A DNA stretch of 49,764 bases, taken from contig JAENWD010000289.1 in NCBI GenBank assembly GCA_016650245.1, positions 1-49,764 on the forward strand, in the 5' to 3' direction. Below are positions 1 to 49,764 of this stretch, piece after piece. Each line of letters begins with the position of its first letter. Positions within the stretch are counted from its first letter, which is position 1. Source of the stretch: Vicinamibacteria bacterium (GTDB lineage Bacteria > Acidobacteriota > Vicinamibacteria > Vicinamibacterales > JAENWD01). Under the pieces are notes generated by a model. The model was given only the letters and a program-made list of their open reading frames with translations. It did not search any database and had not been told where the DNA came from. The translations under genes were made by a program, and so were the position numbers.

Positions 1-1266
1 GGACCGGCGTTTGCGGCACGCCTTGGCGGCGACCTGTTCGACGAGCGCCGCCAGAACGGCACGCCGCTGCAGACCAACAGCACCGACCTGCGTCAGCTTC
101 GCGCCGCTATCGAAGGGCAGATGCGCGGCACCAGCTGGCGCATGACGGGCCAGGCCGGCGAGCAGACGTACCGGCAGGTCTTCTCCTCGCTTGCCGGCGA
201 TCGAATGAGCGAGACATTGACGGTCCAGCAGCGCGTGCCGGCGTCGCAGCACGGCGTGGGCATCGTGGTGCAGTCGCGCGTGGCGGGTATCGACCTGCTG
301 GCCGGCGCCGACACACGCGATGTCTCCGCGACCAACATCGAACGCGCGTTCTTCCCCGACGGCCGCCTGCGTGCCACCACGAGCACGCCCGGCTATCAGC
401 GGACCAGCGGCGTGTACGTCCAAGGCACCGTCACGCCCACGTCTGTCCTCACGGTTAGCCTTGGCGCGCGCGGCGATGTGCGCCAGCGCGCACGCAGCGA
501 GGGATTGTTCGACGGCGATAGCGCGGTGTCGCCGCGTGCCGGCGTGACCTGGGCGTTGCAGCCCTCGGTCATCGTACGTGGCTCGCTGGGCTGGTCATTT
601 CGTGCGCCGACGCTGAACGAGCGCTATCGCGGCTTTCGCGCTGGCAACGTCGTCACGCAGCCAAACCCGTTACTGGTGCCAGAGACCCTCCGCACCGTCG
701 AAGGCGGGGTCGCGTGGCTGCCACGCAACGGCGCCCTGCGCGTGACGGTGTTCCGTAACGACCTTGACGACGCCGTGACCAATGTCACGGTCACGACGAC
801 GCCCGTTCTCATCACGCGCCGTCGAGAGAACGTCGGCGGCATCGCCGCCTGGGGCAGCGAAGTGGAAGGGGAGTGGCGCCTGTCGCCGCGCGCCACCCTG
901 GTCGGCGCGCTGGCGCTGACGCGGTCGCGCTTTGTGGACTATCCGCCGCTCGAGGGACTCACCGTGCCGCAGGTGCCACGGTGGCAGGGCAACGTCGGCG
1001 TGCGCGGGGCGGGTCCGCTGGGCCTGGCGCTGGCGGCCCAGGTGCGCGTGTTCGGCGAGCAGTTCGACGACGACCGCAACACGCTCGTCCTGGGCTCCGG
1101 CGCCGTCATCGACATCTCGCTGCTGCGAGCAGCGGGCCGCCGCACGACGTTCTTCATCAACTTCGAAAACCTGTTCGACGACCAGTACGAGGTCGGCCGA
1201 TCGCCGGTGGCAACCTACGGCCAGCCATTCACGCTGCACGCAGGTGTCCGGCTCGCGCTGCCCTGA
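1..1266 (+). CDS. TonB-dependent outer-membrane receptor, C-terminal beta-barrel portion (5' end lies upstream of the window)
   Basis: Frame 1 is open from nt 1 (GPAFAARLGGDLF...), so the ATG at 121 in the ORF track is internal. It shows an alternating beta-strand pattern with G/N/D/R-rich turns. The motif NLFDDQYEV and the C-terminal FTLHAGVRLALP are typical of TonB-dependent receptor barrels. Confidence 0.7.
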   Translation, partial: GPAFAARLGGDLFDERRQNGTPLQTNSTDLRQLRAAIEGQMRGTSWRMTGQAGEQTYRQVFSSLAGDRMSETLTVQQRVPASQHGVGIVVQSRVAGIDLLAGADTRDVSATNIERAFFPDGRLRATTSTPGYQRTSGVYVQGTVTPTSVLTVSLGARGDVRQRARSEGLFDGDSAVSPRAGVTWALQPSVIVRGSLGWSFRAPTLNERYRGFRAGNVVTQPNPLLVPETLRTVEGGVAWLPRNGALRVTVFRNDLDDAVTNVTVTTTPVLITRRRENVGGIAAWGSEVEGEWRLSPRATLVGALALTRSRFVDYPPLEGLTVPQVPRWQGNVGVRGAGPLGLALAAQVRVFGEQFDDDRNTLVLGSGAVIDISLLRAAGRRTTFFINFENLFDDQYEVGRSPVATYGQPFTLHAGVRLALP

Positions 1267-1522
1267 GAGGGTGGAGGACACGATGCACGCTCGAGCCGCG
1301 CCTTGCGGATCCTGGCGCCCAATGCGTCGACGGCGCGCCTGATCTCCGGGATTTTTCACCAAAACCCGTTCCAGATGTGACGTTCCCGTAAACTCCGTCC
1401 TCGCCGCCCAACGTTTTCCCTCGTCGCAACCGACGCGTTACATCCTCGTCACGACCGCCTCCTAGCATTTCAAAGACTCGCGCCGGCACTCTGTTGAAGA
1501 CGATTTCGTTCCGCCGGCGCAA

Positions 1523-4500
1523 TTGGAGAGCATCACTGTGAAATTAACCTCGGTTGTCCGTCTTGTGGGCCTGCTGGCGCTGCTGGCGTACGGGTTGCCC
1601 GCGTCCCTGACCGCCCAGCAAACCGAATCGCGCATCGTCGGCCGCGCGCTCGATGAGAGCAAGGCCGCCCTGCCTGGCGTCACCATCACGGTGACGTCGA
1701 AGCAGACGGGAGCCATTCGCACCGTCGTCACCGATGCCGACGGCTCCTACGTCGTGACCACCCTTGGGCCAGGCGCCTACACCACGCAGTACGAGCTGCC
1801 CAGTTTTCAAACACAAGCCCGTGACGTGGTCGTTGGCGTTGGCGAGGTCAAGACCGTCGATATCACGCTGAGCGTTGGCGGGGTGGCCGAGCAGATCGTC
1901 GTGACCGCCGCCGCGCAAACGCTCGACATGTCCTCGGCCAAGATCGGCGTCAACGTGTCGCCAGAGGAAGTGCAGAACCTTCCCGTCAACGGCCGCAATT
2001 TCGCGAACCTGATGACGCTGGCGCCGGGCGCGACCTCGGACGGCAACGGCGGATGGGCGAGTGTGCGCTTCAACGGCAAGTCGAACCAGCAGAACTACCT
2101 GAACTACGACGGCGTCGACGGCACCTACGTGTGGGACGCGAGCCCCGGGTACCTGAATGCGACCGGCTCGCAGTTCCGCCTCCAGACCTCGATGGAGTCG
2201 GTGGCCGAGTTCCGCGTCAACTCGGGCCTGGCCCCAGCCGAAAGCGGCCTCGGCGCGGGTGGCAACATCACGGTGGTCATCAAGAGCGGCAGCAACCGGT
2301 TCCGCGGATCTGTGTTTGACTACTTCCGCAACGACGCGCTCGACTCGGCGAGCACGTACGACGACAAGAAGCAGGATCTCAGCCTCAGCCAGTTCGGCGG
2401 GTCCATCGGCGGCCCCATCGCGCGCAACAAGACGTTCTTCTTCGGCAGCTTCGAAGGCTTGCGCCAGACCACGGGGCTCAGCTTCACCGAGGCGGTGCCA
2501 AGCGACCTGGCCCGCGCACGTGTGCTGGCGGGCCTGCCCGTCGGCAGCGGGTCGGGTCAAAGCGCCGCGCGGACGCAGGCCGTGGCGCCGCTGCTGGCGG
2601 GATTCCCTCTGGGCACCGTGGCCACCGCCAATCAGTATCTCGCGCTGGCGTCGCAGGTGACCGAAGCCAGGCAGGACGAAAACTCGTTGTCGCTGCGTCT
2701 CGACCACGCGATCAACAGCACCAATACGTTCTACCTCCGGTATCTCTACAGCAAGGGCGAGGTCGACACGCCGGACCGCACGGTCACGCCGCGCCGCGTC
2801 CTGGCCAAGCAGAACCCGCAGAACGCGGTGGCCAACTATCAGACCGTGTTCGGATCGAGCCTGGTGAACGAGTTCAAAGTCGGCTACAACGCGCCTGAAA
2901 CCAGCGCCACCGCGTTCGGCTCGCTGGGGTACGACGCGACCGGCGTGTCGTTGTCTGGCACGGTGACCTCGCAGTCCATCGATGCCCGCGGCAGCACCGG
3001 CATCGCGCGCAGCGGCCTGCTGATTCGCGCGACCAGCGCGTCGTCGACCACGGGCTCGATCTTCGACCCGCGGTCGCTCTCGTTCAGCAACGCCTTGACC
3101 TGGTCGAAGGGCGCGCACACGGTGAAGTTCGGCGCGGAGTACCGGACCTTGCAGTCGGATTTCCAGTTTCTCGGCAGCACCGAGATCACCTACAACAGCA
3201 TCACCGACTTCATCGACAACAGGCCAAACGCCTACGCCGTGGCGCTGGACTCGCCGGTGTTCAAGCCGCAGCAGTACTACCTGATCGGGTACGCGCAGGA
3301 CTCCTGGCGCGTCGCCGACACGCTGACGCTCGAACTCGGTGTGCGGTACGACTTCTACTCGGTGGTGAAGGAGAAGGATGGCAACGCCAAGCCGTTCTTC
3401 ATCGAGGAGAACGACTTCTCCTCTGACCCCGACAACTTCTACGACGCCGACCGCAACAACGTTGCGCCGCGCCTGTCGGCGGCGTACGAGATCAACGACA
3501 AGACGGTCGTGCGCGGTGGCTTCGGGCTCTACTACGGCCCCGGGCAGTTCGAGGACCGTATCCAGCCGATCGAGAACTCGATCGAGCGCCGTCGTGTGGG
3601 CGCGTCGGACATCCCCAGCAACGGACTGGCATATCCCATCGTGCCCGTGCAACTGCGCAACCAGCTCTCGATTCGCGGCTATACCCACGCCAGGCCCGAC
3701 GAGTACAACATGCAATACGGGGGCAGCGTCTCGCGCGAACTGCCCGGCGAGTTCAACCTGACGGTGGGCTACACCGGCAGCCGTGGCAAGGACATGTTCC
3801 TCCGCGGCGTCGCCAATGTCCTCAACCCAGCCACGCGCACCAGGCAGGTGCCGGCCTACGGCCAGATCGACTACAAGACCTCAGGTTGCCTCGACCAGAC
3901 CATCAACGGCTTCCCGGTGATTGGCTGTGGCAAGGCCAGCTACGACGCGCTGCAAGTTGGTGTGACGCGGCGTTTCCGCGCCGGTCTCACCGGCGGCCTG
4001 CAGTACCAGTACTCGCGCAACAAGGGCACGACGCAGGGCTCGAACGAGGCGGCGACCACCCAGAACACGTTCGACTACGAGACCGAGTACGGCACCAACC
4101 CGCAGGACATCCCGCACACCTTCAACGGCTCGTTGGTGTACCAGCTGCCGGGCGAGAGCTTCTGGACGGGCGGATGGCGCGTGGGCGGCATCGTCAATGC
4201 GCGGACCGGGGTACCCATCAACGTCACCATCAATCGCCCCGATAACATCACGGTGAGCGGCGCGACGGTGGTGAACATCCCCGGCGGGAACAGCCGCGGC
4301 ACGCAGCGGCCGAACCTGGTGCCAGGTGTCGACCCGTACTTGAAGGACGGCGTGCGCTGGCTGAATCCGTCGGCTTTTGCCACGCCGCAGCCGGGCACCT
4401 TCGGTAACCTGCCGCGAAACTTCCTGCGCGGGCCGAACTTCTGGCAGGCCGACCTGATGCTCAGCAAGGACTTCCGGTTCATGCAGACGCAGGGCATCCA

Positions 4501-4699
4501 GGTGCGCCTCGAGATGTTCAACATCGCCAATCACTTGAACTACGAGAACCCTGCCTCGTCGCTCCCCAACGGGGCGCCCGGTGCCGCATTCACGGACGCG
4601 CAGGCCGGCACGTTCGGCTACATGCTGGGGCCGCTGAACCGCACCGTCGGGCAGGGCACCGCACGGCAGACGCAGGTTTCGATTCGGTATACGTTCTGA
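1523..4699 (+). CDS. TonB-dependent receptor with N-terminal carboxypeptidase-regulatory-like domain
   Basis: 1058-aa ORF with a signal peptide (VVRLVGLLALLAYGLPASLTAQ). It has a CarboxypepD_reg-like segment (GRALDESKAALPGVTITVTSKQTGAIRTVVTDADGSYVV) and a plug-like NGRNFANLMTLAPG. The barrel ends ...QTQVSIRYTF with a terminal aromatic. The track start 1523 is TTG; GTG at 1538, preceded by GGAGAG, is an equally good start. Confidence 0.85.
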   Translation: MESITVKLTSVVRLVGLLALLAYGLPASLTAQQTESRIVGRALDESKAALPGVTITVTSKQTGAIRTVVTDADGSYVVTTLGPGAYTTQYELPSFQTQARDVVVGVGEVKTVDITLSVGGVAEQIVVTAAAQTLDMSSAKIGVNVSPEEVQNLPVNGRNFANLMTLAPGATSDGNGGWASVRFNGKSNQQNYLNYDGVDGTYVWDASPGYLNATGSQFRLQTSMESVAEFRVNSGLAPAESGLGAGGNITVVIKSGSNRFRGSVFDYFRNDALDSASTYDDKKQDLSLSQFGGSIGGPIARNKTFFFGSFEGLRQTTGLSFTEAVPSDLARARVLAGLPVGSGSGQSAARTQAVAPLLAGFPLGTVATANQYLALASQVTEARQDENSLSLRLDHAINSTNTFYLRYLYSKGEVDTPDRTVTPRRVLAKQNPQNAVANYQTVFGSSLVNEFKVGYNAPETSATAFGSLGYDATGVSLSGTVTSQSIDARGSTGIARSGLLIRATSASSTTGSIFDPRSLSFSNALTWSKGAHTVKFGAEYRTLQSDFQFLGSTEITYNSITDFIDNRPNAYAVALDSPVFKPQQYYLIGYAQDSWRVADTLTLELGVRYDFYSVVKEKDGNAKPFFIEENDFSSDPDNFYDADRNNVAPRLSAAYEINDKTVVRGGFGLYYGPGQFEDRIQPIENSIERRRVGASDIPSNGLAYPIVPVQLRNQLSIRGYTHARPDEYNMQYGGSVSRELPGEFNLTVGYTGSRGKDMFLRGVANVLNPATRTRQVPAYGQIDYKTSGCLDQTINGFPVIGCGKASYDALQVGVTRRFRAGLTGGLQYQYSRNKGTTQGSNEAATTQNTFDYETEYGTNPQDIPHTFNGSLVYQLPGESFWTGGWRVGGIVNARTGVPINVTINRPDNITVSGATVVNIPGGNSRGTQRPNLVPGVDPYLKDGVRWLNPSAFATPQPGTFGNLPRNFLRGPNFWQADLMLSKDFRFMQTQGIQVRLEMFNIANHLNYENPASSLPNGAPGAAFTDAQAGTFGYMLGPLNRTVGQGTARQTQVSIRYTF

Positions 4700-4700
4700 C

Positions 4701-4721
4701 GGACTTCGGACTTCGGATGGA
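4701..4721. repeat. Heptamer tandem array (GGACTTC GGACTTC GGATGGA), family B
   Basis: Read directly. It begins 2 nt after the TGA stop (4697-4699) of the receptor gene. Confidence 0.8.
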
Positions 4722-4750
4722 GGGGCAGGCCTTCGGGCCCGCCCCCTTTT
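4722..4750 (+). terminator. Rho-independent terminator-like stem-loop
   Basis: GGGGCAGGCC-TTCG-GGCCCGCCCC (9 of 10 bp pair) followed by TTTT at 4747-4750. It lies between the convergent genes ending at 4699 (+) and 4752 (-). Confidence 0.65.
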
Positions 4751-4751
4751 G

Positions 4752-5807
4752 TCATACCGGGTCCGGCGTCTCCGCCACGGGACGAAGGTAGGCGTCAAGC
4801 AGCGCCGCCCCGATCGCCACCACGACGGGTCCAAACACCAGGCCGATCAAACCGAAGGCCGATATCCCTCCGAGCAGCGCCACGAACGTCACCAGTCCGT
4901 TCATCGACGAGCGGCCGCTCAATAGCAGTGGCCGCAGGATGTTGTCGGCCATGCCGACCAGCCCGCCTCCGATCCCGATCAGCACCAGCCCGCGCGTGAG
5001 GTCGCCGGTCAGCAGGAACCACAGCGCCACCGGCCCCCAGACCAGTGACGAGCCGACGATCGGCACCAGCGACATGAACGCCATCACGGTGCCCCACACG
5101 GCCGGGGCACGCACGCCGACGATCCAGAATCCCAGGCCGCCCAGAAAGCCCTGCACGGCGGCCACGGCGAGTCCCGCGATGACGCTGGCAAACACGAGGT
5201 CCTCGATCTGCTTGACGACCCGGTTGCGCTGCTGATCGTGGAACGGCAGAAAACCCTTGAGCACCCCGACGATGGCCGGTGCGTCGCGCAGGAAGAAGAA
5301 CAGCGCGAATAGCGCCAACGCCAGGTCGAGCACGAGCACGGCCAGTCCGCCCAGCAGGCGCCCCGACCCGCTGGCCGCCAGCGAACCGAGGCGCTGTGCC
5401 AGCGAGCCGACGGTTTCTGAGAGTCGCTCGGGGGCCAGGAAGGGCACGTGCATCTGCACCCAGCTCCACAAGGCCACCATTCTCTCGGATGGGGGCGACG
5501 ACATCGCACCTTGCAGTGCCGAGACGGCCTGCGCCCCCTCGCGCACCAGCGCGTCCACCAGCAGCCACACCGGCAGCACCAGCAGCAGAATTACGATGAG
5601 CACACACACACCGGCAGCGCGCGAGCGGCCGACGCGCGATGCCAGCTTGAGAAAGATTGGCTGGACGCTGACCGCCAGGACCCCGGCCCACCCGAGTGGC
5701 ACCAGGAACGGCTCCACCACCAGGAAGACCAGATACCCAATCAAGATGACGGCGGCGTAGAAGAGTAGTGGGGCGAGGCGATCGCGGTCGGACTCGGGGC
5801 GGCGCAT
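4752..5807 (-). CDS. AI-2E family (UPF0118/PerM-like) transporter
   Basis: 351-aa polytopic membrane protein. Its C-terminal region ADNILRPLLLSGRSSMNGLVTFVALLGGISAFGLIGLVFGPVVVAIG resembles the conserved AI-2E/PerM core. Confidence 0.7.
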   Translation of the reverse strand: MRRPESDRDRLAPLLFYAAVILIGYLVFLVVEPFLVPLGWAGVLAVSVQPIFLKLASRVGRSRAAGVCVLIVILLLVLPVWLLVDALVREGAQAVSALQGAMSSPPSERMVALWSWVQMHVPFLAPERLSETVGSLAQRLGSLAASGSGRLLGGLAVLVLDLALALFALFFFLRDAPAIVGVLKGFLPFHDQQRNRVVKQIEDLVFASVIAGLAVAAVQGFLGGLGFWIVGVRAPAVWGTVMAFMSLVPIVGSSLVWGPVALWFLLTGDLTRGLVLIGIGGGLVGMADNILRPLLLSGRSSMNGLVTFVALLGGISAFGLIGLVFGPVVVAIGAALLDAYLRPVAETPDPV

Positions 5808-5981
5808 GTGAGGGAGAGTAACCGAAAGGCCCGACTATCTGCCCCCTGATGTGGTTTCTGAAGCGAAAGCCATGACAACCGTGTAACGTACTGGCGGCCG
5901 GCTGCCCGCGACTCTGGTAAGATTCGAGGGTTTGTCCCGCCTTCGCCAGGGCTACGGCGGGCAGGCTCTGAAAGGACCCTT

Positions 5982-6602
5982 GTGGCACGGTTTCGCCTGA
6001 TCCCCCGTGAAGAGAAGTTCTACGCCGATTTCCTCACGCTGGCCGACCAGATTGTCGCCGCGGCCGCGGCGCTCGACCGCATGCTCGCCACTGAGATCCC
6101 CGACTGGGAGGTGGCCCTGCAGATCCACGACATCGAGAATGACTGTGACGGAATCACGCACGCGGTCATTCAGCGCCTCAACCGCACGTTCGTGACCCCG
6201 ATCGACCGCGAAGACATCCATCAATTGGCGCGGTCGCTCGACGACGTGATTGACGCCATCGACGCCGCCGCCACGGTGATCCGGCGCTACCGCGTGATGC
6301 CGGTCCGTTACGGCGCTCGCGAGCTGGCGACGATCATCGTCAAGTCGACGCACAAGGTCCGTATGGCCGTCGACGCGCTCGAGCGCAAGCACGGCGTCCA
6401 TGAGCACGCCGTCGAGGTGAATCGCCTCGAGAACGAAGCCGACCGCATGCACGACGAAGCGCTGCGCCGGCTGTTCGAGGAAGAGCACGACCCGATTACC
6501 GTCATCAAGTGGAAGGAAGTGCTCGATTTCCTCGAAGAGGCGACCGATCGGTGCGAGGACGTGGCCGACGTCCTTGAAGGCGTCGTCGTCAAGCACGGCT
6601 AG
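5982..6602 (+). CDS. DUF47 / PhoU-like phosphate-transport regulator (TIGR00153-type)
   Basis: 206 aa with a GTG start preceded by AAAGGA. The N-terminus RFRLIPREEKFYADFLTLADQI and the helical repeats with E/D-x-x-x-D motifs (ENDCDGITHAV, ENEADRMHDEA) fit this family. It sits immediately upstream of a PiT transporter, the classic DUF47-pit pairing. Confidence 0.75.
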   Translation: MARFRLIPREEKFYADFLTLADQIVAAAAALDRMLATEIPDWEVALQIHDIENDCDGITHAVIQRLNRTFVTPIDREDIHQLARSLDDVIDAIDAAATVIRRYRVMPVRYGARELATIIVKSTHKVRMAVDALERKHGVHEHAVEVNRLENEADRMHDEALRRLFEEEHDPITVIKWKEVLDFLEEATDRCEDVADVLEGVVVKHG

Positions 6603-6616
6603 CAGGTCGCCCTTCG

Positions 6617-7606
6617 ATGGAATTTGCTGCCGTCGCCTTCCTCATCCTGGTCGCGCTGACCTTCGACTACATCAACGGCTTTCACGACGCCGCCAACTCG
6701 ATTGCCACCGTCGTCTCGACCAGAGTGCTGTCGCCTGGCAAGGCGGTGATCTGGGCGGCCTTCTTCAACTTCGCGGCCGCCTTTGGTTTCGGGACCGCCG
6801 TGGCCAAGACGGTGGGCTCGGGCATGATCGACATCCGCGAAGTCACCTTCCTGGTGATCTTCGCCGGCCTGTTTGCCGCGATCGTGTGGGATCTGATCAC
6901 CTGGTACTACGGGCTGCCCACCAGCTCGTCGCACGCGCTCATCGGCGGCTACGCCGGTGGCGCGGTGGCCAAGGCCGGCGTTGGGGCAATCATCGTGTCG
7001 GGCTGGACCAAGACCCTCATCTTCATCGTGTTGGCGCCGACGATTGGCCTGGTGCTCGGCTTTGGGCTCATGGTCGCGATCTTCTGGCTGTTCCGCGGCT
7101 TCGCGCCGTCGAAAGTGGACCGCTGGTTCCGGCGTCTCCAGCTGGTGTCGGCTGCGGCGTATAGCCTGGGTCACGGCGCCAACGACGCGCAGAAGACGAT
7201 GGGCATCATCGCCGGGGTGCTGCTGGCCGGCGGCTACCTGACGGTCTTCGAGATCCCCTTCTGGGTTGTGCTTGCGGCGCACGGTGCGATCGCGCTGGGC
7301 ACGCTGACCGGCGGCTGGCGCATCATTCACACGATGGGCTCGAAGATCACGCGGCTGCAGCCGGTGGGCGGCTTTGCCGCCGAGACCGCCGGCGCCGTGT
7401 CGCTGTTCCTTGCCACGAGCCTCGGCGTTCCGGTCAGCACCACCCACACCATCACCGGCGCCATCGTCGGGGTCGGCGCGACCAGGCGCCTGTCGGCCGT
7501 TCGCTGGGGCATCGCCGGCAGGATCGTGTGGGCGTGGATTCTGACGATTCCCGCCTCCTTCTTCATCGCCGCGGTCACGTATTGGACGCTGTCTCACGTT
7601 CTCTAG
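6617..7606 (+). CDS. pit: Inorganic phosphate transporter, PiT (PHO4) family
   Basis: 329-aa membrane protein carrying the PiT signature twice (FDYINGFHDAANSIATVVSTRVL and AAYSLGHGANDAQKTMGII). Confidence 0.9.
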   Translation: MEFAAVAFLILVALTFDYINGFHDAANSIATVVSTRVLSPGKAVIWAAFFNFAAAFGFGTAVAKTVGSGMIDIREVTFLVIFAGLFAAIVWDLITWYYGLPTSSSHALIGGYAGGAVAKAGVGAIIVSGWTKTLIFIVLAPTIGLVLGFGLMVAIFWLFRGFAPSKVDRWFRRLQLVSAAAYSLGHGANDAQKTMGIIAGVLLAGGYLTVFEIPFWVVLAAHGAIALGTLTGGWRIIHTMGSKITRLQPVGGFAAETAGAVSLFLATSLGVPVSTTHTITGAIVGVGATRRLSAVRWGIAGRIVWAWILTIPASFFIAAVTYWTLSHVL

Positions 7607-7610
7607 AACC

Positions 7611-7757
7611 GGTTCGGTCTGGTTGGGCCGGGTTGGGTCTGGTTCGGCCAGGTTGATCTCGGTTGGCCCGGGTTCCACGCCCTGGCTGCCGGGCAACGGG
7701 TTCAACCAGGCTCAACCGACATCAACCCGACCTGACCTGACCGAACCCGATCAACCC
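7611..7757. repeat. Inverted pair of about 10-nt tandem arrays (GGTTNGGNCN x7 at 7611-7680; complementary CAACCNGANN units at 7713-7757), family C
   Basis: Read directly. The left array is in exact 10-nt register (ggttcggtct ggttgggccg ggttgggtct ggttcggcca ggttgatctc ggttggcccg ggttccacgc). The reverse complement of the right array (gggttgatcgggttcggtcagg...) is the same family. The pair fills the pit/phoR convergent spacer, and the phoR stop (7751-7753) lies inside the last unit. Confidence 0.85.
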
Positions 7758-9514
7758 TTCCCGTCCGCCTGCGGCAACCGCACCGTAAACACCGCCCCGC
7801 CTTCGGCACGCGAGCCAGCAGTGACGGCGCCGCCCAGCAACTCGACCAGGTGCTTCACGATGGCCAGGCCGATGCCCGTCCCGCCCGGCGCGCGCGAGCG
7901 CGATTTATCCACGCGGTAGAACCGCTCGAAGACTCGTGTCAGGTCCGCCAGCGGGATGCCCGGCCCGTTGTCGAGCACGCGGAGCACCAGCGCCAGCGGC
8001 TCGCGCTCGGCTTCCACCACCACGTGTCCGCCCTCGGGCGCGTAGTTGACCGCGTTCTCGATCAGGTTCCGCAAGACGTCGTGCAGCTTGGCCGGGTCCG
8101 ACACCACCGTGCGCGCGCCTGCGGCCAACCTCACCTCGACCTGTGACCTGCGCTGGTCGATCGGGCCGGTCAGATCGGCGATCACGCCTTGGAGCACCGA
8201 GCCCAGGTCGCACTCGACCATGTCTGGCGTTTCCTGTCCGGCATCGAGTCGCGCCAGTCGAAGCAGGTCCTTCACCAGGCGCTCCATACGGATCGAGTGG
8301 CGCGCGATGATCTCCAGGAAGCGCCGGCTCTGCTCGGGCGGCGGTGGGTCGTCGAGCAGCGCCTCGACATAGCCGCGAATCGCCGTGAGCGGCGTGCGCA
8401 ATTCGTGGGAGACATTGGCGACGAAATCGCGCCGCACTCGATCGGCGCGCCGCAGGTCGCTGATGTCGTGCAGGACGAGAATCGCGCCGCCTTCCGGCTC
8501 GCCAGCCGGCGCCGCGCGCGAGACGCACGTGCGTGATGGATCGCGCGCAAGCACGAACTCCACGCCTCCAGGGGCCTCGCCGTCCAGCGCATGCGCGATC
8601 TGCGCAAACAGCTCGGGCTGCCGCATCCACTCCTGATACCGCCGCCCTGTCGAGTCGCCGTCGAGCTTGAGCATCCCGCTGGCCGCGTCGTTGGCCATGA
8701 CGAGTCGGCCCTGCGGGTCGAGCACGACGACCCCTTCGACCATCCCCGAGAGAATCGCGCGCAGGTGGCGCCGGTCGTGGGCAAGGTCGTCGACGCGCCG
8801 GCCCAGCTCGTGGACGGTGGCATCGAGCGCGCGCGCCACCTCGCCCAGCTCGTCGTCGCCGTACCCGGCGGCCGGGCGCGTGAGGTCGCCGGTGGCGTAG
8901 CGGCGCGCCACCAAGGCGATCGCTTCGACGCGTCGCCCAATGGGCGCAGACACGAGCCACGCGCAGAGTGCGGCCACGGGCAGCGACGCCGCCACGCCGG
9001 CCACGACCAGCCACAGCACGGCCCACTGCTGATCGGCCACCTCCGTCAGAGGCAGCGACAAGCGCACGAAAGCGATTGTCGGATGGTCGATGCGGACGAC
9101 GGCGTACAACGTGTCGTAGTCGGTGGTGGTGCTGTAGCGCCGAATCAGCACTTCCGGTCGTGCGCGCGCGGCTTGAATCTCCGGGCGTCGGCCGTGGTTC
9201 TCCATGGCCGCCAGCGCCGCGCCGTCCTCGGTGGAATCGCCTAACACCCGGCCGTCGTCGGCGACGAGCGTCACCCGGACACCCGCCAGACGACCCATGC
9301 GGTCGGCTTCCTCGTCGAGCTGATCGAGCGGCAGGGCCGGGTTGCGAGTGAGCAGCTCGGCGGCCAACCGCGTTTCGGCCGACAGTGTCGCCTCGATGCG
9401 TTCCACTGTGAGCCTGCGGATCCACGCCTGCAGCACCAGCCCGGCGGCCATTGCCGAGACGGCCCCGACGATGAAGGCGGCCAGGAACACCTTGCCCCGA
9501 AAACGCACGGTCAC
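7751..9514 (-). CDS. phoR: PhoR-like sensor histidine kinase (TM - periplasmic segment - TM - HAMP - PAS - HisKA - HATPase)
   Basis: The H-box RRDFVANVSHELRTPLTAIRGYVEAL is close to E. coli PhoR. N, G1 and G2 boxes are present (LRNLIENAVNY, LDNGPGI, GGTGIGLAIVKH). I place the start at GTG 9512-9514, just after the response-regulator stop. The 632-aa track ORF extends into the upstream gene. Confidence 0.8.
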   Translation of the reverse strand: MTVRFRGKVFLAAFIVGAVSAMAAGLVLQAWIRRLTVERIEATLSAETRLAAELLTRNPALPLDQLDEEADRMGRLAGVRVTLVADDGRVLGDSTEDGAALAAMENHGRRPEIQAARARPEVLIRRYSTTTDYDTLYAVVRIDHPTIAFVRLSLPLTEVADQQWAVLWLVVAGVAASLPVAALCAWLVSAPIGRRVEAIALVARRYATGDLTRPAAGYGDDELGEVARALDATVHELGRRVDDLAHDRRHLRAILSGMVEGVVVLDPQGRLVMANDAASGMLKLDGDSTGRRYQEWMRQPELFAQIAHALDGEAPGGVEFVLARDPSRTCVSRAAPAGEPEGGAILVLHDISDLRRADRVRRDFVANVSHELRTPLTAIRGYVEALLDDPPPPEQSRRFLEIIARHSIRMERLVKDLLRLARLDAGQETPDMVECDLGSVLQGVIADLTGPIDQRRSQVEVRLAAGARTVVSDPAKLHDVLRNLIENAVNYAPEGGHVVVEAEREPLALVLRVLDNGPGIPLADLTRVFERFYRVDKSRSRAPGGTGIGLAIVKHLVELLGGAVTAGSRAEGGAVFTVRLPQADGKG

Positions 9515-9516
9515 GA

Positions 9517-10215
9517 TTACGGCTCGGTCAGCTTGTAGCCGAACTGCTTCACGGTGATCAGGCCTTCGGCCAGCAGCGGCAGTTTCTCGCGCAGCCGTCG
9601 TACGTGCACGTCCACAGTGCGCGTGCCTCCGGTATACGAGTAGCCCCACACGTCCGAGAGCAGGAGATCGCGCGACAGCACGCGCCCCCGGTGCTCCAGC
9701 AGGTACTGCAGCAGCAGGAACTCCTTGGCCGTCAGCCGCACCTCGCCCCCGTCTAACGACACGGTATGCCGATCGACGTCGACGGTGAGCGGGCCGAAGC
9801 GCAGCAGGCCCGGCGGGCTGGCGCGGTGCGCGCGGCGCAGCAGCGCGCGCACGCGCGCGACCACTTCGTTTGGGCTGAATGGCTTGGTGATGTAGTCGTC
9901 AGCGCCCAACTCGAGCCCGACGATGCGGTCCGACTCCTCCGCGCGGGCAGTCAGCATGATGATCGGCACCGCCGCCGTGCGTGGATCACCGCGCAAGGTG
10001 CGGCACACCTCGAGGCCATCAAGGCCGGGCAACATCAGGTCGAGCAGCACCAGATCGGGCAGCGACCGGCGCACCGCGGGCAGCACCTCGGCGCCGGACC
10101 GCAGCAGGTCCACGGCAAACCCGGCCCGGCCCAGGCTATGGCTGAGCAGGTGTGCGATATCGTGGTCGTCTTCGACCACCAGAAGACGCGGTGGGGGGGC
10201 GGACGAAGCGGGCAT
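9517..10215 (-). CDS. phoB: PhoB-like OmpR-family response regulator
   Basis: The receiver domain (LLVVEDDHDI...DLVLLDLMLPGLDG) and MLTARAEESDRIVGLELGADDYITKPFSPNEVVARV are nearly colinear with E. coli PhoB as I recall it. The winged-helix C-terminus carries TRTVDVHVRRLREKL. ATG at 10215 is the likely start (track 10251). Confidence 0.8.
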   Translation of the reverse strand: MPASSAPPPRLLVVEDDHDIAHLLSHSLGRAGFAVDLLRSGAEVLPAVRRSLPDLVLLDLMLPGLDGLEVCRTLRGDPRTAAVPIIMLTARAEESDRIVGLELGADDYITKPFSPNEVVARVRALLRRAHRASPPGLLRFGPLTVDVDRHTVSLDGGEVRLTAKEFLLLQYLLEHRGRVLSRDLLLSDVWGYSYTGGTRTVDVHVRRLREKLPLLAEGLITVKQFGYKLTEP

Positions 10216-10422
10216 GAGCGCCGGCAGCAGTATACGTTGCTGACGCGGCACGGCAGCGGGATGTCGTTTTTACCGTCCTCTCCACATCGCAGCGCTGAGC
10301 CGAGCGCAGAGGACACCTTTCCTGGCGGCAGCATGAATGCCGGGGAATTATGCGGTGCGGTGCTTTGGCATCGATGTTGATGGATAGGCAGGGCAGAAGC
10401 TCCCCACTTCGTGGAGGTTGCC

Positions 10423-10872
10423 ATGCGAACGACTGTAGCTGCCATCGCAGGAGCCCTGCTGGCGACGTTGGGACTGGCCGTCGTGCAGACACGGACCAGC
10501 ATGCCGGTGCAAACCCCTGGTGCGATGTCGGCCGCGTGGCCCGGCCTGACTGGCGCGCAACCCGTGGGCCTTTCCACCGCTGGATTGGCGACTGCCGTTC
10601 AGATGGGCGCCCAGCCGCTCGCCGCCGGTGACATCGTCGAGTACCGGCCCAGAGCGCAGGCTGTGCGCTACGTGCAGGACGAGCCCGTACGTCGAGCCGT
10701 GGCACGCACCGCGCCCAGGCGTTCGTGGCAGAAGACGGCGCTCGTGATCGGCGGATCGGCAGGCGCCGGCGCGGGAATCGGCGCGCTGGCCGGCGGCAAG
10801 AAGGGCGCGCTCATCGGCGCCGCCATCGGCGGCGGCGCGGGTTCGATCTTCGAGGCGTTCAAGCGGCGGTGA
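10423..10872 (+). CDS. Secreted/membrane glycine-zipper protein
   Basis: ATG at 10423 lies 5 nt after GGAGG. It has a signal peptide (MRTTVAAIAGALLATLGLAVVQ) and a C-terminal Gly-zipper (LVIGGSAGAGAGIGALAGGKKGALIGAAIGGGAGSIF). Confidence 0.6.
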   Translation: MRTTVAAIAGALLATLGLAVVQTRTSMPVQTPGAMSAAWPGLTGAQPVGLSTAGLATAVQMGAQPLAAGDIVEYRPRAQAVRYVQDEPVRRAVARTAPRRSWQKTALVIGGSAGAGAGIGALAGGKKGALIGAAIGGGAGSIFEAFKRR

Positions 10873-11542
10873 CCCAGTACACGCCCAACGCGATCGAGGC
10901 GACCGCCGTCACCATCGCCGCACCACGGCCGACGGCGGCCGCCATCACCTGTGAGCCGAGCACGCGCGACAGCATGATCCCGAACAGCGACATCGCCAGC
11001 AGGATGCCCGCCGCGAAGACGCCCACCAGATAGAGCAGCGTCAGCAGCGACGCGGTGGCGACGTCTGGGGACAACTCAGGCCCGAGCAGGGTCAGGGCGC
11101 GAAGGCCGCTGACGGCAAACACGGCGCCCAGCAGGCCCGCGCGGCGCGAGTGTGCAGGTGGCGACGGATGGCGGTCGCGCCGGCCGAAATGCACGTGCCA
11201 GTGGCGCCACCCCGCGCGGTGCGTGTGGCCGTACAGCCGCTCGGCGGCCACGACCCACAATGTGAAGGCGCCCATCAGAATCAACAGCACGCCGCCGACA
11301 ATCTCCCCGGCCCGCTCGACCAGGGCCGGGATCTGCCAGCCCAGCACAAGGACGGCGCCGGCGCCCACCAACAGGACCAACGCGTGGCCGAGGGCAAAAC
11401 GGATCGCGACGCGAATCGGCTCGCGTCGCCCGGCGCCGGGCGAGCCGTCGGTGTTGACGGCGAGCGCCGCGATGGCCATGAGGTGGTCGGCGCCCAGGCC
11501 GTGGAGGAAGCCAAGCGAGAGCGCCGTGGCGGTAAGAATCAC
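10859..11542 (-). CDS. Putative nickel/cobalt permease (NiCoT/UreH-like, 6 TM) with His-rich loop
   Basis: 227 aa with a GTG start. The N-terminal GFLHGLGADHLMAIAAL resembles the HX4DH signature of NiCoT/UreH permeases. The central loop YGHTHRAGWRHWHVHFGRRDRHPSPPAH is His-rich. Confidence 0.5.
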   Translation of the reverse strand: MILTATALSLGFLHGLGADHLMAIAALAVNTDGSPGAGRREPIRVAIRFALGHALVLLVGAGAVLVLGWQIPALVERAGEIVGGVLLILMGAFTLWVVAAERLYGHTHRAGWRHWHVHFGRRDRHPSPPAHSRRAGLLGAVFAVSGLRALTLLGPELSPDVATASLLTLLYLVGVFAAGILLAMSLFGIMLSRVLGSQVMAAAVGRGAAMVTAVASIALGVYWVTAA

Positions 11543-11560
11543 CTGGCGATCGTAACAGAC

Positions 11561-13219
11561 CTAGCGGTCGACTCCGACAAGCGCCCACCCAGTGCCCGCG
11601 CGGCGGAACACGACGGTGGTGGGGGTGGCCCAGCCGGTGTGCGTGGGGTGATCGCCAGTCAGCGTGGCCTGGACGAAGTCGCCCGAAAGCGCCTCGCGTG
11701 GGGCGGTGGCGCGCGTCTCGGTGACGACCTGCGGCTCCCCGACGGGCGTTGCGGTGCCGGTGGCGTTGTCAAATCGTGCCCAGGCAACCTTGTAGCCGCG
11801 GCCCGCCGTCGCCGTCCTGGTCTCGACGGCGATATTACGAAACGTCAGCGCGCCCTCTGCAGTCAGGTCGAAGTCGTCCACGGGCAACACGACGTTCAGC
11901 CAGAGTTGGCCGATCTTGTCGCGACGCGTGATGAGGGTCTGCGCCATGTACGCCGTGGCTTCCGGATCTGAGAATTCAGCCGTCCGGCTGACCTCGAGGA
12001 TCGCCTCGTCGGAGAAGGCCATCACGCCGCGGGCACCCCATAACAAATCGTCGGGCCCTGTGTTGTCGAAGGCCGGATTTGGATATTCCGGCTTCCAGCG
12101 CTCGGGACGGAAGTAGTTGGCCTCGAAGCGCCCGACGGCCGGCAGGTCCGGGTAGTGCACTTTCAGCCACGGCCGCACGTAGAAACCCAGCGTGATCATC
12201 GAGATCAGCGTCGGCCGCGCTTCCCAGATGTACTCGTTGCCGGCGCGTGTCCCCTGGGCGCGGGTGCTGCCGCTGCCCAGCGTCGAACCGAAGTCGATCA
12301 GGTAATGCCGGACGATCTTGCGGGGGCCGGCGTCCTGCAGGAAATCGCGCGTGTTGATGGCGCGGCTGTCGTCGTGATTCAGCCAGGCGCCGAACACGCG
12401 CATCGCGCGCAGCTCGCGGCGATGCTCGTGTGGATGGATGTCGTTAGGATCATCGGGTCGCGTCCCGTAGTACCTGAACGGGCCGATGTCCTTGCCTGTG
12501 ATGCCCTTGCTGGCGACCACCCGATAACTGCCGTCGGCATGGCGCGCCGCCTTGAGCAGCAGCGCGTCGACATCGGCCTCGGTCATCGCCCGGGTGCGGC
12601 CGTGCTCGTCGTCCAGCATCGTGTTGGGCGCGATGCGCAAGTCGTCGCGGCGCAACGACGCCAGGTAGTTCTCCGGCACATTGAACCCCAGTGCCCAGAA
12701 CAGCCGCGTCGAGATCACTTCGGCGCCGGTGGCCATCTCGGGGTTCGACGGCGGGTCGAACTTCACGAAGTAGAGCGTGCCCGTGCTGTCGCGCACGGTC
12801 ATGCCGGGCGAGATGCCTTCGCTCTTGGCGTCGACGATCGTCCAGATGCCGGATTGCGGCGGCTGACCGCGATAGGGACCGCGAATGACGTCCTCCACCG
12901 ACAGCACTTCGGCGGTGCCCAGACGCTGGGTGTACCAGCTCGAGTTGGGGACATGGTCGATCGTGTTGAGGTTGACAGCGCGCTGGTCTTTCTGTTCGCC
13001 CGCATTGAGGAAGCTGTTCTCGAGGAAGTCGTACTGGTCGCTGAGGTCGATCTCTTTCACACCCGAGGCGTCCTGGGTCTCCGGGTCTTCGTGCAGCGGG
13101 TCGTCGTCGTAGAAGCGCGGGGCCACGCCGTCTACGGCCGACACCGACGCGGTCAGCAGAGCCGCGCCAAGGAGTGCACCGAGACGCCAGGGTCGGAGAG
13201 TCACGTCAGAACGCTCCAC
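11561..13219 (-). CDS. Secreted hypothetical protein with protein-kinase-like catalytic motifs
   Basis: 552 aa with a signal-peptide-like N-terminus (RPWRLGALLGAALLTASVSAV). Kinase-like motifs occur in the canonical order: LYFVKF (Lys153), GAEVISTRLF (Glu167), NHDDSRAIN (HxDxxxxN, 282-289) and LIDFGSTLG (DFG, 309-311). The track start 13219 is GTG; an alternative GTG at 13204 lies 9 nt after GGAG. Confidence 0.55.
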   Translation of the reverse strand: MERSDVTLRPWRLGALLGAALLTASVSAVDGVAPRFYDDDPLHEDPETQDASGVKEIDLSDQYDFLENSFLNAGEQKDQRAVNLNTIDHVPNSSWYTQRLGTAEVLSVEDVIRGPYRGQPPQSGIWTIVDAKSEGISPGMTVRDSTGTLYFVKFDPPSNPEMATGAEVISTRLFWALGFNVPENYLASLRRDDLRIAPNTMLDDEHGRTRAMTEADVDALLLKAARHADGSYRVVASKGITGKDIGPFRYYGTRPDDPNDIHPHEHRRELRAMRVFGAWLNHDDSRAINTRDFLQDAGPRKIVRHYLIDFGSTLGSGSTRAQGTRAGNEYIWEARPTLISMITLGFYVRPWLKVHYPDLPAVGRFEANYFRPERWKPEYPNPAFDNTGPDDLLWGARGVMAFSDEAILEVSRTAEFSDPEATAYMAQTLITRRDKIGQLWLNVVLPVDDFDLTAEGALTFRNIAVETRTATAGRGYKVAWARFDNATGTATPVGEPQVVTETRATAPREALSGDFVQATLTGDHPTHTGWATPTTVVFRRAGTGWALVGVDR

Positions 13220-14501
13220 TGAAGGAGGTGTTGAACCGCACGCCCTCCTGCCGGCTGCGGGCGATGTCGAATCGCAGGAACACGCTCCTGAAGGTGTTGA
13301 ACCGGAAACCGAGGCCGTAGTCGTTCTTCAGGTGCTTGAAGTCGATCTCGTCCCAGGTGGGCGCGACGTTGCCCCAATCACCGAACAGCGCCATGTCGAG
13401 GCCCGAGAAAGCCTCCCAGCGATACTCGGCGTTGAGCAGGAAGGCGCTGGCGTCGCGGTAGCGGAACTCGCTGAACCCTCGCAGCGTCGTCGAACCTCCC
13501 AGCGTGGGCATGGCAAAAAACGGCACCGTGTTGCCCGAGGGGCTGTCGAGCGAGTACGCGATCGCCCGCGCGATGATGACGCGCTTCTTGTCGAAGATCG
13601 GAAACGCGTGCAGCGCCTCCGCGCGCAGCTCGTTGAAGCTGTAGCCGAAGTCCTGCCGGTCGCGCCAGACGTCGTAGCTGACGCGGAAGTGGCCTCCGCT
13701 CTTCACATTGGCCCGCTGGTCGCGATAGTCGATATCGACAAACGCGCCCGACCACCAATAATCGGGCTGCCGCGTCAGGCCGGGGGCCGTGGCTTCCGTG
13801 AAGCGCTCGTCGATGGGCGGAAGGCCCGGATACTTGCCCTCGTCGACCCGCTCGGTGCGGAACGCCGTCAACGCGCCGAGCCTGAACCACCGCGTGGGCT
13901 TGTAGGCGGCGTCGCCGCGCACTTCCCACCCCTCTCTGAGGAAGGTGGAGCTGGCCTCCTTCTCGACGTCCGGGCCCAGCCCGTAGTACCGCTCGCGCGG
14001 CCAGTAGCGCAGGTAGCCATGACCGCCAAGCTCGACCTTACCGCCGGCGATCTTCGGGAAGGTCAGCTCGCTCGTCATGAACCAGTAGTTGCGGAACGAC
14101 CCGACGAACCAGGTGTGGAACAGCGCCTGCTCGCCAAACAGCCAGTTCTTGTATCCAGGGCCCATGCCGAGGCCGCCGCCTTTGGTGAGGCCACCGAAGT
14201 GGAAATACCAGCCCTCGTACGGCTTGAACAGCCTCGTGGTGAACCGCGAGTCCTCCATCCAGAGGAGCCCGGATTCGAGCTTTCCGGGTGCGTATGGCGC
14301 CAGTGCCTTCGCCTTCTCGGCGCGCTGGACCTCGAGTGCTTCGCGCCGCGAGGTCTGCGCCGAGCCGGGCGCGGCGGCCGAGACCACCAGGATCAAGGCG
14401 ATCATCAGGCGCCAGACGGCGGCCTGGGGTCGAGCGTCGTGCGAGCCATGCATACGAGACTTGGCACGGTACGTCTGCCGCCGATCAATGTCAAACGTCA
14501 C
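13206..14501 (-). CDS. Omp85/BamA-TamA-family outer-membrane beta-barrel without recognisable POTRA domains
   Basis: It has a signal peptide (WRLMIALILVVSAAAPGSAQ) and a Bac_surface_Ag-like C-terminal half (PTLGGSTTLRGFSEFRYRDASAFLLNAEYRW...FGDWGNV...YGLGFRF). It ends ...TSFSGAF with a terminal Phe. The start is GTG 14501 (GTGA overlap with the MFS stop) or ATG 14453. Confidence 0.65.
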   Translation of the reverse strand: MTFDIDRRQTYRAKSRMHGSHDARPQAAVWRLMIALILVVSAAAPGSAQTSRREALEVQRAEKAKALAPYAPGKLESGLLWMEDSRFTTRLFKPYEGWYFHFGGLTKGGGLGMGPGYKNWLFGEQALFHTWFVGSFRNYWFMTSELTFPKIAGGKVELGGHGYLRYWPRERYYGLGPDVEKEASSTFLREGWEVRGDAAYKPTRWFRLGALTAFRTERVDEGKYPGLPPIDERFTEATAPGLTRQPDYWWSGAFVDIDYRDQRANVKSGGHFRVSYDVWRDRQDFGYSFNELRAEALHAFPIFDKKRVIIARAIAYSLDSPSGNTVPFFAMPTLGGSTTLRGFSEFRYRDASAFLLNAEYRWEAFSGLDMALFGDWGNVAPTWDEIDFKHLKNDYGLGFRFNTFRSVFLRFDIARSRQEGVRFNTSFSGAF

Positions 14502-15823
14502 GCGTCGGCAGGCACGTCACGCCGGAGGAGAAACCACAACGCGACCACCGACAGCAGCACGCCGTTGATCGCGATGGCGGCAGGGGCGCCGATGCGGTCG
14601 ATGACCAGGCCGGTCACCAGACTGCCAAGCGGCATCCCGCCGCGGAACGCCATCATGTAGATGCTCATCACGCGGCCCCGCATCTGGTTGGGCGCGGTGA
14701 GCTGCACCAGCGACGTGAACAGGGAGAACACCACCATCAACGCCGCGCCGGCCACGGCCAGCAGCGCGTAGCTGATCCAGAGCGCGCGCGTGTAGGCAAA
14801 CGCGACCGTCAGCGCTCCAAACAGCACCTGCCCCGAGAGCGCCGTGACGCCCATGCGGCTGAAGCGTCCCATCCAGGCCACCGCCAGCGCGCCGGCCACC
14901 GCGCCGACGCCCGACCATGCCATCATCTGGCTGTACTGGCCGACGCCTCCGTGAAAGACGCTGCGCGCAAATACCGGAAGGAAGGTCAGCAGCGGCACGC
15001 CGAGAAACGTCGAGGCCAGCGCGAGTACGGTGAGCGTGCGAATCGCCGGCTCGTCACGCACGTACACCAGTCCGGTTCGCAGCTCGTCGAGCATGCGTCG
15101 CTGGCCCACCGGCGCGACGTGCGGCGTGTTCAGCGACAGCAGCGCCGCGATCACGACGAGAAACGACAGGCCGTTGACCGTGAAGCACGACGCGCTTCCC
15201 AGCGAGTGCAGCGTCACCCCGGCAAGCAGCGGTCCGATCACGCGCGCGATGTTGAACTGGATCGAGTTGAGCGCGACGGCGTTGGGCAGGTGGTCCTTGT
15301 GGACCAGCGACGGAATCAGCGACTGATACGCCGGGCCGCCAAAGGCCTGCGCGCACCCGGAGAGAAACGACAGCGCAAGCACGTGCCAGATCTGCACCCA
15401 GCCGCCGAAGACCAGGACCGCCAGCGCGAAAGCCGACGACATCTGCACGACCTGCGAGGCCAGCAGCAACACGCGGCGGTCGCGCCGATCGGCGACCACG
15501 CCGCCGATCAGCGTGAACAGCAGAATCGGCAGTTCGCCCAGAAACGCGTCGAGTGCGAGATAGCTGGCGGAGTTGGTCAACTCGAGGACCAGCCAGCTCT
15601 GCGCAACCTTCTGCATCCAGGTGCCGATACTCGACGTGCAGGCGCCCATCCACAGCACCCGGAAGTCGCGGTAGCCGAGCGCTGCGGCCAGCCGCTGCAC
15701 GATCGGCCCGCCAATGTTGGGGGTGACGGGGAGAGCAGGACCTGAGGCCGGCGCGGAATCCACGAGGAGCGATCTTATAAGAATTGCAGATTGCAGATTG
15801 CAGATTGACGATTGAGATGTCAC
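14498..15823 (-). CDS. MFS transporter (EntS/MFS_3-like)
   Basis: About 12 predicted TM helices with an N-terminal YRDFRVLWMGACTSSIGTWMQ motif. The 15823 (GTG) start reads through the heptamer array and leaves only 8 nt to the divergent gene. An internal GTG at 15700 (VQRLAAALGYRDF...) is a plausible true start. Confidence 0.75.
   Translation of the reverse strand: MTSQSSICNLQSAILIRSLLVDSAPASGPALPVTPNIGGPIVQRLAAALGYRDFRVLWMGACTSSIGTWMQKVAQSWLVLELTNSASYLALDAFLGELPILLFTLIGGVVADRRDRRVLLLASQVVQMSSAFALAVLVFGGWVQIWHVLALSFLSGCAQAFGGPAYQSLIPSLVHKDHLPNAVALNSIQFNIARVIGPLLAGVTLHSLGSASCFTVNGLSFLVVIAALLSLNTPHVAPVGQRRMLDELRTGLVYVRDEPAIRTLTVLALASTFLGVPLLTFLPVFARSVFHGGVGQYSQMMAWSGVGAVAGALAVAWMGRFSRMGVTALSGQVLFGALTVAFAYTRALWISYALLAVAGAALMVVFSLFTSLVQLTAPNQMRGRVMSIYMMAFRGGMPLGSLVTGLVIDRIGAPAAIAINGVLLSVVALWFLLRRDVPADA
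15783..15817. repeat. Heptamer tandem array (ATTGCAG x3, ATTGACG, ATTGAGA), family A in reverse orientation
   Basis: Read directly. It lies in the divergent region between the MFS gene and the heparinase-like gene (ATG 15832). Confidence 0.85.
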
Positions 15824-15831
15824 GCTGATTC

Positions 15832-17712
15832 ATGTCACGTCGATTCGTGTTCCTGGCGGTCCTGACTGGTTCCCTGGCTGTCGCTCTGGTGTCGGCGCAA
15901 CCACCCACGTCCCCTCCGGCGCCACCGGTCACCACGGCACCACCGCCCGTCCTCGCCACATTGCGATTGGGCCATCCGCGCCTTCTCGTCCTCGATGACG
16001 ACATTCCCGGGCTGCGGCGTCAACTCGCCGACGATGTCCGCTTGCGTGGGTGGCGCGACAGGCTGCAGCAGGAGGCTGGGCGCATGCTCGACGAGCCGGT
16101 GGTGGAGCCAACGCTGGTCGGGTCGCGGCTCCTGGCGCAGAGTCGTGCGGCGCTCCACCGGATTTCGACGCTGGCCGGTCTCTACCTGATTGACGGCGAT
16201 CCGCGCAAGCTCGCGCGTGCCAAAGCCGAGATGCGGTCGGCGGCGGCCTTCACAGACTGGAACCCCTCGCACTTTCTCGACGTGGCCGAGATGACAGCGG
16301 CGATGGCGCTCGGGTACGACTGGTTGTACCCGGATCTGTCCCCCGACGAACGCGCGCAGTTTCGCGCGGCGATCATCTCCAAGGGACTCGAGCCAGGCGT
16401 TCAGGCCATCGACACGCGGGCGTTCTGGGCCGCCGAGGGACGCAACACCTGGACCGAGGTGTGTTTCGGGGGCCTGTCGCTGGGAGCCCTTGCGGTGGCC
16501 GAGCACGCGCCCGCCCTCGCGGCTTCCGTGATCACCGCCATTGGGAGCCGCCGCCTGGCGACCCACCTGCGCCGGTTTGCCCCAGATGGAGGCGATGTGG
16601 AAGGCCCCGGCTACTGGGGCTACTCGACCATGTACCTGACCTTCCTGCTGTCGGCCCTCGACACCGCGCTTGGCACGGACATGGGGCTTGGCCAGATCGA
16701 GGGCCTGGCCTCGACCGGGCAGTACAGGATGTATTCGATTGGTTCCAGCGGGAGGCAGTTCAACTACGCCGACGCCGGCGAGTGGCCCGACGCGGCCCCG
16801 CAGATGCTGTGGATGGCCCGGCGGTTCGATCGCCCGGAATATGCCGCGCACGAGCGGGCGTGGCTCGCGCGGTCCAGGGCCGCGCCGAGCATCCTCCATG
16901 TCCTGTGGAGCGCGCGGCGCCCGGCGCCCGCCGTCTCGTTGCCGGCGACCTCGGCGCGCTTCAGAGGTATCGACGTCGCAATGCTGGGTGGCGACTGGCG
17001 CGACAAGGCAGGCACGTGGGTGGCGTTGAAGGGGGGCAGCAACGCCGCCAGCCTCGGGCACCTCGACCTGGGCAGCTTCGTCCTGGACGCGCTGGGCCAG
17101 CGGTGGGCGGTCGATCTCGGACCGGACTTCTACGACCTGCCGGAGTACTTCGGCCCGCTCAGATGGACCTATTTCCGCCTGCGCACCGAGAGCCACAACA
17201 CGCTACTGGTCAACGGCGCCAACCAGGACGCGACCGCCACGGCGCCCATCGTGGCGTTCAGCGACGACTCGTATCGGGCCTTCGCAATCGCGGATCTGTC
17301 GGCTGCCTACCGACCGGCGGTCGCGCACGCGCGTCGCGGCGTCGCGCTCATCGACGGGCGTGACGTGCTCCTCCAGGACGAAATCGAGGGCGCAGGTTCG
17401 GCCGACGTCGTGTGGCAGATGGCGACACGCGCGCAGGTGACGATCTCAGGAAGCGGGGCGGTGCTTCGGCAAAACGGCCTGTCGGCGACGCTGCGGGTGA
17501 TCGAGCCGGCCGGGGCAGTGCTGCGCGCGGAACCCGCGGTGGCCCCGGCGCCCCAGATCGCCCAGCCCGACGTGGCGATCGTCCGCGTGGTGCCACCGGC
17601 CAGAGGCTCCAGCCTGCGCTTCGTGCTCTGGTTCTCCACTGGCGACCGCTCGCCCCCCGCCGTCACGCCGCTTGACGCGTGGTCCGGCCCCGAGGTGCGC
17701 GCGCCTCAATGA
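15832..17712 (+). CDS. Heparinase II/III-like (polysaccharide lyase-like) secreted protein
   Basis: It has a signal peptide (MSRRFVFLAVLTGSLAVALVSAQ) followed by a Pro-rich linker. The C-terminal segment GHLDLGSFVLDALGQRWAVDLGPDFY...RTESHNTLLVNG matches the Hepar_II_III pattern. Confidence 0.65.
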   Translation: MSRRFVFLAVLTGSLAVALVSAQPPTSPPAPPVTTAPPPVLATLRLGHPRLLVLDDDIPGLRRQLADDVRLRGWRDRLQQEAGRMLDEPVVEPTLVGSRLLAQSRAALHRISTLAGLYLIDGDPRKLARAKAEMRSAAAFTDWNPSHFLDVAEMTAAMALGYDWLYPDLSPDERAQFRAAIISKGLEPGVQAIDTRAFWAAEGRNTWTEVCFGGLSLGALAVAEHAPALAASVITAIGSRRLATHLRRFAPDGGDVEGPGYWGYSTMYLTFLLSALDTALGTDMGLGQIEGLASTGQYRMYSIGSSGRQFNYADAGEWPDAAPQMLWMARRFDRPEYAAHERAWLARSRAAPSILHVLWSARRPAPAVSLPATSARFRGIDVAMLGGDWRDKAGTWVALKGGSNAASLGHLDLGSFVLDALGQRWAVDLGPDFYDLPEYFGPLRWTYFRLRTESHNTLLVNGANQDATATAPIVAFSDDSYRAFAIADLSAAYRPAVAHARRGVALIDGRDVLLQDEIEGAGSADVVWQMATRAQVTISGSGAVLRQNGLSATLRVIEPAGAVLRAEPAVAPAPQIAQPDVAIVRVVPPARGSSLRFVLWFSTGDRSPPAVTPLDAWSGPEVRAPQ

Positions 17713-17879
17713 CACGGCGGCGTGTTGTCCCGTGAAGCCGACGCAGGCCGCTTCAGGCTCGACAGCGGCACGAAGCTCTGCGCCGTCGCCTGCCGTCGAC
17801 GGCGACCGACGACGCGCCGCACCAGAAACGCCACGGCGCCACAGACGATGAGGGCGACGGCGATCTCCTGCCACCCCAT
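17706..17879 (-). CDS. Small membrane protein downstream of feoB (FeoB-associated-like)
   Basis: 57 aa, MGWQEIAVALIVCGAVAFLVRRVVGRRRRQ..., with one TM helix followed by a basic stretch. It starts 5 nt after the feoB stop. It lacks the Cys cluster of typical FeoB-associated Cys-rich proteins (only 2 Cys). Confidence 0.4.
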   Translation of the reverse strand: MGWQEIAVALIVCGAVAFLVRRVVGRRRRQATAQSFVPLSSLKRPASASRDNTPPCH

Positions 17880-17884
17880 GGCGG

Positions 17885-20041
17885 TCACGCGCCGAAGCCC
17901 AACGCCTTGCCGACCTGGTAGACCACCAGAGCAGAGACGTAGGCCAACACGGTCTGGTACCCGAACATGAACAGAGGCCATCGCCACGAACCCGATTCGC
18001 GGCGCACCACGGCCACCGTGCTCATGCACTGACAGGCCAGCACGAAGAACACCATCAGCGCCAGGCCGGAGGCCGGCGTGAACAGGCGCGTGCCGTCGGC
18101 CTTGGCGGCCGCGCCCAGCTTCTCGCGCAGCGGCTGGTTGGTCTCGTCAGCGTCGCTGATGTCGAAGACGATGCCGAGCGTGGAGACGAAGACCTCGCGT
18201 GCGCTGAAGGCGCCGAGGATCCCGATGCCCACGCGCCAGTCGAGCCCGAGCGGTTCCAGCGCCGGTTCCATGAGATGGCCGATGCGTCCGGCCACACTGG
18301 CCCGCACCTGCGCGCCGACGTCGGCCCCCGGATCGCTGTGTTTCGGGAAGTTCAGCAGCGCCCACATCACGATCGTCAGCGCGAGGATGATCGTCCCGGC
18401 GTCCACGAGAAACGACCGCACCTGCCGCCACGTGGTGCGCGCGAGAACGCTGGCGACCGGCCAGCGATACGGAGGCAGTTCCAGGAGCAGTGTCGGCCTC
18501 GGGCCCGTGAGCACCGTCCGGCGCAGAACCGCCGCCGCGGTCAGCGCCGCGGTCACCGACAGCGCGTACATCGCAAACAGCGCCACGGCGCCCGCGCTGA
18601 TGAAGCCGCCGATGCGAGCGGCCGGACCAAACACCGTGGCGATGATCAGGACGTAGATGGGCAGCCGCGCGCTGCACGACATCAGCGGCAGCACCATCAT
18701 CGTCAACAGGCGGTCGGTGCGGTTTTCGAGCGTGCGTGTGGCCATGACCGCCGGGACTGCGCACGAAAAGCCAGACAGCATGGGCACGAACGACTTGCCG
18801 TGCAGGCCGACGGCGCCCATCACGCGGTCGATCACGAAGGCCACGCGGGCCAGGTAGCCGGCGTCCTCCATCACCCCGATGAACAGGAAGAGCAAGGCGA
18901 TCTGCGGCACAAAGACGATCACGTTGCCGACGCCGGCGATGACGCCGTCGACCAGGAGATCGCGCAGAGGCCCCGCCGGCAGCACAGCGCTCACGCCGCC
19001 TTGCGCCAGCGCCACCAGGCGTTCGATCAACGCGATGGCGGGTTCCGACCAGCTGAAGAGCGCCTGGAACAGGGCCAGCATCACGGCACCGAAGACGAGG
19101 ATGCCTGCGACGCGGTGCGTGAGCACGGCGTCGATGCGGTCGGTCCATCGCGGCGCCGGCCGATCGGGCGGCCGCACGGCCTGGCTGACCATGCGGTCCA
19201 CACGCTCGTAGCGCGCGCCGATGATCTCGAGATCGAGATTGCGCCCGTCGCGCATAGCGGCCCGTCGAATCTGGTGCGCCGCGGTGCGCACGGCGGCGGG
19301 CACGCTCACCAACTCGTCCGGCGGCGCATCGTCGATCGACAGCAGGGCCCACGTGGTCCACGCGCGCGTGGCGTGGCCGAGCCCCGGCAGTTCGCGGCGG
19401 ACCACGGCGGCCAGCGACGCGACATCGCGTTCGGCCAGCGGCGGCAGCGTCACCGTCCTGGGGACCTGGGTCGGGGTGTTCAGGGCGTCGGCGAGCGCCT
19501 GGCGCAACTGGTCAAGCCCTTGTCGCGCGCGCGCGACGATTGGCACGACCGGCACCCCCAGGTCGGTGGCCAGCCGCGCCTCGTCGATGGCCAGGCGCTG
19601 TGCTCGCGCCTCGTCGACCATGTTGAGAGCGATGACGACGCGTGCGCCGGTGTCGATGATCTCGCCCGCCAGGTAGAGCGCGCGGCCCAGCGCCGTGGCG
19701 TCGGCGACGATCAACACCGCGTCGGGCCGCATGCCAGCCCTCCCGAGCACCGCGTCGACGGCGACCTGTTCGTCCTGCGATCGCGCGGTGAGGCTGTAGG
19801 TGCCTGGCAGGTCGACCAGGTCGACAGGGCCGATGCCGTCAAGCTCGACCACGGCCGTCGTCCGCGTCACGGTGACGCCGGGATAGTTGCTGACTTTGAC
19901 GTCGGAGCCGGTCAGGGCGTTGAACAGCGTGGACTTGCCCGAGTTGGGGTTGCCGGCGACCAGCACGACGGCCCGCGCGGCTGCGGGAACCCGCGCGCGT
20001 TCGGGTTCGGCAGGGGCGACCGCGCCCGACGCCGCGGTCAT
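17885..20041 (-). CDS. feoB: Ferrous iron transporter FeoB
   Basis: 718 aa with an N-terminal G-domain (GNPNSGKSTLFNALTG, DLPGTYSL, NMVD) followed by the polytopic FeoB membrane domain. There is an ATGA overlap with feoA. Confidence 0.92.
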   Translation of the reverse strand: MTAASGAVAPAEPERARVPAAARAVVLVAGNPNSGKSTLFNALTGSDVKVSNYPGVTVTRTTAVVELDGIGPVDLVDLPGTYSLTARSQDEQVAVDAVLGRAGMRPDAVLIVADATALGRALYLAGEIIDTGARVVIALNMVDEARAQRLAIDEARLATDLGVPVVPIVARARQGLDQLRQALADALNTPTQVPRTVTLPPLAERDVASLAAVVRRELPGLGHATRAWTTWALLSIDDAPPDELVSVPAAVRTAAHQIRRAAMRDGRNLDLEIIGARYERVDRMVSQAVRPPDRPAPRWTDRIDAVLTHRVAGILVFGAVMLALFQALFSWSEPAIALIERLVALAQGGVSAVLPAGPLRDLLVDGVIAGVGNVIVFVPQIALLFLFIGVMEDAGYLARVAFVIDRVMGAVGLHGKSFVPMLSGFSCAVPAVMATRTLENRTDRLLTMMVLPLMSCSARLPIYVLIIATVFGPAARIGGFISAGAVALFAMYALSVTAALTAAAVLRRTVLTGPRPTLLLELPPYRWPVASVLARTTWRQVRSFLVDAGTIILALTIVMWALLNFPKHSDPGADVGAQVRASVAGRIGHLMEPALEPLGLDWRVGIGILGAFSAREVFVSTLGIVFDISDADETNQPLREKLGAAAKADGTRLFTPASGLALMVFFVLACQCMSTVAVVRRESGSWRWPLFMFGYQTVLAYVSALVVYQVGKALGFGA

Positions 20042-20283
20042 GAGAGCGGCTCGTCGATCTCGATGGAGAGTGCGTCGGCGCGGCGGATCGACAAGGCGTA
20101 GTTGCGCACGTGCAGTTCCAGGGGGTCGCCCAGCGGGGCGACGCGCGTGACCTGCACCCGCGTGCCGGGCACCAGTCCAAGCTCCATCAGCCGGCGCGCG
20201 ATGGCGCGCGAGCTGTGCACCGCGCGCACGACGGCGTGGACGCCCAGCGGCAGGGTCGCAAGGGAGCGGATGGGGAGGGACAT
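20038..20283 (-). CDS. feoA: FeoA family protein
   Basis: A small SH3-like protein (LMELGLVPGTRVQVTRVAPLGDPLELHVRNYALSIRRADA) translationally coupled to feoB. ATG at 20283 is preferred over the TTG at 20307 used by the track. Confidence 0.85.
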   Translation of the reverse strand: MSLPIRSLATLPLGVHAVVRAVHSSRAIARRLMELGLVPGTRVQVTRVAPLGDPLELHVRNYALSIRRADALSIEIDEPLS

Positions 20284-20318
20284 CGTAAGAATGAGACTCG
20301 TTCTCAAAGAGAATAACT

Positions 20319-20335
20319 CCGACCGATTCGGTCGG
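20319..20335 (-). terminator. Stem-loop followed by a T-rich tract downstream of recQ
   Basis: On the minus strand this reads CCGACCG-AAT-CGGTCGG followed by AGTTATTCTCTTTG. It lies about 35 nt after the recQ stop and about 35 nt before the feoA ATG. Confidence 0.45.
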
Positions 20336-20345
20336 TCAAGGGAGG

Positions 20346-20373
20346 CTACGGACTACGGGCTACGGACTTCAGG
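20346..20373. repeat. Heptamer tandem array (CTACGGA CTACGGG CTACGGA CTTCAGG), family B
   Basis: Read directly. The recQ stop codon (20369-20371) lies inside the last unit. Confidence 0.8.
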
Positions 20374-22201
20374 AGGGCGGGTGCTGGGCGATCAGGTCGA
20401 GGATGGCTGGGCCGAAAGCGTCGGCTTTACGCTCGCCGATGCCGGTGATGCCGTGCAACTCGTTGATGTTCCTAGGTTTGACCCTGGCCAGCTCGCGCAG
20501 CGTCTGGTCGTGGAAGATGACATAGGGCGGAACGCCCCGGCCCCGCGCCAAGTCGAGTCGCAGCGCGCGCAGCTTCTCGAACAGCCCCTGGTCGACACCG
20601 GTCCACGACGCATCAGTGCGAGGGCCTGTCCGACGCTGCCGACTTTTCACCGGCCGAGGCTGGCGGAACAGCACGCACTCGGCCTGTCCGCGCAGCAACT
20701 CGGCGCCGGCCGCGCTGATCTGCAGCGTCGGGTACTGATCGCCTGTGCGGCTGAGGAAGCCGCCTTGCGTGAGCTGGTCGACGTAGCCGCGCAGTTCGGC
20801 GGCCGGCACGTCGCGCAGCAGGCCGAAGACGCTGAGGGTGTGGTGGCCGCGCGCGGTGACCTTTTCGGTTGACTCGCCGCGGAGCACCGCCACGACATGG
20901 CCAACACCCCATCGTTGTCCCGTGCGCGCGACGGCCGACAGGATCTTCTGCGCGAGTACCTGCGGCTGGTCGGCCCGCTCGAGTTCCTCCAGACACCAAT
21001 CGCAGGCGCCGCAGGGGCCCTGGGCCAGGTCCTGCCCGAAGTAGCCCACCAGCGCGCGATGACGGCAACTGGTGGCGGCGGCATAGTGCTCCATGTCGCG
21101 CAGCAGGGTCCGGGCGCTGTCGGTCCACTGGCCATCGGATTCGAGCAGGCTGCGCCAGCGCGCGAAGTCGGCGGGCGAGGTGACCAGCGCGCACTCGGCC
21201 GGCAGCCCGTCGCGCCCGGCGCGGCCGGCTTCCTGCTGATACTGCTCGAGCGATTGCGGGGCGCCGGCGTGGACGACAAAGCGCACGTCAGATCGATCGA
21301 TGCCCATGCCGAAGGCGACGGTGGCCACCATCACGTCGATCTCCTCGTTGAGGAAGGCGTCCTGATTCCGGTGCCGCGTCGTGTCGTCGAGCCCCGCGTG
21401 GTAGGGCAGCGCGCGGATGCCGTCGGCGGCCAGCGCCGCCGCCAACTCGTCCACTTCCCGCCGCGACAGGCAGTAGATGATGCCGGCCTCGCCCTCGTGA
21501 CGGCGGAGGATCGTCTGCAGTTGCTGCCGGAACTGGACACGCGGCAGCACGCGATAGGCGAGATTGGGGCGGTCGAACGAGCCGATGTGCACGACCGGCT
21601 GCACCAGCCCCAACTGTTCGCAGATGTCGCGCTGCACGCGCGGCGTGGCCGTGGCCGTGTAGGCGTGCAGCGAGGTGCCCGCAAATGCCTCACGCAACGC
21701 GCCCAACTGCCGGTATTCCGGGCGGAAGTCGTGGCCCCACTGGCTGATGCAGTGCGCTTCGTCGATGGCAACATAGGCCACCCCGCGCGTACTCATCAGC
21801 GCGCGGAACCCGTCGGCCGTGTCGCCAACGGCTCGCTCGGGCGCGACGTAGAGCAGCCGGCAGGTGCCGGCGCGCAGCAGGTCGAGCGAAGCACGGCGCT
21901 GGTCCGACGACTGCCCGCTGTGCAGGCACGCGGCCGCGACGCCTTGTGCGACCAGGCCATCGACTTGATCCTTCATCAAGGCGATCAGGGGAGAGATGAC
22001 AATCGCGATTGACGATTGCCGATTGACGATTGCCGATTGATCGACGAGTGCCGGCAACTGGAAGCACAGCGACTTGCCGCCGCCGGTGGGCAGCACGACG
22101 AGCGAATCGCGCCGCGCCAGGACAGCGTCGATCGCCTCGCGCTGCAGCGGGCGAAACGCGGTGTAGCCCCAGTACTGGTGGAGAAGATCGTCGATCGTCA
22201 A
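20369..22201 (-). CDS. recQ: ATP-dependent DNA helicase RecQ
   Basis: 610 aa with a TTG start. Motifs present: FRPLQREAI, PTGGGKSLCFQLPAL, SPLIALMKDQV, DEAHCISQWGHDFRPEY, a zinc-binding CRHxxL...CGxCDxC module, and a C-terminal HRDC (VIFHDQTLRELARVKPRNINELHGITGIG). Confidence 0.93.
   Translation of the reverse strand: MTIDDLLHQYWGYTAFRPLQREAIDAVLARRDSLVVLPTGGGKSLCFQLPALVDQSAIVNRQSSIAIVISPLIALMKDQVDGLVAQGVAAACLHSGQSSDQRRASLDLLRAGTCRLLYVAPERAVGDTADGFRALMSTRGVAYVAIDEAHCISQWGHDFRPEYRQLGALREAFAGTSLHAYTATATPRVQRDICEQLGLVQPVVHIGSFDRPNLAYRVLPRVQFRQQLQTILRRHEGEAGIIYCLSRREVDELAAALAADGIRALPYHAGLDDTTRHRNQDAFLNEEIDVMVATVAFGMGIDRSDVRFVVHAGAPQSLEQYQQEAGRAGRDGLPAECALVTSPADFARWRSLLESDGQWTDSARTLLRDMEHYAAATSCRHRALVGYFGQDLAQGPCGACDWCLEELERADQPQVLAQKILSAVARTGQRWGVGHVVAVLRGESTEKVTARGHHTLSVFGLLRDVPAAELRGYVDQLTQGGFLSRTGDQYPTLQISAAGAELLRGQAECVLFRQPRPVKSRQRRTGPRTDASWTGVDQGLFEKLRALRLDLARGRGVPPYVIFHDQTLRELARVKPRNINELHGITGIGERKADAFGPAILDLIAQHPPS
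22001..22042. repeat. Six-unit heptamer array inside recQ (AATCGCG ATTGACG ATTGCCG ATTGACG ATTGCCG ATTGATC), family A
   Basis: Read directly. 42 nt equals 14 codons, so it stays in frame. On the coding strand it encodes [14 protein letters not shown], between the Walker A motif and motif Ia. Confidence 0.85.
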
Positions 22202-22204
22202 TGA

Positions 22205-23230
22205 CTACGCCACGCGCTCAGGCCGCCACTGCAAACCGAGCGCGAGGATGCGGTCGAGTAGATCTTCGTACTTCATGCCGCTGTGTTCGGCCGACTCCGC
22301 GAAGTCTTCGCCGTAGGCGATCTGGGGGTTGGGATTGGCCTCGAGCACGTAGGGCCTGCCCTCCGTGTCCATCCGCAAGTCGATGCGCGCGTAGCCGGTG
22401 ATCTCGAGGGCGCGGTAGACGCGCTTGGCCATCTTGCCCACCGCCTGTTCGAATCCCTCGGGCAGCGCCTGGGCCTTGTCGGTGGCGATGCCGTGCTTCT
22501 CCTGGTACTTCGTGCTCCACTTCACGCGCTCGGTGGCGATGGGCCAGTTGTCGCCTTCCACCATCTTCGTGAAGTGCATCTCCCAGACGGGGAACACCTG
22601 CAGCCGTTCGTTGCCCAACACGCCGACGTAGAGCTCACGCCCGTCGATGTACCGCTCGGCGATCGCATGCGTGCCGACGCTCTCGTGGATGAACTCCACG
22701 CGCTTGCGCAGCTTCTCCTCGTCGCCCACGACCGATGCCTGCGAGATGCCGATGGAGGACTCCTGCGTCAGCGACTTCACGATCAGCGGAAATGTCAGCC
22801 GCGGCGGCACCAGCACTTTGCGGCCCCGGCGGAAGACCGCGAAGTCGGGCACCGGGATGCGGTGATACGCCATCAGCTTCTTCGACAGCGACTTGTCGCG
22901 CGACAGCAGCAGGCCTCGGGGGTTGCACCCCGTGTAGGGCACCCGCAGCAACTCCAGGTAGCTCACGACGTTCTGGTCGAACAGGTTGACGTTGTCGAAG
23001 GCCTCGAGCAGGTTGAAGACGATCGTCGGCTTCCACTCGTCCATGGCCAGCCGGATCGGATTGAGCTCGTCCTGGATGCCCAGCGGCCTGACCTCGTGGC
23101 CGTTCTCGCGCAGCGTCGAGATGACGTCGAACTCCGTCTTCCACTCGGCGTGGACGACGTCGATGCCGGTGAGGTCGTCGGGCGGCACCAGATGTTTGTG
23201 GACGAGCACGAGGACGCGCTGGCGCTTCAT
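22205..23230 (-). CDS. ATP-grasp enzyme, D-alanine--D-alanine ligase family-like
   Basis: 341 aa starting at ATG 23230 (MKRQRVLVLVHKH...). It has the ATP-grasp core (FPLIVKSLTQESSIGISQA, ERYIDGRELYVGVLG, ARIDLRMDTEGRPYVLEANPNP). The longer 533-aa track ORF overlaps the upstream gene and is not supported. Confidence 0.75.
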   Translation of the reverse strand: MKRQRVLVLVHKHLVPPDDLTGIDVVHAEWKTEFDVISTLRENGHEVRPLGIQDELNPIRLAMDEWKPTIVFNLLEAFDNVNLFDQNVVSYLELLRVPYTGCNPRGLLLSRDKSLSKKLMAYHRIPVPDFAVFRRGRKVLVPPRLTFPLIVKSLTQESSIGISQASVVGDEEKLRKRVEFIHESVGTHAIAERYIDGRELYVGVLGNERLQVFPVWEMHFTKMVEGDNWPIATERVKWSTKYQEKHGIATDKAQALPEGFEQAVGKMAKRVYRALEITGYARIDLRMDTEGRPYVLEANPNPQIAYGEDFAESAEHSGMKYEDLLDRILALGLQWRPERVA

Positions 23231-23244
23231 CGTTTTCACCGCCC

Positions 23245-24285
23245 CTAGAGCGCGACGCGGTGGCCGCCGTCGTGCAGGTAGTTCATGGTCTGCACGGTCA
23301 GCAGGACGGTGAACTCGAGCCGCGCCTGCTCCTCGGGCCCGCGCAGGCGGAGGTTCAGTTGGCGGCTGCGCTCGATCATGTCCTGGAATACCTGGTCGAT
23401 TGTGTACTGGTAGATGCCCGTCCAGCTGCCGACCATCTTGCGGACCGACTTTCTGATCTTGATCAGGAACTGCGCCGCCGTCATGTTCTGCCCGCACTCC
23501 GGTGCGTCCGAGAACAGACGGCGCAGATCGCGGTCGTAGAAACTTGGATAGCCCACCACGTAGTGACGGCGTTTCTTCCGGTAGTGCTGCCGCAGCGTCC
23601 TCTTGATTGACGACAGCGGGTCCAGCGTCTCGGTCGTCGTCAGCGGGGGCGTCCGGCCCGCCAGCGACTGCATCAGCTGATCCAGGTACTCGAGCTTGCG
23701 CAGCGCCGGCCAATCCTGGTACCGCTGTCGCCACTGCGCGTCGGGCGTCAGCCACAGCGCAAACGTCTCGGCGAAGTCCTCGTCGGGATGGCTCTGCGCG
23801 TACCACGAGTCCAGGTGGAGCACGAAGTTCTTCGAGTACGGCTTGGGCGCGTAGTGTTCGGGATAGGGCAGCGTGTGGTCGCCGAACAGCTCGCGCCGCT
23901 GGCGGCGCCGCCGCAGGTGAAACGCGTTGTCGATGGCGTGGCCGGCCTCATGCCGCAGAATGCGCATGCACGAGTCCGCGTCGCCACCCTCCACTTCCAG
24001 CATCTGCGAGAGCTCGAGCTTGGCCAGGCGCGGATGCGCGAGATAGAACGGGATGGCCATGCCGGGGATGCCGTCGGGCGTGAACCACTCGTCCGACAGC
24101 CAGTAGTGCGGACGGAAGATCAGCCCGCGGCTGGCCAGCTCGCCGTTCAGCTGCTCGATCCGCTGCGCGAGGTCGGTGCCCTCGATCTTCAGATCGAGCT
24201 CGCGGAACTGCACGTCGAGCAACTCCTCGTCACCAAGGGCCGCCAGGTCCTCGGGCCCGAGTCTGCGAAGCGGCGGGCGCGCCAT
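23245..24285 (-). CDS. Putative zinc-binding metallopeptidase (HExxH)
   Basis: 346 aa with an HEAGHAIDNAF zinc motif and an N-terminal region resembling the 'putative zinc-binding metallo-peptidase' family. It lies 14 nt upstream of the ATP-grasp gene. Confidence 0.6.
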   Translation of the reverse strand: MARPPLRRLGPEDLAALGDEELLDVQFRELDLKIEGTDLAQRIEQLNGELASRGLIFRPHYWLSDEWFTPDGIPGMAIPFYLAHPRLAKLELSQMLEVEGGDADSCMRILRHEAGHAIDNAFHLRRRRQRRELFGDHTLPYPEHYAPKPYSKNFVLHLDSWYAQSHPDEDFAETFALWLTPDAQWRQRYQDWPALRKLEYLDQLMQSLAGRTPPLTTTETLDPLSSIKRTLRQHYRKKRRHYVVGYPSFYDRDLRRLFSDAPECGQNMTAAQFLIKIRKSVRKMVGSWTGIYQYTIDQVFQDMIERSRQLNLRLRGPEEQARLEFTVLLTVQTMNYLHDGGHRVAL

Positions 24286-24302
24286 GCCCTAACGATAATC
24301 GA

Positions 24303-25555
24303 TCACGCCGGAAGGCGCTTCGGCAGCAACGCCACGGCCACGGCGCCCACGGCCGCCAGCCCGATGAGCACCGAAAACCCGCCCGCGTAGCTGCCGGTTG
24401 CATCGCGGATGCCGGCCACCAGCATCGGCGCGGTCGCCTCGGCGATGCCGTCGGCTGTGAGCACGATGCCCATCAGTCGGCCCAGCATCTTCACCCCGAA
24501 CAGCTCGGCAGCCATCAGCGGGATGATCATGTAGTCGCCGCCCAGCCCGATGCCAAACAGCAGCGCAAAGGCGTAGCGCGCCGCCGGCAGGTCGGCCAGA
24601 AACAGCAGCGGGATCGTGCACGCCACGATGGAGTAGATGAGCAGCATCACGTACTTCTTCGCAAACCGATCGGCGAGATAGCCCATCGCGATGCGGCCGA
24701 TCAGGCTGCCCACCAGCACCAGCGACGCGATCTGCGCCACCTCGCCCTGCGCCAGCTTCACGTCCAGGCTCAAATACAGCTTGAGGTTCTGCATCGTCCC
24801 CCCGACGGCGCCGATGGAGCACATCGAGCCGACCATCAGCAGGTAGAACGCGGGGGACTTCAGTGCTGACGCAAGAGACGGCAGCGCGCCAGCGGAAATT
24901 GACGATTGACGATTGACGATTGACGACTGGGCGGTTGCAGGGTGCAGGTTGTCGGTTAACGGTTGTTGGTTCGCTCCGCGTGCGGCGACATCCTCGGGCT
25001 TCTCCCTGACGAACCACGCCATGGGAAACGCGATGACGACCATCAGCACGCCCAGTATCTGCAACGCGGCCTGCCAGCCCAAGCGCTGGGTCAGCGCGTG
25101 GGCCAGCAGCGGGACGATGGCGCCGCCGACACCGATGCCGAGATAGGCAAAGCCCATCGCCTTGCCGCGATTTGTGTCGAACCATCGCGACAGCAGCACC
25201 TGATTGGGCAGCGGGCCGCCGCAGACGTAGCCCAGGGCGTTGAACACGTAGAACAGATAGAAGAACGCCAGCGTCGAGACCGTGCCGAGTCCCACCAGCG
25301 CGCCGCCGGCCATCACGATGCCGGCAAGCATGAGCCGCCGCGGCCCGAACCGATCGATGAACCAGCCGGCCAGAAACCCGAACAGCGGGCCAATCAGCAG
25401 CTTGCTGTACGCGTTCCCCGAGGTGACCTGCTGGCGCGTCCACCCCAGATCCCGGACGAAGAAGTCGTAGAAGAACGGCAGGCCGTAGAGCGCGAACCCC
25501 ACGATCGAGAACAACGACAGAAACGCGGTAGCGGCGACGTGTGTCTGTGGGCGGC

Positions 25556-25559
<4 letters not shown>
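24303..25559 (-). CDS. MFS transporter (oxalate/formate antiporter-like)
   Basis: 418 aa in a 6+6 TM organisation with a long central loop. The GTG start overlaps the stop of the upstream OYE gene (GTGA). Confidence 0.75.
24898..24974. repeat. Two adjacent heptamer arrays inside the MFS gene: (ATTGACG)x4 at 24898-24925 and (GGTTNNN)x6 at 24933-24974
   Basis: Read directly. On the coding strand they encode ...[29 protein letters not shown]..., which is the central loop between the two 6-TM halves. Confidence 0.85.
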
Positions 25560-26986
<1,427 letters not shown>

Positions 26987-27088
26987 GGCGCCGGATTGTA
27001 TATCGTATATCTCGCAAAGAGGTAAGACCTTTTCAGGTGGAGTATGATGCGTGGCGCTGGTCGGACCTCCTGACCAGACGCCACCCGC

Positions 27089-28438
27089 ATGATCTTCACT
27101 CCACGCAGATTCGTGGCCACGTTTCTCGCCGTGGTGTCCGCGCTTGCGCTCGTCGAGGCGCAGGGACCGCGGCAGCCCTTCAGTCGCGTGGCCGTCACCG
27201 TCACGCCCGATCGCGCCGACTGGACCTACCGGCCCGGCGACCCCGTGAGCTTTCGCATCGACGTGCTGCGCGACGGTCATCCGGTGCTCGGCGCGACGGT
27301 GACGTACGGCTTTGGTCCCGAGATGCTGCCGCCATTGACGGAGGCCACCTCTGTCGTGGGCAGCGCACCGCTGACCGTGGCGGCCGGCACGCTGGCCACG
27401 CCGGGGTTCCTGCGGCTCATCGCGACGGCCGACATCGAGGGGCACACGTATCGCGGTGTCGGCACGGCCGGGTTTTCGCCCGACCAGATTCAGCCGACCC
27501 AGACCAATCCACCTGACTTCGACGCCTTCTGGAACGACGAACGTGTGCGGCTGGCGGCGTTGCCCATCGACGCGCGGTGGACGCCGCTGCCGGACTACGG
27601 CACCGCCGAGGCCGACTGCTGGCAGGTGAATCTGCAGAACGTCGGCGTCACCGAGGGCGGCAGCCGGCTGTACGGCATCCTCTGCATGCCCAAGGCGTCT
27701 GGGAAGTACCCGGCGCTGCTGAGCGTGCCAGGGGCGGGCGTGCGGCCGTACCGCGGGTGGGCCGAGATGGCGGGCAGAGGCGTCATCACGCTGCAGGTCG
27801 GCATTCACGGCATTCCGGTGATTCAGCCGCAGGAGGTGTACGACGGCCTTGGGCGCGGCGGCCTCAACGGCTATCCCACCTTCGGCCTCGACTCGCGCGA
27901 GCGCTACTACTACCGTCGCGTCTATACCGGGACCCTGCGCGCCAACGACTTTCTCACGTCGCTGCCGCAGTGGGACGGTCGCAACCTGGGCGTCACCGGC
28001 GGCAGCCAGGGGGGCGCGCTGGCGATTGTGACGGCCGGGTTGGATCGCCGCGTGACACGCCTTGCGGCGTACTATCCCGCGCTGTCCGATCTCACCGGCT
28101 ACCTCAACGGCCGCGCCGGCGGGTGGCCGCACATGTTCCGCGCCACCGAGGGCCCGAACGTGCACCGCGCCGAGGCCAAGGTCACCACCAGCAGCTACTA
28201 TGACGTGGTCAATTTCGCCAGGCGTGTGACGGCGCCGGGCCGGTATTCGTGGGGCTACAACGACGAGACGTGCCCGCCGACGTCGATGTATGCGGCCTAC
28301 AACGTGATCGCCGCGTCCAAGCAACTGACGCTTGCCTACGATACCGGCCACCGCACGACGCAGGAACAGGTGGACGAGATCAACGACTGGCTGGCCGACG
28401 AACTCACGCGCGCGACGGCGACCTCGAGCGCGCGCTGA
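27089..28438 (+). CDS. Acetylxylan esterase / cephalosporin-C deacetylase-like (CE7, AXE1) with extra N-terminal domain
   Basis: It has a signal peptide ([18 protein letters not shown]). It also carries the AXE1-type motifs [15 protein letters not shown] and the nucleophile elbow GGSQGGALA. Confidence 0.7.
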
Positions 28439-28465
28439 CGATCCGGCGGGCGGGTTGACACCGGT

Positions 28466-28487
28466 GGGCGGGTTTTGAAACCCGCCC
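28466..28487 (+). terminator. GC-rich stem-loop after the esterase gene
   Basis: GGGCGGGTTT-TG-AAACCCGCCC, 28 nt after the stop at 28438. There is no clear T-tract. Confidence 0.45.
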
Positions 28488-28516
28488 CTACGGAGATCAT
28501 TGGGGGCCGAGGACGG

Positions 28517-30223
28517 ATGTCGATGCAGATCAAGCAGACCCCAACGCCGTACGACGTGTGTATCGTCGGCTCTGGCGCCGGCGGCGGCGCTGCCGCCTAT
28601 GTGCTCACCAGGGCCGGCGCCAACGTCGTGATGCTTGAAGCCGGTCCCCAGTGGGACGCGGCGACAGACTCGGCCATGTTCAAGATGCCGTATGACTCGC
28701 CGCGCCGCGGGGCATCAACGCCCGAAAAGGGCTTCGGCGAGTTCGATGGGTGCATCGGCGATTGGAAGATCGAGGGAGAACCTTACACGACGGCGCCGGG
28801 CGAGCGGTTCGACTGGTATCGTGCGCGGATGCTGGGTGGCCGCACAAACCACTGGGGACGCATCTCGCTGCGCTTCGGGCCCGACGACTTCCAGCACAAG
28901 ACCATCGACGGGCTGGGCGACAACTGGCCCATCACCTACGACGACATCAAGCCGTACTACGACCAGCTCGACCAGCTCGTGGGCATCTTCGGCTCGAAGG
29001 AAGGGATCCACAACGAGCCCGACGGGATCTTCCTCCCGCCGCCCAGGCCGCGCTGTTACGAGATGCTGATCAAGCAGGCCTCCGACAAACTCGGCATCCC
29101 CTGCATTCCGTCGCGTCTGTCGATCCTCACCAAGTCGATCCACGGCCGCCCGCAGTGCCATTTCTGCGGGCAGTGCGGACGCGGCTGCGCGACGCACTCG
29201 AACTTCTCGTCGACCTCCGTCTTCCTGCCGCCGGCGCTGGCTACCGGCAAGCTGACGATTATCACCGGCGCGATGGCGCGCGAGGTGCTGACCGACACCA
29301 ACGGGCTGGCGACGGGCGTCTCCTACGTCAACACGTCGGATGCGCGCGAGTACTCGGTGCGCGCCAGGGCCGTCGTGCTGGCGGCCAGCGCGGGGGAATC
29401 GGCGCGGTTGATGTTCAACTCCAGGTCGCCGCGGCACCCCAACGGGCTGTCCAACAGCAGCGGCGTGCTGGGCAAGTACCTCACCGACTCCACCGGCCTC
29501 AGCGTCAGAGGGTTCATCCCGAAGATGCTGGACACGCCGGCGCACAACGAAGACGGCGTGGGCGGCATGCACCTGTTCATGCCGTGGTGGGCCGACAACA
29601 AGACGCTCGACTTCCCACGCGGGTACCACATCGAGATCGGCGGCGGCCGGCACATGCCGGGCTACGGGTTTGGCGGCGGCATCGCCAGCATGCCCGGCAG
29701 TAACGGCGGCGGCTACGGCAAGGCGCTCAAGGACGACTACCGCAAGTACTACGGCGCCACGGTGGGCTTTGCCGGCCGCGGCGAGATGGTGCCCAACGAC
29801 GACTGCTACTGCGAAGTCGATCCGGATTCCGTGGACAAGTGGGGGATTCCGGTCCTGCGGTTCCGCTGGAAGTGGAGCGACCACGAGATCAGGCAAGCCA
29901 AGCACATGCAGGACACGTTCCGCGAGATCATCCACGCCATGGGCGGCGAGCCGCTCGGGGCGATGCCCGGCAAGGACCGTGATTACGGGCTCGAGGCAGG
30001 CGGACGCATCATCCATGAAGCCGGCTGCACCCGGATGGGCAGCGACCCGAAAACCTCGGTGCTCAACCAGTGGTGCCAGGCGCACGACGCCAGAAACGTC
30101 GTCGTCGCCGACGCGGGCCCGTTTGTCACCAACGCGGACAAGAACTGCACGTGGACGATCATGGCGCTGTCCTGGCGGACCAGTCAGCACCTGGCGGATG
30201 AGATGAAGAAGGGGAATGTCTGA
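28517..30223 (+). CDS. GMC-family FAD-dependent oxidoreductase (gluconate 2-dehydrogenase flavoprotein-like)
   Basis: An FAD fold ([19 protein letters not shown]) plus a GMC C-terminal region (HEAGCTRMG). ATG at 28517 is preferred over the TTG at 28475. It overlaps the small-subunit gene by 1 nt (TGATG). Confidence 0.85.
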
Positions 30224-30834
30224 TGTACATCACCCGACGGAACGCACTCAAGATCATCGGCGCCACGCCAGTGGCGGCTGGCATCGGCCTCGCCGAGGCA
30301 ACCGCCGAACCCGAGGCGCATCAGCACGGCACCCCGGTCGCAGGGAGAGGCGCCGCCGGCAGGAAGGGTGCCTACAAGCCGAAGTTCTTCACCCCGCACG
30401 AGTGGGCGACCGTCGCGCTGCTCGCCAACATCGTCATCCCCAAGGACGAGAAGTCCGGCAGTGCGACCGACGCGGGTGTGCCCGAGTTCATCGACTTCAT
30501 GATGACGGACCGGCCCGAAGGGCAGGTGCCGATGCGCGGCGGCCTGCGGTGGCTGGATGCCGAAAGCCACTCGCGGTTCGGCAAGTCGTTCCGCGAGGTC
30601 ACCGACGCGCAGCGCACCGCCCTGGTTGACGACATCGCCTATCCACGGAAGGCCACGCCGGAGTTCAGCCACGGCGTCGCCTTCTTCTCGCGATTCCGCG
30701 ACGCGGTGGCGACCGGCTTCTTCACGAGCAGGATGGGGATCCAGGACCTGCAGTACATGGGCAACGTGCCCAGTCCCGGCTGGGATGGGTGCCCCGACAA
30801 CTGCTACACGCATCTCGGGGTGACCAAGGCATGA
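30223..30834 (+). CDS. Gluconate 2-dehydrogenase subunit 3 family protein (Tat signal)
   Basis: It has a twin-arginine signal ([20 protein letters not shown]) and the family-typical FFTPHEWATVALLANIVIPKDE. It is paired with the GMC flavoprotein. Confidence 0.8.
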   Translation: MYITRRNALKIIGATPVAAGIGLAEATAEPEAHQHGTPVAGRGAAGRKGAYKPKFFTPHEWATVALLANIVIPKDEKSGSATDAGVPEFIDFMMTDRPEGQVPMRGGLRWLDAESHSRFGKSFREVTDAQRTALVDDIAYPRKATPEFSHGVAFFSRFRDAVATGFFTSRMGIQDLQYMGNVPSPGWDGCPDNCYTHLGVTKA

Positions 30835-32189
30835 CAGAGAATCGGGTTGATCGGGTTGGTCGGGTTGATCGGGTTGGCCGGGTTCATCAGGTTGGTCGGG
30901 TTGGCCTGCTGTTGGTCGCCGCCATACTCTGGTCGACGCCCGTCGCGGCACAGGCGACGTACGTGCCTGCACCAGAGAACCTGAAGGCGCGCGAGTGGTT
31001 TCAGGACGCCAAGTTCGGGCTCTTCGTCCACTGGGGCGTCTACAGCGTCCTGGGCGACGGCGAGTGGGTGATGAACAACCAGAAGATCCAAGTGGCCGAC
31101 TACGAGAAGCTGCCGGCGTTTTTCAACCCCGAGCAGTTCAACGCCGCCGAGTGGGTGGCGATGGTGAAGGCCGCGGGAATGAAATACATCACCATCACCT
31201 CGAAGCACCACGACGGCTTCGCGATGTTCGACTCGAAGGTCTCCAGTTGGGACATCGTCGATCGGACGCAGTACCGGAAGGACGTGCTCAAGGCGCTGGC
31301 CGAGGAATGCCGCAAGCAGGGCATCAAGCTGTTCTTCTACTACTCGCAGCTCGACTGGCACCACCCGGACTACTATCCGCGTGGCCGCACCGGCAACGAC
31401 GCGGGCCGGCCTGACGCGGGCAACTGGGACACGTACATCGACTACATGAACGCCCAGCTCACAGAGTTGCTCACCAACTACGGTGAGATTGGCGGCATCT
31501 GGTTCGACGGCTGGTGGGATCGGCCCGACGCCAAGTGGCGGCTGGAGGAGACCTACGCGCTCATCCATCGCCTGCAGCCCCAGGCGCTGGTCGGCGCCAA
31601 CCACCACAAGAAGCCGTTTGACGGCGAAGACTTCCAGATGTTCGAGAAGGACCTGCCGGGGCACAATACGGCCGGCTTCAACGAGGACTCGCAGATCGGT
31701 CACCTGCCGCTCGAGATGTGCGACACCATCAACGGCGCCTGGGGTTTCAACCTCCAGGATCGCCGGCACAAGAGCACGCGGGACCTGATCCACCTGCTCG
31801 TCAAAGGCGCCGGCTACAACGCCAACTTCCTCCTCAACGTCGGGCCCATGCCCAACGGGAAGATCCAGGCCGAGCACAGCGCGCGGTTGAAGGAAGTGGG
31901 CGAGTGGCTGGCCGTGCACGGCGAGTCGATCTACGGCTCGCGCGGCGGGCCGGTGACCCCGCGGCCCTGGGGCGTGACGACGAAAAAGGGCGACACGGTC
32001 TACGTGCACGTGCTCAACTGGCAGGATCCGAACCTGCTCGTGCCGTCGGTGGGTGGCCCGGTGAGAAGCGCCCGCTTCGTGAAGACCGGCGCGAAGGCCG
32101 ACGTGAGAAACGTCGCCGAGGGCGTGATCCTCACGATCCCGCAGACGGCTGTGGACCCGTACGACACCGTGATCGCTTTGGAGATGTAG
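30831..32189 (+). CDS. Alpha-L-fucosidase (GH29)
   Basis: GH29 motifs: FGLFVHWGVYS, YITITSKHHDGFAMFDS, GGIWFDGWW. The ATG at 30831 overlaps the upstream stop (ATGA). The n-region of the signal peptide is encoded by the 9-nt array. Confidence 0.85.
   Translation: MTENRVDRVGRVDRVGRVHQVGRVGLLLVAAILWSTPVAAQATYVPAPENLKAREWFQDAKFGLFVHWGVYSVLGDGEWVMNNQKIQVADYEKLPAFFNPEQFNAAEWVAMVKAAGMKYITITSKHHDGFAMFDSKVSSWDIVDRTQYRKDVLKALAEECRKQGIKLFFYYSQLDWHHPDYYPRGRTGNDAGRPDAGNWDTYIDYMNAQLTELLTNYGEIGGIWFDGWWDRPDAKWRLEETYALIHRLQPQALVGANHHKKPFDGEDFQMFEKDLPGHNTAGFNEDSQIGHLPLEMCDTINGAWGFNLQDRRHKSTRDLIHLLVKGAGYNANFLLNVGPMPNGKIQAEHSARLKEVGEWLAVHGESIYGSRGGPVTPRPWGVTTKKGDTVYVHVLNWQDPNLLVPSVGGPVRSARFVKTGAKADVRNVAEGVILTIPQTAVDPYDTVIALEM
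30843..30905. repeat. Seven-unit 9-nt tandem array (CGGGTTGAT CGGGTTGGT CGGGTTGAT CGGGTTGGC CGGGTTCAT CAGGTTGGT CGGGTTGGC), family C
   Basis: Read directly. It is in frame within the fucosidase 5' end and encodes RVD RVG RVD RVG RVH QVG RVG. Confidence 0.9.
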
Positions 32190-32190
32190 C

Positions 32191-32208
32191 GCAGGCCTTC
32201 AGGCCTGC
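32191..32208. other. Intercistronic GC-rich stem-loop GCAGGCC-TTCA-GGCCTGC
   Basis: A perfect 7-bp stem starting 2 nt after the fucosidase TAG (32187-32189). Confidence 0.6.
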
Positions 32209-32222
32209 CCAGGAGCACAACG

Positions 32223-33089
32223 ATGGCACTCTCACGACGTGATGCGCTCAGGACCGCCGGGGCCGTGGCCGCCGGCGCGGTGTTTGCCGGCTCGGAGACC
32301 TCTGCACAGGAGAAGGCCGTCAAGCTGGGCAGGTTGAAGCAGTCGGTGTGCCGCTGGTGCTATCAGCGCATCCCGCTCGAGGACTTCCTCAAGTCGGTCG
32401 CCGATCTCGGCCTGCCGGCCGTGGACTTGCTGCAGCCCGAGGAGTTCGCGATCGCCGCCAAGTATGGGCTCACGGTGTCCACTGGTTACCCGGGCAAAGG
32501 CGGCGGTACCATCCCGGACGGCCTGAACAACCCGGCGCTGCACGACCAGATCTACGAGACCTTCAAGACGGGGATCCCGTTCGCCAAGGCGGCGAAGGTG
32601 CCGAACCTGATCACCTTCTTCGGCAACCGCAAGGGCATGCCCGACGACCAGGCGATCGCCAATTGCGCGGCGGTGCTCAACCGCATCAAGCCCATCGCCG
32701 AAGAGCACGGTGTCACCGTGGTCGTCGAGCTGCTCAACAGCAAGGTGAACCACAAGGACTACCAGGGCGACAAGACGCCGTTTGGCGTCGAAGTGATGAC
32801 GCGGGTGGCCTCGCCCAACGTCAAGCTGCTGTACGACATCTACCACATGCAGATCATGGAGGGCGACATCATCCGCACGATCAAGGACAACAAGGACTGG
32901 ATCGCGCACTACCACACGGGCGGCGTCCCCGGGCGTAACGAGCTCGATCCGACGCAGGAACTGCAGTGGCCCGCCATCGTCAAGGCGATTCACGAGACCG
33001 GCTACACCGGCTACTTCGCGCACGAGTTCATCCCGGTGCGCGAACCGATGGCATCACTGCGCGAAGCCGTGGTGCTCTGCGACGTGTAA
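32223..33089 (+). CDS. Sugar phosphate isomerase/epimerase (xylose isomerase-like TIM barrel, hydroxypyruvate isomerase-like) with Tat signal
   Basis: It has the Tat motif MALSRRDALRTAGAVAAGAV. TIM-barrel family features are present (VVVELLNSKVNHKDY, KLLYDIYHMQIMEGD, YTGYFAHEF). Confidence 0.75.
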   Translation: MALSRRDALRTAGAVAAGAVFAGSETSAQEKAVKLGRLKQSVCRWCYQRIPLEDFLKSVADLGLPAVDLLQPEEFAIAAKYGLTVSTGYPGKGGGTIPDGLNNPALHDQIYETFKTGIPFAKAAKVPNLITFFGNRKGMPDDQAIANCAAVLNRIKPIAEEHGVTVVVELLNSKVNHKDYQGDKTPFGVEVMTRVASPNVKLLYDIYHMQIMEGDIIRTIKDNKDWIAHYHTGGVPGRNELDPTQELQWPAIVKAIHETGYTGYFAHEFIPVREPMASLREAVVLCDV

Positions 33090-33114
33090 TCTGCAATCGT
33101 CAATCTGCAATGAC
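33087..33114. repeat. Heptamer array TAATCTG CAATCGT CAATCTG CAATGAC, family A
   Basis: Read directly. The first unit holds the upstream TAA stop (33087-33089) and the last unit holds the downstream ATG (33110-33112). Confidence 0.85.
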
Positions 33115-34420
33115 GAGCCCCCCTCCTACGTCACTCGGGGGGCTCGTCCGCCACCTCGGTCCCGGCTTCATCATCACCGCCACCATCGTCGGGTCTGGCG
33201 AGCTGATCGTCACGCCCAAGCTGGGCGCGTCGGTGGGCTTCAGCCTGCTGTGGTTCATCGTGCTGGGCTGCGTATTGAAAGTGTTCGTGCAGATCCAGCT
33301 GGCGCGCTGTGCGGTGGCCACCGGCCGCACCACGCTCGACGCGCTCAACGCGTTACCGGGTCCGCGGTGGCGCGTGTCGTGGATCCTCTGGCTGTGGCTG
33401 GCCATGTACCTGTCGCTGATCGTCCAGGTCAGCGGCATCGTGGGCGGCATCGCCGGTGTGTTCGCAGAACTCGGCATCGCCGGCGGACCGCGGGCCTGGG
33501 CGCTGCCGGTCGGCGTCTCGTGCGCACTGTTGCTGGCCAGCGGCCGCTACAGCGTCGTCGAGCGCGGCTCGACGTGGATGGTGGCCCTCTTCACGGTGTC
33601 GGCCGTCGTGTCGGTCGGCGTGCTGCAGTCGACTCCCTATCGCATCACGGCGTCGCAGTTGTGGAGCGGCATGCAGTTCGCGTTGCCCGACAGCTTCACC
33701 GTCGCGTTTGCGGCGTTTGGCGTCATCGGCGTCGGCGCGTCCGAGCTGATCTACTACCCGTACTGGTGTCTCGAAAAGGGCTACGCCCGTCACGTCGGAA
33801 CCGACGACGGCACCGCGGGCTGGGCCCGGCGCGCCCGCGGCTGGATGCGGGTGATGCGGGTCGACGCTGGCGTGTCGCTGGTGCTCTATACCGCGATCAC
33901 CATCGCGTTCTATCTGCTGGGTGCGGCCGTGCTGCACGCGCGTGGCCTCGACGTCACCAACGCGGACATGATCCACGTGCTATCGCAGATGTTCCGCCAG
34001 ACCTTTGGCGAGTGGACGCTCGTGATATTCCTGACGGGCGCCTTCTTCGTGCTCTACTCGACCTACTTCGGTGCCACCGCCGCCAATGCGCGCCTGGCCG
34101 CCGACGCCCTCGTGCTGTTTGGCGTGACGCAGTACCGCGACGAGGCTGCCCGACTGCGCGCGGTGCGCTGGTTCTCCATCGGCATCTCGCTCACCTGCGC
34201 GCTGGTGTACCTCGTCTGGTCGCAGCCGGTGACCTTGGTGCTGATCGGCGCCACCGGGCAGGCCCTGATGCTCCCGTTCCTCGGCGTGGCTGCCGTGCGC
34301 TTCAACGGTGACATCGACCCACGCCTGCGTGGACCCTGGTGGGAATCCGTCGGCCTGTGGCTCTCGGCCACCGCCATGGTGGTGCTCGGCGTGTATCAAC
34401 TGTGGACGCTCACGCGCTAG
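33110..34420 (+). CDS. Nramp-superfamily-like transporter (non-canonical)
   Basis: About 11 TM helices. The N-terminal LGPGFIITATIVGSGELIV resembles the Nramp TM1 region, but GSGE replaces the canonical DPGN. ATG at 33110 is the start; the track ORF from 32966 runs through the upstream gene and the array. Confidence 0.6.
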   Translation: MTSPPPTSLGGLVRHLGPGFIITATIVGSGELIVTPKLGASVGFSLLWFIVLGCVLKVFVQIQLARCAVATGRTTLDALNALPGPRWRVSWILWLWLAMYLSLIVQVSGIVGGIAGVFAELGIAGGPRAWALPVGVSCALLLASGRYSVVERGSTWMVALFTVSAVVSVGVLQSTPYRITASQLWSGMQFALPDSFTVAFAAFGVIGVGASELIYYPYWCLEKGYARHVGTDDGTAGWARRARGWMRVMRVDAGVSLVLYTAITIAFYLLGAAVLHARGLDVTNADMIHVLSQMFRQTFGEWTLVIFLTGAFFVLYSTYFGATAANARLAADALVLFGVTQYRDEAARLRAVRWFSIGISLTCALVYLVWSQPVTLVLIGATGQALMLPFLGVAAVRFNGDIDPRLRGPWWESVGLWLSATAMVVLGVYQLWTLTR

Positions 34421-34447
34421 ACGACCAATTCAGCTATCATCCGCCGC

Positions 34448-35437
34448 ATGCGTCCTTTTGCGCTTGGCATCCTTGTCGCCGCGACCGTGATTGGCGGTGC
34501 GTCTGACGCATCGGCTGAGGTGAAAGTGGAGCGGGTCACCTATCTCAATCAGCCCAACTGCATCCGCCTGTCCAATGGAGCCGTCGAGGTGATCCTCACG
34601 ACGGCCATTGGCCCGCGCGTGATCCGTTACGGTTTCATCGGCGGCGACAATCTCCTGGGCGAGGTGACCGAGGCGAGCGTGAAGACCGCACTTGGCGAGT
34701 GGAAGCCGTGGGGCGGACATCGCCTGTGGACGGCGCCCGAGGACATGCCGCGCAGTTACTCGCCAGACAACGGGCCGGTCGAAGCCACCGTGACGGGCGC
34801 GACGGTACGGCTGGTGCAGCCGGTTGAACCGCACACCGGCATCGTGAAGGAACTGACAGTGACGCTTGCCGAGACCGGCACGGGCGTGACCGTCGGCCAT
34901 CGCCTGACCAATCGGTCGCTGTGGACTGTCGACGTCTCGCCGTGGGCGCTGACGATCATGAACGCCGGCGGGACCATCCTCATCCCGCAAGAGCCGTACG
35001 CGAGCCACGACGACGCGCTGCTGCCGGTGCGTTCGCTGACGATGTGGGCGTACACAGACCTGTCCGATCCGCGGTGGGGGCTGGGACCGAAGTACATCCG
35101 GTTGCGCACCGACGCGGCGCGCGCCGGCTCGCAGAAGATCGGTGTCGCCAACAAGCGCGGCTGGGCCGGCTACGCCAGAAACGGCCACCTGTTCATCAAG
35201 CGCTACGACTGGCACGAGGGCACGACGTACCCTGACCACGGCGTCAACACCGAGGCCTACACGGCCGCGGCCTTCATCGAGCTCGAGACGATGGGCCCCA
35301 TGGCGTCGTTGCCGCCCGGCGGGTCGGCGACCCACCAGGAGCGCTGGTCGTTGTTTCGCGACGTCAAAGTCGAGGGCGACGACGCCGCGCTCGAGCGCGC
35401 ATTGACCCCGCATCTGGCGACATTGGGCCTGAAATAG
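34448..35437 (+). CDS. Secreted hypothetical protein (aldose-1-epimerase/DUF4380-like beta-sandwich, tentative)
   Basis: It has a signal peptide (MRPFALGILVAATVIGGASDASA), beta-rich composition, and sits in a carbohydrate gene neighbourhood. The family assignment is from memory only. Confidence 0.4.
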   Translation: MRPFALGILVAATVIGGASDASAEVKVERVTYLNQPNCIRLSNGAVEVILTTAIGPRVIRYGFIGGDNLLGEVTEASVKTALGEWKPWGGHRLWTAPEDMPRSYSPDNGPVEATVTGATVRLVQPVEPHTGIVKELTVTLAETGTGVTVGHRLTNRSLWTVDVSPWALTIMNAGGTILIPQEPYASHDDALLPVRSLTMWAYTDLSDPRWGLGPKYIRLRTDAARAGSQKIGVANKRGWAGYARNGHLFIKRYDWHEGTTYPDHGVNTEAYTAAAFIELETMGPMASLPPGGSATHQERWSLFRDVKVEGDDAALERALTPHLATLGLK

Positions 35438-35460
35438 GTGAGTCCCGCCCCATCCGACCC

Positions 35461-35530
35461 AATCTGCGCAATCTGCGTAATCTGCGGGTGATTACTCCGC
35501 GTAATCCTCTATAATCTGCGTAATTTCCCC
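35461..35530. repeat. 9-nt array AATCTGCGC AATCTGCGT AATCTGCGG plus degenerate (G)TAATC units; contains TATAAT at 35510-35515
   Basis: Read directly, upstream of the VWA gene (ATG 35546, GAGGT at 35536-35540). Confidence 0.8.
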
Positions 35531-35545
35531 CGGGCGAGGTCGTCC

Positions 35546-37648
35546 ATGCGTCAGCACGTCGCGTTGCTCTGCGTCATTGCGCTCACCACCGCGCTGAGCG
35601 CTCAGGACTACAGGGTCGAGGTACGGCTGGTTGAATCCGAGGTCCGCGTGACCGACCGCGCGGGCCGCCCCATCACCGATCTGACCCGTGCCGACTTCAC
35701 ACTGACCGAAAACGGCGTCCCCCACGACGTGGCCACCGTGCAGTTCGTGCCACAGGCCGAGAACGACCGCGGAACGTGGGAAGCGCCCGACGGCATGCCG
35801 GGCGAGCCGGTGGCGGCGCCCATCGGAAGCCCCACCTGGGTTTACGTCGCAGCGGAAGTCGGTACCACCGACACCAAGCGGACCATAGAGGCCCTCCGCG
35901 CCTTCGTGCTCGGCAATCTCCGGCCAGGGTTCCACGTGTCGATTGGCAACCGCCCCTTCACCGACGCCCGCACCGATCTCATCGCGACGATCAACAAACT
36001 CGAGCGCGGGCCGCTGGGCGGCAACGGCCTGTCAGGGTTGGTGGATCTGTCGCGTCCGATGGCCGACGACGCCGCGATCGAGCGGGCGAATGCGGCCAAC
36101 ATCCAGCGCCAGAACGACGGTGTCGCGCCGCTGATGGGATTCATGGTCCGTCCGCAGCAGGCGCCCACCAACGCCGCGCTGGCTGCGCCGGTGACCGAGG
36201 GCCTGGTCGACCGGCAGTTGCCCATTTACGGCGAGGTGGCCCTGAACCAGTACTTCGGCCTGGTCGAACGCCTGGCGCCGCTGCCGGGCAAGAAGGCCAT
36301 CGTGTTGATGCGTCCGGGGCTGCGTCTGGAACAGGACAACGCCGGGCTGTTCCGCGATCTGGCCAGTTTTGCGGTGCGCCGGCGTGTCAGTTTCTACACC
36401 GTCGACTCGCGCGGCCTCAACCCGCAGACGCCTGTGGACGAGCGCGGCATAGCTCCCACGATCGACGGCCGCCGCCGCCGCGCCGAGCCGGACCTGGTCG
36501 GCCAGTCCGAGTTGCGCGCGCTGGCGCGTGAAGGGCTGGAGAACTTGGCGCGTGAGACCGGGGGCTACGCGATCATCGGCAGCAACCGCCTGGCCGACGT
36601 CTTCGACCGCGTGGTCCGCGACGCATCCGGGTATTACGTCGTGAGTTACTACCCGGTCGACTTGCGGTCGGCCGGCCGCTTCCGCGCGCTGAAGTTCAAC
36701 GTCACCAGGTTGGGCGCGCGCGTGCAGGCCGCCACCCGGGGTTATTACGAGCCGCGCACGACGTCGATGTTCGCGAAAGACGACCGCGGGCTGGCGCTGC
36801 GCCAGGCGATGCAGCGCGCCGAGGTTCCCGTCGATCTGCCCGTCGCCGCGTCTGTCGGGATGTTCGCCAGCGACGAGGGGTTCCCCGTGCTCGTGCTCAG
36901 TGCGGGCGTGCCCGCCAGCCAGTTGCAGCCCTCCGACTTGAAGGCGCCCCAACTGGTGGCGACCGCGATCCTGCGCGTGACCGACGCCACAAACGGGCGC
37001 CTGCCGCTCTATTTCGAGCGGCGCCTCGAGGCGCCGCTCGACGTCGCGCGCTGGGGCCAGGTGCGCGGGGATCGCACCGCCTTTTTGTCGATGAGCGATC
37101 TGCTGCCGCTGCTGCCGGGCGAGTACGACTGGCGCATCGTGTTTCGCGATGAGCGGTCGGGCCGGATGGGCGGCGTTGGCGGGCGCGTGCTGCTCAAGGA
37201 CTTCCGCGGCCCGTCCACGTCGAGCTCGCTGTTGCTGACGCGCCAGGTGGCGCGACGCGACGGCAATGCCGTTGACACCGATCGGCAGCCACTCGATGCC
37301 GGCGCCGTGCGCTTCGTGCCCCAGCCCTCCATGGTCTTCGCGCAGGGCGAGACCGTGCACCTGCTCTACATCGTGTACAACGCGACGCCCGAGGACCTCG
37401 ACGCCGTCAAGCAGGGCATGCATCTCGCCCTCTTGCGCAATGGCCGGGCCGTGGGCGATGTGCAGGCCGCCGGTGAGCCCGTGGTGGATGCCAAGCGCGG
37501 CCAGATTCAGTTCACCGGCGCCATCCGTACTGGCTCGCTCGAGCCGGGGACCTACACGGTCGTCGGCATGCTGCCAAACTTCGAGACCCGATCGCCCAAG
37601 CAGGTAGAGCAGCGCTTCCTGTTGATCGCGCCGACCGCCGGTTCGTAA
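35546..37648 (+). CDS. VWA-domain protein of the 'VWFA-related acidobacterial domain' type with long C-terminal extension
   Basis: A signal peptide is followed by YRVEVRLVESEVRVTDRAGRPITDLTRADFTLTENGVPHDVATVQFV, the hallmark N-terminus of this family. VWA-like core motifs follow (KKAIVLMRPG, SFYTVDSRG). Confidence 0.7.
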   Translation: MRQHVALLCVIALTTALSAQDYRVEVRLVESEVRVTDRAGRPITDLTRADFTLTENGVPHDVATVQFVPQAENDRGTWEAPDGMPGEPVAAPIGSPTWVYVAAEVGTTDTKRTIEALRAFVLGNLRPGFHVSIGNRPFTDARTDLIATINKLERGPLGGNGLSGLVDLSRPMADDAAIERANAANIQRQNDGVAPLMGFMVRPQQAPTNAALAAPVTEGLVDRQLPIYGEVALNQYFGLVERLAPLPGKKAIVLMRPGLRLEQDNAGLFRDLASFAVRRRVSFYTVDSRGLNPQTPVDERGIAPTIDGRRRRAEPDLVGQSELRALAREGLENLARETGGYAIIGSNRLADVFDRVVRDASGYYVVSYYPVDLRSAGRFRALKFNVTRLGARVQAATRGYYEPRTTSMFAKDDRGLALRQAMQRAEVPVDLPVAASVGMFASDEGFPVLVLSAGVPASQLQPSDLKAPQLVATAILRVTDATNGRLPLYFERRLEAPLDVARWGQVRGDRTAFLSMSDLLPLLPGEYDWRIVFRDERSGRMGGVGGRVLLKDFRGPSTSSSLLLTRQVARRDGNAVDTDRQPLDAGAVRFVPQPSMVFAQGETVHLLYIVYNATPEDLDAVKQGMHLALLRNGRAVGDVQAAGEPVVDAKRGQIQFTGAIRTGSLEPGTYTVVGMLPNFETRSPKQVEQRFLLIAPTAGS

Positions 37649-37674
37649 TCGTCAATCTGCAATTCTGCAATATA
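37646..37674. repeat. Heptamer array TAATCGT CAATCTG CAATTCTG CAATATA, family A
   Basis: Read directly. The first unit holds the TAA stop of the VWA gene. Confidence 0.8.
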
Positions 37675-37703
37675 CCCAGTGGTCTTTCCACTCGGAGTTG
37701 TCC

Positions 37704-39023
37704 ATGAGTCAGTCATCGAGCAGACGCGACTTCATCAGGCAGGTCGGCGCAGGCGCGGCCGTCCTTGGCGCCGGCATCGTCGCCAGTCAGCCCGCCGACG
37801 CACGTCCTGATACCTTTGCCACTGGCCGCGTGCGCGGCGCCAACGACCGGCTCAATGTCGGCTTTGTCGGCTGCGGTGGACGCATGAGAAGCCACATCCG
37901 CCATCTCGTCGCGCGCAACAAGGAGAAGGGCGACGTGATGGCCGTGGCCGTCAACGACATCTGGGACAAACGCAAGAAGGCCGCGCAGGAGGCCACCGGC
38001 GTCGACGCCACGTCGGTCCATCACGACTACCGCGAGCTCTGCGGGCGGTCCGACATCGACGTCGTGGTGATCTCGTCGCCCGATCATTGGCACCACGCGC
38101 ACGCGCTGGCTGCGCTCAAGGCCGGCAAGGACGTGTACCTCGAAAAGCCGATGACCTACACGATCGACGAGGCCAGGGAGGTCACCGAGGCCGTCAAGGC
38201 AAGCGGTCGTGTGTTGCAGGTGGGCAGCCAGTACGCGTCGATGGACCACTTCTGGAAGGCCCGGCGGGCCATTGCCGACGGTCTGATCGGCCAGGTGATG
38301 TGGGCGTCGGGCGGCTTTGGCCGCAACCGCAACAAGCGCGGCGAGTGGAACTACCCCATCGACGCGGACGCGACCGAGCAGACACTGGACTGGAAGGCGT
38401 TTCTCGGCAGCGCGCCCAAGCGGCCGTTTGCGCCCGAGCGCTACTTCCGCTGGCGCAAGTACTGGGACTACTCCGGCGGTATTGCGACCGACCTGTTCTA
38501 TCACACGGTCTCACCGCTCCTGGTGGCCATCGGCCCGGAGTTCCCGCACCGCGTCACAGCCGGCGGCGGCATCTACGCCCAGCACGACCGCGAGGTGCCC
38601 GACACCTTCTTCATGAACGTCGACTACCCGAAGTGGACGATGCAGCTGGCCTGTTCGGTAGGCAGCGGCGTTGGCGCGCCGCTGGTGATCCACGGCTCGG
38701 AGGGCACGATCTTTGTGGCGCGCGACAGCGAGTCGCTCGACAACACCGAGATCGAAGTGGTGCCCGATCGTGAGTACAAGGACGACTTCGTCAAGAAGAC
38801 CGGTAGTGAGACCGTCAAGATCGCGGTCCAGCCGTTTGCCCCAGGCACGCATCCGCACATGGACAACTTCCTCGACTGCGTGCGCAGCCGGAAGGCACCC
38901 AACCTTGACGCCGAGACCGGCTATCGGGCCATGGCGGCCATCGGCATGGGCGTCAGCGCGTATCGCCGCGGCGAGGTGCTGTTCTTCGACGCGAAACGCG
39001 AACGCGTCACTGATACGTTGTAA
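37704..39023 (+). CDS. Gfo/Idh/MocA-family oxidoreductase with Tat signal
   Basis: It has the Tat motif SSSRRDFIRQVGAGAAVLGAG. It also has a Rossmann segment (LNVGFVGCGGRM) and the family motif DVYLEKPM. The ATG at 37704 follows GGAG. Confidence 0.8.
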   Translation: MSQSSSRRDFIRQVGAGAAVLGAGIVASQPADARPDTFATGRVRGANDRLNVGFVGCGGRMRSHIRHLVARNKEKGDVMAVAVNDIWDKRKKAAQEATGVDATSVHHDYRELCGRSDIDVVVISSPDHWHHAHALAALKAGKDVYLEKPMTYTIDEAREVTEAVKASGRVLQVGSQYASMDHFWKARRAIADGLIGQVMWASGGFGRNRNKRGEWNYPIDADATEQTLDWKAFLGSAPKRPFAPERYFRWRKYWDYSGGIATDLFYHTVSPLLVAIGPEFPHRVTAGGGIYAQHDREVPDTFFMNVDYPKWTMQLACSVGSGVGAPLVIHGSEGTIFVARDSESLDNTEIEVVPDREYKDDFVKKTGSETVKIAVQPFAPGTHPHMDNFLDCVRSRKAPNLDAETGYRAMAAIGMGVSAYRRGEVLFFDAKRERVTDTL

Positions 39024-39073
39024 GTGCTCTCGGGTGCTCTCGGGTGCTCTCAGGTGCTCTCAGGTGCTAAGGG
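39024..39073. repeat. 10-nt tandem array GTGCTCTCGG x2, GTGCTCTCAG x2, GTGCTAAGGG, family E
   Basis: Read directly. It starts immediately after the TAA at 39021-39023 and ends 4 nt before the ATG at 39078. Confidence 0.9.
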
Positions 39074-39077
39074 TGCG

Positions 39078-40274
39078 ATGACCAGACAGATTCTGTTGAC
39101 GTGTGGGACAGTGGCGGCGTTGACGGCGGCGCTTGTGGGGCAGCAGCACCAGGTCAAGCCCGACGCGCTGCCCAAGCCGTTTGCGACGCCTGATGTGCGG
39201 AACCCGCCGACCGTGATCGCGCAGCCCGAGGGCGCCTCGCTGAATGTGCCGAAGGGCTTCTCGGCGAAGGTGTTTGCGGAGGGCGGTTTCAAGCGGATGC
39301 GCTGGGTCGCGGTGGCCCCGTCCGGCGACGTGTTTGCTACCGACTCGGACCTCAACACGCTCACGGTCCTGCGCGACACCAACGGCGACGGCACCGCCGA
39401 CCAGCGGCACGTGTTTGCCGAAGGGCTCGCGCGTCCGTTCGGCATTGCCTTTGGCGCGGGGCACATCTACGTCGCCAACGCCGGGAGCATCGTGCGGTGG
39501 CCGTACACGAACGGCCAGCTCAAGGCCGAAGGGCCCGGCAGCAAGATCGTCGAGATGCCGGCCGAGCCGGGGCATTGGACGCGCAACATCAGTTTCAGCC
39601 CAGACGGTGCGCGGCTCTACGTCACCCTCGGGTCCAGTTCCGATGCGGGCGCGCCCGATGCCGACCGCGCGCTGGTGTTCTCGGTCAAGCCCGACGGTTC
39701 GGATCGACGCGTCCTCGCCACGGGCTTGCGCAACCCAATCGGGCTCGGATTCGAGCCATCGACTCGCACGTTGTGGGCGGCCGTGCAGGAGCGCGACAAG
39801 CTGGGCGACGATCTCGTCCCGGACTACATCACCAGCCTGCGCGACGGCGGCTTCTACGGTTGGCCGTTTGCCTACGTCGGCCCCAACGAAGATCCGCGGC
39901 ATGCGGGCGAGCGGCCCGACCTGGTGAAGCAGACGCTGGTGCCCGATGTGCTGCTCGAAGCGCACTCGGCGGTCATGGGCCTGGTCTTCTACCAGGGGAA
40001 GAACTTCCCGTCGAGCTACCGCGGCAGCGCCTTTGCGACGCTGCGCGGCTCCTCGAACCGGAGCCTCCGCACCGGCTACAAGGTGATCCACATTCCCTTT
40101 GTGAAGGGCAGGCCGTCGGGTGGCTACGAGGACTTCGCCACCGGGTGGATGCTCGGCGAGGACAAGAAGGAAGTGTGGGGCCGTCCGGTGGGCATCGCCG
40201 TTGCCGGCGACGGCGCGCTGCTGGTGGTGGACGACGCCAACCAGCGCATCTGGCGCATCGCACACGGTGCGTAG
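39078..40274 (+). CDS. PQQ-dependent sugar dehydrogenase (sorbosone/glucose dehydrogenase-like beta-propeller)
   Basis: Motifs: GLRNPIGLGFEPSTRTLWAAVQERDKLGDDLVPDYITSLRDGGFYGWPFAY and GRPVGIAVAGDGALLVVDD. It has an N-terminal signal peptide. Confidence 0.7.
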   Translation: MTRQILLTCGTVAALTAALVGQQHQVKPDALPKPFATPDVRNPPTVIAQPEGASLNVPKGFSAKVFAEGGFKRMRWVAVAPSGDVFATDSDLNTLTVLRDTNGDGTADQRHVFAEGLARPFGIAFGAGHIYVANAGSIVRWPYTNGQLKAEGPGSKIVEMPAEPGHWTRNISFSPDGARLYVTLGSSSDAGAPDADRALVFSVKPDGSDRRVLATGLRNPIGLGFEPSTRTLWAAVQERDKLGDDLVPDYITSLRDGGFYGWPFAYVGPNEDPRHAGERPDLVKQTLVPDVLLEAHSAVMGLVFYQGKNFPSSYRGSAFATLRGSSNRSLRTGYKVIHIPFVKGRPSGGYEDFATGWMLGEDKKEVWGRPVGIAVAGDGALLVVDDANQRIWRIAHGA

Positions 40275-40294
40275 GGCGGAACTTCAGTTCCGCC
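40275..40294. other. Stem-loop GGCGGAAC-TTCA-GTTCCGCC (copy 1 of a dispersed element)
   Basis: A perfect 8-bp stem directly after the TAG at 40272-40274. A near-identical copy lies at 44197-44216. Confidence 0.7.
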
Positions 40295-40325
40295 GCTGCG
40301 GTCTGCGCGTACACTAACCCGCACG

Positions 40326-41234
40326 GTGCTGCGTTCAGCCCTCCTCGTTCTGGCGCTACTTGCCGCCCAGGTGCCGCCGCCCCCTGAGGGCGCGCCAACC
40401 ACGCCTGCGCTGCGTCGCCTGCTCGACGATGGCGGGAAGGTGGAGCGGGTCGCGACCAACTTCCAGTTCGCCGATGGCCCCGTGTGGATCGACGGCGCGC
40501 TGGTATTCACCGACGCAGCGCGGAGCCAGATCCTGCGTTGGCGGGTCGGCGAAGAGCCCGCCGTCGTCCTCGAAGACACAGGAGGCGCCGCGGGTCTGGC
40601 TATTGACGCCGCCAGTCGGCTGCTCATGGCCGAACGCCAGAGGCGCCGCGTCTCGCGTCGCGAGGACGGCGAAGCATCCGTGCTCCTTGCGCGCGTGGGA
40701 GGCCAGCCTCTCACCGGGCCCACCGACCTTGCCCTCTCCAGAGACGGAACGATCTACGTCGTCGATGCGCCCGGGCGCACCAGTCGCGCCGGCGCTACAG
40801 GTCGCGTGATCCGGATCTCGCCGACCGGCGAGGCCACCGTGGCCGTCGAGGGGCTTGTGCGGCCAACTGGTGTGGCGGTCTCGCCCGACGGGCGGGAGCT
40901 CTACGTCGCCGATGCCGGCCGACGCGAACTGCGCGTCTATCCGACTGGCGGTGCGGCCGGCACGGTCGCACCTCGCCGGCTCGCCTCGATTCTGCCGTGG
41001 AAGCGCGGGGTGCAAGGGCAGGCCGACGGGCTTGCGGTCGATGTCGCAGGTCGGCTCTACCTGGCAGGTCCCGGCGGCATCTGGGTCCTCGATCGCAACG
41101 GCGGCCGCCTCGGCGTGATCGCGACGCCGGAGACGCCCTCGGCCTGCGCCTTCGGCGACGCCGACGGCCGCACGCTGTACATCACGGCGGAGACGAGCAT
41201 CTACAAGGTGCGCATGAGCGCCGCCGCACGGTAG
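40326..41234 (+). CDS. SMP-30/gluconolactonase/LRE-family protein
   Basis: It has a signal peptide and beta-propeller repeats (ADGPVWIDGALVFTD, PTDLALSRDGTIYVVD, RPTGVAVSPDGRELYVAD, ADGLAVDVAGRLYLAG, TLYITAETSIYKV). Confidence 0.75.
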   Translation: MLRSALLVLALLAAQVPPPPEGAPTTPALRRLLDDGGKVERVATNFQFADGPVWIDGALVFTDAARSQILRWRVGEEPAVVLEDTGGAAGLAIDAASRLLMAERQRRRVSRREDGEASVLLARVGGQPLTGPTDLALSRDGTIYVVDAPGRTSRAGATGRVIRISPTGEATVAVEGLVRPTGVAVSPDGRELYVADAGRRELRVYPTGGAAGTVAPRRLASILPWKRGVQGQADGLAVDVAGRLYLAGPGGIWVLDRNGGRLGVIATPETPSACAFGDADGRTLYITAETSIYKVRMSAAAR

Positions 41235-41247
41235 GGGCGCACGAACG

Positions 41248-41375
41248 AAGTGCAAAATGCAAAATGCGAAATGCCAAGTGGCGAAACAGGGATGCATCCC
41301 AACGTTTCGCATGTTGCACGCTGCACCCCGTACTTTTCACTTCGCACTTCGCACTTTGCATTTTGCACTTCGCAT
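41248..41375. repeat. Inverted pair of heptamer arrays (AAGTGCA AAATGCA AAATGCG AAATGCC AAGTGGC at 41248-41282; TTTTCAC TTCGCAC TTCGCAC TTTGCAT TTTGCAC TTCGCAT at 41334-41375), family D
   Basis: Read directly. GTGCAAAATGCAAA (41250-41263) is exactly complementary to TTTGCATTTTGCAC (41355-41368). The palindrome GGGATGCATCCC at 41289-41300 lies in the loop. The pair fills a convergent spacer. Confidence 0.85.
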
Positions 41376-41971
41376 TACGTCTTGTGTTCCGGGTGCGTGC
41401 ACCCCTTGTACTCCAGGAAGAACATGTTGCCGTCGTCGCCCATCTCTTCGTGCATCCCGACTTCGGACGTGTAGTAGCCGGTGATGGTCAGCGACTTGAT
41501 CGCGCTGAAGAAGTCCACGCCAACCTGCTCGGTGGACGAGGGTGCCTTGTTCGTGCTGATCGCCGTGAGCAGGGCGGCCTGGTGAGCCGCGCTCGCCCTG
41601 GCAAACGGGGCACCGGCATCGCGCTGGCTCTGGGTGTCCAGCCACCCCAGACCGTCAACGAACTTCTGACGATCGGCGGCCGAGGCATCGGCGATGACCG
41701 CGTCGATGAACCGATTCACGTTGGCCTTGGTGGCGCCGGCCGTGTCGGTCTGCGGGATGATCAGCTCCGCGAGTGTGATGACCGTCTCGTTCTGCGCCGG
41801 TGTGAGCGCCTTTGGCGCCCAGGCGGCCGCCTGGGCGGCCGATGCCTGGTAGTGCGCCGCGTGCTGCCCGGCGGCCGACACGAGCGTCTCAACCCAGAGC
41901 GGTGCAGTCACCGCCGCCGCGCCGCCGACGGCGATCTTCCGGAGAGCGTCGCGACGAGTGAAGTCAGCCAT
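41375..41971 (-). CDS. Gluconate 2-dehydrogenase subunit 3 family protein (Tat signal), no adjacent flavoprotein partner
   Basis: It starts at ATG 41971 with the Tat signal MADFTRRDALRKIAVGGAAAVTAPLW. The family-like region LTPAQNETVITLAELIIPQTD parallels the 30223 paralog. Confidence 0.7.
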   Translation of the reverse strand: MADFTRRDALRKIAVGGAAAVTAPLWVETLVSAAGQHAAHYQASAAQAAAWAPKALTPAQNETVITLAELIIPQTDTAGATKANVNRFIDAVIADASAADRQKFVDGLGWLDTQSQRDAGAPFARASAAHQAALLTAISTNKAPSSTEQVGVDFFSAIKSLTITGYYTSEVGMHEEMGDDGNMFFLEYKGCTHPEHKT

Positions 41972-42019
41972 GGTTCCCTCGGTCCGGAATGCCGGACTAA
42001 AGTTCGGGGCTACGTGGCG

Positions 42020-42054
42020 CAATCGTCAACCGTCAATCTGCAATCGTCAATTGT
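42020..42054. repeat. Heptamer array CAATCGT CAACCGT CAATCTG CAATCGT CAATTGT, family A
   Basis: Read directly. It lies between two minus-strand genes, and the stop of the upstream gene (42054-42056) starts at the last nt of the last unit. Confidence 0.85.
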
Positions 42055-43016
42055 CACGCCCAATATGCCTTCCCGGCCGGGGCGCTGATGACGACGTTCT
42101 TCAGCACGCCGATCGCCTTCTTCAGCCCTTCGTCGCCAGACATCAGCGAGTCCTCGTGCTCGATGCTGATGACGTGATCGTAGCCGACCATGCGCAGGTT
42201 GCTCACGATCTCGCGCCAGACTGATTCGCTGTTGCCGTAGCCCACCGTGCGGAAGACCCACGAGCGGTTCAGCTCGTCGGTGTACTTCTTCACGTCGAGC
42301 ACGCCGTTCTTCGCGGTGTTGGCCGGGTCGATCTTGCAGTCCTTGGCGTGGACGTGGAAGATGCGGTCGCCCAGCGTCCGGATGGCCGTGGGCACGTCCA
42401 CCTGCTGCCAGAACATGTGGCTGGGGTCGAAGTTGCAGCCGATGGTGCCCTTGGCCACATCAGCCAGCCTCAGCATGGTCTCCGGGTTGTAGGCGACGAA
42501 GTTCGGGTGCATCTCGATGGCAACCCGGACGCCGTTGCGCCGAGCGAACTTCGCCGTCTCCTTCCAGTAGGGGAGCACCCGCTCCTTCCACTGCCACTCG
42601 AGCATCTGGGGGAACTCGGGAGGCCACGACGAGGTGATCCAGTTTGGCTGGGTTGCCTTCGGGTCGCCGCCCGGGCAGCCCGAGAAGGTGATGACCTGCT
42701 GGACATCGAGCTTCGAGGCCAGCTCCACGGTCTGCCGGAACACCGTGTCGTGCGCTCTGGCGACCTTCTTGTCCGGGTGAATCGGGTTGCCGTGACACGA
42801 CAGGGCGCTGATCATGAGCCCGCGGCTCGAGATAGCGGCCCTGAACGCCTTGAGCTTGCTCTCGCTCTTGAGCAGCTCCGCCGGCTTGCAGTGCCCGTCG
42901 CCTGGGTAGGCGCCGGTGCCGATCTCGACGGCTTCAAGTCCAAGCTCCTTCACGTAGTCGAGCGTTTCCTCGAAGGGCTTGTTGCCGAACAGGACGGTGA
43001 AGACTCCGATTTTCAT
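42054..43016 (-). CDS. Sugar phosphate isomerase/epimerase (xylose isomerase-like TIM barrel)
   Basis: 320 aa: MKIGVFTVLFGNKPFEETLDYVKELGLEAVEIG..., VAIEMHPNF, HVHAKD. Confidence 0.8.
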   Translation of the reverse strand: MKIGVFTVLFGNKPFEETLDYVKELGLEAVEIGTGAYPGDGHCKPAELLKSESKLKAFRAAISSRGLMISALSCHGNPIHPDKKVARAHDTVFRQTVELASKLDVQQVITFSGCPGGDPKATQPNWITSSWPPEFPQMLEWQWKERVLPYWKETAKFARRNGVRVAIEMHPNFVAYNPETMLRLADVAKGTIGCNFDPSHMFWQQVDVPTAIRTLGDRIFHVHAKDCKIDPANTAKNGVLDVKKYTDELNRSWVFRTVGYGNSESVWREIVSNLRMVGYDHVISIEHEDSLMSGDEGLKKAIGVLKNVVISAPAGKAYWA

Positions 43017-43028
43017 GTGCTCCTCATG

Positions 43029-43046
43029 GCGGGCCTGAAGGCCCGC
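43029..43046. other. Intercistronic stem-loop GCGGGCC-TGAA-GGCCCGC
   Basis: A perfect 7-bp stem between the Gfo stop (43048) and the TIM-barrel start (43016). Confidence 0.6.
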
Positions 43047-43047
43047 G

Positions 43048-44172
43048 CTACACCTTCACCCAGCGTCGTGTCACTGCGGCCTTTTCCATCGCGTCGAGCA
43101 CCTTCTGATTGCGCACGCCGTCTTCGAAATTCGGCGTCGGCAGCTTGTTCGTCGCGATGGACTCGAGCAGGTCGTACACGGTGTGGATGAACGTGTGCTC
43201 GTAGCCGATGATGTGCCCGTCGGGCCACCAGTGAGAGAAATAGGGATGGCTGCCTCCGTCGGTGACCATCACGTTGTGGAAGCCCTGCACGGCCCGATCG
43301 TCGCCGGTCAGGTAGACGTCGAGCTCGTTCATGCGCTCGAGGTTGAAGGCTACCGATCCCTTGCTGCCGTTGATCTCGAACCGGTTGTAGTTCTTCCGCC
43401 CGGTGGCAAACCGGCTGGCCTCGATGGTGCCCAGCGCGCCGTTGGCGAACCGCACCACCGACGCCGAGGCGTCGTCGACGGTGACCTTGCCCTTCTTCTT
43501 GGGGTTCTCTGGCAGCGGACGTTCTTTCACGAAGGTCTCGAGCGCGCCGGTCACTTCCGAGATCTCGCCGACGAGGAATCGTGCGAGATCCATCGAATGG
43601 CTGGCGATGTCGCCAAGCGCGCCGGAACCGGCCGCTTCCTTGCGCAGGCGCCAGACCAGCGGAACGTTCGGATCGGCGGCCCAATCCTGCAGGTACGTCC
43701 CGCGGTAGTGGTACAGCCTTCCGAGCTTTCCCTGCTCGATGAGCTGCCTGGCCAGCATCACCGCCGGGGCGCGCCGGTAGTTGTGGCAGATCATGTGGAT
43801 GACGCCGGCCTTCTTCACGGCGGCCAGCATCTTCTCGGCGTCCTTTACCGAGTTGGCCAGCGGCTTCTCGCAGAAGACGACCTTACCCGCCTTCGCCGCT
43901 TCAATTGCAATTTCAGCGTGGCTGTCGCCAGGCGTCACGATGTCGACGATGTCGATGTCCTTGCGCCGGACCACCTCGCGCCAGTCGGTTGCCGTTTCCT
44001 CCCACCCGAGTTGCTCGGCCGCGGTAGTGACGCCTGCGGGCGTGCGCCCGCACAGCACCTTCATGCGCGGCAGGTACTTGGGAGAGAAGAAGCGCCCTAC
44101 CTGGCGGTACGCGTTGCTGTGCGCGCGCCCCATGAAGGCGTAGCCAATCAACGCCACATTCAGATGTGCCAT
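43048..44172 (-). CDS. Gfo/Idh/MocA-family oxidoreductase (cytoplasmic type)
   Basis: 374 aa: [31 protein letters not shown], and a typical C-terminal alpha/beta domain. Confidence 0.85.
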
Positions 44173-44196
44173 CGGTCTGACTCGTCTCCGACGTAG

Positions 44197-44216
44197 GCCG
44201 GAACTTCAGTTCCGGC
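44197..44216. other. Stem-loop GCCGGAAC-TTCA-GTTCCGGC (copy 2 of the dispersed element)
   Basis: A perfect 8-bp stem between the cytochrome c stop (44238) and the Gfo start (44172). The flanks GTAGG...GCTG are shared with copy 1. Confidence 0.7.
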
Positions 44217-44237
44217 GCTGTGAAAGGGAGGGGGTGA

Positions 44238-44618
44238 CTAGTTCGTGCCGGTCTTCGGCGCGGCCTTGGCTTTGGCGGCCGGCTTGGCCGCCAGCGTCTT
44301 GTCGAAGTTGCGCACGAACTTCACCAGGGCCAGGACCTCCTGGTCCGACAGCCGATCCTTGAACGCCATCATCGCCGTGGCCGGTACGCCGTCGGTGATG
44401 ACCTTGGCCAGTTGCTTGATGGTCGTGCCGTGAATCCACTCGCCGTCGGCGAAGTTCATCTGCTTGATGGCCGCGTTGCCGTCGGGCATGTGGCACATCT
44501 GGCAGTTCTGGACGTAGAGCTCCTGTGCAGGGCGGTTGGTCGTCGGCCGCGCCGCCTGCGCCGAGGCCGCCGAGGCGAAGGCGAGACATCCGACAAGGAG
44601 AAAGGCAATCCGTCGCAC
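44238..44618 (-). CDS. Class I c-type cytochrome (monohaem)
   Basis: GTG start at 44618, a signal peptide (RRIAFLLVGCLAFASAASAQA), the haem motif CQMCH, and a distal Met region (VPATAMMAF). The 255-aa track ORF extends across the promoter region and is not supported. Confidence 0.75.
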   Translation of the reverse strand: MRRIAFLLVGCLAFASAASAQAARPTTNRPAQELYVQNCQMCHMPDGNAAIKQMNFADGEWIHGTTIKQLAKVITDGVPATAMMAFKDRLSDQEVLALVKFVRNFDKTLAAKPAAKAKAAPKTGTN

Positions 44619-44774
44619 GGTCGAAACGTCCTTGGAGATTAGTGATAAGGCCAGCGAACAGAACGACTTCGCTCGCACACGCTGCTGATCGAGCGTAACG
44701 GTGCTCCCTGAAGTTGTCAAGCCAGTGCGCCCCGAAACACAGTATATTTCGCCCGCGCGGAGGCGCCTTGCCTG

Positions 44775-46619
<1,845 letters not shown>

Positions 46620-46620
46620 A

Positions 46621-46655
46621 GACTGCGGACTTCGGACTACGGACTACGGAACTGA
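46621..46655. repeat. Heptamer array GACTGCG GACTTCG GACTACG GACTACG GAACTGA, family B
   Basis: Read directly. It fills the spacer between the TAG at 46617-46619 and the ATG at 46658. Confidence 0.85.
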
Positions 46656-46657
46656 CG

Positions 46658-46852
46658 ATGGACATTCGACTGCCACTCGGGATGCTGTTTTCAATCGTCG
46701 GCGCGCTGCTGGCGGGGTTTGGCGTGGCGACTGCGTCGAGCCAGATGTACCGCCAGCACTCGCTCGGGATCAACGTCAACATCTGGTCGGGCCTGGGCAT
46801 GCTGGCGTTCGGGTTGACGCTGCTGTGGCTGGCGAAACGCAAAACCGCGTGA
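46658..46852 (+). CDS. Small two-TM membrane protein downstream of the symporter
   Basis: 64 aa: MDIRLPLGMLFSIVGALLAGFGVATASS...INVNIWSGLGMLAFGLTLLWLAKRK. It has two hydrophobic helices and a basic C-terminus. Coding status rests on hydropathy and position only. Confidence 0.5.
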   Translation: MDIRLPLGMLFSIVGALLAGFGVATASSQMYRQHSLGINVNIWSGLGMLAFGLTLLWLAKRKTA

Positions 46853-46998
46853 TCACGTACGCCAACCACAGAGACACGGAGGACACAGAGGACGCACGGA
46901 GCATTTCTTGGGGTGCCCCAAGAATACCTCTGTGCCGTCTCCGTGTTCTCCGAGCCTCTGTGGTTGGCGTACGTAGACATGGTTGGCGTACGTGATCA
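46850..46998. repeat. Large imperfect palindrome built from CACAGAG/CACGGAG-type units, spanning a convergent spacer
   Basis: 46855-46974 is a 120-nt palindrome. It has a 19-bp perfect basal stem (ACGTACGCCAACCACAGAG / CTCTGTGGTTGGCGTACGT), about 47 of 60 positions pair overall, and the centre is CTTGGGGTGCCCCAAG at 46907-46922. A second copy of the right end, GGTTGGCGTACGTGATC (46981-46997), is complementary to 46851-46867. Both flanking stop codons lie in TGATCA (46850-46855 and 46993-46998). Confidence 0.85.
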
Positions 46999-48006
46999 CT
47001 TCGCCTGCAACAGCCCGTCGATGTAAAACTTCATGAACGCGTTGCGCTTCGGTTCGAGGCACACCGAGACGGGTTTGCCGCCGCTTGAATCGACGCGTGT
47101 GAAGCCCTTGTCGTCCACGCGGATCGGCATCGACGTGCAGCGGCCGAAGAACGCGCCGGGCTGCAACGCTTCGGCGACGGCCATCTGGTCGTGCAAGGTC
47201 ATCTGTTGCGTCGGGTCGCCGATCCACAACCGGTACAGCGCTTCCAGGGCCCGCGTCACCGCAGCGGGGTGCGTCTCGAGTCGCGCACGTTCGTCGGCTC
47301 TGAGCTTCACGTAGGTGGTCGAATCAAGCGGCACGATCGTCAGCGGCGCGGTCGAGTACACCAGCTGCGCGTCGGTTGTCGCCCGGACGACGTTCCACTC
47401 GGCCACCGGCGTCGGCGACCACACGTTACCGCCGATGGACCCGCTCATCAGCACGACTCGCTTGGCCAGCGTACCCAGATTCGGTTCCTTCCGAAGCGCG
47501 TCCGCGATGTTCTGCAAGGGGCCCACGGCCAGCAGCGTGATCTCGCCCGGATGCCGACGCAGCGTCTCGACGATGAAGTCGGCGGCCGATTGCGCGATGG
47601 GACGCACGGCCGTGAAGTCCTCGGCCCAGGTGAACTGGTAGTCCACCGAGTCGGGCGGCGGGGTGGCACGGCCGGACGCGACGGGCACCTCGCCGCGGCC
47701 GCCGGCGTGGAGTAGCTTGGCGGCGACCTTCGCCCGCGCCGCTGTGTTGCCGTCGCTGATCGTGACACCCACCAGGTCCACCTGCGGCGACACCATCAGC
47801 AGCCCCAGCGCCCACGCATCGTCGATGTCGGTGCCGATGTCGGTGTCGAGCAGCACCTTCATGCGTGGCTGCGACGGGATCGACCAGGCGACCAGCTGAT
47901 TGCCTGCGGCGTTGAGAGGTGGCACGGGTGCCTGCGCCGCCACCGGAGCCGCAAGGCCGATCACGAGCAGGAGGGAGAAGGAGCGTCGCTGGCGCCGTGA
48001 GCACAT
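46996..48006 (-). CDS. Inosine-uridine-preferring nucleoside hydrolase family protein, secreted
   Basis: It carries the IUNH aspartate cluster (VLLDTDIGTDIDDAWAL). The signal peptide begins at ATG 48006 (MCSRRQRRSFSLLLVIGLAAPVAAQ). The track start 48114 (TTG) reads through repeat arrays. Confidence 0.75.
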   Translation of the reverse strand: MCSRRQRRSFSLLLVIGLAAPVAAQAPVPPLNAAGNQLVAWSIPSQPRMKVLLDTDIGTDIDDAWALGLLMVSPQVDLVGVTISDGNTAARAKVAAKLLHAGGRGEVPVASGRATPPPDSVDYQFTWAEDFTAVRPIAQSAADFIVETLRRHPGEITLLAVGPLQNIADALRKEPNLGTLAKRVVLMSGSIGGNVWSPTPVAEWNVVRATTDAQLVYSTAPLTIVPLDSTTYVKLRADERARLETHPAAVTRALEALYRLWIGDPTQQMTLHDQMAVAEALQPGAFFGRCTSMPIRVDDKGFTRVDSSGGKPVSVCLEPKRNAFMKFYIDGLLQAK

Positions 48007-48030
48007 GACGCGGGATGATACAGGGTTCGG

Positions 48031-48132
48031 GCTACAGGCTGCAGGCCCGGCGTCTGGAGTCCGAAGCCTGAAGCCCGCGTGTGATCGGCTGGGGAGCCTA
48101 ATCTCCATCGGCAATCTGCAATCGGCAATTCT
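48031..48132. repeat. Cluster of mini heptamer arrays: GCTACAG GCTGCAG (48031-48044); TCTGGAG TCCGAAG CCTGAAG (48053-48073, family B inverted); TAATCTC..CAATCTG CAATCGG CAATTCT (48099-48132, family A)
   Basis: Read directly. It lies in the 5' region of the nucleoside hydrolase gene. Confidence 0.7.
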
Positions 48133-48386
48133 TAGAGACCGCCCCGGCGTCTCCCCCTATACCGGCCGGCTGGGTTTGTGTCAGCTCAAGGCCAGAGGCA
48201 CCGAGACGGTCTGCCGTTACGTGGGGCAAGGCAGGTGCCGGCGCGTTCGGTTGTCGCCGGAGGCCGCCGCTAACTCTTCAGGGCGCAGCGTCTTGGCGGC
48301 CTTTGGGCCACCCGCCTGAAGGGCACGGCGCGAGGGCAGTTGTCTGCCCCCACTCGGATGAAGGTCCGACGATGATGAGACGGCGC

Positions 48387-49764
48387 TCAGCGCCTCAGCG
48401 TGCGTGCGCTGGCCGTGTTTGAGTAGGCCGAGTAGATCGTCGGCGTGCCAGTCCGGACGGCCCGCACCCGGTAGTAGTAGAGCTTGTTCTTCGCCAGTCC
48501 GGTGCTGGCGTACGCCTGGATGTTGGCGCCCACAGTGACGATGGTCGTGAAGGCGGAGCCGTTGGTCGAGCGCTGCACTTCGAAGCCGGTTTCGTTGTTG
48601 GCCTGATCCACCCACGTCAGATCGATGATGGTCGTCGTGCGTGCGGTGGCCGTCAGACCCGAGGGCGCTGCCACTGTCGTGGCCGCCGGAGTGGTTGCTG
48701 ACGCCTCGCTTGTATAGGCCGAGACGCCCCCCGCGTTCCACGCCTGCACGCGGTACCGATACGTCGTGCCCGCGGACAGCCCGCTGTCGACCAGGCCGGT
48801 GGTATTGGCGCCCGGCGTGGCGATCTGCGCGAAGCTGCCGCCCACCAGCGCGCGCTCGACGTTGAAACCGTCTTCGTTGGTCGCGTTGTCGGTCCAGCCG
48901 AGGGTGATGCTCGTCCCCGAGGCGCCCGCGGTCAGCCCTGTCGGCGCCTCCGGCGGCGCCGGCAGCACGCTGCCCTTGAGAATCGTGAACGAATCGCGCG
49001 TGACGCCGGACGAGTCGAGAAATACCGCATCCAGGCGGCCGTCGTCGACGTCCAGGACCATGGACCCGAGGCTGTTGAGCGAGACGACCATCGCCGGGTG
49101 ATTCAACGTCCCACCGCCGATCTTGCCGGAACTGCCGGCCACCGCATACACGGCGCCGGCATGGCTGGCCAGTCCCGCTGGCTTCTGATACGCCCCGGTG
49201 CCGCTTTCGCGGCCGTTGCCGCCGTCGACCTTCATCCCCGCGGTGAAGGTGCCGGATGTGCCGTAGTGGCCGTCGATCAAATACGAGCGCTCGTACGAAT
49301 GGCTGTGGCCGGTGAGGACCAGATCGACGCCGGCGTCTTCGAGAATCGGCAAGGCGTTCTGCCGCATCTCCACCGACTCGACGTCCACATCAGAGTTGTG
49401 CGACCCCTTGGTGTACGGCGGGTGGTGGAAGAACACGATCAGCCAGGGCTGGTTGGTGGACGACAGATCCTGCTGCAGCCACGTGAGCATGGCCCCGTTG
49501 GTCGAGCGATTCGTCTCGAACGACTCGAGCGTCACAAAATGAATATTGCCGTAGTCAAACGAGTAGTACGCCTCGGTACCCGACGACAGGCCGCCAGCTT
49601 GTCCGGCTTTGGGCAGCGTGAAAATGTCGTAGTAGGGGCCGGTGCCCGTGGCCGAATCGGCCGTCATGCCGTCGTGGTTGCCCAGTGTCGGCCACAGGAC
49701 GCTGCTGCGCAGAGTCGCCGGATACATGTCGAACACTGCGGCCTGAAACTGCGGGTCGGTCCCC
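48387..49764 (-). CDS. Metallophosphoesterase (purple-acid-phosphatase-like) with two C-terminal fibronectin type III domains; 5' end outside window
   Basis: The reading frame is open to the window edge (GTDPQFQAAVFDMYP...). Metallophosphoesterase motifs are present (LGNHD, FFHHPPY, GHSHSYER). Two FN3-like repeats follow (PTGLTAGASGTSITLGWTDNATNEDGFNVER and PSGLTATARTTTIIDLTWVDQANNETGFEVQR). Confidence 0.8.
   Translation of the reverse strand, partial: GTDPQFQAAVFDMYPATLRSSVLWPTLGNHDGMTADSATGTGPYYDIFTLPKAGQAGGLSSGTEAYYSFDYGNIHFVTLESFETNRSTNGAMLTWLQQDLSSTNQPWLIVFFHHPPYTKGSHNSDVDVESVEMRQNALPILEDAGVDLVLTGHSHSYERSYLIDGHYGTSGTFTAGMKVDGGNGRESGTGAYQKPAGLASHAGAVYAVAGSSGKIGGGTLNHPAMVVSLNSLGSMVLDVDDGRLDAVFLDSSGVTRDSFTILKGSVLPAPPEAPTGLTAGASGTSITLGWTDNATNEDGFNVERALVGGSFAQIATPGANTTGLVDSGLSAGTTYRYRVQAWNAGGVSAYTSEASATTPAATTVAAPSGLTATARTTTIIDLTWVDQANNETGFEVQRSTNGSAFTTIVTVGANIQAYASTGLAKNKLYYYRVRAVRTGTPTIYSAYSNTASARTLRR

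Follow-up and report, generated by a model that had tools for sequence, protein, structure and literature searches.

STRR heptamers of Calothrix and Nostoc were reportedly described by Mazel in 1990. Dispersed heptamer repeats with the units GGGAATC (Xanthomonas) and GGGGA(C/T)T (Nostoc) are documented (Rehm et al. 2015, PMC4692102), and TAACTGA direct repeats occur in marine Beggiatoaceae, cyanobacteria and Bacteroidetes (MacGregor 2015, PMC4679880). The survey of long simple sequence repeats (LSSRs) by Mrazek, Guo and Shah (2007), as summarized in PMC4679880 and PMC4692102, covered units of 5–11 nt; these summaries do not attribute to it a treatment of unit-family recurrence or polarity. Here we describe this dispersed 7-nt microsatellite type for soil Acidobacteriota, in a 49,764 nt stretch of a Vicinamibacteria genome (the window); its core is CAATC, and it also occurs within genes. 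The initial annotation knew of no described element class matching these arrays. Their organisation is, however, shared by heptamer-dominated LSSRs and by the GGGAATC, GGGGAYT and STRR families (PMC4692102, PMC4679880). Our preferred view, to which we give a probability of roughly three in four, is that the arrays are dispersed short-unit microsatellites, mostly of 7 nt, of the heptamer-dominated LSSR type that has precedents in large high-GC genomes and in cyanobacteria; they are born and resized by slippage or unequal exchange and would be filtered by selection, with the shared families under sequence-specific constraint.

TRF detected 12 arrays of period 7 in the window, while 60 order-3 Markov simulations gave a mean of 0.9 and a maximum of 4. 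Arrays of period 9 (4 versus 0.75 expected) and period 10 (4 versus 0.43) were also found, and the short tandem arrays are thus real and non-random. Most of the positions first reported were recovered at or near the same place (Table 1). No array was detected at 48053-48073, which had been listed as inverted family B, and three others had to be re-read: 24933-24974 is a sense-strand array of the CAACC variant of family A (GGTTGNN x6, 7 nt, read by eye and not detected by TRF), 7713-7757 is real solely as the inverted arm of 7606-7661, and 46866-46962, listed as a family F array, is a stop-to-stop palindrome (46849-46999) with degenerate 7-9-nt repeats in its arms. The dominant period is 7 nt, and only two to three arrays have a period of 10 nt; the idea that 10-nt arrays match the helical repeat and place protein sites on one face therefore fails.

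Table 1. Arrays and inverted array pairs of the window, with the intervals confirmed by TRF.
Coordinates	Strand	Array	TRF	Context
4700..4721	+	family B, CGGACTT x2.6	4700-4717	first base after stop of TonB-type OMP gene (1523..4699)
7606..7752	.	inverted family C pair	7611-7674 (10/20 nt)	PHO4 / histidine-kinase convergent spacer, filled stop to stop
15783..15817	-	family A, CAATCTG x5 on minus strand	15783-15818 (7 nt)	divergent MFS_3 / heparinase-like spacer
20346..20373	+	family B, GGACTAC type	20346-20368	between RecQ stop (20369) and FeoA
22001..22042	-	family A, CAATCGK x5-6	22006-22040 (7 nt)	in frame within RecQ
24898..24974	-	two adjoining heptamer arrays, CAATCGT x4 + CAACC variant x6	24898-24926 (7 nt)	in frame, MFS transporter
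30843..30905	+	9-nt array, CGGGTTGRT x7 (family C)	30842-30904 (9 nt x7)	in frame after ATG 30831
33087..33114	+	family A	33088-33111 (7 nt)	stop codon (TAA in TAATCTG) to Nramp start (CAATG)
35461..35487	+	9-nt family A variant, CAATCTGCG x3	35460-35486 (9 nt)	upstream of conserved TATAAT box
37646..37674	+	family A	37656-37671 (8 nt, weak)	shares TAA stop of 700-aa gene; ends at conserved TATAC(C/T) box
39024..39073	+	private family E, GTGCTCTCRG x4.5, 10 nt	39024-39068 (10 nt x4.5)	begins first base after a stop
41246..41375	.	inverted family D pair, GTGCAAA / TTTGCAC	41251-41274, 41332-41374	between convergent genes
42020..42056	+	family A	42020-42056 (7 nt)	abuts/overlaps stop of minus-strand xylose-isomerase-like gene (42054..43016)
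46621..46655	+	family B, GGACTNC x4.3	46621-46650	SSF symporter stop to ATG of small conserved ORF (46658-46852)
46849..46999	.	150-nt palindrome, CACAGAG/CACGGAG-type repeats in arms		convergent genes
48099..48132	+	family A, CAATCKG x3-4	48107-48129 (7 nt)	spacer upstream of nucleoside hydrolase gene

The CAATC core is common to eight arrays in the 50-kb window, and CAATC...CAATC pairs were restricted to spacer 2 (n=12) and spacer 4 (n=1). Of the dispersed direct-repeat families in the window, the largest three all belong to family A, and comparison of these direct repeats revealed no common flanking sequence. Unit families recur at unlinked loci far above chance. Mismatches between adjacent units amounted to 14.5% in the core versus 39% in the 2-nt linker, in counts that include orthologous arrays and amplified units repeatedly and so make the p-values optimistic, and linker length varies around the constant core (periods of 7, 8 and 9 nt). 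CAATC arrays are also present in a Pyrinomonadaceae contig, i.e., in a second acidobacterial class. Unit families shared between unlinked loci, with a conserved core and a variable linker, need something beyond local slippage; plain slippage does not explain that a single 5-nt core turns up at eight loci within 50 kb and in both acidobacterial classes. The original claim to this effect holds for the shared families but not for all: family E (39024) and the 8-mer CGGGTTCA x9.6 that occupies its junction in relative L004 (L001 has nothing there) look locally born, and the last unit of both merges into the conserved flank CAGGGTGCGATGACC.

Orthologous junctions hold the same family across genomes at 75-95% protein identity, and at some of them copy number or family differs at the same array site (gene starts in L001-L004 come from a codon-score caller made for this analysis). 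The junction at 15783..15817 is likewise occupied in L005 (x4.6) and L006 (x14), and L007 has family B at the same RecQ/FeoA junction (9344-9377) as 20346..20373. Family A is found at the Nramp junction in 5/5 syntenic genomes, with orientation flipping among them, and the array at 37646..37674 has orthologues in L001 (12145) and L004 (12117). At 42020..42056 family A is present in L004, and inverted pairs of other families in L001, L002 and L003; the array at 46621..46655 is missing in L002 and L003.

This pattern leaves room for another reading, in which CAATC-type arrays are functional platforms that offer multiple sites to a nucleic-acid-binding protein conserved in Acidobacteriota, and are kept by selection for binding. 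The binder might be a nucleoid-associated or insulator-like DNA-binding protein, or a protein that binds single strands over a footprint of 6-7 nt, e.g., a cold-shock-domain protein; heptamer-binding Csp or S1 proteins were proposed by MacGregor for the TAACTGA repeats (PMC4679880). The conserved core with its free linker of varying length, the retention of family A at the same junctions, the core in a second class and a strand polarity that depends on position are all consistent with such platforms. We consider them possible but somewhat doubtful, since a given junction is often occupied in relatives by another family or a plain palindrome, or is empty, a binding role is hard to picture for the same units in protein loops, consecutive sites spaced 7 bp apart do not fall on one face of the double helix, and no candidate protein was identified.

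Nine of the 12 heptamer arrays lie in non-coding DNA, which makes up about 8% of the window. The arrays were originally described as filling intergenic spacers; most are indeed non-coding, but four (one of them probable) lie in coding sequence, namely one in a RecQ loop, two in an MFS transporter loop and one in a probable fucosidase signal peptide. In a curated gene map some 26 spacers are 15 nt or longer, and about 12 of them carry an array, rather than 14 of 24. The closeness to stop codons was borne out: arrays lie a median of 9 nt from the upstream stop versus 62 nt from the next start, and several arrays contain the stop codon itself. On the sense strand G exceeded C in 18 of the 21 informative arrays at most 12 nt from a stop, and the G-rich arm came first in 14 of 15 informative inverted pairs (counted as above); arrays closer to starts are C-rich and G-poor.

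The arrays might instead function as RNA, either as unstructured low-GC intercistronic leaders for ribosome loading without a Shine-Dalgarno sequence or as sites for post-transcriptional regulators, as was also proposed for the TAACTGA repeats of Beggiatoaceae. Such a role would agree with the base composition of start-proximal arrays, with the 38-49% GC of families A and D in a 67% GC genome, and with the weak folding of single arrays (z-scores −0.5 to −2.3). At 33087-33114, moreover, the array spans from stop to Nramp start, lacks a Shine-Dalgarno sequence, and has the CAATG start in phase in three genomes. We nevertheless regard this role as unlikely: most arrays adjoin stops, not starts, family A runs with transcription about as often as against it (~9 versus 10), arrays are also found at convergent junctions with no downstream gene, and several are located upstream of −10-like boxes and hence probably not in the downstream transcript.

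Ranked by strength, the top three inverted repeats of the window each consist of paired arrays where two genes converge. The family C pair (GGTTSGNYCN 10-mers at 7611-7680, CAACC arm at 7697-7752) is predicted to fold with a dG of −90 kcal/mol (z −6.3), the family D pair with −62.5 kcal/mol (z −7.6), and the palindrome at 46849..46999, whose GTGATCAC termini hold the stop codons of both convergent genes, with −93 kcal/mol (z −10.8). A GC hairpin (4722-4745) directly follows the array at 4700..4721, and small GC palindromes occupy the same niche in array-free spacers. Classical terminators were not enriched in the window (9 found versus 10.6 expected). Folding energy and position suggest that the inverted pairs may serve as terminators.

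Arrays inside genes are in frame, and those in RecQ and the MFS transporter are placed in loops. The RecQ array encodes 15 residues and amounts to an insertion of 8 residues when compared with solved structures of RecQ; its unit number is 2 in L005, 5-6 in the window and roughly 20 in L006, and loop length ranges from 9 to 54 aa in the 71 scorable of 120 relatives listed. Two RecQ proteins (P0001 and P0003) are 99.8% identical apart from an 11-aa indel in the array, and this difference in copy number between such close strains indicates that slippage is active. The MFS arrays are located in the central cytoplasmic loop and are kept in L005, L006 and L007. The array at 30843..30905 probably represents the translated n-region (RVD/RVG repeats) of a fucosidase signal peptide, with the ATG overlapping the preceding gene's TGA. 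At this site a CGGGTCGSG array is present in L001 and no array in L004.

Genomes with 92% identical RecQ carry either CAATCGK or GCACCCR at the RecQ site. Such replacement of a whole family at one site, identical unit families at unlinked loci, and F-type hairpins with CACAGAG arms, whose junctions differ between the window and L004, could also be taken as signs of dedicated dispersal, be it by a REP/RAYT-like or MITE-like mobile element, by templated repeat synthesis at breaks or by ectopic copying of existing arrays during repair. We consider this highly improbable. The arrays are not bordered by conserved flanks, terminal repeats or target duplications, private families merge into local flanks, which points to local birth, and no transposase-like gene was present among 30 genes scanned in the window. 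Moreover, compound RecQ loops (e.g., P0031, P0016) hold two families side by side, so that replacement is possible by differential growth and loss. Assembly artefacts, a concern of the initial annotation to which long-read MAGs (L004 and L001) and frameshift-like gene breaks in L004 might lend some weight, are excluded: seven independent assemblies, which stem from different projects and were made with different assemblers, have arrays at orthologous sites, and the reading frame is preserved within genes.

We thus return to microsatellites shaped by slippage and selection. Replication slippage or unequal exchange creates and resizes the arrays, as seen in RecQ, and selection would keep them only where a change in length is harmless, as their distribution suggests: from a stop codon up to the promoter or start that follows, in surface loops and in signal-peptide n-regions, within genes only in frame. 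In the 3′ spacer they have a fixed polarity, with the G-rich strand as the sense strand right after the stop. Convergent inverted pairs form long stop-to-stop hairpins in folding predictions and most likely act as bidirectional terminators or 3′-end stabilisers. The shared families, chiefly CAATC with a 2-4-nt linker, probably reflect a sequence-specific constraint common to Acidobacteriota; a host factor is one candidate for it, and a slippage or repair step with sequence bias another.

Compared to known systems, the arrays share with REP/BIME the niche of transcribed 3′ spacers and convergent junctions, and inverted array pairs and small CTTCAG-centred palindromes form hairpins here; single arrays are, however, direct repeats without a palindromic or conserved 20-40-nt unit. 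Like the TAACTGA repeats (PMC4679880), one heptamer is found at many intergenic sites, typically in 2-6 copies there, often without a canonical ribosome-binding site and with some arrays in ORFs; those repeats form a single family with a different unit and lie mainly just upstream of starts, whereas the window has several families that mainly abut stops. As the LSSR survey is summarized (PMC4679880, PMC4692102), heptamers were most abundant, and LSSRs were typical of high-GC, non-pathogen genomes and attributed to polymerase slippage; the survey predates acidobacterial genomes of this class. Differences from the Xanthomonas and Nostoc repeats are the host phylum (Acidobacteriota), several public families alongside private ones, prominent in-frame arrays in housekeeping proteins (RecQ, MFS, UvrA-like), and the lack of G3 tracts in families A, B and D, which excludes the G-quadruplexes proposed there for all but family C (CGGGTTGRT). 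Otherwise their published description agrees with the window arrays point by point (PMC4692102): tandem heptamers with conserved and variable positions, similar units (GKCAATC and GGGAATC; CGGACTN and GGGGACT), about 4-5 units per typical array, many unlinked loci of which ~90% are non-coding and a minority intragenic, a position far nearer the upstream ORF end than the downstream start, common convergent inverted pairs, the G-rich strand as sense strand after the stop, and the same junctions occupied in related genomes with varying length and sequence.

The tandem arrays of the window are a genuine feature and belong to a described kind of repeat, the heptamer-dominated long simple sequence repeats (LSSRs), rather than to a new class. 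Nearly all arrays listed in the initial annotation were recovered by TRF. Twelve period-7 arrays were observed, while 60 order-3 Markov simulations gave 0.9 on average and never more than 4; the same simulations predicted 0.75 arrays of period 9 and 0.43 of period 10, compared to 4 observed for each. With a stringent detector 7 period-7 arrays were found versus 0.13 expected. Like LSSRs, the arrays are built from units of 5-11 nt in head-to-tail order, most often heptamers, and are commoner and longer than expected by chance. CAATC pentamers in the window are paired at a spacer of 2 nt (12 times) or 4 nt (once), and at no other spacer. Two entries had to be corrected: no array is present at 48053-48073, where an inverted family B array (GGACTTC/GGACTAC type) had been listed, and the sequence at 46866-46962, described as a family F array (CACAGAG/CACGGAG), is repetitive but in fact represents a 150-nt palindrome with repeats in its arms.

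The window has a GC content of 65-70% and encodes ordinary metabolic and housekeeping proteins, among them a TonB-type outer-membrane protein, PHO4, a histidine kinase, FeoAB, RecQ, MFS transporters, a GMC oxidoreductase, a fucosidase, Nramp, and GFO/IDH/MocA oxidoreductases. Scanning it for tRNAs and for Rfam families (gathering threshold) gave no matches. The nearest genomes are MAGs of Vicinamibacteria (Acidobacteriota). Four loci of relatives (L001-L004) show near-complete synteny with window positions 25.5-48 kb, most genes having ~75-95% protein identity, and three further loci (L005-L007) are syntenic with ~10-28 kb. A small ORF at 46658-46852 (plus strand, ~64 aa, hydrophobic product), located between a symporter gene and the 150-nt palindrome, was skipped by the gene caller and is kept in L002 and L003. 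A long minus-strand ORF (44238-45005) overlaps the first ~230 nt of the symporter gene (44775-46619, plus strand), in L002 as well; the upstream portion of this ORF is probably an antisense shadow, with the true start further downstream. The GSDH-like gene (39087-40274) is single in the window, and two tandem paralogues (~53% identity) are present in L001 (13544-15980) and L004 (13553-16027), the second copy being followed by a family A (CAATC-core) array.

Locations of the features and of array-occupied junctions
Feature	Location	Remarks
RecQ	window 20369-22201	array-bearing loop at 22001-22042
MFS transporter central loop	window 24898-24974	coding arrays
9-nt array	window 30843-30905	after an ATG overlapping the upstream TGA; reads (RVD/RVG)n before a hydrophobic signal-peptide core
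GC-rich CTTCAG/CTGAAG palindrome	window 32191-32208	directly after stop
GC-rich CTTCAG/CTGAAG palindrome	window 40275-40294	directly after stop
GC-rich CTTCAG/CTGAAG palindrome	window 43029-43046	directly after stop
GC-rich CTTCAG/CTGAAG palindrome	window 44197-44216	directly after stop
Related palindrome	window 4722-4745	TTCG loop
(CCCCAAT)n telomere	metagenomic contig L034, 824-907	example
(CCCCAAT)n telomere	metagenomic contig L062, 296-328	example
Occupied junction J4		xylose-isomerase-like gene / Nramp
Occupied junction J7		700-aa gene / GFO oxidoreductase
Occupied junction J11		G2DH3-like gene / second xylose-isomerase-like gene
Further occupied site		RecQ/FeoA
Further occupied site		heparinase-like/MFS_3
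Further occupied site		MFS loop

Non-coding DNA makes up ~8% of the window, yet it carries 9 of the 12 heptamer arrays, a bias with an intragenic minority that is also seen for LSSRs. The arrays had initially been assigned to intergenic spacers. This is valid for most heptamer arrays, but arrays also lie inside RecQ, in the MFS loop and in the likely N-terminus of the fucosidase, and the roughly 14 array-bearing spacers out of ~24 became ~12 of ~26 by a curated gene map in which spacers of 15 nt or more were counted. The arrays in the RecQ and MFS loops are family A heptamer arrays, while the twelfth heptamer array (16910, GCGCCCG) reflects GC-rich coding periodicity and was left out of the heptamer-repeat class. 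At the N-terminal site of the fucosidase L001 has a related array, and L004 a plain MGR n-region. An unrelated metagenomic contig of 60% GC (L100) contains at 745-6450 a 1901-aa UvrA-like ORF with three in-frame CAATC arrays, which encode QQSTIINRQSSI, SNHQSSI and NNLQSPISNL. With in-frame arrays in RecQ, an MFS transporter and a UvrA-like protein, the array process also makes length-variable protein loops.

The RecQ array corresponds to an 8-residue insertion in comparison to the solved RecQ structures 4tmu and 1oyw, placed exactly between motif I and the next strand. Across relatives an in-frame heptamer VNTR makes up the loop that separates motif I (…LPAL) from SPLIALM, and at least two unit families occur in it: CAATCGN, giving QSSIVNR, and GCACCCR, giving APGTQHP. 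L005 has 2 units at this site (GATCAATCGTCAATTGCG), the window 5-6 and L006 ~20. The RecQ of L007, 92% identical to that of the window, carries the different heptamer family (GCACCCR x9.6). Loop length ranged from 9 to 54 residues, with obvious heptapeptide repeats, in the 71 of 120 listed relatives in which it could be scored. Two RecQ proteins with 99.8% identity differ solely by an 11-residue indel in the array, and thus array copy number shifts on strain timescales. Phase variation would place arrays in the 5′ coding or promoter regions of surface or virulence genes and generate out-of-frame alleles; the genes bearing arrays are housekeeping or metabolic genes, and all RecQ homologues recovered are in frame through the array.

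The 33 arrays at tandem junctions are located at a median distance of 9 nt from the upstream stop versus 62 nt from the next start, as is typical of LSSRs, and at several sites the stop codon is within the array (TAATCTG..., TGATTGCG..., TAAACGGAA...). G exceeded C on the sense strand in 18 of 21 informative arrays at most 12 nt after the stop, and arrays farther away mostly showed more C than G; these counts take in orthologous arrays, and a ratio of ~15 to 3 was still obtained when obvious duplicates were removed by hand. We found 16 inverted array pairs, and the G-rich arm came first in 14 of the 15 informative ones; such convergent pairs are known for LSSRs as well. Array pairs between convergent genes, reaching from stop to stop, form the three strongest inverted repeats of the window. 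Folding of these pairs resulted in ΔG values of −90, −62 and −93 kcal/mol (z −6.3, −7.6 and −10.8). A scan for classical signals in window positions 30-49.7 kb revealed no promoters, and hairpin-plus-U terminators were not enriched (9 versus 10.6 expected).

As in LSSRs, many unlinked loci share a small number of unit families, whose core is conserved and whose other positions vary. The largest dispersed repeat families of the window (D1, D2, D5) all represent family A, and 27 CAATC chains were counted in 8 loci. Mismatches between adjacent units affected 14.5% of CAATC core positions versus 39% for the 2-nt linker (Fisher p ~3e-9, a value inflated by non-independence); this comparison was made on TRF-defined arrays, since detection that requires the core makes the test circular. 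The core was found with linkers of 2, 3 and 4 nt, and family A occurs in both orientations relative to transcription (~9 to 10). An apparent strand switch along the window (GATTG on the plus strand before 25 kb, CAATC after 33 kb) was discarded, as the syntenic loci disagree.

A metagenome scan with (CAATCNN)5 yielded ~12 usable bacterial contigs of 53-68% GC with several CAATC-core arrays each, frequently arranged as inverted GATTG...CAATC pairs. Among them, contig L096 (53% GC) is assigned to Pyrinomonadaceae by its protein relatives, so that the CAATC core is common to at least two classes of Acidobacteriota. Most exact matches were telomeric (CCCCAAT)n repeats terminating short contigs of ~25% GC from rumen-type samples, presumably ciliate gene-sized chromosomes, and were rejected as kin of the bacterial arrays.

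Also in agreement with LSSRs, the same gene junctions are occupied in relatives by arrays of varying sequence and length. In all five genomes (window and L001-L004) family A occupies the spacer that follows the xylose-isomerase-like gene. It is oriented as CAATC in L004, the window and the second array of L001, and as GATTG in the first array of L001 and in L002 and L003. The window, L001 and L004 have family A after the 700-aa gene, where L002 and L003 carry a GACCYGATCR 10-mer. At the next junction the window has GTGCTCTCRG units, L004 has CGGGTTCA x9.6, and L001 has no array. In both arrays the final unit merges with the conserved flank CAGGGTGCGATGACC, suggesting that they arose locally. 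Other arrays are kept in relatives with different copy number: family A at the MFS loop and at heparinase/MFS_3, and family B at RecQ/FeoA.

Array-free junctions of the window often have an 18-20-nt GC palindrome centred on CTTCAG/CTGAAG directly after the stop, and palindromes of this type were also found in L001 and L004. Since relatives bear a tandem array at some of these junctions, the palindromes and the arrays seem to be interchangeable element types. On the downstream side arrays are limited by conserved −10-like boxes (TATAAT; TATACY) or by the start codon. Boxes of this kind at window positions 35495-35520 and 37672-37706 (TATAAT; TATACC/TATACT) are conserved in all five syntenic genomes, and a conserved 5′-UTR hairpin precedes the ATG at 37704, overlapping a GGAG Shine-Dalgarno sequence. 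This suggests that the genes of this apparent cluster each have their own promoter.

The arrays do not fit the following repeat classes. REP/BIME elements are built from an imperfect palindromic unit of ~20-40 nt and are dispersed by a RAYT transposase; single arrays are weakly structured (z −0.5 to −2.3), and none of the 30 window proteins that were scanned is RAYT-like. Mobile elements, MITEs or IS derivatives would have a body, terminal inverted repeats and target-site duplications, but the copies share only the repeat unit, and their flanks are unrelated. Helically phased direct repeats (iterons, OmpR/PhoB boxes) have a period of 10-11 or 20-22 bp. The proposal that 10-nt units expose a protein site on one face of the helix does not hold either, with a 10-nt period only at 39024 and 7611 versus 12 arrays of 7 nt. 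Resemblances of GATTGCA/TTGACG units to sigma54 or −35 boxes, judged by eye, were dropped because their spacing to the conserved −10 boxes misfits and both orientations occur.

Slippage is likely to be the engine that generates the arrays, with selection acting as a filter on them. The hairpins of paired arrays may serve as terminators or 3′-end stabilisers, and the low mismatch within CAATC is consistent with a sequence-specific constraint on the core. It is conceivable, but in our view rather unlikely, that a factor conserved in Acidobacteriota (at least Vicinamibacteria and Blastocatellia) recognises or writes the CAATC-plus-linker heptamer; the arrays would then mark gene 3′ ends as a cis-element system of the whole phylum. 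If so, they could even reflect a cross-phylum mechanism that makes or selects G-rich-AAT/ACT-C heptamers independently of G-quadruplexes, because the window units look like the GGGAATC and GGGGACT units of Xanthomonas and Nostoc. In practice the arrays offer ready-made VNTR markers to type strains of uncultured Vicinamibacteria; they also cause gene-start miscalls.

The initial annotation knew of no described element class with this organisation. Heptamers are the commonest long SSRs in large high-GC genomes, and polymerase slippage was suggested as their origin, as summarised (PMC4679880, PMC4692102) from Mrazek et al. 2007. TAACTGA arrays near start codons were described by MacGregor (PMC4679880). 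Arrays of GGGAATC in Xanthomonas and of GGGGAYT in Nostoc (Rehm et al. 2015, PMC4692102) are 89-93% intergenic, lie on average 28 nt from the upstream ORF versus 160 nt from the downstream ORF, and have the G-rich strand as sense strand after the stop. Unit positions 1-4 and 6 are conserved, four units are preferred, 70 of 186 Xcc repeat sites are in convergent inverted pairs, and junctions common to two species vary in array length and sequence; the function of these arrays is not settled (PMC4692102). The window arrays match heptamer-dominated LSSRs and dispersed heptanucleotide families in every organisational feature tested. In our literature search no publication connected Acidobacteria to heptamer repeats, and this poorly understood phenomenon is now extended to Acidobacteriota, a phylum that is dominant in soil and has been little studied. 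The window arrays do not fall into the G-quadruplex subclass (GGGAATC/GGGGAYT), which calls for four or more G3 tracts in an array, as families A, B and D (GTGCAAA) are unable to form quadruplexes. Units of families A, B, D, E (GTGCTCTCRG) and F have no GGG tract, and family C alone fits G3-N6, in the 9-nt array at 30843-30905 with CGGGTTGRT units. The dominant window family differs from the Xanthomonas and Nostoc repeats in its lack of G-tracts, while positional rules, polarity and the size of ~4-5 units are alike, which argues against G-quadruplex formation as a general explanation for the heptamer-repeat class.

What the first reader, a model, noticed from the sequence alone, without database searches (positions are those of the whole stretch)
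10859..15823. Candidate undescribed envelope system: MFS exporter, POTRA-less Omp85 barrel, secreted kinase-like protein and NiCoT-like permease in one tightly coupled operon
Four minus-strand genes are packed with a GTGA overlap (14498-14501), a 14-nt overlap or 1-nt gap (about 13206-13219) and an 18-nt gap (11543-11560). That spacing implies co-transcription and translational coupling. The combination covers an inner-membrane exporter, an outer-membrane Omp85-type barrel lacking the usual POTRA periplasmic domains, and a signal-peptide-bearing 552-aa protein with protein-kinase-like catalytic motifs. The fourth gene is a metal permease with a His-rich loop. I cannot assign this combination to any characterised pathway. 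The Omp85 barrel could be a dedicated translocon or anchor for the kinase-like protein, by analogy with two-partner secretion, although TpsB proteins have POTRA domains. A convergent glycine-zipper membrane protein (10423-10872) overlaps the 3' end.
Basis: inference. Interest (0 to 1): 0.7.

Follow-up and report, generated by a model that had tools for sequence, protein, structure and literature searches.

The report
Outer-membrane barrel paired with exported kinase
A soil Acidobacterium encodes an outer-membrane Omp85 barrel without its usual periplasmic domains. The next gene encodes an exported enzyme with a protein-kinase fold.

Summary
All four minus-strand genes are real and tightly packed. 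They are an MFS_3 exporter, a POTRA-less Omp85 barrel, a 552-aa signal-peptide protein and a weak NicO/NiCoT-like permease.

Only the barrel and the 552-aa protein form a conserved unit. The barrel lies directly upstream on the same strand in 73/73 Vicinamibacterales loci and in 48/48 loci of a sister subfamily. The two proteins co-diverge (r=0.93). MFS_3 is adjacent in 7/26 loci and NicO in 4/27.

The 552-aa family has at least 4,496 clusters at 50% identity and no Pfam, NCBIfam or PDB sequence match. It models with high confidence (pLDDT 94) as a HipA/CtkA-type kinase fold with conserved Lys, HxD…N and DFG residues.

Recurring neighbours concern extracytoplasmic phosphate:
- a PhoB/PhoR-like two-component system;
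- PitA with PhoU_div;
- in sister arrays, TLC/NTT nucleotide carriers, exported PAP2 and a lipoprotein Metallophos.

My best reading is an exported phosphotransferase that works with a dedicated barrel in phosphate-linked envelope physiology. I could not exclude two-partner-like secretion or phosphate scavenging. I found no prior description. Function is inferred, not shown.

The parts
13206..14501 (-). CORE gene 1: POTRA-less ('noNterm') Omp85-family outer-membrane barrel. The ORF runs to GTG 14501, but the likely start is ATG 14453. It has a signal peptide, a periplasmic N-terminal segment of about 40 aa, an LGGS..LRGF lid-lock motif and a C-terminal Phe.
   Evidence: PF01103 E 1.3e-6 and NF047779 E 2.4e-18 match residues 257-428 only. 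The family profile A4 hits only the barrel parts of BamA and TamA in the PDB. It lies directly upstream of the kinase-like gene in 73/73 and 48/48 loci.
11561..13219 (-). CORE gene 2: Sec-exported 552-aa kinase-fold protein ('K552'). The likely start is GTG 13204. It comprises a signal peptide (residues ~10-29), a conserved N-terminal extension, a HipA/CtkA-type kinase domain (~120-440) and a C-terminal beta domain (~445-552).
   Evidence: No Pfam, NCBIfam or PDB sequence match. AF2 model pLDDT 94.1, pTM 0.91. Foldseek top hit is CtkA (E 2e-4, prob 1.0, TM 0.53), followed by HipA/HipT, Fam20 and Rio2. K153, E167, H282-x-D284...N289 and D309-F-G are conserved.
14498..15823 (-). ACCESSORY: MFS_3 (DHA3/EntS-like) inner-membrane exporter. 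The true start is probably GTG 15763 or 15700. It abuts the barrel gene here but in only a minority of orthologous loci.
   Evidence: PF05977 E 5.6e-73. EntS and TIGR00900 score below their cut-offs. Adjacent in 7/26 loci and within 10 kb in 10/21 clade-A loci. It also occurs in the TLC-type array of L079.
10859..11542 (-). ACCESSORY (lineage-specific): NicO/NiCoT-like six-helix metal permease with an HX4DH motif and a His-rich loop.
   Evidence: PF03824 E 4.3e-5, 23.4 bits, below the gathering score of 27.7. The motifs can be read in the sequence. It follows the pair in only 4/27 loci.
10411..10872 (+). Convergent small exported Gly-zipper protein that overlaps the NicO-like 3' end by 14 nt. 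It separates the operon from the two-component genes in this lineage only.
   Evidence: PF13441 E 3.4e-4, below cut-off. Conserved in L038 and L070 only.
9517..10251 (-). CONTEXT: OmpR-family response regulator, with PhoB as the best match.
   Evidence: TIGR02154 PhoB 231 bits, below the cut-off of 296. It follows the pair on the same strand in 18/27 clade-A loci, at a 55-nt gap in L001.
7751..9649 (-). CONTEXT: sensor histidine kinase (periplasmic Cache-like region, HAMP, PAS, HisKA, HATPase). PnpS and PhoR are the best matches. The true start is probably near 9530, overlapping the regulator stop.
   Evidence: Pfam domains. PnpS 321 bits and PhoR TIGR02966 288 bits, both below their cut-offs.
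5982..7606 (+). CONTEXT: PhoU_div (5982-6602) and a PHO4/PitA-type phosphate transporter (6617-7606), convergent with the kinase operon.
   Evidence: PF01865 E 4.4e-24 and PF01384 E 1.2e-93. This pair recurs near the barrel-kinase pair in 11-12/21 clade-A loci and in TLC-type arrays.
15783..15818 (.). Heptad tandem repeat (ATTGCAG, 5.3 copies) in the roughly 68-nt divergent region between the MFS_3 gene and the heparinase II/III-like gene (15832-17712). It may be a regulatory or slippage-prone element of the operon's promoter region.
   Evidence: TRF score 51. It is conserved in L038 and L070 with different copy number and unit variants.

Best explanation
The functional unit is two genes, not four. 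The first is a POTRA-less Omp85 outer-membrane barrel. The second is a Sec-exported enzyme of about 550 aa with a HipA/CtkA-type protein-kinase fold.

Proposed mechanism:
1. The kinase-like enzyme is exported to the periplasm.
2. It works at the outer membrane together with its dedicated barrel, which acts as a docking site, as an activator, or as a route to the substrate.
3. It transfers phosphate from a nucleotide to an envelope component. The substrate class is unknown and could be a glycolipid, a glycan or a protein.
4. This forms part of phosphate-responsive envelope physiology.

In sister loci the same pair travels with TLC/NTT nucleotide carriers, which could supply nucleotide across the inner membrane. 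It also travels with exported phosphatases (PAP2, lipoprotein Metallophos), which could reverse the reaction, and with a PitA-type transporter, which could recover phosphate.

In this window the MFS_3 exporter sits in the operon position that the TLC carrier holds elsewhere. The NicO-like permease is a lineage-specific passenger. A PhoB/PhoR-like system with PitA/PhoU_div lies immediately downstream.

Shown: the gene pairing, co-divergence of the two proteins, the fold, conservation of the catalytic residues, the export signals and the neighbour statistics.

Inferred: kinase activity, the phosphate donor, the substrate, physical contact with the barrel, and any role for MFS_3.
For: Pairing:
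- The barrel lies directly upstream on the same strand in 73/73 K552 loci and 48/48 K445 loci that have enough flank.
- The same holds in a complete Acidobacteriota genome carrying a 1151-aa form.
- In the sources' own gene calls the spacing runs from a 4-nt overlap to 18 nt.
- The distance matrices of the two proteins correlate at r=0.925, and 0 of 2000 Mantel permutations reach this. Paralogues are included.
- The pair is tandemly duplicated as a unit in L037 and L055.

Fold:
- AF2 gives pLDDT 94.1.
- Foldseek finds CtkA (prob 1.0, TM 0.53), then HipA/HipT, Fam20 and Rio2.
- Conservation across 62 sequences of 30-89% identity: K153 53/62, D284 54/62, N289 56/62, D309 59/62. The equivalent residues are invariant in the K445 subfamily.

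Export:
- K552, the barrel and PAP2 have signal peptides.
- Metallophos has a lipobox.

Context:
- In clade A the response regulator follows in 18/27 loci, the histidine kinase in 17/27, and PHO4 is nearby in 11/21. PhoB and PhoR/PnpS are the best matches.
- TLC proteins score 40-60 bits on PF03219 against a gathering score of 21.
- A TLC gene is downstream in 14/22 K445 loci, and a divergent NTT-HEAT gene is upstream in 12/23.
- A TLC gene is directly upstream in 7/29 and an NTT-HEAT gene is nearby in 13/29 clade-B loci.
- PAP2 is fused to the kinase-like domain in a recurrent lineage or sits at +1.
- GT87, a family of glycosyltransferases that from general knowledge use lipid-linked sugar donors outside the cytoplasm, sits at +1 in 6/27 loci.
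Against: - No kinase activity, donor or substrate has been shown.
- The accepted view is that the periplasm holds no ATP (for example PMC7391070).
- TLC/NTT genes are absent from this window and from all clade-A loci.
- The TLC proteins are very distant from characterised NTTs (TIGR00769 31-39 bits against a cut-off of 387), so their substrate is unknown.
- MFS_3 is a drug/siderophore-exporter type. It is adjacent in only 7/26 loci, and no homology links it to nucleotide transport.
- The most invariant residues of the family (R254, D257, D260, H264, R267, R268, R271) are not canonical kinase motifs and could serve another chemistry.
- The phosphate-gene linkage is partial and may partly reflect inherited synteny within one order.
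- No test of contact between the barrel and the enzyme could be run.
Confidence: 0.42

Rival explanations
1. Two-partner-like secretion. The barrel is a dedicated outer-membrane translocon that exports the kinase-like protein to the cell surface or the medium. There it acts on external substrates or on other cells.
For: The order of barrel gene then cargo gene with tight spacing, strict co-occurrence and co-divergence matches TpsB/TpsA logic. The closest solved fold, CtkA, is an exported kinase of H. pylori whose pro-inflammatory activity depends on the Tfs3 type IV secretion system (PMC5536186). The variable C-terminal domains (beta domain, PAP2, extensions of 400-600 aa) resemble variable passenger modules.
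Against: The barrel has no POTRA domains, which TpsB proteins use to recognise cargo. K552 has no TPS domain or any Pfam match. The authors of the Leptospira study argue that the predicted extracellular dome of noNterm Omp85 barrels speaks against transport (PMC11358297). The co-encoded partners (lipoprotein Metallophos, TLC carriers, PitA) act at the inner membrane or in the periplasm.
Confidence: 0.22
2. Phosphate or nucleotide scavenging. The pair belongs to a Pho-controlled pathway that captures external nucleotides or organophosphates. The kinase-fold protein binds or hydrolyses them, PAP2 and Metallophos release phosphate, PitA imports the phosphate, and TLC carriers import nucleotides. 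No periplasmic phosphorylation of a cellular target takes place.
For: PhoB/PhoR-like genes and PitA/PhoU_div lie next to the pair. The PAP2 is soluble and exported, with intact acid-phosphatase motifs. Metallophos is a lipoprotein. All characterised NTTs take up nucleotides or ATP from outside the cell or organelle (PMC5381601). Gene calls merged with PPK2 and phytase-like domains suggest further phosphate genes nearby.
Against: A full set of phosphotransfer residues is conserved, which simple binding would not need. No role for an Omp85 barrel in solute uptake is known. GT87 and a membrane Ser/Thr kinase in some arrays do not fit scavenging.
Confidence: 0.2
3. The four genes are one integrated system as written. 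The MFS exports a small molecule, the barrel passes it across the outer membrane, the kinase-like protein modifies it, and the NiCoT-like permease supplies a metal cofactor.
For: The four genes are tightly spaced on one strand with no terminator-like site between them. The same order is kept in the closest relatives L038 and L070. MFS_3 is enriched near the pair in both Vicinamibacterales clades.
Against: NicO follows the pair in 4/27 loci and MFS_3 is adjacent in 7/26. In L001 a DsbD_N gene on the opposite strand precedes the barrel, and the response regulator follows K552 directly. K445 arrays and the 1151-aa form lack both genes.
Confidence: 0.08
4. A HipA-like toxin used against competitors, exported through the barrel.
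For: The fold resembles the HipA/HipT toxin kinases.
Against: No antitoxin or immunity gene accompanies it. It is a conserved, often multi-copy core gene with 46-89% identity across an order rather than a variable toxin. No defence or toxin model matches. Its neighbours are phosphate-metabolism genes.
Confidence: 0.03

Closest known systems
Two-partner secretion (type Vb; TpsB/TpsA, e.g. FhaC/FHA)
   Same: An Omp85-superfamily barrel gene sits immediately next to the gene of a Sec-exported partner. The pairing is strict. The barrel carries a conserved loop-6 RG(F/Y) motif.
   Different: The barrel has no POTRA domains. The partner has no TPS domain and is a globular kinase-fold enzyme, not a beta-helical exoprotein. 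Secretion has not been shown.
noNterm Omp85 subfamily (Heinz & Lithgow 2014, PMC4104836; Leptospira LIC12252/12254/12258, PMC11358297)
   Same: A 16-strand-type Omp85 barrel with only a short periplasmic N-terminus. Function is unknown in both. NCBIfam NF047779 partly matches.
   Different: Only the C-terminal half matches NF047779 (66.8 bits against a cut-off of 200). The neighbours described for the Leptospira and Bacteroidetes genes are DUF1566 and Big-domain lipoproteins, not a kinase-fold partner.
CtkA (H. pylori) and HipA/HipT kinases; structural neighbourhood of PI4KII-alpha and Fam20C (PMC3974213)
   Same: These are the best structural matches. The Lys, HxD…N and DFG arrangement is shared. 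CtkA and Fam20 also act outside the cytoplasm of their producer.
   Different: There is no detectable sequence-family membership. K552 adds a conserved N-terminal extension of about 90 aa, a family-specific invariant motif (R254, D257, D260, H264, R267, R268, R271) and a C-terminal beta domain. It is linked to an Omp85 gene and has a Sec signal instead of a toxin-antitoxin or type IV secretion context.
Fam20C secretory-pathway kinase supplied by lumenal nucleotide carriers (an analogy for how it may work, not a family assignment)
   Same: A signal-peptide kinase-fold enzyme acts in a non-cytoplasmic compartment. In sister loci it is encoded next to carriers of the ATP/ADP-transporter family.
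   Different: This is bacterial, the homology is at fold level only, and the direction and substrate of the TLC carriers are unknown. The window itself has no TLC gene.
NTT-HEAT(-cNBD) carriers of free-living bacteria (PMC5381601)
   Same: The sister arrays carry exactly this architecture: TLC plus HEAT repeats, followed in L084 by a cNMP-binding gene. It lies divergent from, or upstream of, the barrel-kinase pair.
   Different: They are not present in this window. Their function is unknown in the literature, and the link to an exported kinase-fold protein is not described in that survey, the only study of these carriers I read.

Membership tests
Two-partner secretion (TpsB/TpsA) | The TpsB barrel carries two periplasmic POTRA domains. 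| tested here: not met
   No POTRA Pfam hit. The family profile aligns only to the barrel parts of BamA and TamA. The mature N-terminus before the barrel is about 40 aa.
Two-partner secretion (TpsB/TpsA) | The cargo has an N-terminal TPS (haemagglutination activity) domain. | tested here: not met
   Neither K552 nor the 33 homologues scanned match any secretion-domain family, even at E<=10.
Two-partner secretion (TpsB/TpsA) | The barrel and cargo genes are adjacent and co-inherited. | tested here: met
   73/73 and 48/48 loci; r=0.925 between the distance matrices.
Two-partner secretion (TpsB/TpsA) | The cargo is translocated across the outer membrane by the barrel. | not testable with these tools
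   This needs localisation experiments.
noNterm Omp85 subfamily | An Omp85 beta-barrel domain with the loop-6 lid-lock motif. | tested here: met
   PF01103 and NF047779 hits. The LGGS..LRGF..R motif is conserved in A4. Hits to BamA and TamA barrels.
noNterm Omp85 subfamily | No periplasmic N-terminal domain. | tested here: met
noNterm Omp85 subfamily | Full-length match to the NCBIfam NF047779 model (the only POTRA-less Omp85 model that gave a hit). | tested here: not met
   66.8 bits against a cut-off of 200, covering model positions 233-420 only. It is therefore a different noNterm lineage.
HipA/CtkA-type protein-kinase-like fold | A bilobal kinase fold resembling solved members. | tested here: met
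   Foldseek: CtkA E 2.1e-4, prob 1.00, TM 0.47-0.53; HipT prob 0.92-0.96. The model has pLDDT 94.1.
HipA/CtkA-type protein-kinase-like fold | The catalytic residues: beta-3 Lys, helix-C Glu, HxD…N loop and DFG Asp. | tested here: met
   K153, E167, H282/D284/N289 and D309 are conserved in 51-59 of 62 diverse members and are invariant in K445.
HipA/CtkA-type protein-kinase-like fold | Sequence membership in Pfam HipA_C or HipA_2. | tested here: not met
   Only 2 of 33 members touch HipA_2, at E 0.034. The PDB profile search finds no kinase.
HipA/CtkA-type protein-kinase-like fold | ATP-dependent phosphotransfer activity. | not testable with these tools
   A biochemical assay is needed.
MFS_3 / DHA3 exporters (EntS, Mef, Tet(V)) | A Pfam MFS_3 match above threshold, and equivalog-level identity to a named exporter. 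| tested here: inconclusive
   PF05977 scores 246.6 bits against a gathering score of 27, so the family criterion is met. EntS scores 124 bits against a cut-off of 324, and TIGR00900 scores 214 against 320, so no specific exporter can be assigned.
NiCoT/NicO metal permeases | A Pfam NicO match above the gathering score, and the HX4DH signature. | tested here: inconclusive
   23.4 bits against a gathering score of 27.7. The HX4DH motif (LHGLGADH) and the His-rich loop are present in the sequence.
PhoB/PhoR phosphate regulon system | Equivalog-level match to PhoB and PhoR. | tested here: inconclusive
   These are the best or near-best matches but fall below the cut-offs: PhoB 231 bits against 296, PhoR 288 against 334, PnpS 321 against 400. 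Adjacency to PitA/PhoU_div supports a phosphate role.
TLC/NTT nucleotide carrier coupling | A TLC-family gene in the locus. | tested here: not met
   tblastn finds no hit in the window or in any clade-A locus. The gene is present only in sister arrays.

The most novel reading that the evidence does not exclude
The pair is the core of a nucleotide-driven phosphorylation system in the bacterial periplasm. Inner-membrane carriers of the ATP/ADP-translocase (TLC/NTT) family, or an MFS in this lineage, export ATP in exchange for ADP. An exported kinase docked on a POTRA-less Omp85 barrel phosphorylates an outer-membrane or envelope component. Exported PAP2 or Metallophos phosphatases reverse the modification, and PitA recovers the phosphate. 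This would be a bacterial counterpart of Fam20-type kinases in the Golgi lumen. It would assign a function both to noNterm Omp85 proteins and to the NTT-HEAT carriers of free-living bacteria.
Probability: 0.18. Interest if true: 0.92.

Novelty: new variant of a known kind. Interest (0 to 1): 0.72.

Why it matters
Three open questions meet in this gene pair:
- POTRA-less Omp85 barrels are widespread, and none has a known function. Here one has an obligatory partner that can be purified and assayed.
- A kinase-fold family of at least 4,500 sequence clusters has no entry in Pfam or NCBIfam and no sequence match to a solved structure. It carries export signals, although the periplasm is held to contain no ATP.
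- In sister loci the pair is wired to TLC/NTT carriers, whose role in free-living bacteria is unexplained.

If the enzyme is active outside the cytoplasm, it would show a new way for diderm bacteria to modify their envelope, or to handle phosphate, in phosphorus-poor soils. Vicinamibacteria are abundant members of such soils. Even under the most conservative reading, the result gives a clean two-gene target for experiments and removes two genes from the proposed system.

Tried and rejected
- Sequence searches of K552 against Pfam, NCBIfam and the PDB, as a single sequence and as a profile, gave nothing usable.
- The first AF2 run used a shallow alignment of 33 sequences at 57% identity or more. 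It gave pLDDT 72 with the catalytic loop unmodelled, and weak Fam20 top hits. It was superseded by the 62-sequence run.
- Apparent Omp85-kinase fusions (P0222, P0426, P0428) look like frameshifted read-throughs or merged gene calls of the two adjacent genes in error-prone assemblies. P0222 has garbled stretches, and the L169 gene call is fragmentary. I did not use them as fusion evidence. The PPK2 and phytase-like 'fusions' are treated the same way and count only as hints about neighbours.
- I considered using the K552-PAP2 fusion as proof that the enzyme stays anchored in the inner membrane. Hydropathy shows no transmembrane helix beyond the signal peptide, so the fusion is soluble and the argument fails.
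- PADLOC gave no defence-system match. Rfam gave no RNA family between 5500 and 18000.
- The cluster look-up gave no organism names for the K445 subfamily, so its phylum remains unknown.
- Literature searches for an Omp85-kinase pairing, for periplasmic kinases and for Vicinamibacteria phosphate physiology found no prior description.
- The promoter and terminator scan was uninformative: counts were at chance, and sigma-70 consensus matches appeared only on the opposite strand.

Full report
**Observation.** The window is high-GC (about 67%). Its closest relatives are Vicinamibacteria/Vicinamibacterales (Acidobacteriota) metagenome-assembled genomes. The four minus-strand ORFs exist at the stated coordinates and show coding-type codon-position GC. 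Three refinements apply:
- The barrel's signal peptide and the N-termini of its homologues favour ATG 14453. That leaves a 44-nt spacer after the MFS stop instead of the GTGA overlap.
- The kinase-like gene most likely starts at GTG 13204, which has a GGAG 9 nt upstream. This is the 1-nt-gap option.
- The first 20-40 codons of the MFS ORF are probably not coding. They contain a 7-nt tandem repeat that is conserved, with variable copy number, in two related genomes.

No terminator-like site separates the genes, and the scan as a whole is at chance level. Co-transcription is therefore plausible but untested.

**Gene identities.**
- The MFS is a clear MFS_3/DHA3 member (E 5.6e-73), but it matches no named exporter at equivalog level.
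- The barrel matches Omp85 models only over its C-terminal half.
- A profile of 33 family members hits only the barrel portions of BamA and TamA structures. Only about 40 residues lie between the signal peptide and the barrel. It therefore belongs to the known 'noNterm' class of Omp85 proteins, whose function is unknown (PMC4104836, PMC11358297).
- The NicO/NiCoT assignment is below threshold (23.4 bits against 27.7). The HX4DH motif and a His-rich loop support it.
- The 552-aa protein matches nothing in Pfam, NCBIfam, PADLOC or the PDB by sequence.

**Core and accessory genes.** The 552-aa family is large. There are at least 7,708 hits among 90%-identity clusters. A profile search finds 4,496 cluster representatives at 50% identity, of which 1,476 have E<=1e-30. 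I analysed 79 loci from species-representative genomes, 80 metagenome loci of a sister subfamily of about 445 aa ('K445', 40% identical to K552) and several single look-ups.
- An Omp85-like gene lies directly upstream on the same strand in 73/73 K552 loci and 48/48 K445 loci with enough flanking DNA.
- The same holds in a complete Acidobacteriota genome that carries an 1151-aa form.
- The sources' own gene calls put the junction between a 4-nt overlap and 18 nt.
- The K445-associated barrel is homologous to the window's barrel (BLASTP E 1e-10 across the lid-lock region).
- Pairwise distances of the barrels and the kinase-like proteins correlate at r=0.925 across 42 loci that include paralogues. 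None of 2000 permutations reaches this.
- The pair is tandemly duplicated as a unit in L037 and L055.

By contrast, among orthologous loci (clade A, at least 53.5% identity), MFS_3 abuts the barrel in 7/26 and lies within about 10 kb in 10/21. The NicO-like gene follows the pair in 4/27. The conserved unit is therefore two genes.

**The kinase-like protein.**
- A diverse 62-sequence alignment gave an AlphaFold2 model with pLDDT 94.1 and pTM 0.91.
- Foldseek against the PDB ranks the H. pylori kinase CtkA first (E 2.1e-4, probability 1.00, TM 0.47-0.53 on the target). HipA/HipT, other bacterial Ser/Thr kinases, Golgi casein kinase/Fam20, Rio2 and VPS34 follow.
- CtkA, Golgi casein kinase and PI4KII-alpha are known structural neighbours of one another (PMC3974213).
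- The sequence places K153 on strand beta-3 and E167 on the following helix. H282-x-D284-x4-N289 has exactly the protein-kinase HxD…N spacing, and D309-F-G follows.
- These residues are kept in 51-59 of 62 members at 30-89% identity, and their equivalents are invariant in K445.
- The most invariant positions form a family-specific motif (R254, D257, D260, H264, R267, R268, R271) of unknown role.
- A hydrophobic N-terminal segment ending in SVSA-VD fits a Sec signal. No other hydrophobic segment exists.
- The C-terminus varies between subfamilies. It is a beta domain here, absent in K445, a soluble PAP2 phosphatase in a recurrent fusion lineage, and extensions of 400-600 aa without family matches elsewhere.

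**Context.**
- In this window the pair is followed on the same strand by an OmpR-type regulator whose best match is PhoB. Only the NicO-like gene and a convergent Gly-zipper gene intervene.
- A sensor kinase follows, with PnpS and PhoR among its best matches. All of these scores are below the equivalog cut-offs.
- A convergent PitA-type transporter with PhoU_div comes next.
- The regulator and sensor follow the pair in 18/27 and 17/27 clade-A loci, often with no gene in between (55-nt gap in L001). PHO4 is nearby in 11/21.
- In a second set of Vicinamibacterales loci (clade B, 46-52% identity) a recurring array is NTT-HEAT, membrane Ser/Thr kinase, TLC carrier, barrel, kinase-like protein, PAP2. 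In L079 it is flanked by MFS_3 and by PhoU_div-PHO4.
- In K445 loci the array is a divergent NTT-HEAT gene (followed by a cNMP-binding gene in L084), then barrel, K445, a lipoprotein Metallophos and a TLC carrier.
- In those K445 loci TLC is downstream in 14/22 loci, Metallophos is at +1 in 11/22, and NTT-HEAT is upstream in 12/23.
- The PAP2 proteins have signal peptides and intact acid-phosphatase motifs.
- In another subclade a GT87 glycosyltransferase follows the pair. From general knowledge, this family acts outside the cytoplasm on lipid-linked donors.
- The recurrent theme is phosphoryl chemistry outside the cytoplasm. No TLC gene occurs in the window or in clade A.

**Mechanism.** I commit to the following, at 0.42 confidence. 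The kinase-fold enzyme is exported by Sec. It acts in the periplasm at the outer membrane together with its dedicated barrel, and it transfers phosphate from a nucleotide to an envelope component. This happens within a phosphate-responsive programme. The phosphatases, nucleotide carriers and PitA seen in related arrays supply the reverse reaction, the donor and phosphate recovery. MFS_3 occupies the operon slot of the TLC carrier here, but nothing shows that it moves nucleotides. The pairing, the fold, the motifs and the export signals are shown. Activity, donor, substrate and contact with the barrel are inferred.

The main rivals are:
- secretion of the enzyme through the barrel (0.22);
- a phosphate or nucleotide scavenging pathway in which the protein binds or hydrolyses substrates (0.20);
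- a HipA-like toxin (0.03).

**Comparison with known systems.** The pair resembles two-partner secretion in gene logic but fails two defining features, POTRA domains and a TPS domain. The barrel is a member of the noNterm Omp85 class but of a lineage different from the Leptospira one. The enzyme is a member of the HipA/CtkA structural neighbourhood by fold and motifs, but of no sequence family. The neighbours described for noNterm Omp85 genes in Leptospira and Bacteroidetes are lipoproteins, not kinases (PMC11358297). NTT-HEAT carriers of free-living bacteria are uncharacterised (PMC5381601). Reviews state that the periplasm has no ATP (PMC7391070). I found no paper describing this pairing.

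**Verdict.** I rate the finding a new variant of a known kind, namely an Omp85 barrel with a dedicated partner. There is a realistic chance that it is a new kind of system altogether. Interest is 0.72.

**Limits.**
- Nearly all loci come from uncultured Acidobacteriota and soil metagenomes.
- The taxonomy of the K445 subfamily is unknown.
- Neighbour frequencies are inflated by shared ancestry.
- My ORF calling in error-prone assemblies is approximate.
- No barrel model, complex prediction or expression data were available.

Noticed in passing
window 15783-15818 (and 15817-15850): A 7-nt tandem repeat (ATTGCAG, 5.3 copies) lies in the short divergent region between the MFS_3 gene and a heparinase II/III-like gene. 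A 15-nt repeat (2.3 copies) lies next to it and runs over the start of that gene. The heptad array is present with different copy number and unit variants in L038 and L070. It could be a regulator binding array or a slippage-prone switch.
   Followed up: partly
L084 2808-5525 and 9658-11037; L079 3532-8755; many of L086-L165: TLC/NTT-family carriers of free-living soil bacteria, including the NTT-HEAT architecture followed by a cNMP-binding gene, are repeatedly encoded next to the barrel-kinase pair. The function of these carriers is an open question in the literature (PMC5381601).
   Followed up: partly
L037 (three pairs within about 9 kb) and L055 (two pairs): The barrel plus kinase-like pair is tandemly duplicated as a unit, and single MAGs carry several paralogous pairs (for example L020 and L023 come from one MAG).
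   Followed up: partly
P0139, P0210, P0223, P0389-P0417; L166 7001-10456: Forms of the kinase-like protein of 970-1,160 aa carry C-terminal extensions of 400-600 aa with no Pfam match. They are still preceded by an Omp85 gene in a complete Acidobacteriota genome.
   Followed up: partly
L167 7001-9415; L168 7001-8974: Gene calls join the kinase-like domain to a phytase-like (PF13449) or a PPK2 polyphosphate-kinase domain. They are probably merged neighbours in error-prone assemblies. If so, further phosphate-metabolism genes lie next to the pair.
   Followed up: no
L079 5781-7406 and homologues in 19 Vicinamibacterales loci: A Hanks-type Ser/Thr kinase of about 540 aa, whose roughly 215 N-terminal residues contain several hydrophobic (probably membrane-spanning) stretches by eye, sits between NTT-HEAT and TLC in the clade-B arrays. 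It could connect the exported module to cytoplasmic signalling.
   Followed up: no
window 15832-17712 (+): A heparinase II/III-like protein (PF07940 C-terminal domain, E 2e-14) with a signal-peptide-like N-terminus is divergently transcribed from the operon. It is syntenic in L038 and L070.
   Followed up: no
window 17885-20307 (-), 121-4699 (+) and 4752-5807 (-): The surroundings hold FeoB with a small upstream ORF, two TonB-dependent-receptor/OMP_b-brl_4 type outer-membrane proteins, and an AI-2E family transporter. The region is therefore generally rich in envelope and transport genes.
   Followed up: no
window 7751-9649 against 9517-10251: The longest ORF of the sensor kinase overlaps the regulator gene by 133 nt. 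Homologues of about 590 aa with a 4-nt overlap (L003) indicate a start near 9530.
   Followed up: partly

What the first reader, a model, noticed from the sequence alone, without database searches (positions are those of the whole stretch)
11561..13219. Extracytoplasmic protein carrying the full set of protein-kinase catalytic motifs
The motifs occur in order and with near-canonical spacing. LYFVK153F is a VAIK-like Lys. GAE167VISTRLF is an alpha-C-like Glu, 14 residues later. H282-D-D284-SRAI-N289 matches HxDxxxxN of the eukaryotic-like kinase catalytic loop exactly. LID309FG is a DFG, 25 residues after the catalytic Asp. The protein begins with a hydrophobic signal-peptide-like segment and has a C-terminal region of about 150 aa with beta-rich character. 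A kinase-fold enzyme exported to the periplasm or cell surface is unusual because ATP is scarce there. It might instead use another phosphodonor, act as a pseudokinase or binding module, or be delivered outside the cell.
Basis: partly seen in the sequence, partly recalled or inferred. Interest (0 to 1): 0.7.

Follow-up and report, generated by a model that had tools for sequence, protein, structure and literature searches.

The report
Exported kinase-fold protein paired with Omp85
This soil acidobacterium encodes a protein with a kinase fold and a secretion signal, always beside its own outer-membrane barrel gene; in relatives the pair sits next to ATP/ADP transporters, so ATP-driven phosphorylation outside the cytoplasm may occur and can now be tested.

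Summary
The ORF is on the minus strand (11561-13219, 552 aa; the true start is probably GTG 13204). All quoted motifs are present.

**Fold.** An AlphaFold model built on 110 homologues (pLDDT 96.6) is a protein-kinase-like fold. It is closest to HipA-type kinases: H. pylori CtkA is the top hit, then Fam20C, HipT, Rio2 and Vps34. Pfam, NCBIfam and PDB sequence searches do not recognise the window protein. Diverse homologues give only weak HipA_2/HipA_C hits.

**Family.** It is large and unnamed (4,499 clusters at 50% identity), in Acidobacteriota, Omnitrophota and Zixibacteria. An N-terminal hydrophobic signal segment is conserved in 126 of 130 homologues.

**Context.**
- A short Omp85 barrel gene without POTRA domains lies immediately upstream in 84 of 85 loci.
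- In the window the pair sits beside PhoB/PhoR-like and Pit/PhoU-like genes.
- In paralogues and distant phyla it is joined to genuine NTT/TLC ATP/ADP exchangers (19 loci) and PAP2 phosphatases (13 loci plus one fusion).

**Best reading.** It is an exported, probably active HipA-like kinase working at the envelope with its barrel partner. Substrate and phosphate donor are unknown.

**Caveats.** K153, D284 and N289 are lost in some branches. No Pho-box-like motif precedes the operon.

The parts
11561..13219 (-). Gene for the exported kinase-fold protein ('T'). It is 552 aa as the longest ORF; the probable true start is GTG at 13204 (547 aa).
   Evidence: ORF. Start-codon context. Homologue N-termini. 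AF2 models. Foldseek.
13136..13219 (-). Residues 1-28: Sec-type signal segment with Arg-containing n-region, hydrophobic core LGALLGAALLTASVSA and VSA|V cleavage-type site. No Cys, so not a lipoprotein.
   Evidence: Sequence. Hydrophobic N-terminal window in 126/130 homologues against 2/130 for the control region.
12860..13135 (-). Residues 29-120: conserved, mostly non-regular N-terminal extension (DDDP..DPETQDAS..YDF.EN.F...RA.N.NT.D.VP.SSW.T.R).
   Evidence: Invariant columns. pLDDT is 81 for the first ten modelled residues (29-38) and 95 or more for most later ten-residue blocks, dipping to 82-84 in two of them.
11885..12859 (-). Residues 121-445: protein-kinase-like core. It contains the beta1-beta2 loop K132-x2-G135-x2-P-G139, K153, E167, the catalytic loop H282-D284-N289 (12353-12376) and D309-F-G (12287-12295). 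It also contains the family's most invariant residues: H264, R267, R268, R271, H305 and G315.
   Evidence: Translations. Conservation. Fold matches. Weak HipA_2/HipA_C hits in homologues.
11564..11884 (-). Residues 446-552: C-terminal beta-sandwich domain resembling the FN3/monobody fold.
   Evidence: Strands. Foldseek match to a monobody chain, 6zz8_G, with TM 0.64 normalised to the target.
13206..14501 (-). Partner gene: a 431-aa Omp85-family outer-membrane barrel with a signal peptide, a short N-terminal helix, an LRGF loop-6-type motif and no room for POTRA domains. Its stop lies 1 nt before GTG 13204 and overlaps the 13219 start.
   Evidence: Pfam Omp85 1.3e-6. NF047779 2.4e-18. The family profile matches only the barrels of BamA and TamA, over 410 profile positions. 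It is immediately upstream on the same strand in 84/85 loci, median gap 12.5 nt.
14498..15823 (-). MFS_3 (EntS-like) transporter gene whose stop overlaps the Omp85 start. Its real start is probably near 15701. It is part of the same transcription unit in this genome and is found in 17 of 89 related loci.
   Evidence: Pfam MFS_3 5.6e-73. Sequence. Counts.
10859..11542 (-). NicO-like His-rich membrane protein gene, 19 nt downstream of T on the same strand. It is linked only in the closest relatives.
   Evidence: Pfam NicO 4.3e-5, below the gathering score. Synteny.
9517..10251 (-). PhoB-like OmpR-family response regulator gene. In many orthologous loci it lies directly downstream of T on the same strand.
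   Evidence: Best NCBIfam match is PhoB TIGR02154, 231 bits, below the 296 cut-off. Synteny.
7751..9649 (-). PhoR/PnpS-like sensor histidine kinase gene. The longest ORF overlaps the regulator gene, so the true start is probably internal.
   Evidence: Pfam domains. NCBIfam PnpS 7e-96 and PhoR 6.6e-86, both below their cut-offs.
5982..7606 (+). PhoU_div (5982-6602) and PHO4/Pit-type phosphate transporter (6617-7606) genes. They are linked to T modules of two different paralogue groups.
   Evidence: Pfam. Synteny.

Best explanation
T is an exported member of the protein-kinase-like superfamily. It represents a large, so far unnamed branch related to HipA/CtkA-type Ser/Thr kinases. It keeps the residues needed to bind a nucleotide-Mg complex and transfer its phosphate: the K132 loop, K153-E167, D284, N289 and D309.

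It works outside the cytoplasm as one half of an obligate two-gene module with a POTRA-less Omp85 barrel. The barrel either anchors T at the inner face of the outer membrane or moves it to the surface.

The most likely chemistry is nucleotide-dependent phosphotransfer to an envelope component: a protein, or a lipid or glycolipid phosphate.

In related modules the nucleotide supply could come from NTT/TLC ATP/ADP exchangers encoded in the same operon. A PAP2 phosphatase and a Pit-type transporter could recycle the phosphate. In this window the module instead sits with an MFS_3 exporter and next to PhoBR-like and Pit/PhoU-like genes, which ties it to phosphate handling.

Shown: fold, motif conservation, the conserved N-terminal hydrophobic segment, Omp85 pairing, and NTT, PAP2 and Pit neighbourhoods.
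Inferred: export, catalysis, location at the outer membrane, direction of nucleotide transport, substrate.
For: Fold
- AF2 pLDDT 96.6, pTM 0.94.
- Foldseek top hits are CtkA (E 1e-4, probability 1.0), Fam20C, HipT, Rio2, HipA and Vps34. The first, poorer model also hit kinases.
- Sequence echo: 12 of 75 diverse homologues hit Pfam HipA_2 (best 3e-4) and 6 hit HipA_C. No other family hit more than 2.

Motifs
- Invariant in 38 close homologues.
- The canonical set (K, E or D, D, N, D at 153/167/284/289/309) is kept in about two thirds of the 148 distant representatives.
- All T proteins in NTT- or PAP2-linked loci keep K132, D284, N289 and D309.
- Chance of the motif pattern is about 3e-4.

Export
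- N-terminal hydrophobic segment in 126/130 homologues.
- Zero Cys.
- Fusion of a homologue to PAP2.

Omp85 pairing
- 84/85 loci, median gap 12.5 nt.
- 12 of 12 contexts looked up for individual homologues, some from other phyla (Omnitrophota, Zixibacteria).

NTT
- 13/13 neighbour proteins hit Pfam TLC (best 4.5e-16).
- Their profile hits ADP,ATP carrier protein 1 (9j3n, 5.8e-29) and the chloroplast NTT (9j3j, 1.3e-20).
- Present in 19 of 89 loci, including Omnitrophota and two other distant lineages, where it lies directly downstream of T.

PAP2
- In 13 loci, lying directly downstream of T in at least seven of them, plus one fusion.

Phosphate genes
- RR+HK in 24 loci and PHO4/PhoU_div in 24 loci, the latter linked to two paralogue groups.
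Against: - There is no biochemical evidence of any kind.
- The window itself contains no NTT or PAP2 gene, so the ATP-supply argument comes from paralogues and distant orthologues.
- K153 is Glu in a whole clade of about 22 loci. Roughly 13-15% of distant representatives have lost K153, D284 or N289.
- The residues that never vary (H264, R268, R271, G315; also D257, D260, D391, W394) are not the canonical catalytic ones. The function shared by the whole family may therefore be binding or assembly rather than catalysis.
- Degenerate members still have the Omp85 partner.
- The window protein has no significant sequence match to any Pfam, NCBIfam or PDB entry.
- hhalign against E. coli HipA found nothing.
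- The direct-repeat motif found upstream of PhoU_div-PHO4 is absent upstream of Omp85-T and of the regulator gene.
- The signal peptide was judged by simple rules, not by a trained predictor.
Confidence: 0.5

Rival explanations
1. Nucleotide or organophosphate scavenging. T binds, or hydrolyses or transphosphorylates, extracellular nucleotides that reach the periplasm. PAP2 releases phosphate, the Pit-type PHO4 transporter imports it, and NTT-family carriers import the nucleotides. The kinase fold serves as a nucleotide-handling module rather than as a kinase acting on an envelope substrate.
For: - Recurrent linkage to PhoU_div-PHO4 in two paralogue groups.
- Linkage to PhoB/PhoR-like genes.
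- Linkage to PAP2.
- Linkage to NTT carriers. Some characterised NTT carriers are net nucleotide importers; this rests on prior knowledge of the family, and NTT function in free-living bacteria is unknown (PMC5381601).
Against: - A catalytic Asp, Asn and DFG set is conserved where a binding protein would not need it.
- Omp85 barrels are not known as nucleotide channels.
- No Pho-box-like motif lies upstream of the Omp85-T operon.
- Many T modules have no phosphate gene nearby.
Confidence: 0.22
2. Pseudokinase or structural partner. The conserved job of the family is to bind the Omp85 barrel, as a plug, periplasmic adaptor or substrate-recognition module that replaces the missing POTRA domains. 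Phosphotransfer would be absent or incidental.
For: - Omp85 pairing is universal, whereas the catalytic residues are not.
- The invariant residues are H264, R268, R271, G315, D391 and W394 rather than K153, D284 and N289.
- The partner barrel lacks POTRA domains.
- Degenerate members keep the partner.
Against: - In the window protein and all its close relatives the full catalytic set is invariant.
- In NTT- and PAP2-linked loci K132, D284, N289 and D309 are always kept, although K153 is Glu in five of them and E167 varies in three.
- Linkage to ATP/ADP carriers and phosphatases is hard to explain without nucleotide chemistry.
Confidence: 0.18
3. Secreted HipA-like toxin or effector. The Omp85 partner exports T in the manner of two-partner secretion, and T then acts on other cells.
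For: - The closest structural relative, CtkA, is described as a cell-translocating kinase (title of the PDB entries).
- HipA-family kinases are growth-arresting toxins (prior knowledge).
- An Omp85 transporter is adjacent.
Against: - No immunity or antitoxin gene is conserved next to it.
- The partner has no POTRA domains, and no Pfam family of any kind (hence no TPS domain) is detected in T.
- The family is conserved like a housekeeping gene (47-90% identity across an order, 1-3 copies per genome), not like a polymorphic toxin.
- Its neighbours are envelope and phosphate genes.
Confidence: 0.05
4. Chance motif match in an unrelated fold, or an ordinary cytoplasmic HipA toxin with a mis-called start.
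For: The window protein itself has no hit in any sequence profile library.
Against: - The high-confidence model is a kinase fold.
- The motif pattern is rare by chance.
- There is no internal Met before residue 140.
- The hydrophobic N-terminus is conserved in 126/130 homologues.
Confidence: 0.02

Closest known systems
HipA-like Ser/Thr kinases (E. coli HipA, HipT of HipBST, H. pylori CtkA; Pfam HipA_C and HipA_2)
   Same: - Best structural matches: CtkA 3akk/3akj (E 1e-4), HipT 7ab3, HipA 4pu5.
- The only recurrent, though weak, Pfam hits among homologues.
- Catalytic-loop and DFG-type Asp spacing of 25 residues. From memory, HipA's D309-D332 spacing is 23; this was not tested here.
   Different: - No profile hit for the window protein; hhalign against HipA is negative.
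- It has a signal peptide, a conserved N-terminal extension of about 90 aa and a C-terminal beta-sandwich.
- It has no antitoxin partner. It is paired with an Omp85 barrel instead.
Fam20C/Fam20 secretory-pathway kinases (Golgi casein kinase)
   Same: Kinase-fold enzymes that carry a secretion signal and act outside the cytosol. They are the second-best group of structural matches (4kqb E 2.5e-3, 5xom E 3.9e-3).
   Different: - Eukaryotic and supplied with ATP in the Golgi lumen.
- No sequence-level relation detected.
- TM only about 0.34-0.40 normalised to the target.
CotH spore-coat kinases
   Same: Bacterial atypical kinase acting in an extracytoplasmic layer (prior knowledge; PMC7821199 was listed but not read).
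   Different: - No Pfam CotH hit.
- Not among the listed Foldseek matches.
- CotH acts in the mother cell and spore coat of Firmicutes, not in a diderm envelope.
Two-partner secretion and other Omp85 modules (TpsB/TpsA, TamA/TamB, BamA)
   Same: An Omp85 barrel gene sits directly beside the gene of a signal-peptide-bearing partner. The barrel is homologous to those of BamA and TamA.
   Different: - The partner barrel is only about 410 residues and has no POTRA domains.
- No Pfam family, and hence no TPS domain, is detected in T.
- T is a globular kinase fold, not a beta-helix.
LpxT/PAP2-type periplasmic phosphorylation of lipid A
   Same: The one well-described case of phosphorylation on the periplasmic side in Gram-negative bacteria (PMC2229476, listed). 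PAP2 genes are linked or fused to T.
   Different: LpxT is itself a PAP2 enzyme that uses undecaprenyl pyrophosphate, not a kinase-fold protein. No PAP2 gene is present in this window.
NTT-HEAT and single-domain NTT/TLC nucleotide transporters of free-living bacteria
   Same: The NTT genes next to T modules include the NTT-HEAT type. In L092 a cNMP-binding gene follows, the arrangement described by Major et al. 2017 (PMC5381601).
   Different: That paper reports their function as unknown, and a search of its text for 'kinase' and 'periplasm' found neither word. The linkage reported here is to paralogues and distant orthologues, not to this window's copy.

Membership tests
Protein-kinase-like (PKL) superfamily | Bilobal fold: beta-rich N-lobe with an alpha-C helix, and a helical C-lobe carrying the catalytic loop | tested here: met
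   AF2 model pLDDT 96.6, pTM 0.94. Nearly all of the top 50 Foldseek PDB matches are kinases or kinase-like proteins; best E 1.2e-4, probability 1.0, TM about 0.5 normalised to the target.
Protein-kinase-like (PKL) superfamily | Beta-3 Lys paired with an alpha-C Glu | tested here: met
   K153 lies on strand 149-154 and E167 in helix 162-176. Both are invariant in close homologues. K is kept in about 82% of distant representatives, and E or D at position 167 in about 84% of the sequences that cover it (117 of 140). A K153E clade exists.
Protein-kinase-like (PKL) superfamily | Catalytic loop D-x4-N, and a metal-binding Asp of a DFG motif about 20-25 residues later | tested here: met
   H282-D-D284-SRAI-N289 and LID309FG. 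Conservation: D284 about 83%, N289 about 87%, D309 about 97% among 148 representatives.
Protein-kinase-like (PKL) superfamily | Nucleotide binding and phosphotransfer activity | not testable with these tools
   Needs purified protein.
HipA family (Pfam HipA_C PF07804, HipA_2 PF20613) | Match to the family profile at or above the curated threshold | tested here: not met
   The window protein has 0 Pfam hits even at E up to 10. Only weak hits appear in 12 of 75 (HipA_2, best 3.1e-4) and 6 of 75 (HipA_C, best 0.012) homologues.
HipA family (toxin-antitoxin kinases) | Cytoplasmic toxin encoded beside a HipB/HipS-type antitoxin | tested here: not met
   T has a signal segment. Its neighbours are Omp85, transporters and PhoBR-like genes; no conserved small HTH gene is present.
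Fam20 secretory kinases | Sequence membership (no Pfam match at all to the window protein) and the Fam20-specific fold | tested here: not met
   No Pfam hit. Structural match is only E 2.5e-3 to 3.9e-3, with TM 0.34-0.40 normalised to the target.
Two-partner secretion (type Vb) | TpsB transporter with two POTRA domains and a TpsA cargo with an N-terminal TPS domain | tested here: not met
   The partner family profile is 410 positions long and aligns only with BamA and TamA barrels. T has no Pfam hit of any kind, so no TPS domain is detected, and its model is a globular kinase fold.
Omp85 superfamily (the partner gene) | 16-stranded barrel of the BamA/TamA type with a loop-6 (V/I/L)RG(F/Y) motif | tested here: met
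   Pfam Omp85 28.6 bits, above the 24 cut-off. The profile hits BamA and TamA barrels at 1e-9 to 1e-6. LRGF is present in the sequence. The strand count was not modelled.
Pho regulon member | PhoB-type direct-repeat box upstream of the operon | tested here: not met
   The motif TGTAACG-N4-TGTAACG lies upstream of PhoU_div-PHO4 in 11 of 20 loci by the strict pattern. It was also recovered in three loci not used to build the weight matrix. It is absent upstream of Omp85-T (0/25) and of the regulator gene (0/12). That this motif is the PhoB site is itself an inference.
Pho regulon member | Induction by phosphate limitation | not testable with these tools
   Needs expression data. Only gene neighbourhood is available.

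The most novel reading that the evidence does not exclude
Diderm bacteria of several phyla run an ATP-fuelled phosphorylation cycle outside the cytoplasm:
- An NTT/TLC exchanger in the inner membrane swaps cytoplasmic ATP for periplasmic ADP.
- The exported HipA-like kinase T, docked on its POTRA-less Omp85 barrel, phosphorylates an envelope protein or lipid.
- A PAP2 phosphatase reverses the mark.
- A Pit-type carrier returns the phosphate to the cytoplasm.

This would give the long-unexplained NTT and NTT-HEAT transporters of free-living bacteria a job. It would also overturn the working assumption that the periplasm has no ATP-dependent signalling.
Probability: 0.22. Interest if true: 0.9.

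Novelty: new variant of a known kind. Interest (0 to 1): 0.72.

Why it matters
Kinase-fold enzymes are thought to be confined to compartments that contain ATP. In bacteria the known exceptions act in spores or in host cells. This family is different in several ways:
- It is very large: 4,499 clusters at 50% identity.
- None of the homologues examined carries an informative name, and neither Pfam nor NCBIfam has a family for it.
- It carries an export signal.
- It is always paired with its own outer-membrane barrel.
- It is repeatedly encoded with ATP/ADP exchangers, PAP2 phosphatases and phosphate transporters.

If it is active, this would be the first dedicated phosphorylation system of the Gram-negative envelope with its own nucleotide supply. 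It would also suggest a function for NTT transporters in free-living bacteria, which a 2017 survey (PMC5381601) left open. If it is inactive, it would be a kinase-derived adaptor that stands in for the POTRA domains of an Omp85 protein, which would also be new. Either outcome can be tested with standard biochemistry, for example in a cultured relative that carries the module.

Tried and rejected
- **Sequence-profile identification failed.** Pfam and NCBIfam gave no hit for the window protein. PDB phmmer/hmmsearch with the single sequence, A1 and A2 gave nothing, or only noise such as pyruvate carboxylase at E 0.41. hhalign of A2 against E. coli HipA gave nothing.
- **First AF2 model was poor in the C-lobe.** It used 38 close homologues and reached pLDDT 72.9. 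It was replaced by a model built on 110 sequences.
It was rerun with A1.
- **A Pfam scan of A2** exceeded the residue limit. It was rerun on A5.
- **Pho-box hypothesis.** I derived a direct-repeat motif upstream of PhoU_div-PHO4 and scanned 1.3 Mb of loci and the window. There is none upstream of Omp85-T or of the regulator gene. Direct PhoB control of the operon is therefore not supported.
- **My crude GC3-based gene caller** missed many Omp85 genes and mis-set start codons. Pairing was re-counted with profile envelopes.
- **The 425-aa protein downstream of T in L093** is not an NTT.
- **Literature searches** for an Omp85-linked, periplasmic or extracytoplasmic kinase, and for an NTT-HEAT function, found nothing relevant.
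- **Toxin-antitoxin and chance-motif readings** were rejected; see the rival explanations.
Full report
**1. The observation.**

The interval 11561-13219 holds a single long ORF on the minus strand: 552 aa, starting at GTG 13219. The plus-strand translation is full of stops.
- LYFVK153F...GAE167
- H282-D-D284-SRAI-N289, then LID309FG

The catalytic-loop-plus-DFG pattern occurs once in the six-frame translation of the whole 49.8-kb window. It occurs in 7 of 20,000 shuffles of the protein. The full ordered motif set occurs in 4 of 20,000 shuffles.

The likely true start is the second GTG at 13204. GGAG lies 10 nt upstream, and the closest homologues are 547 aa and begin MTLRP. This start lies one base after the stop codon of the upstream gene.

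The N-terminus has Arg residues, a 16-residue hydrophobic core and a VSA|V site. The protein has no cysteine.

**2. What the protein is.**

No curated library recognises it. Pfam, NCBIfam and PDB sequence searches are empty or give noise.

It is nevertheless not an orphan. A word-indexed search found more than 7,700 relatives; every source name shown for them is 'hypothetical protein', and none carries a Pfam domain. An exhaustive profile search of 1.84 billion cluster representatives found 4,499 with E up to 1e-3 and 1,480 with E up to 1e-30. Named members come from Acidobacteriota (mostly Vicinamibacterales), Candidatus Omnitrophota and Zixibacteria.

A first AlphaFold model from 38 close homologues was mediocre in the C-lobe, with pLDDT 72.9. 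Its structural matches were already almost all kinases. A second model of residues 29-552 used 110 sequences down to about 31% identity and reached pLDDT 96.6 and pTM 0.94.

Foldseek against the PDB then gave, in order:
- the H. pylori kinase CtkA (six chains, E 1e-4 to 9e-4, probability 1.0, TM about 0.5 normalised to the target)
- Golgi casein kinase Fam20C and Hydra Fam20
- HipT
- two entries described only as bacterial kinases (7wcf, 7vkb)
- Rio2
- HipA
- Vps34
- SidJ

Independently, 12 of 75 diverse homologues gave weak Pfam hits to HipA_2 (best 3e-4) and 6 to HipA_C. No other family was hit by more than two members.

The protein is therefore a divergent, unnamed branch of the HipA-like part of the protein-kinase-like superfamily. 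It is flanked by a conserved N-terminal extension of about 90 residues and a C-terminal beta-sandwich of about 106 residues.

**3. Are the catalytic residues conserved?**

Among 38 homologues of 56-90% identity, K153, E167, H282, D284, N289 and D309 are invariant. So is a K132-x2-G-x2-P-G loop between the first two strands.

Among 148 representatives of 30-57% identity:

| Residue | Kept in |
|---|---|
| K153 | about 82% |
| E167 | E or D in about 84% of those covering it |
| D284 | about 83% |
| N289 | about 87% |
| D309 | about 97% |

About 13-15% have lost K153, D284 or N289. One Vicinamibacterales clade of about 22 loci has Glu at position 153 but keeps K132, D284, N289 and D309.

The residues that never change are H264, R268, R271 (with R267 nearly so; all lie at or near the start of the helix that precedes the catalytic loop), G315, D257, D260, D391 and W394; H305 is nearly invariant. 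I could not place these in three dimensions because model coordinates are not exposed. An Arg-rich cluster would suit a phosphorylated or anionic ligand, but it could equally be structural.

The window protein thus has everything an active kinase needs. The family as a whole includes probable pseudokinases.

**4. Export.**

No trained signal-peptide predictor was available. The evidence is as follows:
- A hydrophobic window of at least 12 residues in the first 57 residues is present in 126 of 130 homologues, despite no sequence conservation there. The same test on an internal control region gives 2 of 130.
- There is no internal Met before residue 140, so no cytoplasmic isoform is plausible.
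- The gene is translationally coupled to an outer-membrane protein gene (see section 5).
- One homologue (P0262) is fused to a PAP2 domain. I take PAP2 enzymes to act on the outer face of the cytoplasmic membrane from prior knowledge.

I regard extracytoplasmic location as very likely. It remains an inference.

**5. The obligate partner.**

The upstream gene (13206-14501, minus strand) is an Omp85-family protein.

I examined 89 non-duplicate loci. They came from a scan of GTDB species representatives and from look-ups of individual homologues. Of the 85 loci with at least 1.2 kb of upstream DNA, 84 have a member of this Omp85 subfamily on the same strand, ending a median of 12.5 nt before the start of the T match. 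The one exception is a frameshifted assembly that still contains the fragments. All twelve contexts looked up for individual homologues, some from other phyla, show the same pairing.

A profile of 35 partners is 410 positions long and aligns only with the barrels of BamA and TamA. After the signal peptide there is one short helix and then barrel strands, with an LRGF loop-6-type motif. There is no room for POTRA domains.

This is not a TpsB/TpsA pair. It is a new two-gene envelope module. Degenerate T proteins keep the partner as well.

**6. Wider context.**

In the window the order on the minus strand is:
- MFS_3 exporter, whose stop overlaps the Omp85 start
- Omp85
- T
- NicO-like membrane protein

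A small glycine-zipper gene on the plus strand follows. Then come a PhoB-like regulator and a PhoR/PnpS-like kinase on the minus strand, and PhoU_div plus a PHO4/Pit-type phosphate transporter on the plus strand.

Vicinamibacterales carry several paralogous modules:

| Group | Identity to the window protein | Gene order |
|---|---|---|
| A (includes the window) | 54% or more | Omp85 > T > phoB-like > phoR-like, with PHO4 and PhoU_div beside them; in the closest orthologues the regulator starts 0-133 nt after the T match |
| B | 51-59% | FtsX-like > Omp85 > T > GT87 glycosyltransferase > M1 peptidase > asparaginase > aminotransferase |
| C | 47-51% | NTT > Hanks-type kinase with a hydrophobic N-terminal region > NTT > Omp85 > T > PAP2, often followed by PhoU_div-PHO4 |
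| D (K153E clade) | 47-54% | little beyond the Omp85 partner |

The NTT assignment is solid. All 13 neighbours tested hit Pfam TLC (best 4.5e-16). Their profile matches the solved 'ADP,ATP carrier protein 1' (9j3n, 5.8e-29) and the chloroplast NTT (9j3j, 1.3e-20).

NTT genes are present in 19 of 89 loci. These include an Omnitrophota genome and two other distant lineages, where the NTT lies directly downstream of T. In one of them it is the NTT-HEAT plus cNMP-binding arrangement.

PAP2 genes are in 13 loci, lying directly downstream of T in at least seven of them, and one is fused to T.

The window itself has no NTT or PAP2 gene.

**7. Is the operon under Pho control?**

I found a clear direct-repeat motif, TGTAAC(G/A)-N4-TGTAAC(G/A)-N4-TGT..., with 11-bp spacing next to a -10-like element. 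It lies upstream of PhoU_div-PHO4 in 11 of 20 loci by the strict pattern. It also appears in three group-C loci that were not used to build the weight matrix.

It is absent upstream of Omp85-T (0 of 25) and upstream of the regulator gene (0 of 12). In the window only a degenerate copy precedes PhoU_div (5871-5891). One weak match lies upstream of a TonB-dependent-receptor-like gene (1425-1453).

The link between T and phosphate therefore rests on gene neighbourhood, not on a shared regulatory site.

**8. How it most likely works.**

Shown:
- kinase fold
- intact catalytic set in this protein
- conserved N-terminal hydrophobic signal-type segment
- obligate Omp85 pairing
- recurrent NTT, PAP2 and Pit neighbours

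Inferred:
- T is exported and sits at, or passes through, its barrel partner.
- It binds a nucleotide-Mg complex and transfers phosphate to an envelope protein or lipid phosphate.
- Where an NTT is encoded in the operon, that carrier exchanges cytoplasmic ATP for periplasmic ADP.
- PAP2 removes the phosphate, and Pit returns it to the cytoplasm.

I give about 0.5 to 'exported, catalytically active kinase-fold enzyme working with its Omp85 partner'. I give about 0.22 to the full ATP-cycle model.

Rivals:
- a nucleotide or phosphate scavenging device (0.22)
- a kinase-derived adaptor for a POTRA-less Omp85 protein, without catalysis (0.18)
- a secreted HipA-like toxin (0.05)
- chance match or a cytoplasmic HipA toxin (0.02)

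**9. Comparison with known systems and novelty.**

T works like a HipA/CtkA-type kinase at the level of fold and active-site layout. It fails the sequence-profile and toxin-antitoxin tests for HipA membership. It resembles Fam20C in being a kinase fold with a secretion signal, but it is not a Fam20 member. The pair resembles two-partner secretion only in gene order.

Literature searches found no description of an Omp85-linked or periplasmic kinase-fold family. The 2017 survey of NTT proteins states that the function of NTT and NTT-HEAT proteins in free-living bacteria is unknown (PMC5381601).

I classify the finding as a new variant of a known kind: a new family and a new genomic system within the kinase-like superfamily. 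There is a modest chance that the system is something categorically new.

**10. Verdict.**

The most interesting addition is the context: the universal Omp85 partner, and the repeated linkage to ATP/ADP exchangers and PAP2 phosphatases.

Interest 0.72.

Noticed in passing
L043, L053, L059, L062-L066, L068, L074, L076, L078-L082, L085 (7410-9620), L091 (7268-8611), L092 (8658-11321): Genuine NTT/TLC ATP/ADP-exchanger genes lie in the same operon as Omp85-T modules in 19 of 89 loci from at least three distant lineages. Both the roughly 450-aa single-domain type and the roughly 750-aa NTT-HEAT type occur. In L092 a cNMP-binding gene follows the NTT. None is present in the window.
   Followed up: yes
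L083 3628-5976 (P0262); also L043, L048, L053, L059, L064-L066, L071, L074, L076, L079, L093 (5671-6522): PAP2-superfamily phosphatase genes with KxxxxxxRP / PSGH / SRxxxxxHxxxD motifs are linked to T in 13 loci, lying directly downstream in at least seven, and one homologue is fused to PAP2. The best, weak NCBIfam matches are lipid A 1-phosphatase LpxE and undecaprenyl-diphosphatase.
   Followed up: partly
window 5871-5891 (+); loci L001, L004, L006, L010, L012-L014, L020, L031, L034, L053, L074, L079, L081: A direct-repeat motif, TGTAAC(G/A)-N4-TGTAAC(G/A)-N4-TGT.., with 11-bp period lies next to a -10-like element upstream of PhoU_div-PHO4. It is a candidate PhoB box of Vicinamibacterales. 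The window has only a degenerate copy (CATGACAACCGTGTAACGTAC). It is absent upstream of Omp85-T and of the regulator gene.
   Followed up: yes
window 1425-1453 (-): This is the only weight-matrix match of 12 bits or more to that motif in the whole window (18.1 bits; none in 5 shuffles). It lies between two TonB-dependent-receptor-like genes, just upstream of the 1058-aa OMP_b-brl_4 gene at 1523-4699.
   Followed up: no
window 15781-15807 (-): The heptamer CAATCTG is repeated three times in tandem, with a partial fourth copy. TTATAAG follows immediately. It sits in the short region between the MFS_3 gene (real start probably near 15701) and the divergent heparinase II/III-like gene (15832, +). 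Just upstream, CGTGACAT occurs twice, 15 nt apart.
   Followed up: no
window 13204 versus 13219 (-): The annotated longest ORF of T probably starts five codons too early. GTG 13204 has a GGAG 10 nt upstream and gives the 547-aa length and MTLRP start of the closest homologues. Likewise, the histidine-kinase ORF (7751-9649) overlaps the regulator gene by 133 nt, and the MFS_3 ORF extends about 120 nt too far.
   Followed up: partly
L037 (three modules), L055 (two modules); L020 and L023 (same MAG): Some genomes carry two or three Omp85-T modules side by side or on different contigs. In L037 two K153E-type copies sit next to one copy that keeps K153 but has Glu in place of D284. This is reminiscent of kinase/pseudokinase pairs.
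   Followed up: partly
L053, L059, L062, L074, L078, L079, L081 (gene between the two NTT genes): A Hanks-type Ser/Thr kinase with a hydrophobic N-terminal region of about 210 residues (inspected by eye only) is conserved between two NTT genes upstream of Omp85-T in group C. A cytoplasmic kinase and an exported kinase-fold protein thus share one operon.
   Followed up: no
L015, L017, L022, L027-L030, L033, L035, L036, L039, L040: A second paralogue group of T is followed by some or all of a GT87 (polyprenyl-phosphate-sugar-dependent) glycosyltransferase, an M1 peptidase, an asparaginase and an aminotransferase. It is often preceded by FtsX-like permeases.
   Followed up: no
L088 (P0142, 742 aa), L089 (P0212, 969 aa), L090 (P0171, 848 aa); also P0140 (1158 aa): Long family members carry 200-600 extra C-terminal residues with no Pfam match. 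Where checked, they have lost K153, D284 or N289 but still follow an Omp85 partner.
   Followed up: partly
window 10859-11542 (-) and 10411-10872 (+): A NicO-like membrane protein with a His-rich loop (HTHRAGWRHWHVHFGRRDRHP) lies 19 nt downstream of T. A convergent small glycine-zipper protein overlaps its end. Both are conserved only in the closest relatives (L011, L018, L038, L070).
   Followed up: no
L004, L019, L032, L048, L049: GTDB records titled 'uncultured Bifidobacteriaceae bacterium' (binchicken and SRP co-assemblies) carry Vicinamibacterales-type loci with the same synteny. The organism names in those titles look wrong.
   Followed up: no

Follow-up and report, generated by a model that had tools for sequence, protein, structure and literature searches.

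The intragenic tetranucleotide tracts of Haemophilus and Neisseria are phase-variable loci. A phase-variable heptanucleotide repeat, (ATCTTTC)n, is located in the promoter of H. influenzae hmwA and has been studied with 13-24 units (PMC8262952). Heptameric repeats are also known as dispersed families; these include GGGAATC in Xanthomonas, GGGGAYT in Nostoc and the cyanobacterial STRR (Rehm et al. 2015, PMC4692102), as well as TAACTGA direct repeats in marine Beggiatoaceae, some Cyanobacteria and Bacteroidetes (MacGregor 2015, PMC4679880). Here we describe a heptamer family with the unit CAATCNN (family A) in a stretch of 49,764 nucleotides from a Vicinamibacteria bacterium (contig JAENWD010000289.1; hereafter the window), one array of which is translated inside RecQ.

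Family A resembles the Xanthomonas, Nostoc and STRR repeats (PMC4692102) in its 7-nt unit, in its two to a few tens of copies, in the scatter of one unit family over the genome, in its strong enrichment in spacers near gene ends with a minority inside genes, and in the variation in length and sequence at conserved positions among close relatives, for which slippage is presumed. It differs from them in that CAATCNN is AT-rich and lacks G-tracts, which makes G-quadruplex formation unexpected, and in that the host is a high-GC acidobacterium whose recQ copy is translated as part of a housekeeping helicase, in its catalytic core. TAACTGA repeats (PMC4679880) likewise come as heptamer arrays, most of them a short way ahead of start codons. 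In both families one orientation has stops in all frames, copies inside genes are confined to the other orientation and to permissive positions, and a fixed cyclic heptapeptide is encoded, LSVISYQ by TAACTGA and QSSIVNR by CAATCGT. However, the unit is a different one, and intragenic TAACTGA copies are mostly found at protein termini or in hypothetical proteins, whereas the RecQ copy separates helicase motif I from motif Ia, and many relatives document its turnover.

SSR contingency loci share with the RecQ array a unit that is not a multiple of three at a place where copy number alters expression, and slipped-strand mispairing. Their tracts are long and homogeneous (13-24 heptamers in the hmwA constructs) and both ON and OFF isolates are seen, whereas the short RecQ tract has interruptions and yielded no alleles other than in-frame ones. 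The RecQ protein itself has the domain set and motifs of the E. coli RecQ core (1OYW, 1OYY) and Cronobacter RecQ (4TMU), on which its model can be superposed, but their PAL-SPL segment has 9 residues, against 17 here and up to 54 in relatives. Literature searches on heptamer repeats in Acidobacteria/Vicinamibacter and on phase-variable recQ returned nothing specific.

A heptamer array between motifs I and Ia of RecQ

The ORF at 20369..22201 on the minus strand (610 aa, TTG start, stop codon counted) is, judged from its sequence and its Pfam and PDB matches, the gene of a complete RecQ family SF2 DNA helicase. Five Pfam domains score above the cut-off, namely DEAD (PF00270), Helicase_C (PF00271), RecQ_Zn_bind (PF16124), RQC (PF09382) and HRDC (PF00570). 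RecQ cores in the PDB match at E=1e-131 to 1e-136 with 44-47% identity in phmmer, and GGGKS, SPLIALMKDQ and DEAH (motif II) align with 1OYW. Motif I (Walker A, PTGGGKS, residues 38-44) is encoded at 22070..22090 on the minus strand and occupies invariant alignment columns; motif Ia (SPLIALMKDQ, residues 70-79), placed by the alignment and the model, is encoded at 21965..21994 on the same strand.

Sequence and ORF agree that six 7-nt units lie in frame between these two motifs, as an earlier note on this DNA had proposed. They occupy 22001..22042 (minus strand), encode residues D54-I67 and are located about 160 nt inside the gene, away from the gene boundary. The plus strand reads aatcgcg attgacg attgccg attgacg attgccg attgatc and the coding strand GATCAAT CGGCAAT CGTCAAT CGGCAAT CGTCAAT CGCGATT, of which the first and the last unit are degenerate. 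Tandem Repeats Finder assigned to the perfect core at 22006-22040 a period of 14 (2.5 copies, 100% match) and also scored it with a period of 7 (5 copies, 85% match). Neighbouring units are never identical, since ATTGACG and ATTGCCG alternate. The perfect 14-nt duplication reported in the same note is ATTGACGATTGCCG, present twice without error at 22008-22035, and translation of the ORF gave a peptide around the array identical to the one reported there. It had also been argued that a change of one unit would frameshift recQ and a change of three would not. Simulation bore this out: changes of -7, +7, -14 and +14 nt brought stops after 69, 172, 165 and 76 residues, respectively, whereas -21 and +21 nt kept the frame.

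The phmmer alignments open an 8-residue gap in 1OYW (E. coli) and 4TMU (Cronobacter) opposite the array, in agreement with the earlier estimate of about eight residues more than in E. coli RecQ; 9 residues between PAL and SPL are also the rule in most aligned RecQ helicases. An AlphaFold model (mean pLDDT 89.7) superposes on 1OYW with a TM of 0.78 and also matched 4TMU, the top Foldseek matches being RecQ cores. It consists at this site of a helix (43-52), a coil (53-64) and a strand (65-69), so the insert falls in a loop, as had been suggested. With a pLDDT of 70, residues 51-60 are the least confident block of the helicase core. The strand runs straight into motif Ia, and its first three codons, I65-I67, fall within the terminal degenerate unit of the array. 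The connection that carries the insert is thus at the N-terminal end of this strand. In RecA-like folds the N-terminal edge of a strand points away from the ATP- and DNA-binding motifs, and the RecQ loop is predicted from the model to face away from the catalytic motifs. Furthermore, insertions without repeats are found at this position in unrelated RecQ lineages, whose PAL-SPL segment reaches 25 residues, which indicates that the site is permissive.

A dispersed family and its turnover among relatives

Eight family-A arrays were found in the roughly 50-kb window, six at gene boundaries and two intragenic, in the RecQ loop and in the central loop of an MFS transporter. Tandem Repeats Finder detected 12 period-7 arrays in the window; five were strong, against none in 30 dinucleotide-preserving shuffles, and the real window sequence had no strong array of period 5, 6 or 8. 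The MFS transporter CDS (24303..25559, minus strand; ORF and Pfam) carries (CGTCAAT)x4 on its coding strand at 24898..24926 (minus strand), identified by repeat finding and translation, and relatives have arrays at the orthologous position. At the gene boundaries, an array at 15783..15818 (minus strand), with ATTGCAG x4 followed by ATTGACG and ATTGAGA on the plus strand, occupies the junction of two divergent genes. The other five are on the plus strand: TAATCTG CAATCGT CAATCTG CAATG at 33087..33111 covers a stop codon and the next start codon; a variant with the 9-nt unit CAATCTGCG x3 lies in a short intergenic spacer at 35460..35486; TAATCGT CAATCTG CAATTCTG CAATATA lies at a gene junction at 37647..37671; CAATCGT CAACCGT CAATCTG CAATCGT CAATTGT lies in a spacer between two minus-strand genes at 42020..42056; and CATCGG CAATCTG CAATCGG CAATTC is close to a gene start at 48107..48129. 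A heptamer array of another family, CTACGGA x3.3, directly follows the recQ stop codon (20346..20368, no strand assigned). CTACGGA also occurs at 4700-4717 and 46621-46650, and one relative (L209) has it in the spacer orthologous to 20346..20368.

The orientation of the unit decides whether it can be translated. (CAATCGT)n is open in all three frames, each giving the cyclic heptapeptide QSSIVNR, and the reverse orientation, (ATTGACG)n, has TGA in every frame (ATT GAC GAT TGA). In the two intragenic arrays the coding strand reads CAATCGN, a small sample of two sites that recur across relatives. The RecQ and MFS arrays share peptide and orientation because they have the same unit in its stop-free orientation, with one cyclic heptapeptide in all frames. 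The earlier note had stated that both proteins contain QSSIVNR; the shared string is IVNRQSSI, and QSSIVNR as such is missing from RecQ. A search with (QSSIVNR)x6 in a protein database of 5.8 billion sequences found 10 short hypothetical ORFs and nothing else, short arrays being too short to reach significance in such a search.

In relatives, which are probably Vicinamibacterales, family-A arrays occur in intergenic spacers and at both intragenic sites, and copy number and unit sequence vary in the RecQ loop, the MFS loop and the spacer downstream of recQ. The MFS array keeps about four units at this level of divergence, perfect x4 in L083 and CAGTCGT plus three CAATCGT in the window. Alignment with orthologues, proposed earlier as a check, revealed that the RecQ insert is lineage-specific and variable in length, since the PAL-SPL segment has 9 residues in canonical RecQ and about 9-54 in the clade of relatives. 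Proteins that are nearly identical elsewhere differ in this segment. P0001 and P0003 differ by 11 residues there and are 99.8% identical elsewhere; P0016 and P0158 differ by 21 residues (97.5% identical elsewhere); P0009, whose segment is IDQSSIALVI, and P0152 differ by exactly 7 residues (95.6%). P0152 has the same 17-residue segment length as the window RecQ, with a perfect unit. When pairs of 95% identity or more are compared, the most frequent length difference other than zero that several independent pairs support is 7 residues (three units), the 18-residue class having been set aside as non-independent because it comes from a single protein, P0164.

The same was observed at the DNA level. 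From Q48 up to the ATG of M76 there are 81 nt in the window and in L089, 75 nt in L090, 60 nt in L083, 192 nt in L208 and 123 nt in L209, and from Q48 to S70 there are 96 nt in L210, every one a multiple of 3; the L208 array shows a higher-order period of 21 nt. The loop is used by two unit families, GCACCCN and CAATCNN, at times side by side, and in close relatives the unit of the recQ copy is replaced by a different family. In-frame arrays are present at the same codon position in independent JGI, ENA and NCBI assemblies. In a whole-RecQ scan of genome contigs, the best of the matches listed was only 60% identical.

In-frame alleles and the origin of the loop

We consider it probable (roughly 0.78) that the RecQ array is a copy of the lineage-wide dispersed CAATCNN family and makes a tolerated, fast-changing loop. 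Family-A arrays, most of which lie in short intergenic spacers, would grow, shrink and homogenise by replication slippage. An intragenic copy could persist only if its orientation is stop-free, if its total length preserves the frame and if the encoded peptide falls at a permissive place, which in RecQ would be the connection from the helix after Walker A to the strand leading into motif Ia. The outcome would be a functional RecQ, presumably active as a helicase, with a polar repeat-encoded loop whose length drifts fast between strains by 21, 33, 42 or 63 nt with the frame preserved. One-unit slips must also happen and would give a truncated, inactive RecQ, and we infer that such alleles are purged by purifying selection instead of being kept as an OFF state. 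Frameshifted null variants of recQ thus probably arise as a by-product of slippage. The loop is assumed to be neutral. Because the same family occupies intergenic spacers and the MFS loop, a passive origin is sufficient.

Among about 150 homologues and the inspected DNA loci, no whole-unit out-of-frame allele was found; the full-length homologues and the reliable DNA loci are all in frame. This absence is weaker evidence than it appears, as protein databases favour intact frames. Only about seven DNA loci are both informative and reliable, and three further gene calls with a start at M76 (P0150, P0154, P0156) are not among the inspected loci. The N-truncated calls that look like OFF alleles are start-codon miscalls, a scaffold gap or 1-nt long-read errors. 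In P0018 (L082) a run of N, a scaffold gap, lies exactly at the array, and P0075 (L081) comes from a noisy long-read contig. P0089 and P0092 (L084-L088) are in frame and have no canonical start codon; P0153 (L210) is also in frame, the gene caller having been misled by a 1-nt error in the last part of the upstream gene, and the gene call of P0134 (L212) begins inside the array. P0137 (L211), on a long-read contig, is 1 nt out of frame owing to two 1-nt gaps in comparison with contig L212, to which L211 is 97.5% identical. The array also interrupts short-read assemblies (L082, L212), and these breaks could reflect within-sample heterogeneity.

Metagenome contigs were scanned in two ways. A pattern of two CAATCG units beside the Walker A flank, which matches the window and would match L089, had no match in the metagenome contigs, which indicates that the scanned contigs lack these close relatives. 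A flank-gap-flank scan gave 117 matches, 82 of which are true; all of these are in frame and few contain heptamer arrays. Another 34 had a length of 2 mod 3 and were rejected as frameshift alleles: in 32 the left anchor had matched upstream in another frame, for example at ATG CTT CCA of MLPTGGGKS in canonical RecQ, and the remaining two contain a spliceosomal-type intron. One match of length 1 mod 3 is a 1-nt indel in a repeat-free RecQ. Irregular units of 5, 6 and 8 nt were likewise rejected as evidence of compensated frameshifts, since intergenic arrays also have irregular units.

The earlier note had read the array as a phase-variable switch, in which slippage by one or two units reversibly toggles RecQ and alters recombination and repeat stability in subpopulations. 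The arrangement would then be maintained because the switching is useful. We judge this reading distinctly unlikely. It agrees with a unit that is not a multiple of three and a tract early in the gene, where 7- and 14-nt changes truncate the protein at 69-172 residues, and H. influenzae offers an example of phase variation that heptanucleotide repeats can drive (PMC8262952). Tract length also changes far faster than the remaining RecQ sequence, so that out-of-frame slips must arise. However, the tract is neither long nor homogeneous enough for high-frequency slippage: adjacent units all differ and perfect 14-mers number only 2.5, interruptions reduce slippage, an effect demonstrated on mono- and dinucleotide runs (PMC7015867), and the known heptanucleotide switch has 13-24 units (PMC8262952). 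The homologues and inspected loci include no whole-unit out-of-frame allele, the apparent OFF calls are artefacts, and the spacer arrays and the four-unit MFS array give no sign of switching. Frameshifting slips should thus arise in the RecQ array, but the evidence shows neither persistence nor use of OFF alleles. It is very unlikely that the switch is self-referential, with reversible loss of RecQ in a fraction of cells transiently changing the mutability of the heptamer arrays of the lineage, its own included; this idea follows from the influence of RecQ on recombination and repeat stability.

Extreme variation in length and sequence between near-identical RecQ proteins, the use of the loop by both GCACCCN and CAATCNN, and its retention throughout the clade would also fit a functional loop under diversifying selection, for which the repeat generates diversity, for example to escape a phage or plasmid inhibitor of RecQ or to tune a partner. 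We regard this as unlikely, because an unrelated transporter shows variation of this type in its cytoplasmic loop and non-coding spacers vary likewise, the peptides simply follow the repeat units, and the predicted orientation of the loop is away from the catalytic motifs; no partner or inhibitor of it is known. Most family-A arrays lie only a few bases from a start or stop codon, a placement also reported for TAACTGA and GGGAATC (PMC4679880, PMC4692102), which instead recalls a role in DNA or RNA, as a binding site of a lineage-specific regulator or a translational or transcriptional pause element with an incidental coding effect; such a role has been proposed for TAACTGA repeats. The recQ copy is not at a boundary, another unit family substitutes for it in close relatives, and neither a structure nor a binding motif was identified for CAATCNN arrays, which makes such a role highly improbable. 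Finally, repeats are error-prone, long-read contigs of several relatives have 1-nt indels and short-read assemblies break here, but it is hardly conceivable that the RecQ array is an assembly or sequencing artefact, because independent assemblies agree on in-frame family-A arrays at this codon position and P0152 has the same length with a perfect unit.

Implications

Should the minority reading of a reversible RecQ switch prove correct, a free-living soil bacterium would harbour a contingency locus of a new kind. As a tolerated loop, the array shows that the motif I-Ia connection of RecQ can take 1 to 45 extra repeat-encoded residues, which is useful for engineering or tagging RecQ. In practice, heptamer arrays break short-read assemblies and mislead gene callers into starting recQ at M76; they would also be good markers for strain typing. 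The soil acidobacterial lineage joins the few bacteria in which a heptanucleotide repeat is known as a dispersed family, and its RecQ loop is a clean natural example of how selection probably filters the products of slippage, in which only the stop-free orientation and frame-preserving steps survive.

Position of the heptamer array in RecQ

The recQ ORF (20369..22201) lies on the minus strand, which is the coding strand of the array, and encodes a protein of 610 aa in which all five RecQ Pfam domains scored above thresholds. On the plus strand, the array at 22001-22042 consists of the units AATCGCG, ATTGACG, ATTGCCG, ATTGACG, ATTGCCG and ATTGATC, and it encodes D54-I67. For 22006-22040, Tandem Repeats Finder gave two descriptions: a 14-nt unit repeated 2.5 times without mismatch, and a 7-nt unit repeated 5 times with 85% match. 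The G+C content is about 50% in the array versus 66.8% in the window. Five strong arrays of period 7 were detected in the window and none in any of 30 dinucleotide-preserving shuffles; the same scan revealed no strong arrays of period 5, 6 or 8 in the real sequence. The recQ repeat is real and not a product of chance.

Against solved RecQ cores, residues 6-516 align with 4TMU at E=4.5e-136 and with 1OYW at E=3.3e-131; each of the two has a single 8-residue gap exactly where the window protein has the array. An AlphaFold2 model made with 69 homologues as input (mean pLDDT 89.7, pTM 0.85) was matched by Foldseek to 1OYW (TM 0.78 on target) and 4TMU. In this model, helix 43-52 is followed by coil 53-64, strand 65-69 and motif Ia (SPL...), and block 51-60 has the lowest pLDDT of the helicase core (70). 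By gap position and model, the array therefore encodes the link from the helix that follows Walker A to the strand that precedes motif Ia. This agrees with the earlier note, which had read the array as in frame in recQ, as adding about 8 residues relative to E. coli RecQ, and as a loop before motif Ia. In the RecA-fold architecture, the N-terminal end of the strand is on the side opposite the ATP and DNA sites, and the repeat-encoded connection probably faces away from both.

Length variation among relatives

The 120 best RecQ homologues are 61-92% identical to the window protein, and one of them (73%) bears the name Vicinamibacterales. In this set, the segment between the PAL and SPL residues is 9 residues long in canonical forms. 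A wider clade has 12-26 residues without repeats there, and the closest clade 10-54 residues that are clearly encoded by repeats. The insert is lineage-specific and highly variable in length among orthologues. Segments of 17, 20, 31, 31, 31 and 38 residues occur in the 90%-identity cluster of the window protein, and another such cluster covers 10-54 residues. Two unit families build the segment, CAATCNN (QSSIVNR-like peptides) and GCACCCN (APSTQHP-like peptides). GCACCCN is directly followed by CAATCNN within one loop in locus L081 (9610-9680) and in the homologues P0031 and P0012, which suggests two neighbouring arrays growing and shrinking independently. The window loop retains only CAATCNN, the second of the two.

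Measured between Q48 and the ATG of M76, the DNA is 81 nt long in the window, 81 nt in L089 (perfect (CAATCGG)x4), 75 nt in L090 (8-nt units), 60 nt in L083 (about two units), 192 nt in L208 (about 20 units, organised in a higher-order period of 21 nt that encodes PSTANHQ) and 123 nt in L209 (GCACCCN family); L210, measured from Q48 to S70, has 96 nt. All seven lengths are multiples of 3. In L208, from a relative 79% identical, a compound array of ~120 nt (9780-9900; ATTGCAG x3, then a 14-nt period, GATTGGGAGTTGGCA) also fills the spacer directly upstream of recQ.

Identity of close pairs was computed outside the segment. At 99.8% identity, P0001 and P0003 have segments whose lengths are 11 residues apart; for P0016 and P0158 (97.5%) the difference is 21, and for P0009 and P0152 (95.6%) it is exactly 7 (IDQSSIALVI versus a 17-letter segment). 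When only pairs with 95% identity or more are considered, a step of 7 residues (three units) is the most frequent non-zero one backed by several independent pairs; the 18-residue class comes from a single protein (P0164). Therefore, segment length changes much faster than the remaining RecQ sequence, and the surviving changes are frame-preserving steps. In five relatives, the MFS transporter likewise carries CAATCNN arrays in its central loop, at the position orthologous to that of the window array. The contigs L085 and L086 (16.8 kb; identity 99.3%) are separated by four indels, each of which falls in a repeat. One is a 9-nt unit in a spacer, one a 21-nt unit that keeps the frame in the MFS central loop, and the other two are 1-nt runs.

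The dispersed repeat family and its orientation

Eight CAATCNN arrays (variants CAATCGT, CAATCGG and CAATCTG) start at 15783, 22001, 24898, 33087, 35460 (a 9-nt variant), 37647, 42020 and 48107. Six of them lie in few-base stop-to-start gaps or at a gene start; only those in recQ (22001) and the MFS gene (24898) are well inside genes, and in both the coding strand carries CAATCGN. The complement, (ATTGACG)n, reads ATT GAC GAT TGA, and since 7 and 3 are coprime its TGA comes up in every frame. In the other direction, (CAATCGT)n contains no stop in any frame, and each frame encodes the cyclic heptapeptide QSSIVNR. The two intragenic arrays share orientation and peptide because only the CAATCGT direction is stop-free and QSSIVNR results in any frame. 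The earlier note gave both proteins the same peptide, QSSIVNR, which is partly correct: IVNRQSSI is common to both, but RecQ has QSAIVNR where the MFS protein has QSSIVNR. The same orientation and stop-codon logic has been described for the TAACTGA repeats of Beggiatoaceae (PMC4679880).

The window contains other repeats. Another heptamer family, GGACTWC, occurs at 4700, 20346 and 46621, and an inverted pair of heptamer arrays starts at 41251 and 41332. This intergenic pair (41251-41376) comprises two arrays of one family in opposite orientation (GTGCAAAATGCAAAATGCGAAATGC... and ...CACTTCGCACTTCGCACTTTGCATTTTGCA) with about 45 nt between them; as RNA it folds into one long hairpin of -62.5 kcal/mol (shuffle mean -35.5; z = -8.3). 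A 9/18-nt repeat at 30831-30904 (TCGGGTTGG x7) is in frame at the extreme N-terminus of an ORF (MTENRVDRVGRVDRVGRVHQVGRVG...), and the hydrophobic stretch directly after it looks like a signal peptide. At 39024-39068, exactly where two same-strand genes meet, there is a 10-nt tandem repeat (GTGCTCTCAG x4.5, 97% match), and a 20-nt one (GGTTGGTCTGGTTGGGCCG x3.2) at 7611-7674 is right behind the stop codon of the gene ending at 7606.

Frame, slippage and the proposed switch

Simulated indels showed that the frameshift arithmetic of the earlier note was right: loss or gain of one unit leads to a stop after 69 (-7) or 172 (+7) residues, changes of two units to a stop after 165 (-14) or 76 (+14), and three-unit changes (-21, +21) leave the reading frame intact. 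The further proposal, that recQ is a phase-variable switch, was not supported, since the tract is below known switches in length and homogeneity and no persisting out-of-frame (OFF) alleles were seen. Whereas 13-24 units make up the heptanucleotide switch of hmwA (PMC8262952), the recQ tract is short and its adjacent units are never identical. Interruptions make repeats less unstable, an effect demonstrated in mono- and dinucleotide runs (PMC7015867).

All full-length RecQ homologues are in frame, partly by construction. Gene calls beginning at or beyond M76 were taken as candidate OFF alleles; all but P0150, P0154 and P0156 were inspected, and none of those inspected showed a whole-unit frameshift. 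In L082 the array coincides with a scaffold gap (a run of N, 9889-9988), and many genes are split in L081, a long-read contig. The reading frame is intact in L210 and also in L084-L088, whose only peculiarity is that a canonical start codon is missing. L212, an Illumina contig, begins within the array. L211 (154 nt, 1 mod 3; 97.5% identical to L212) is not a unit slip, as it shows two single-base gaps against L212 at the 3' end of the array. A frame-blind pattern scan of metagenome contigs gave 82 true matches, all in frame, although the collection holds few array-bearing relatives and the test is weak. Those that seemed out of frame came down to anchor artefacts, two eukaryotic genes with introns, and a RecQ that has no repeat but a 1-nt indel. 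In the RecQ homologues of L170 and L172, a 98-nt AT-rich insertion between the PAL and SPL codons starts with GTAAG and ends with TTTAG, and looks like a spliceosomal intron of a eukaryotic gene.

Several features of the contigs were observed alongside. Short-read assemblies break at the recQ array (the N gap in L082; L212 and P0077 contigs starting within or just past it), possibly because the repeat family is dispersed or because array lengths are mixed within the sample. After the upstream ATP-grasp stop, recQ has no in-frame ATG, GTG or TTG in L084 (~9775), L085-L088 (~9785) and L210 (~2700-2745), so that gene callers begin at M76 (MKDQ...) and mimic a truncated allele; translation may really begin at a non-canonical start codon or by translational coupling, or a 1-nt error may hide the true start. 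In L081, L208, L210 and L211 (ENA ERZ250394xx-395xx 'contig_N' records), scattered 1-nt indels split FeoB, MFS and the ATP-grasp gene end, and frame information from these contigs is therefore unreliable.

Because in-frame changes accumulate fast, we infer that one-unit slips truncating RecQ must arise at an appreciable rate; no sign of their persistence was found in the homologues, the inspected loci or the metagenome scan. The simplest account of the recQ array is passive slippage combined with a permissive loop and selection. A lineage-wide heptamer family evolving by slippage would have settled in a structurally permissive loop of RecQ, and in another of the MFS transporter, and selection would retain only the stop-free orientation and frame-preserving lengths.

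Heptameric repeats are over-represented in large, high-GC bacterial genomes, and dispersed families in Xanthomonas, Nostoc and Beggiatoaceae are mainly intergenic, near gene ends and variable among relatives, with an intragenic minority (PMC4692102; PMC4679880). The CAATCNN family shares every feature tested of these families. We found no report in the literature of such repeats in Acidobacteria, or of a repeat-encoded loop or phase-variable tract in recQ. The recQ array is therefore best placed among the known dispersed heptamer repeats. Its unusual location is the point of interest, but nothing observed points to a new mechanism.
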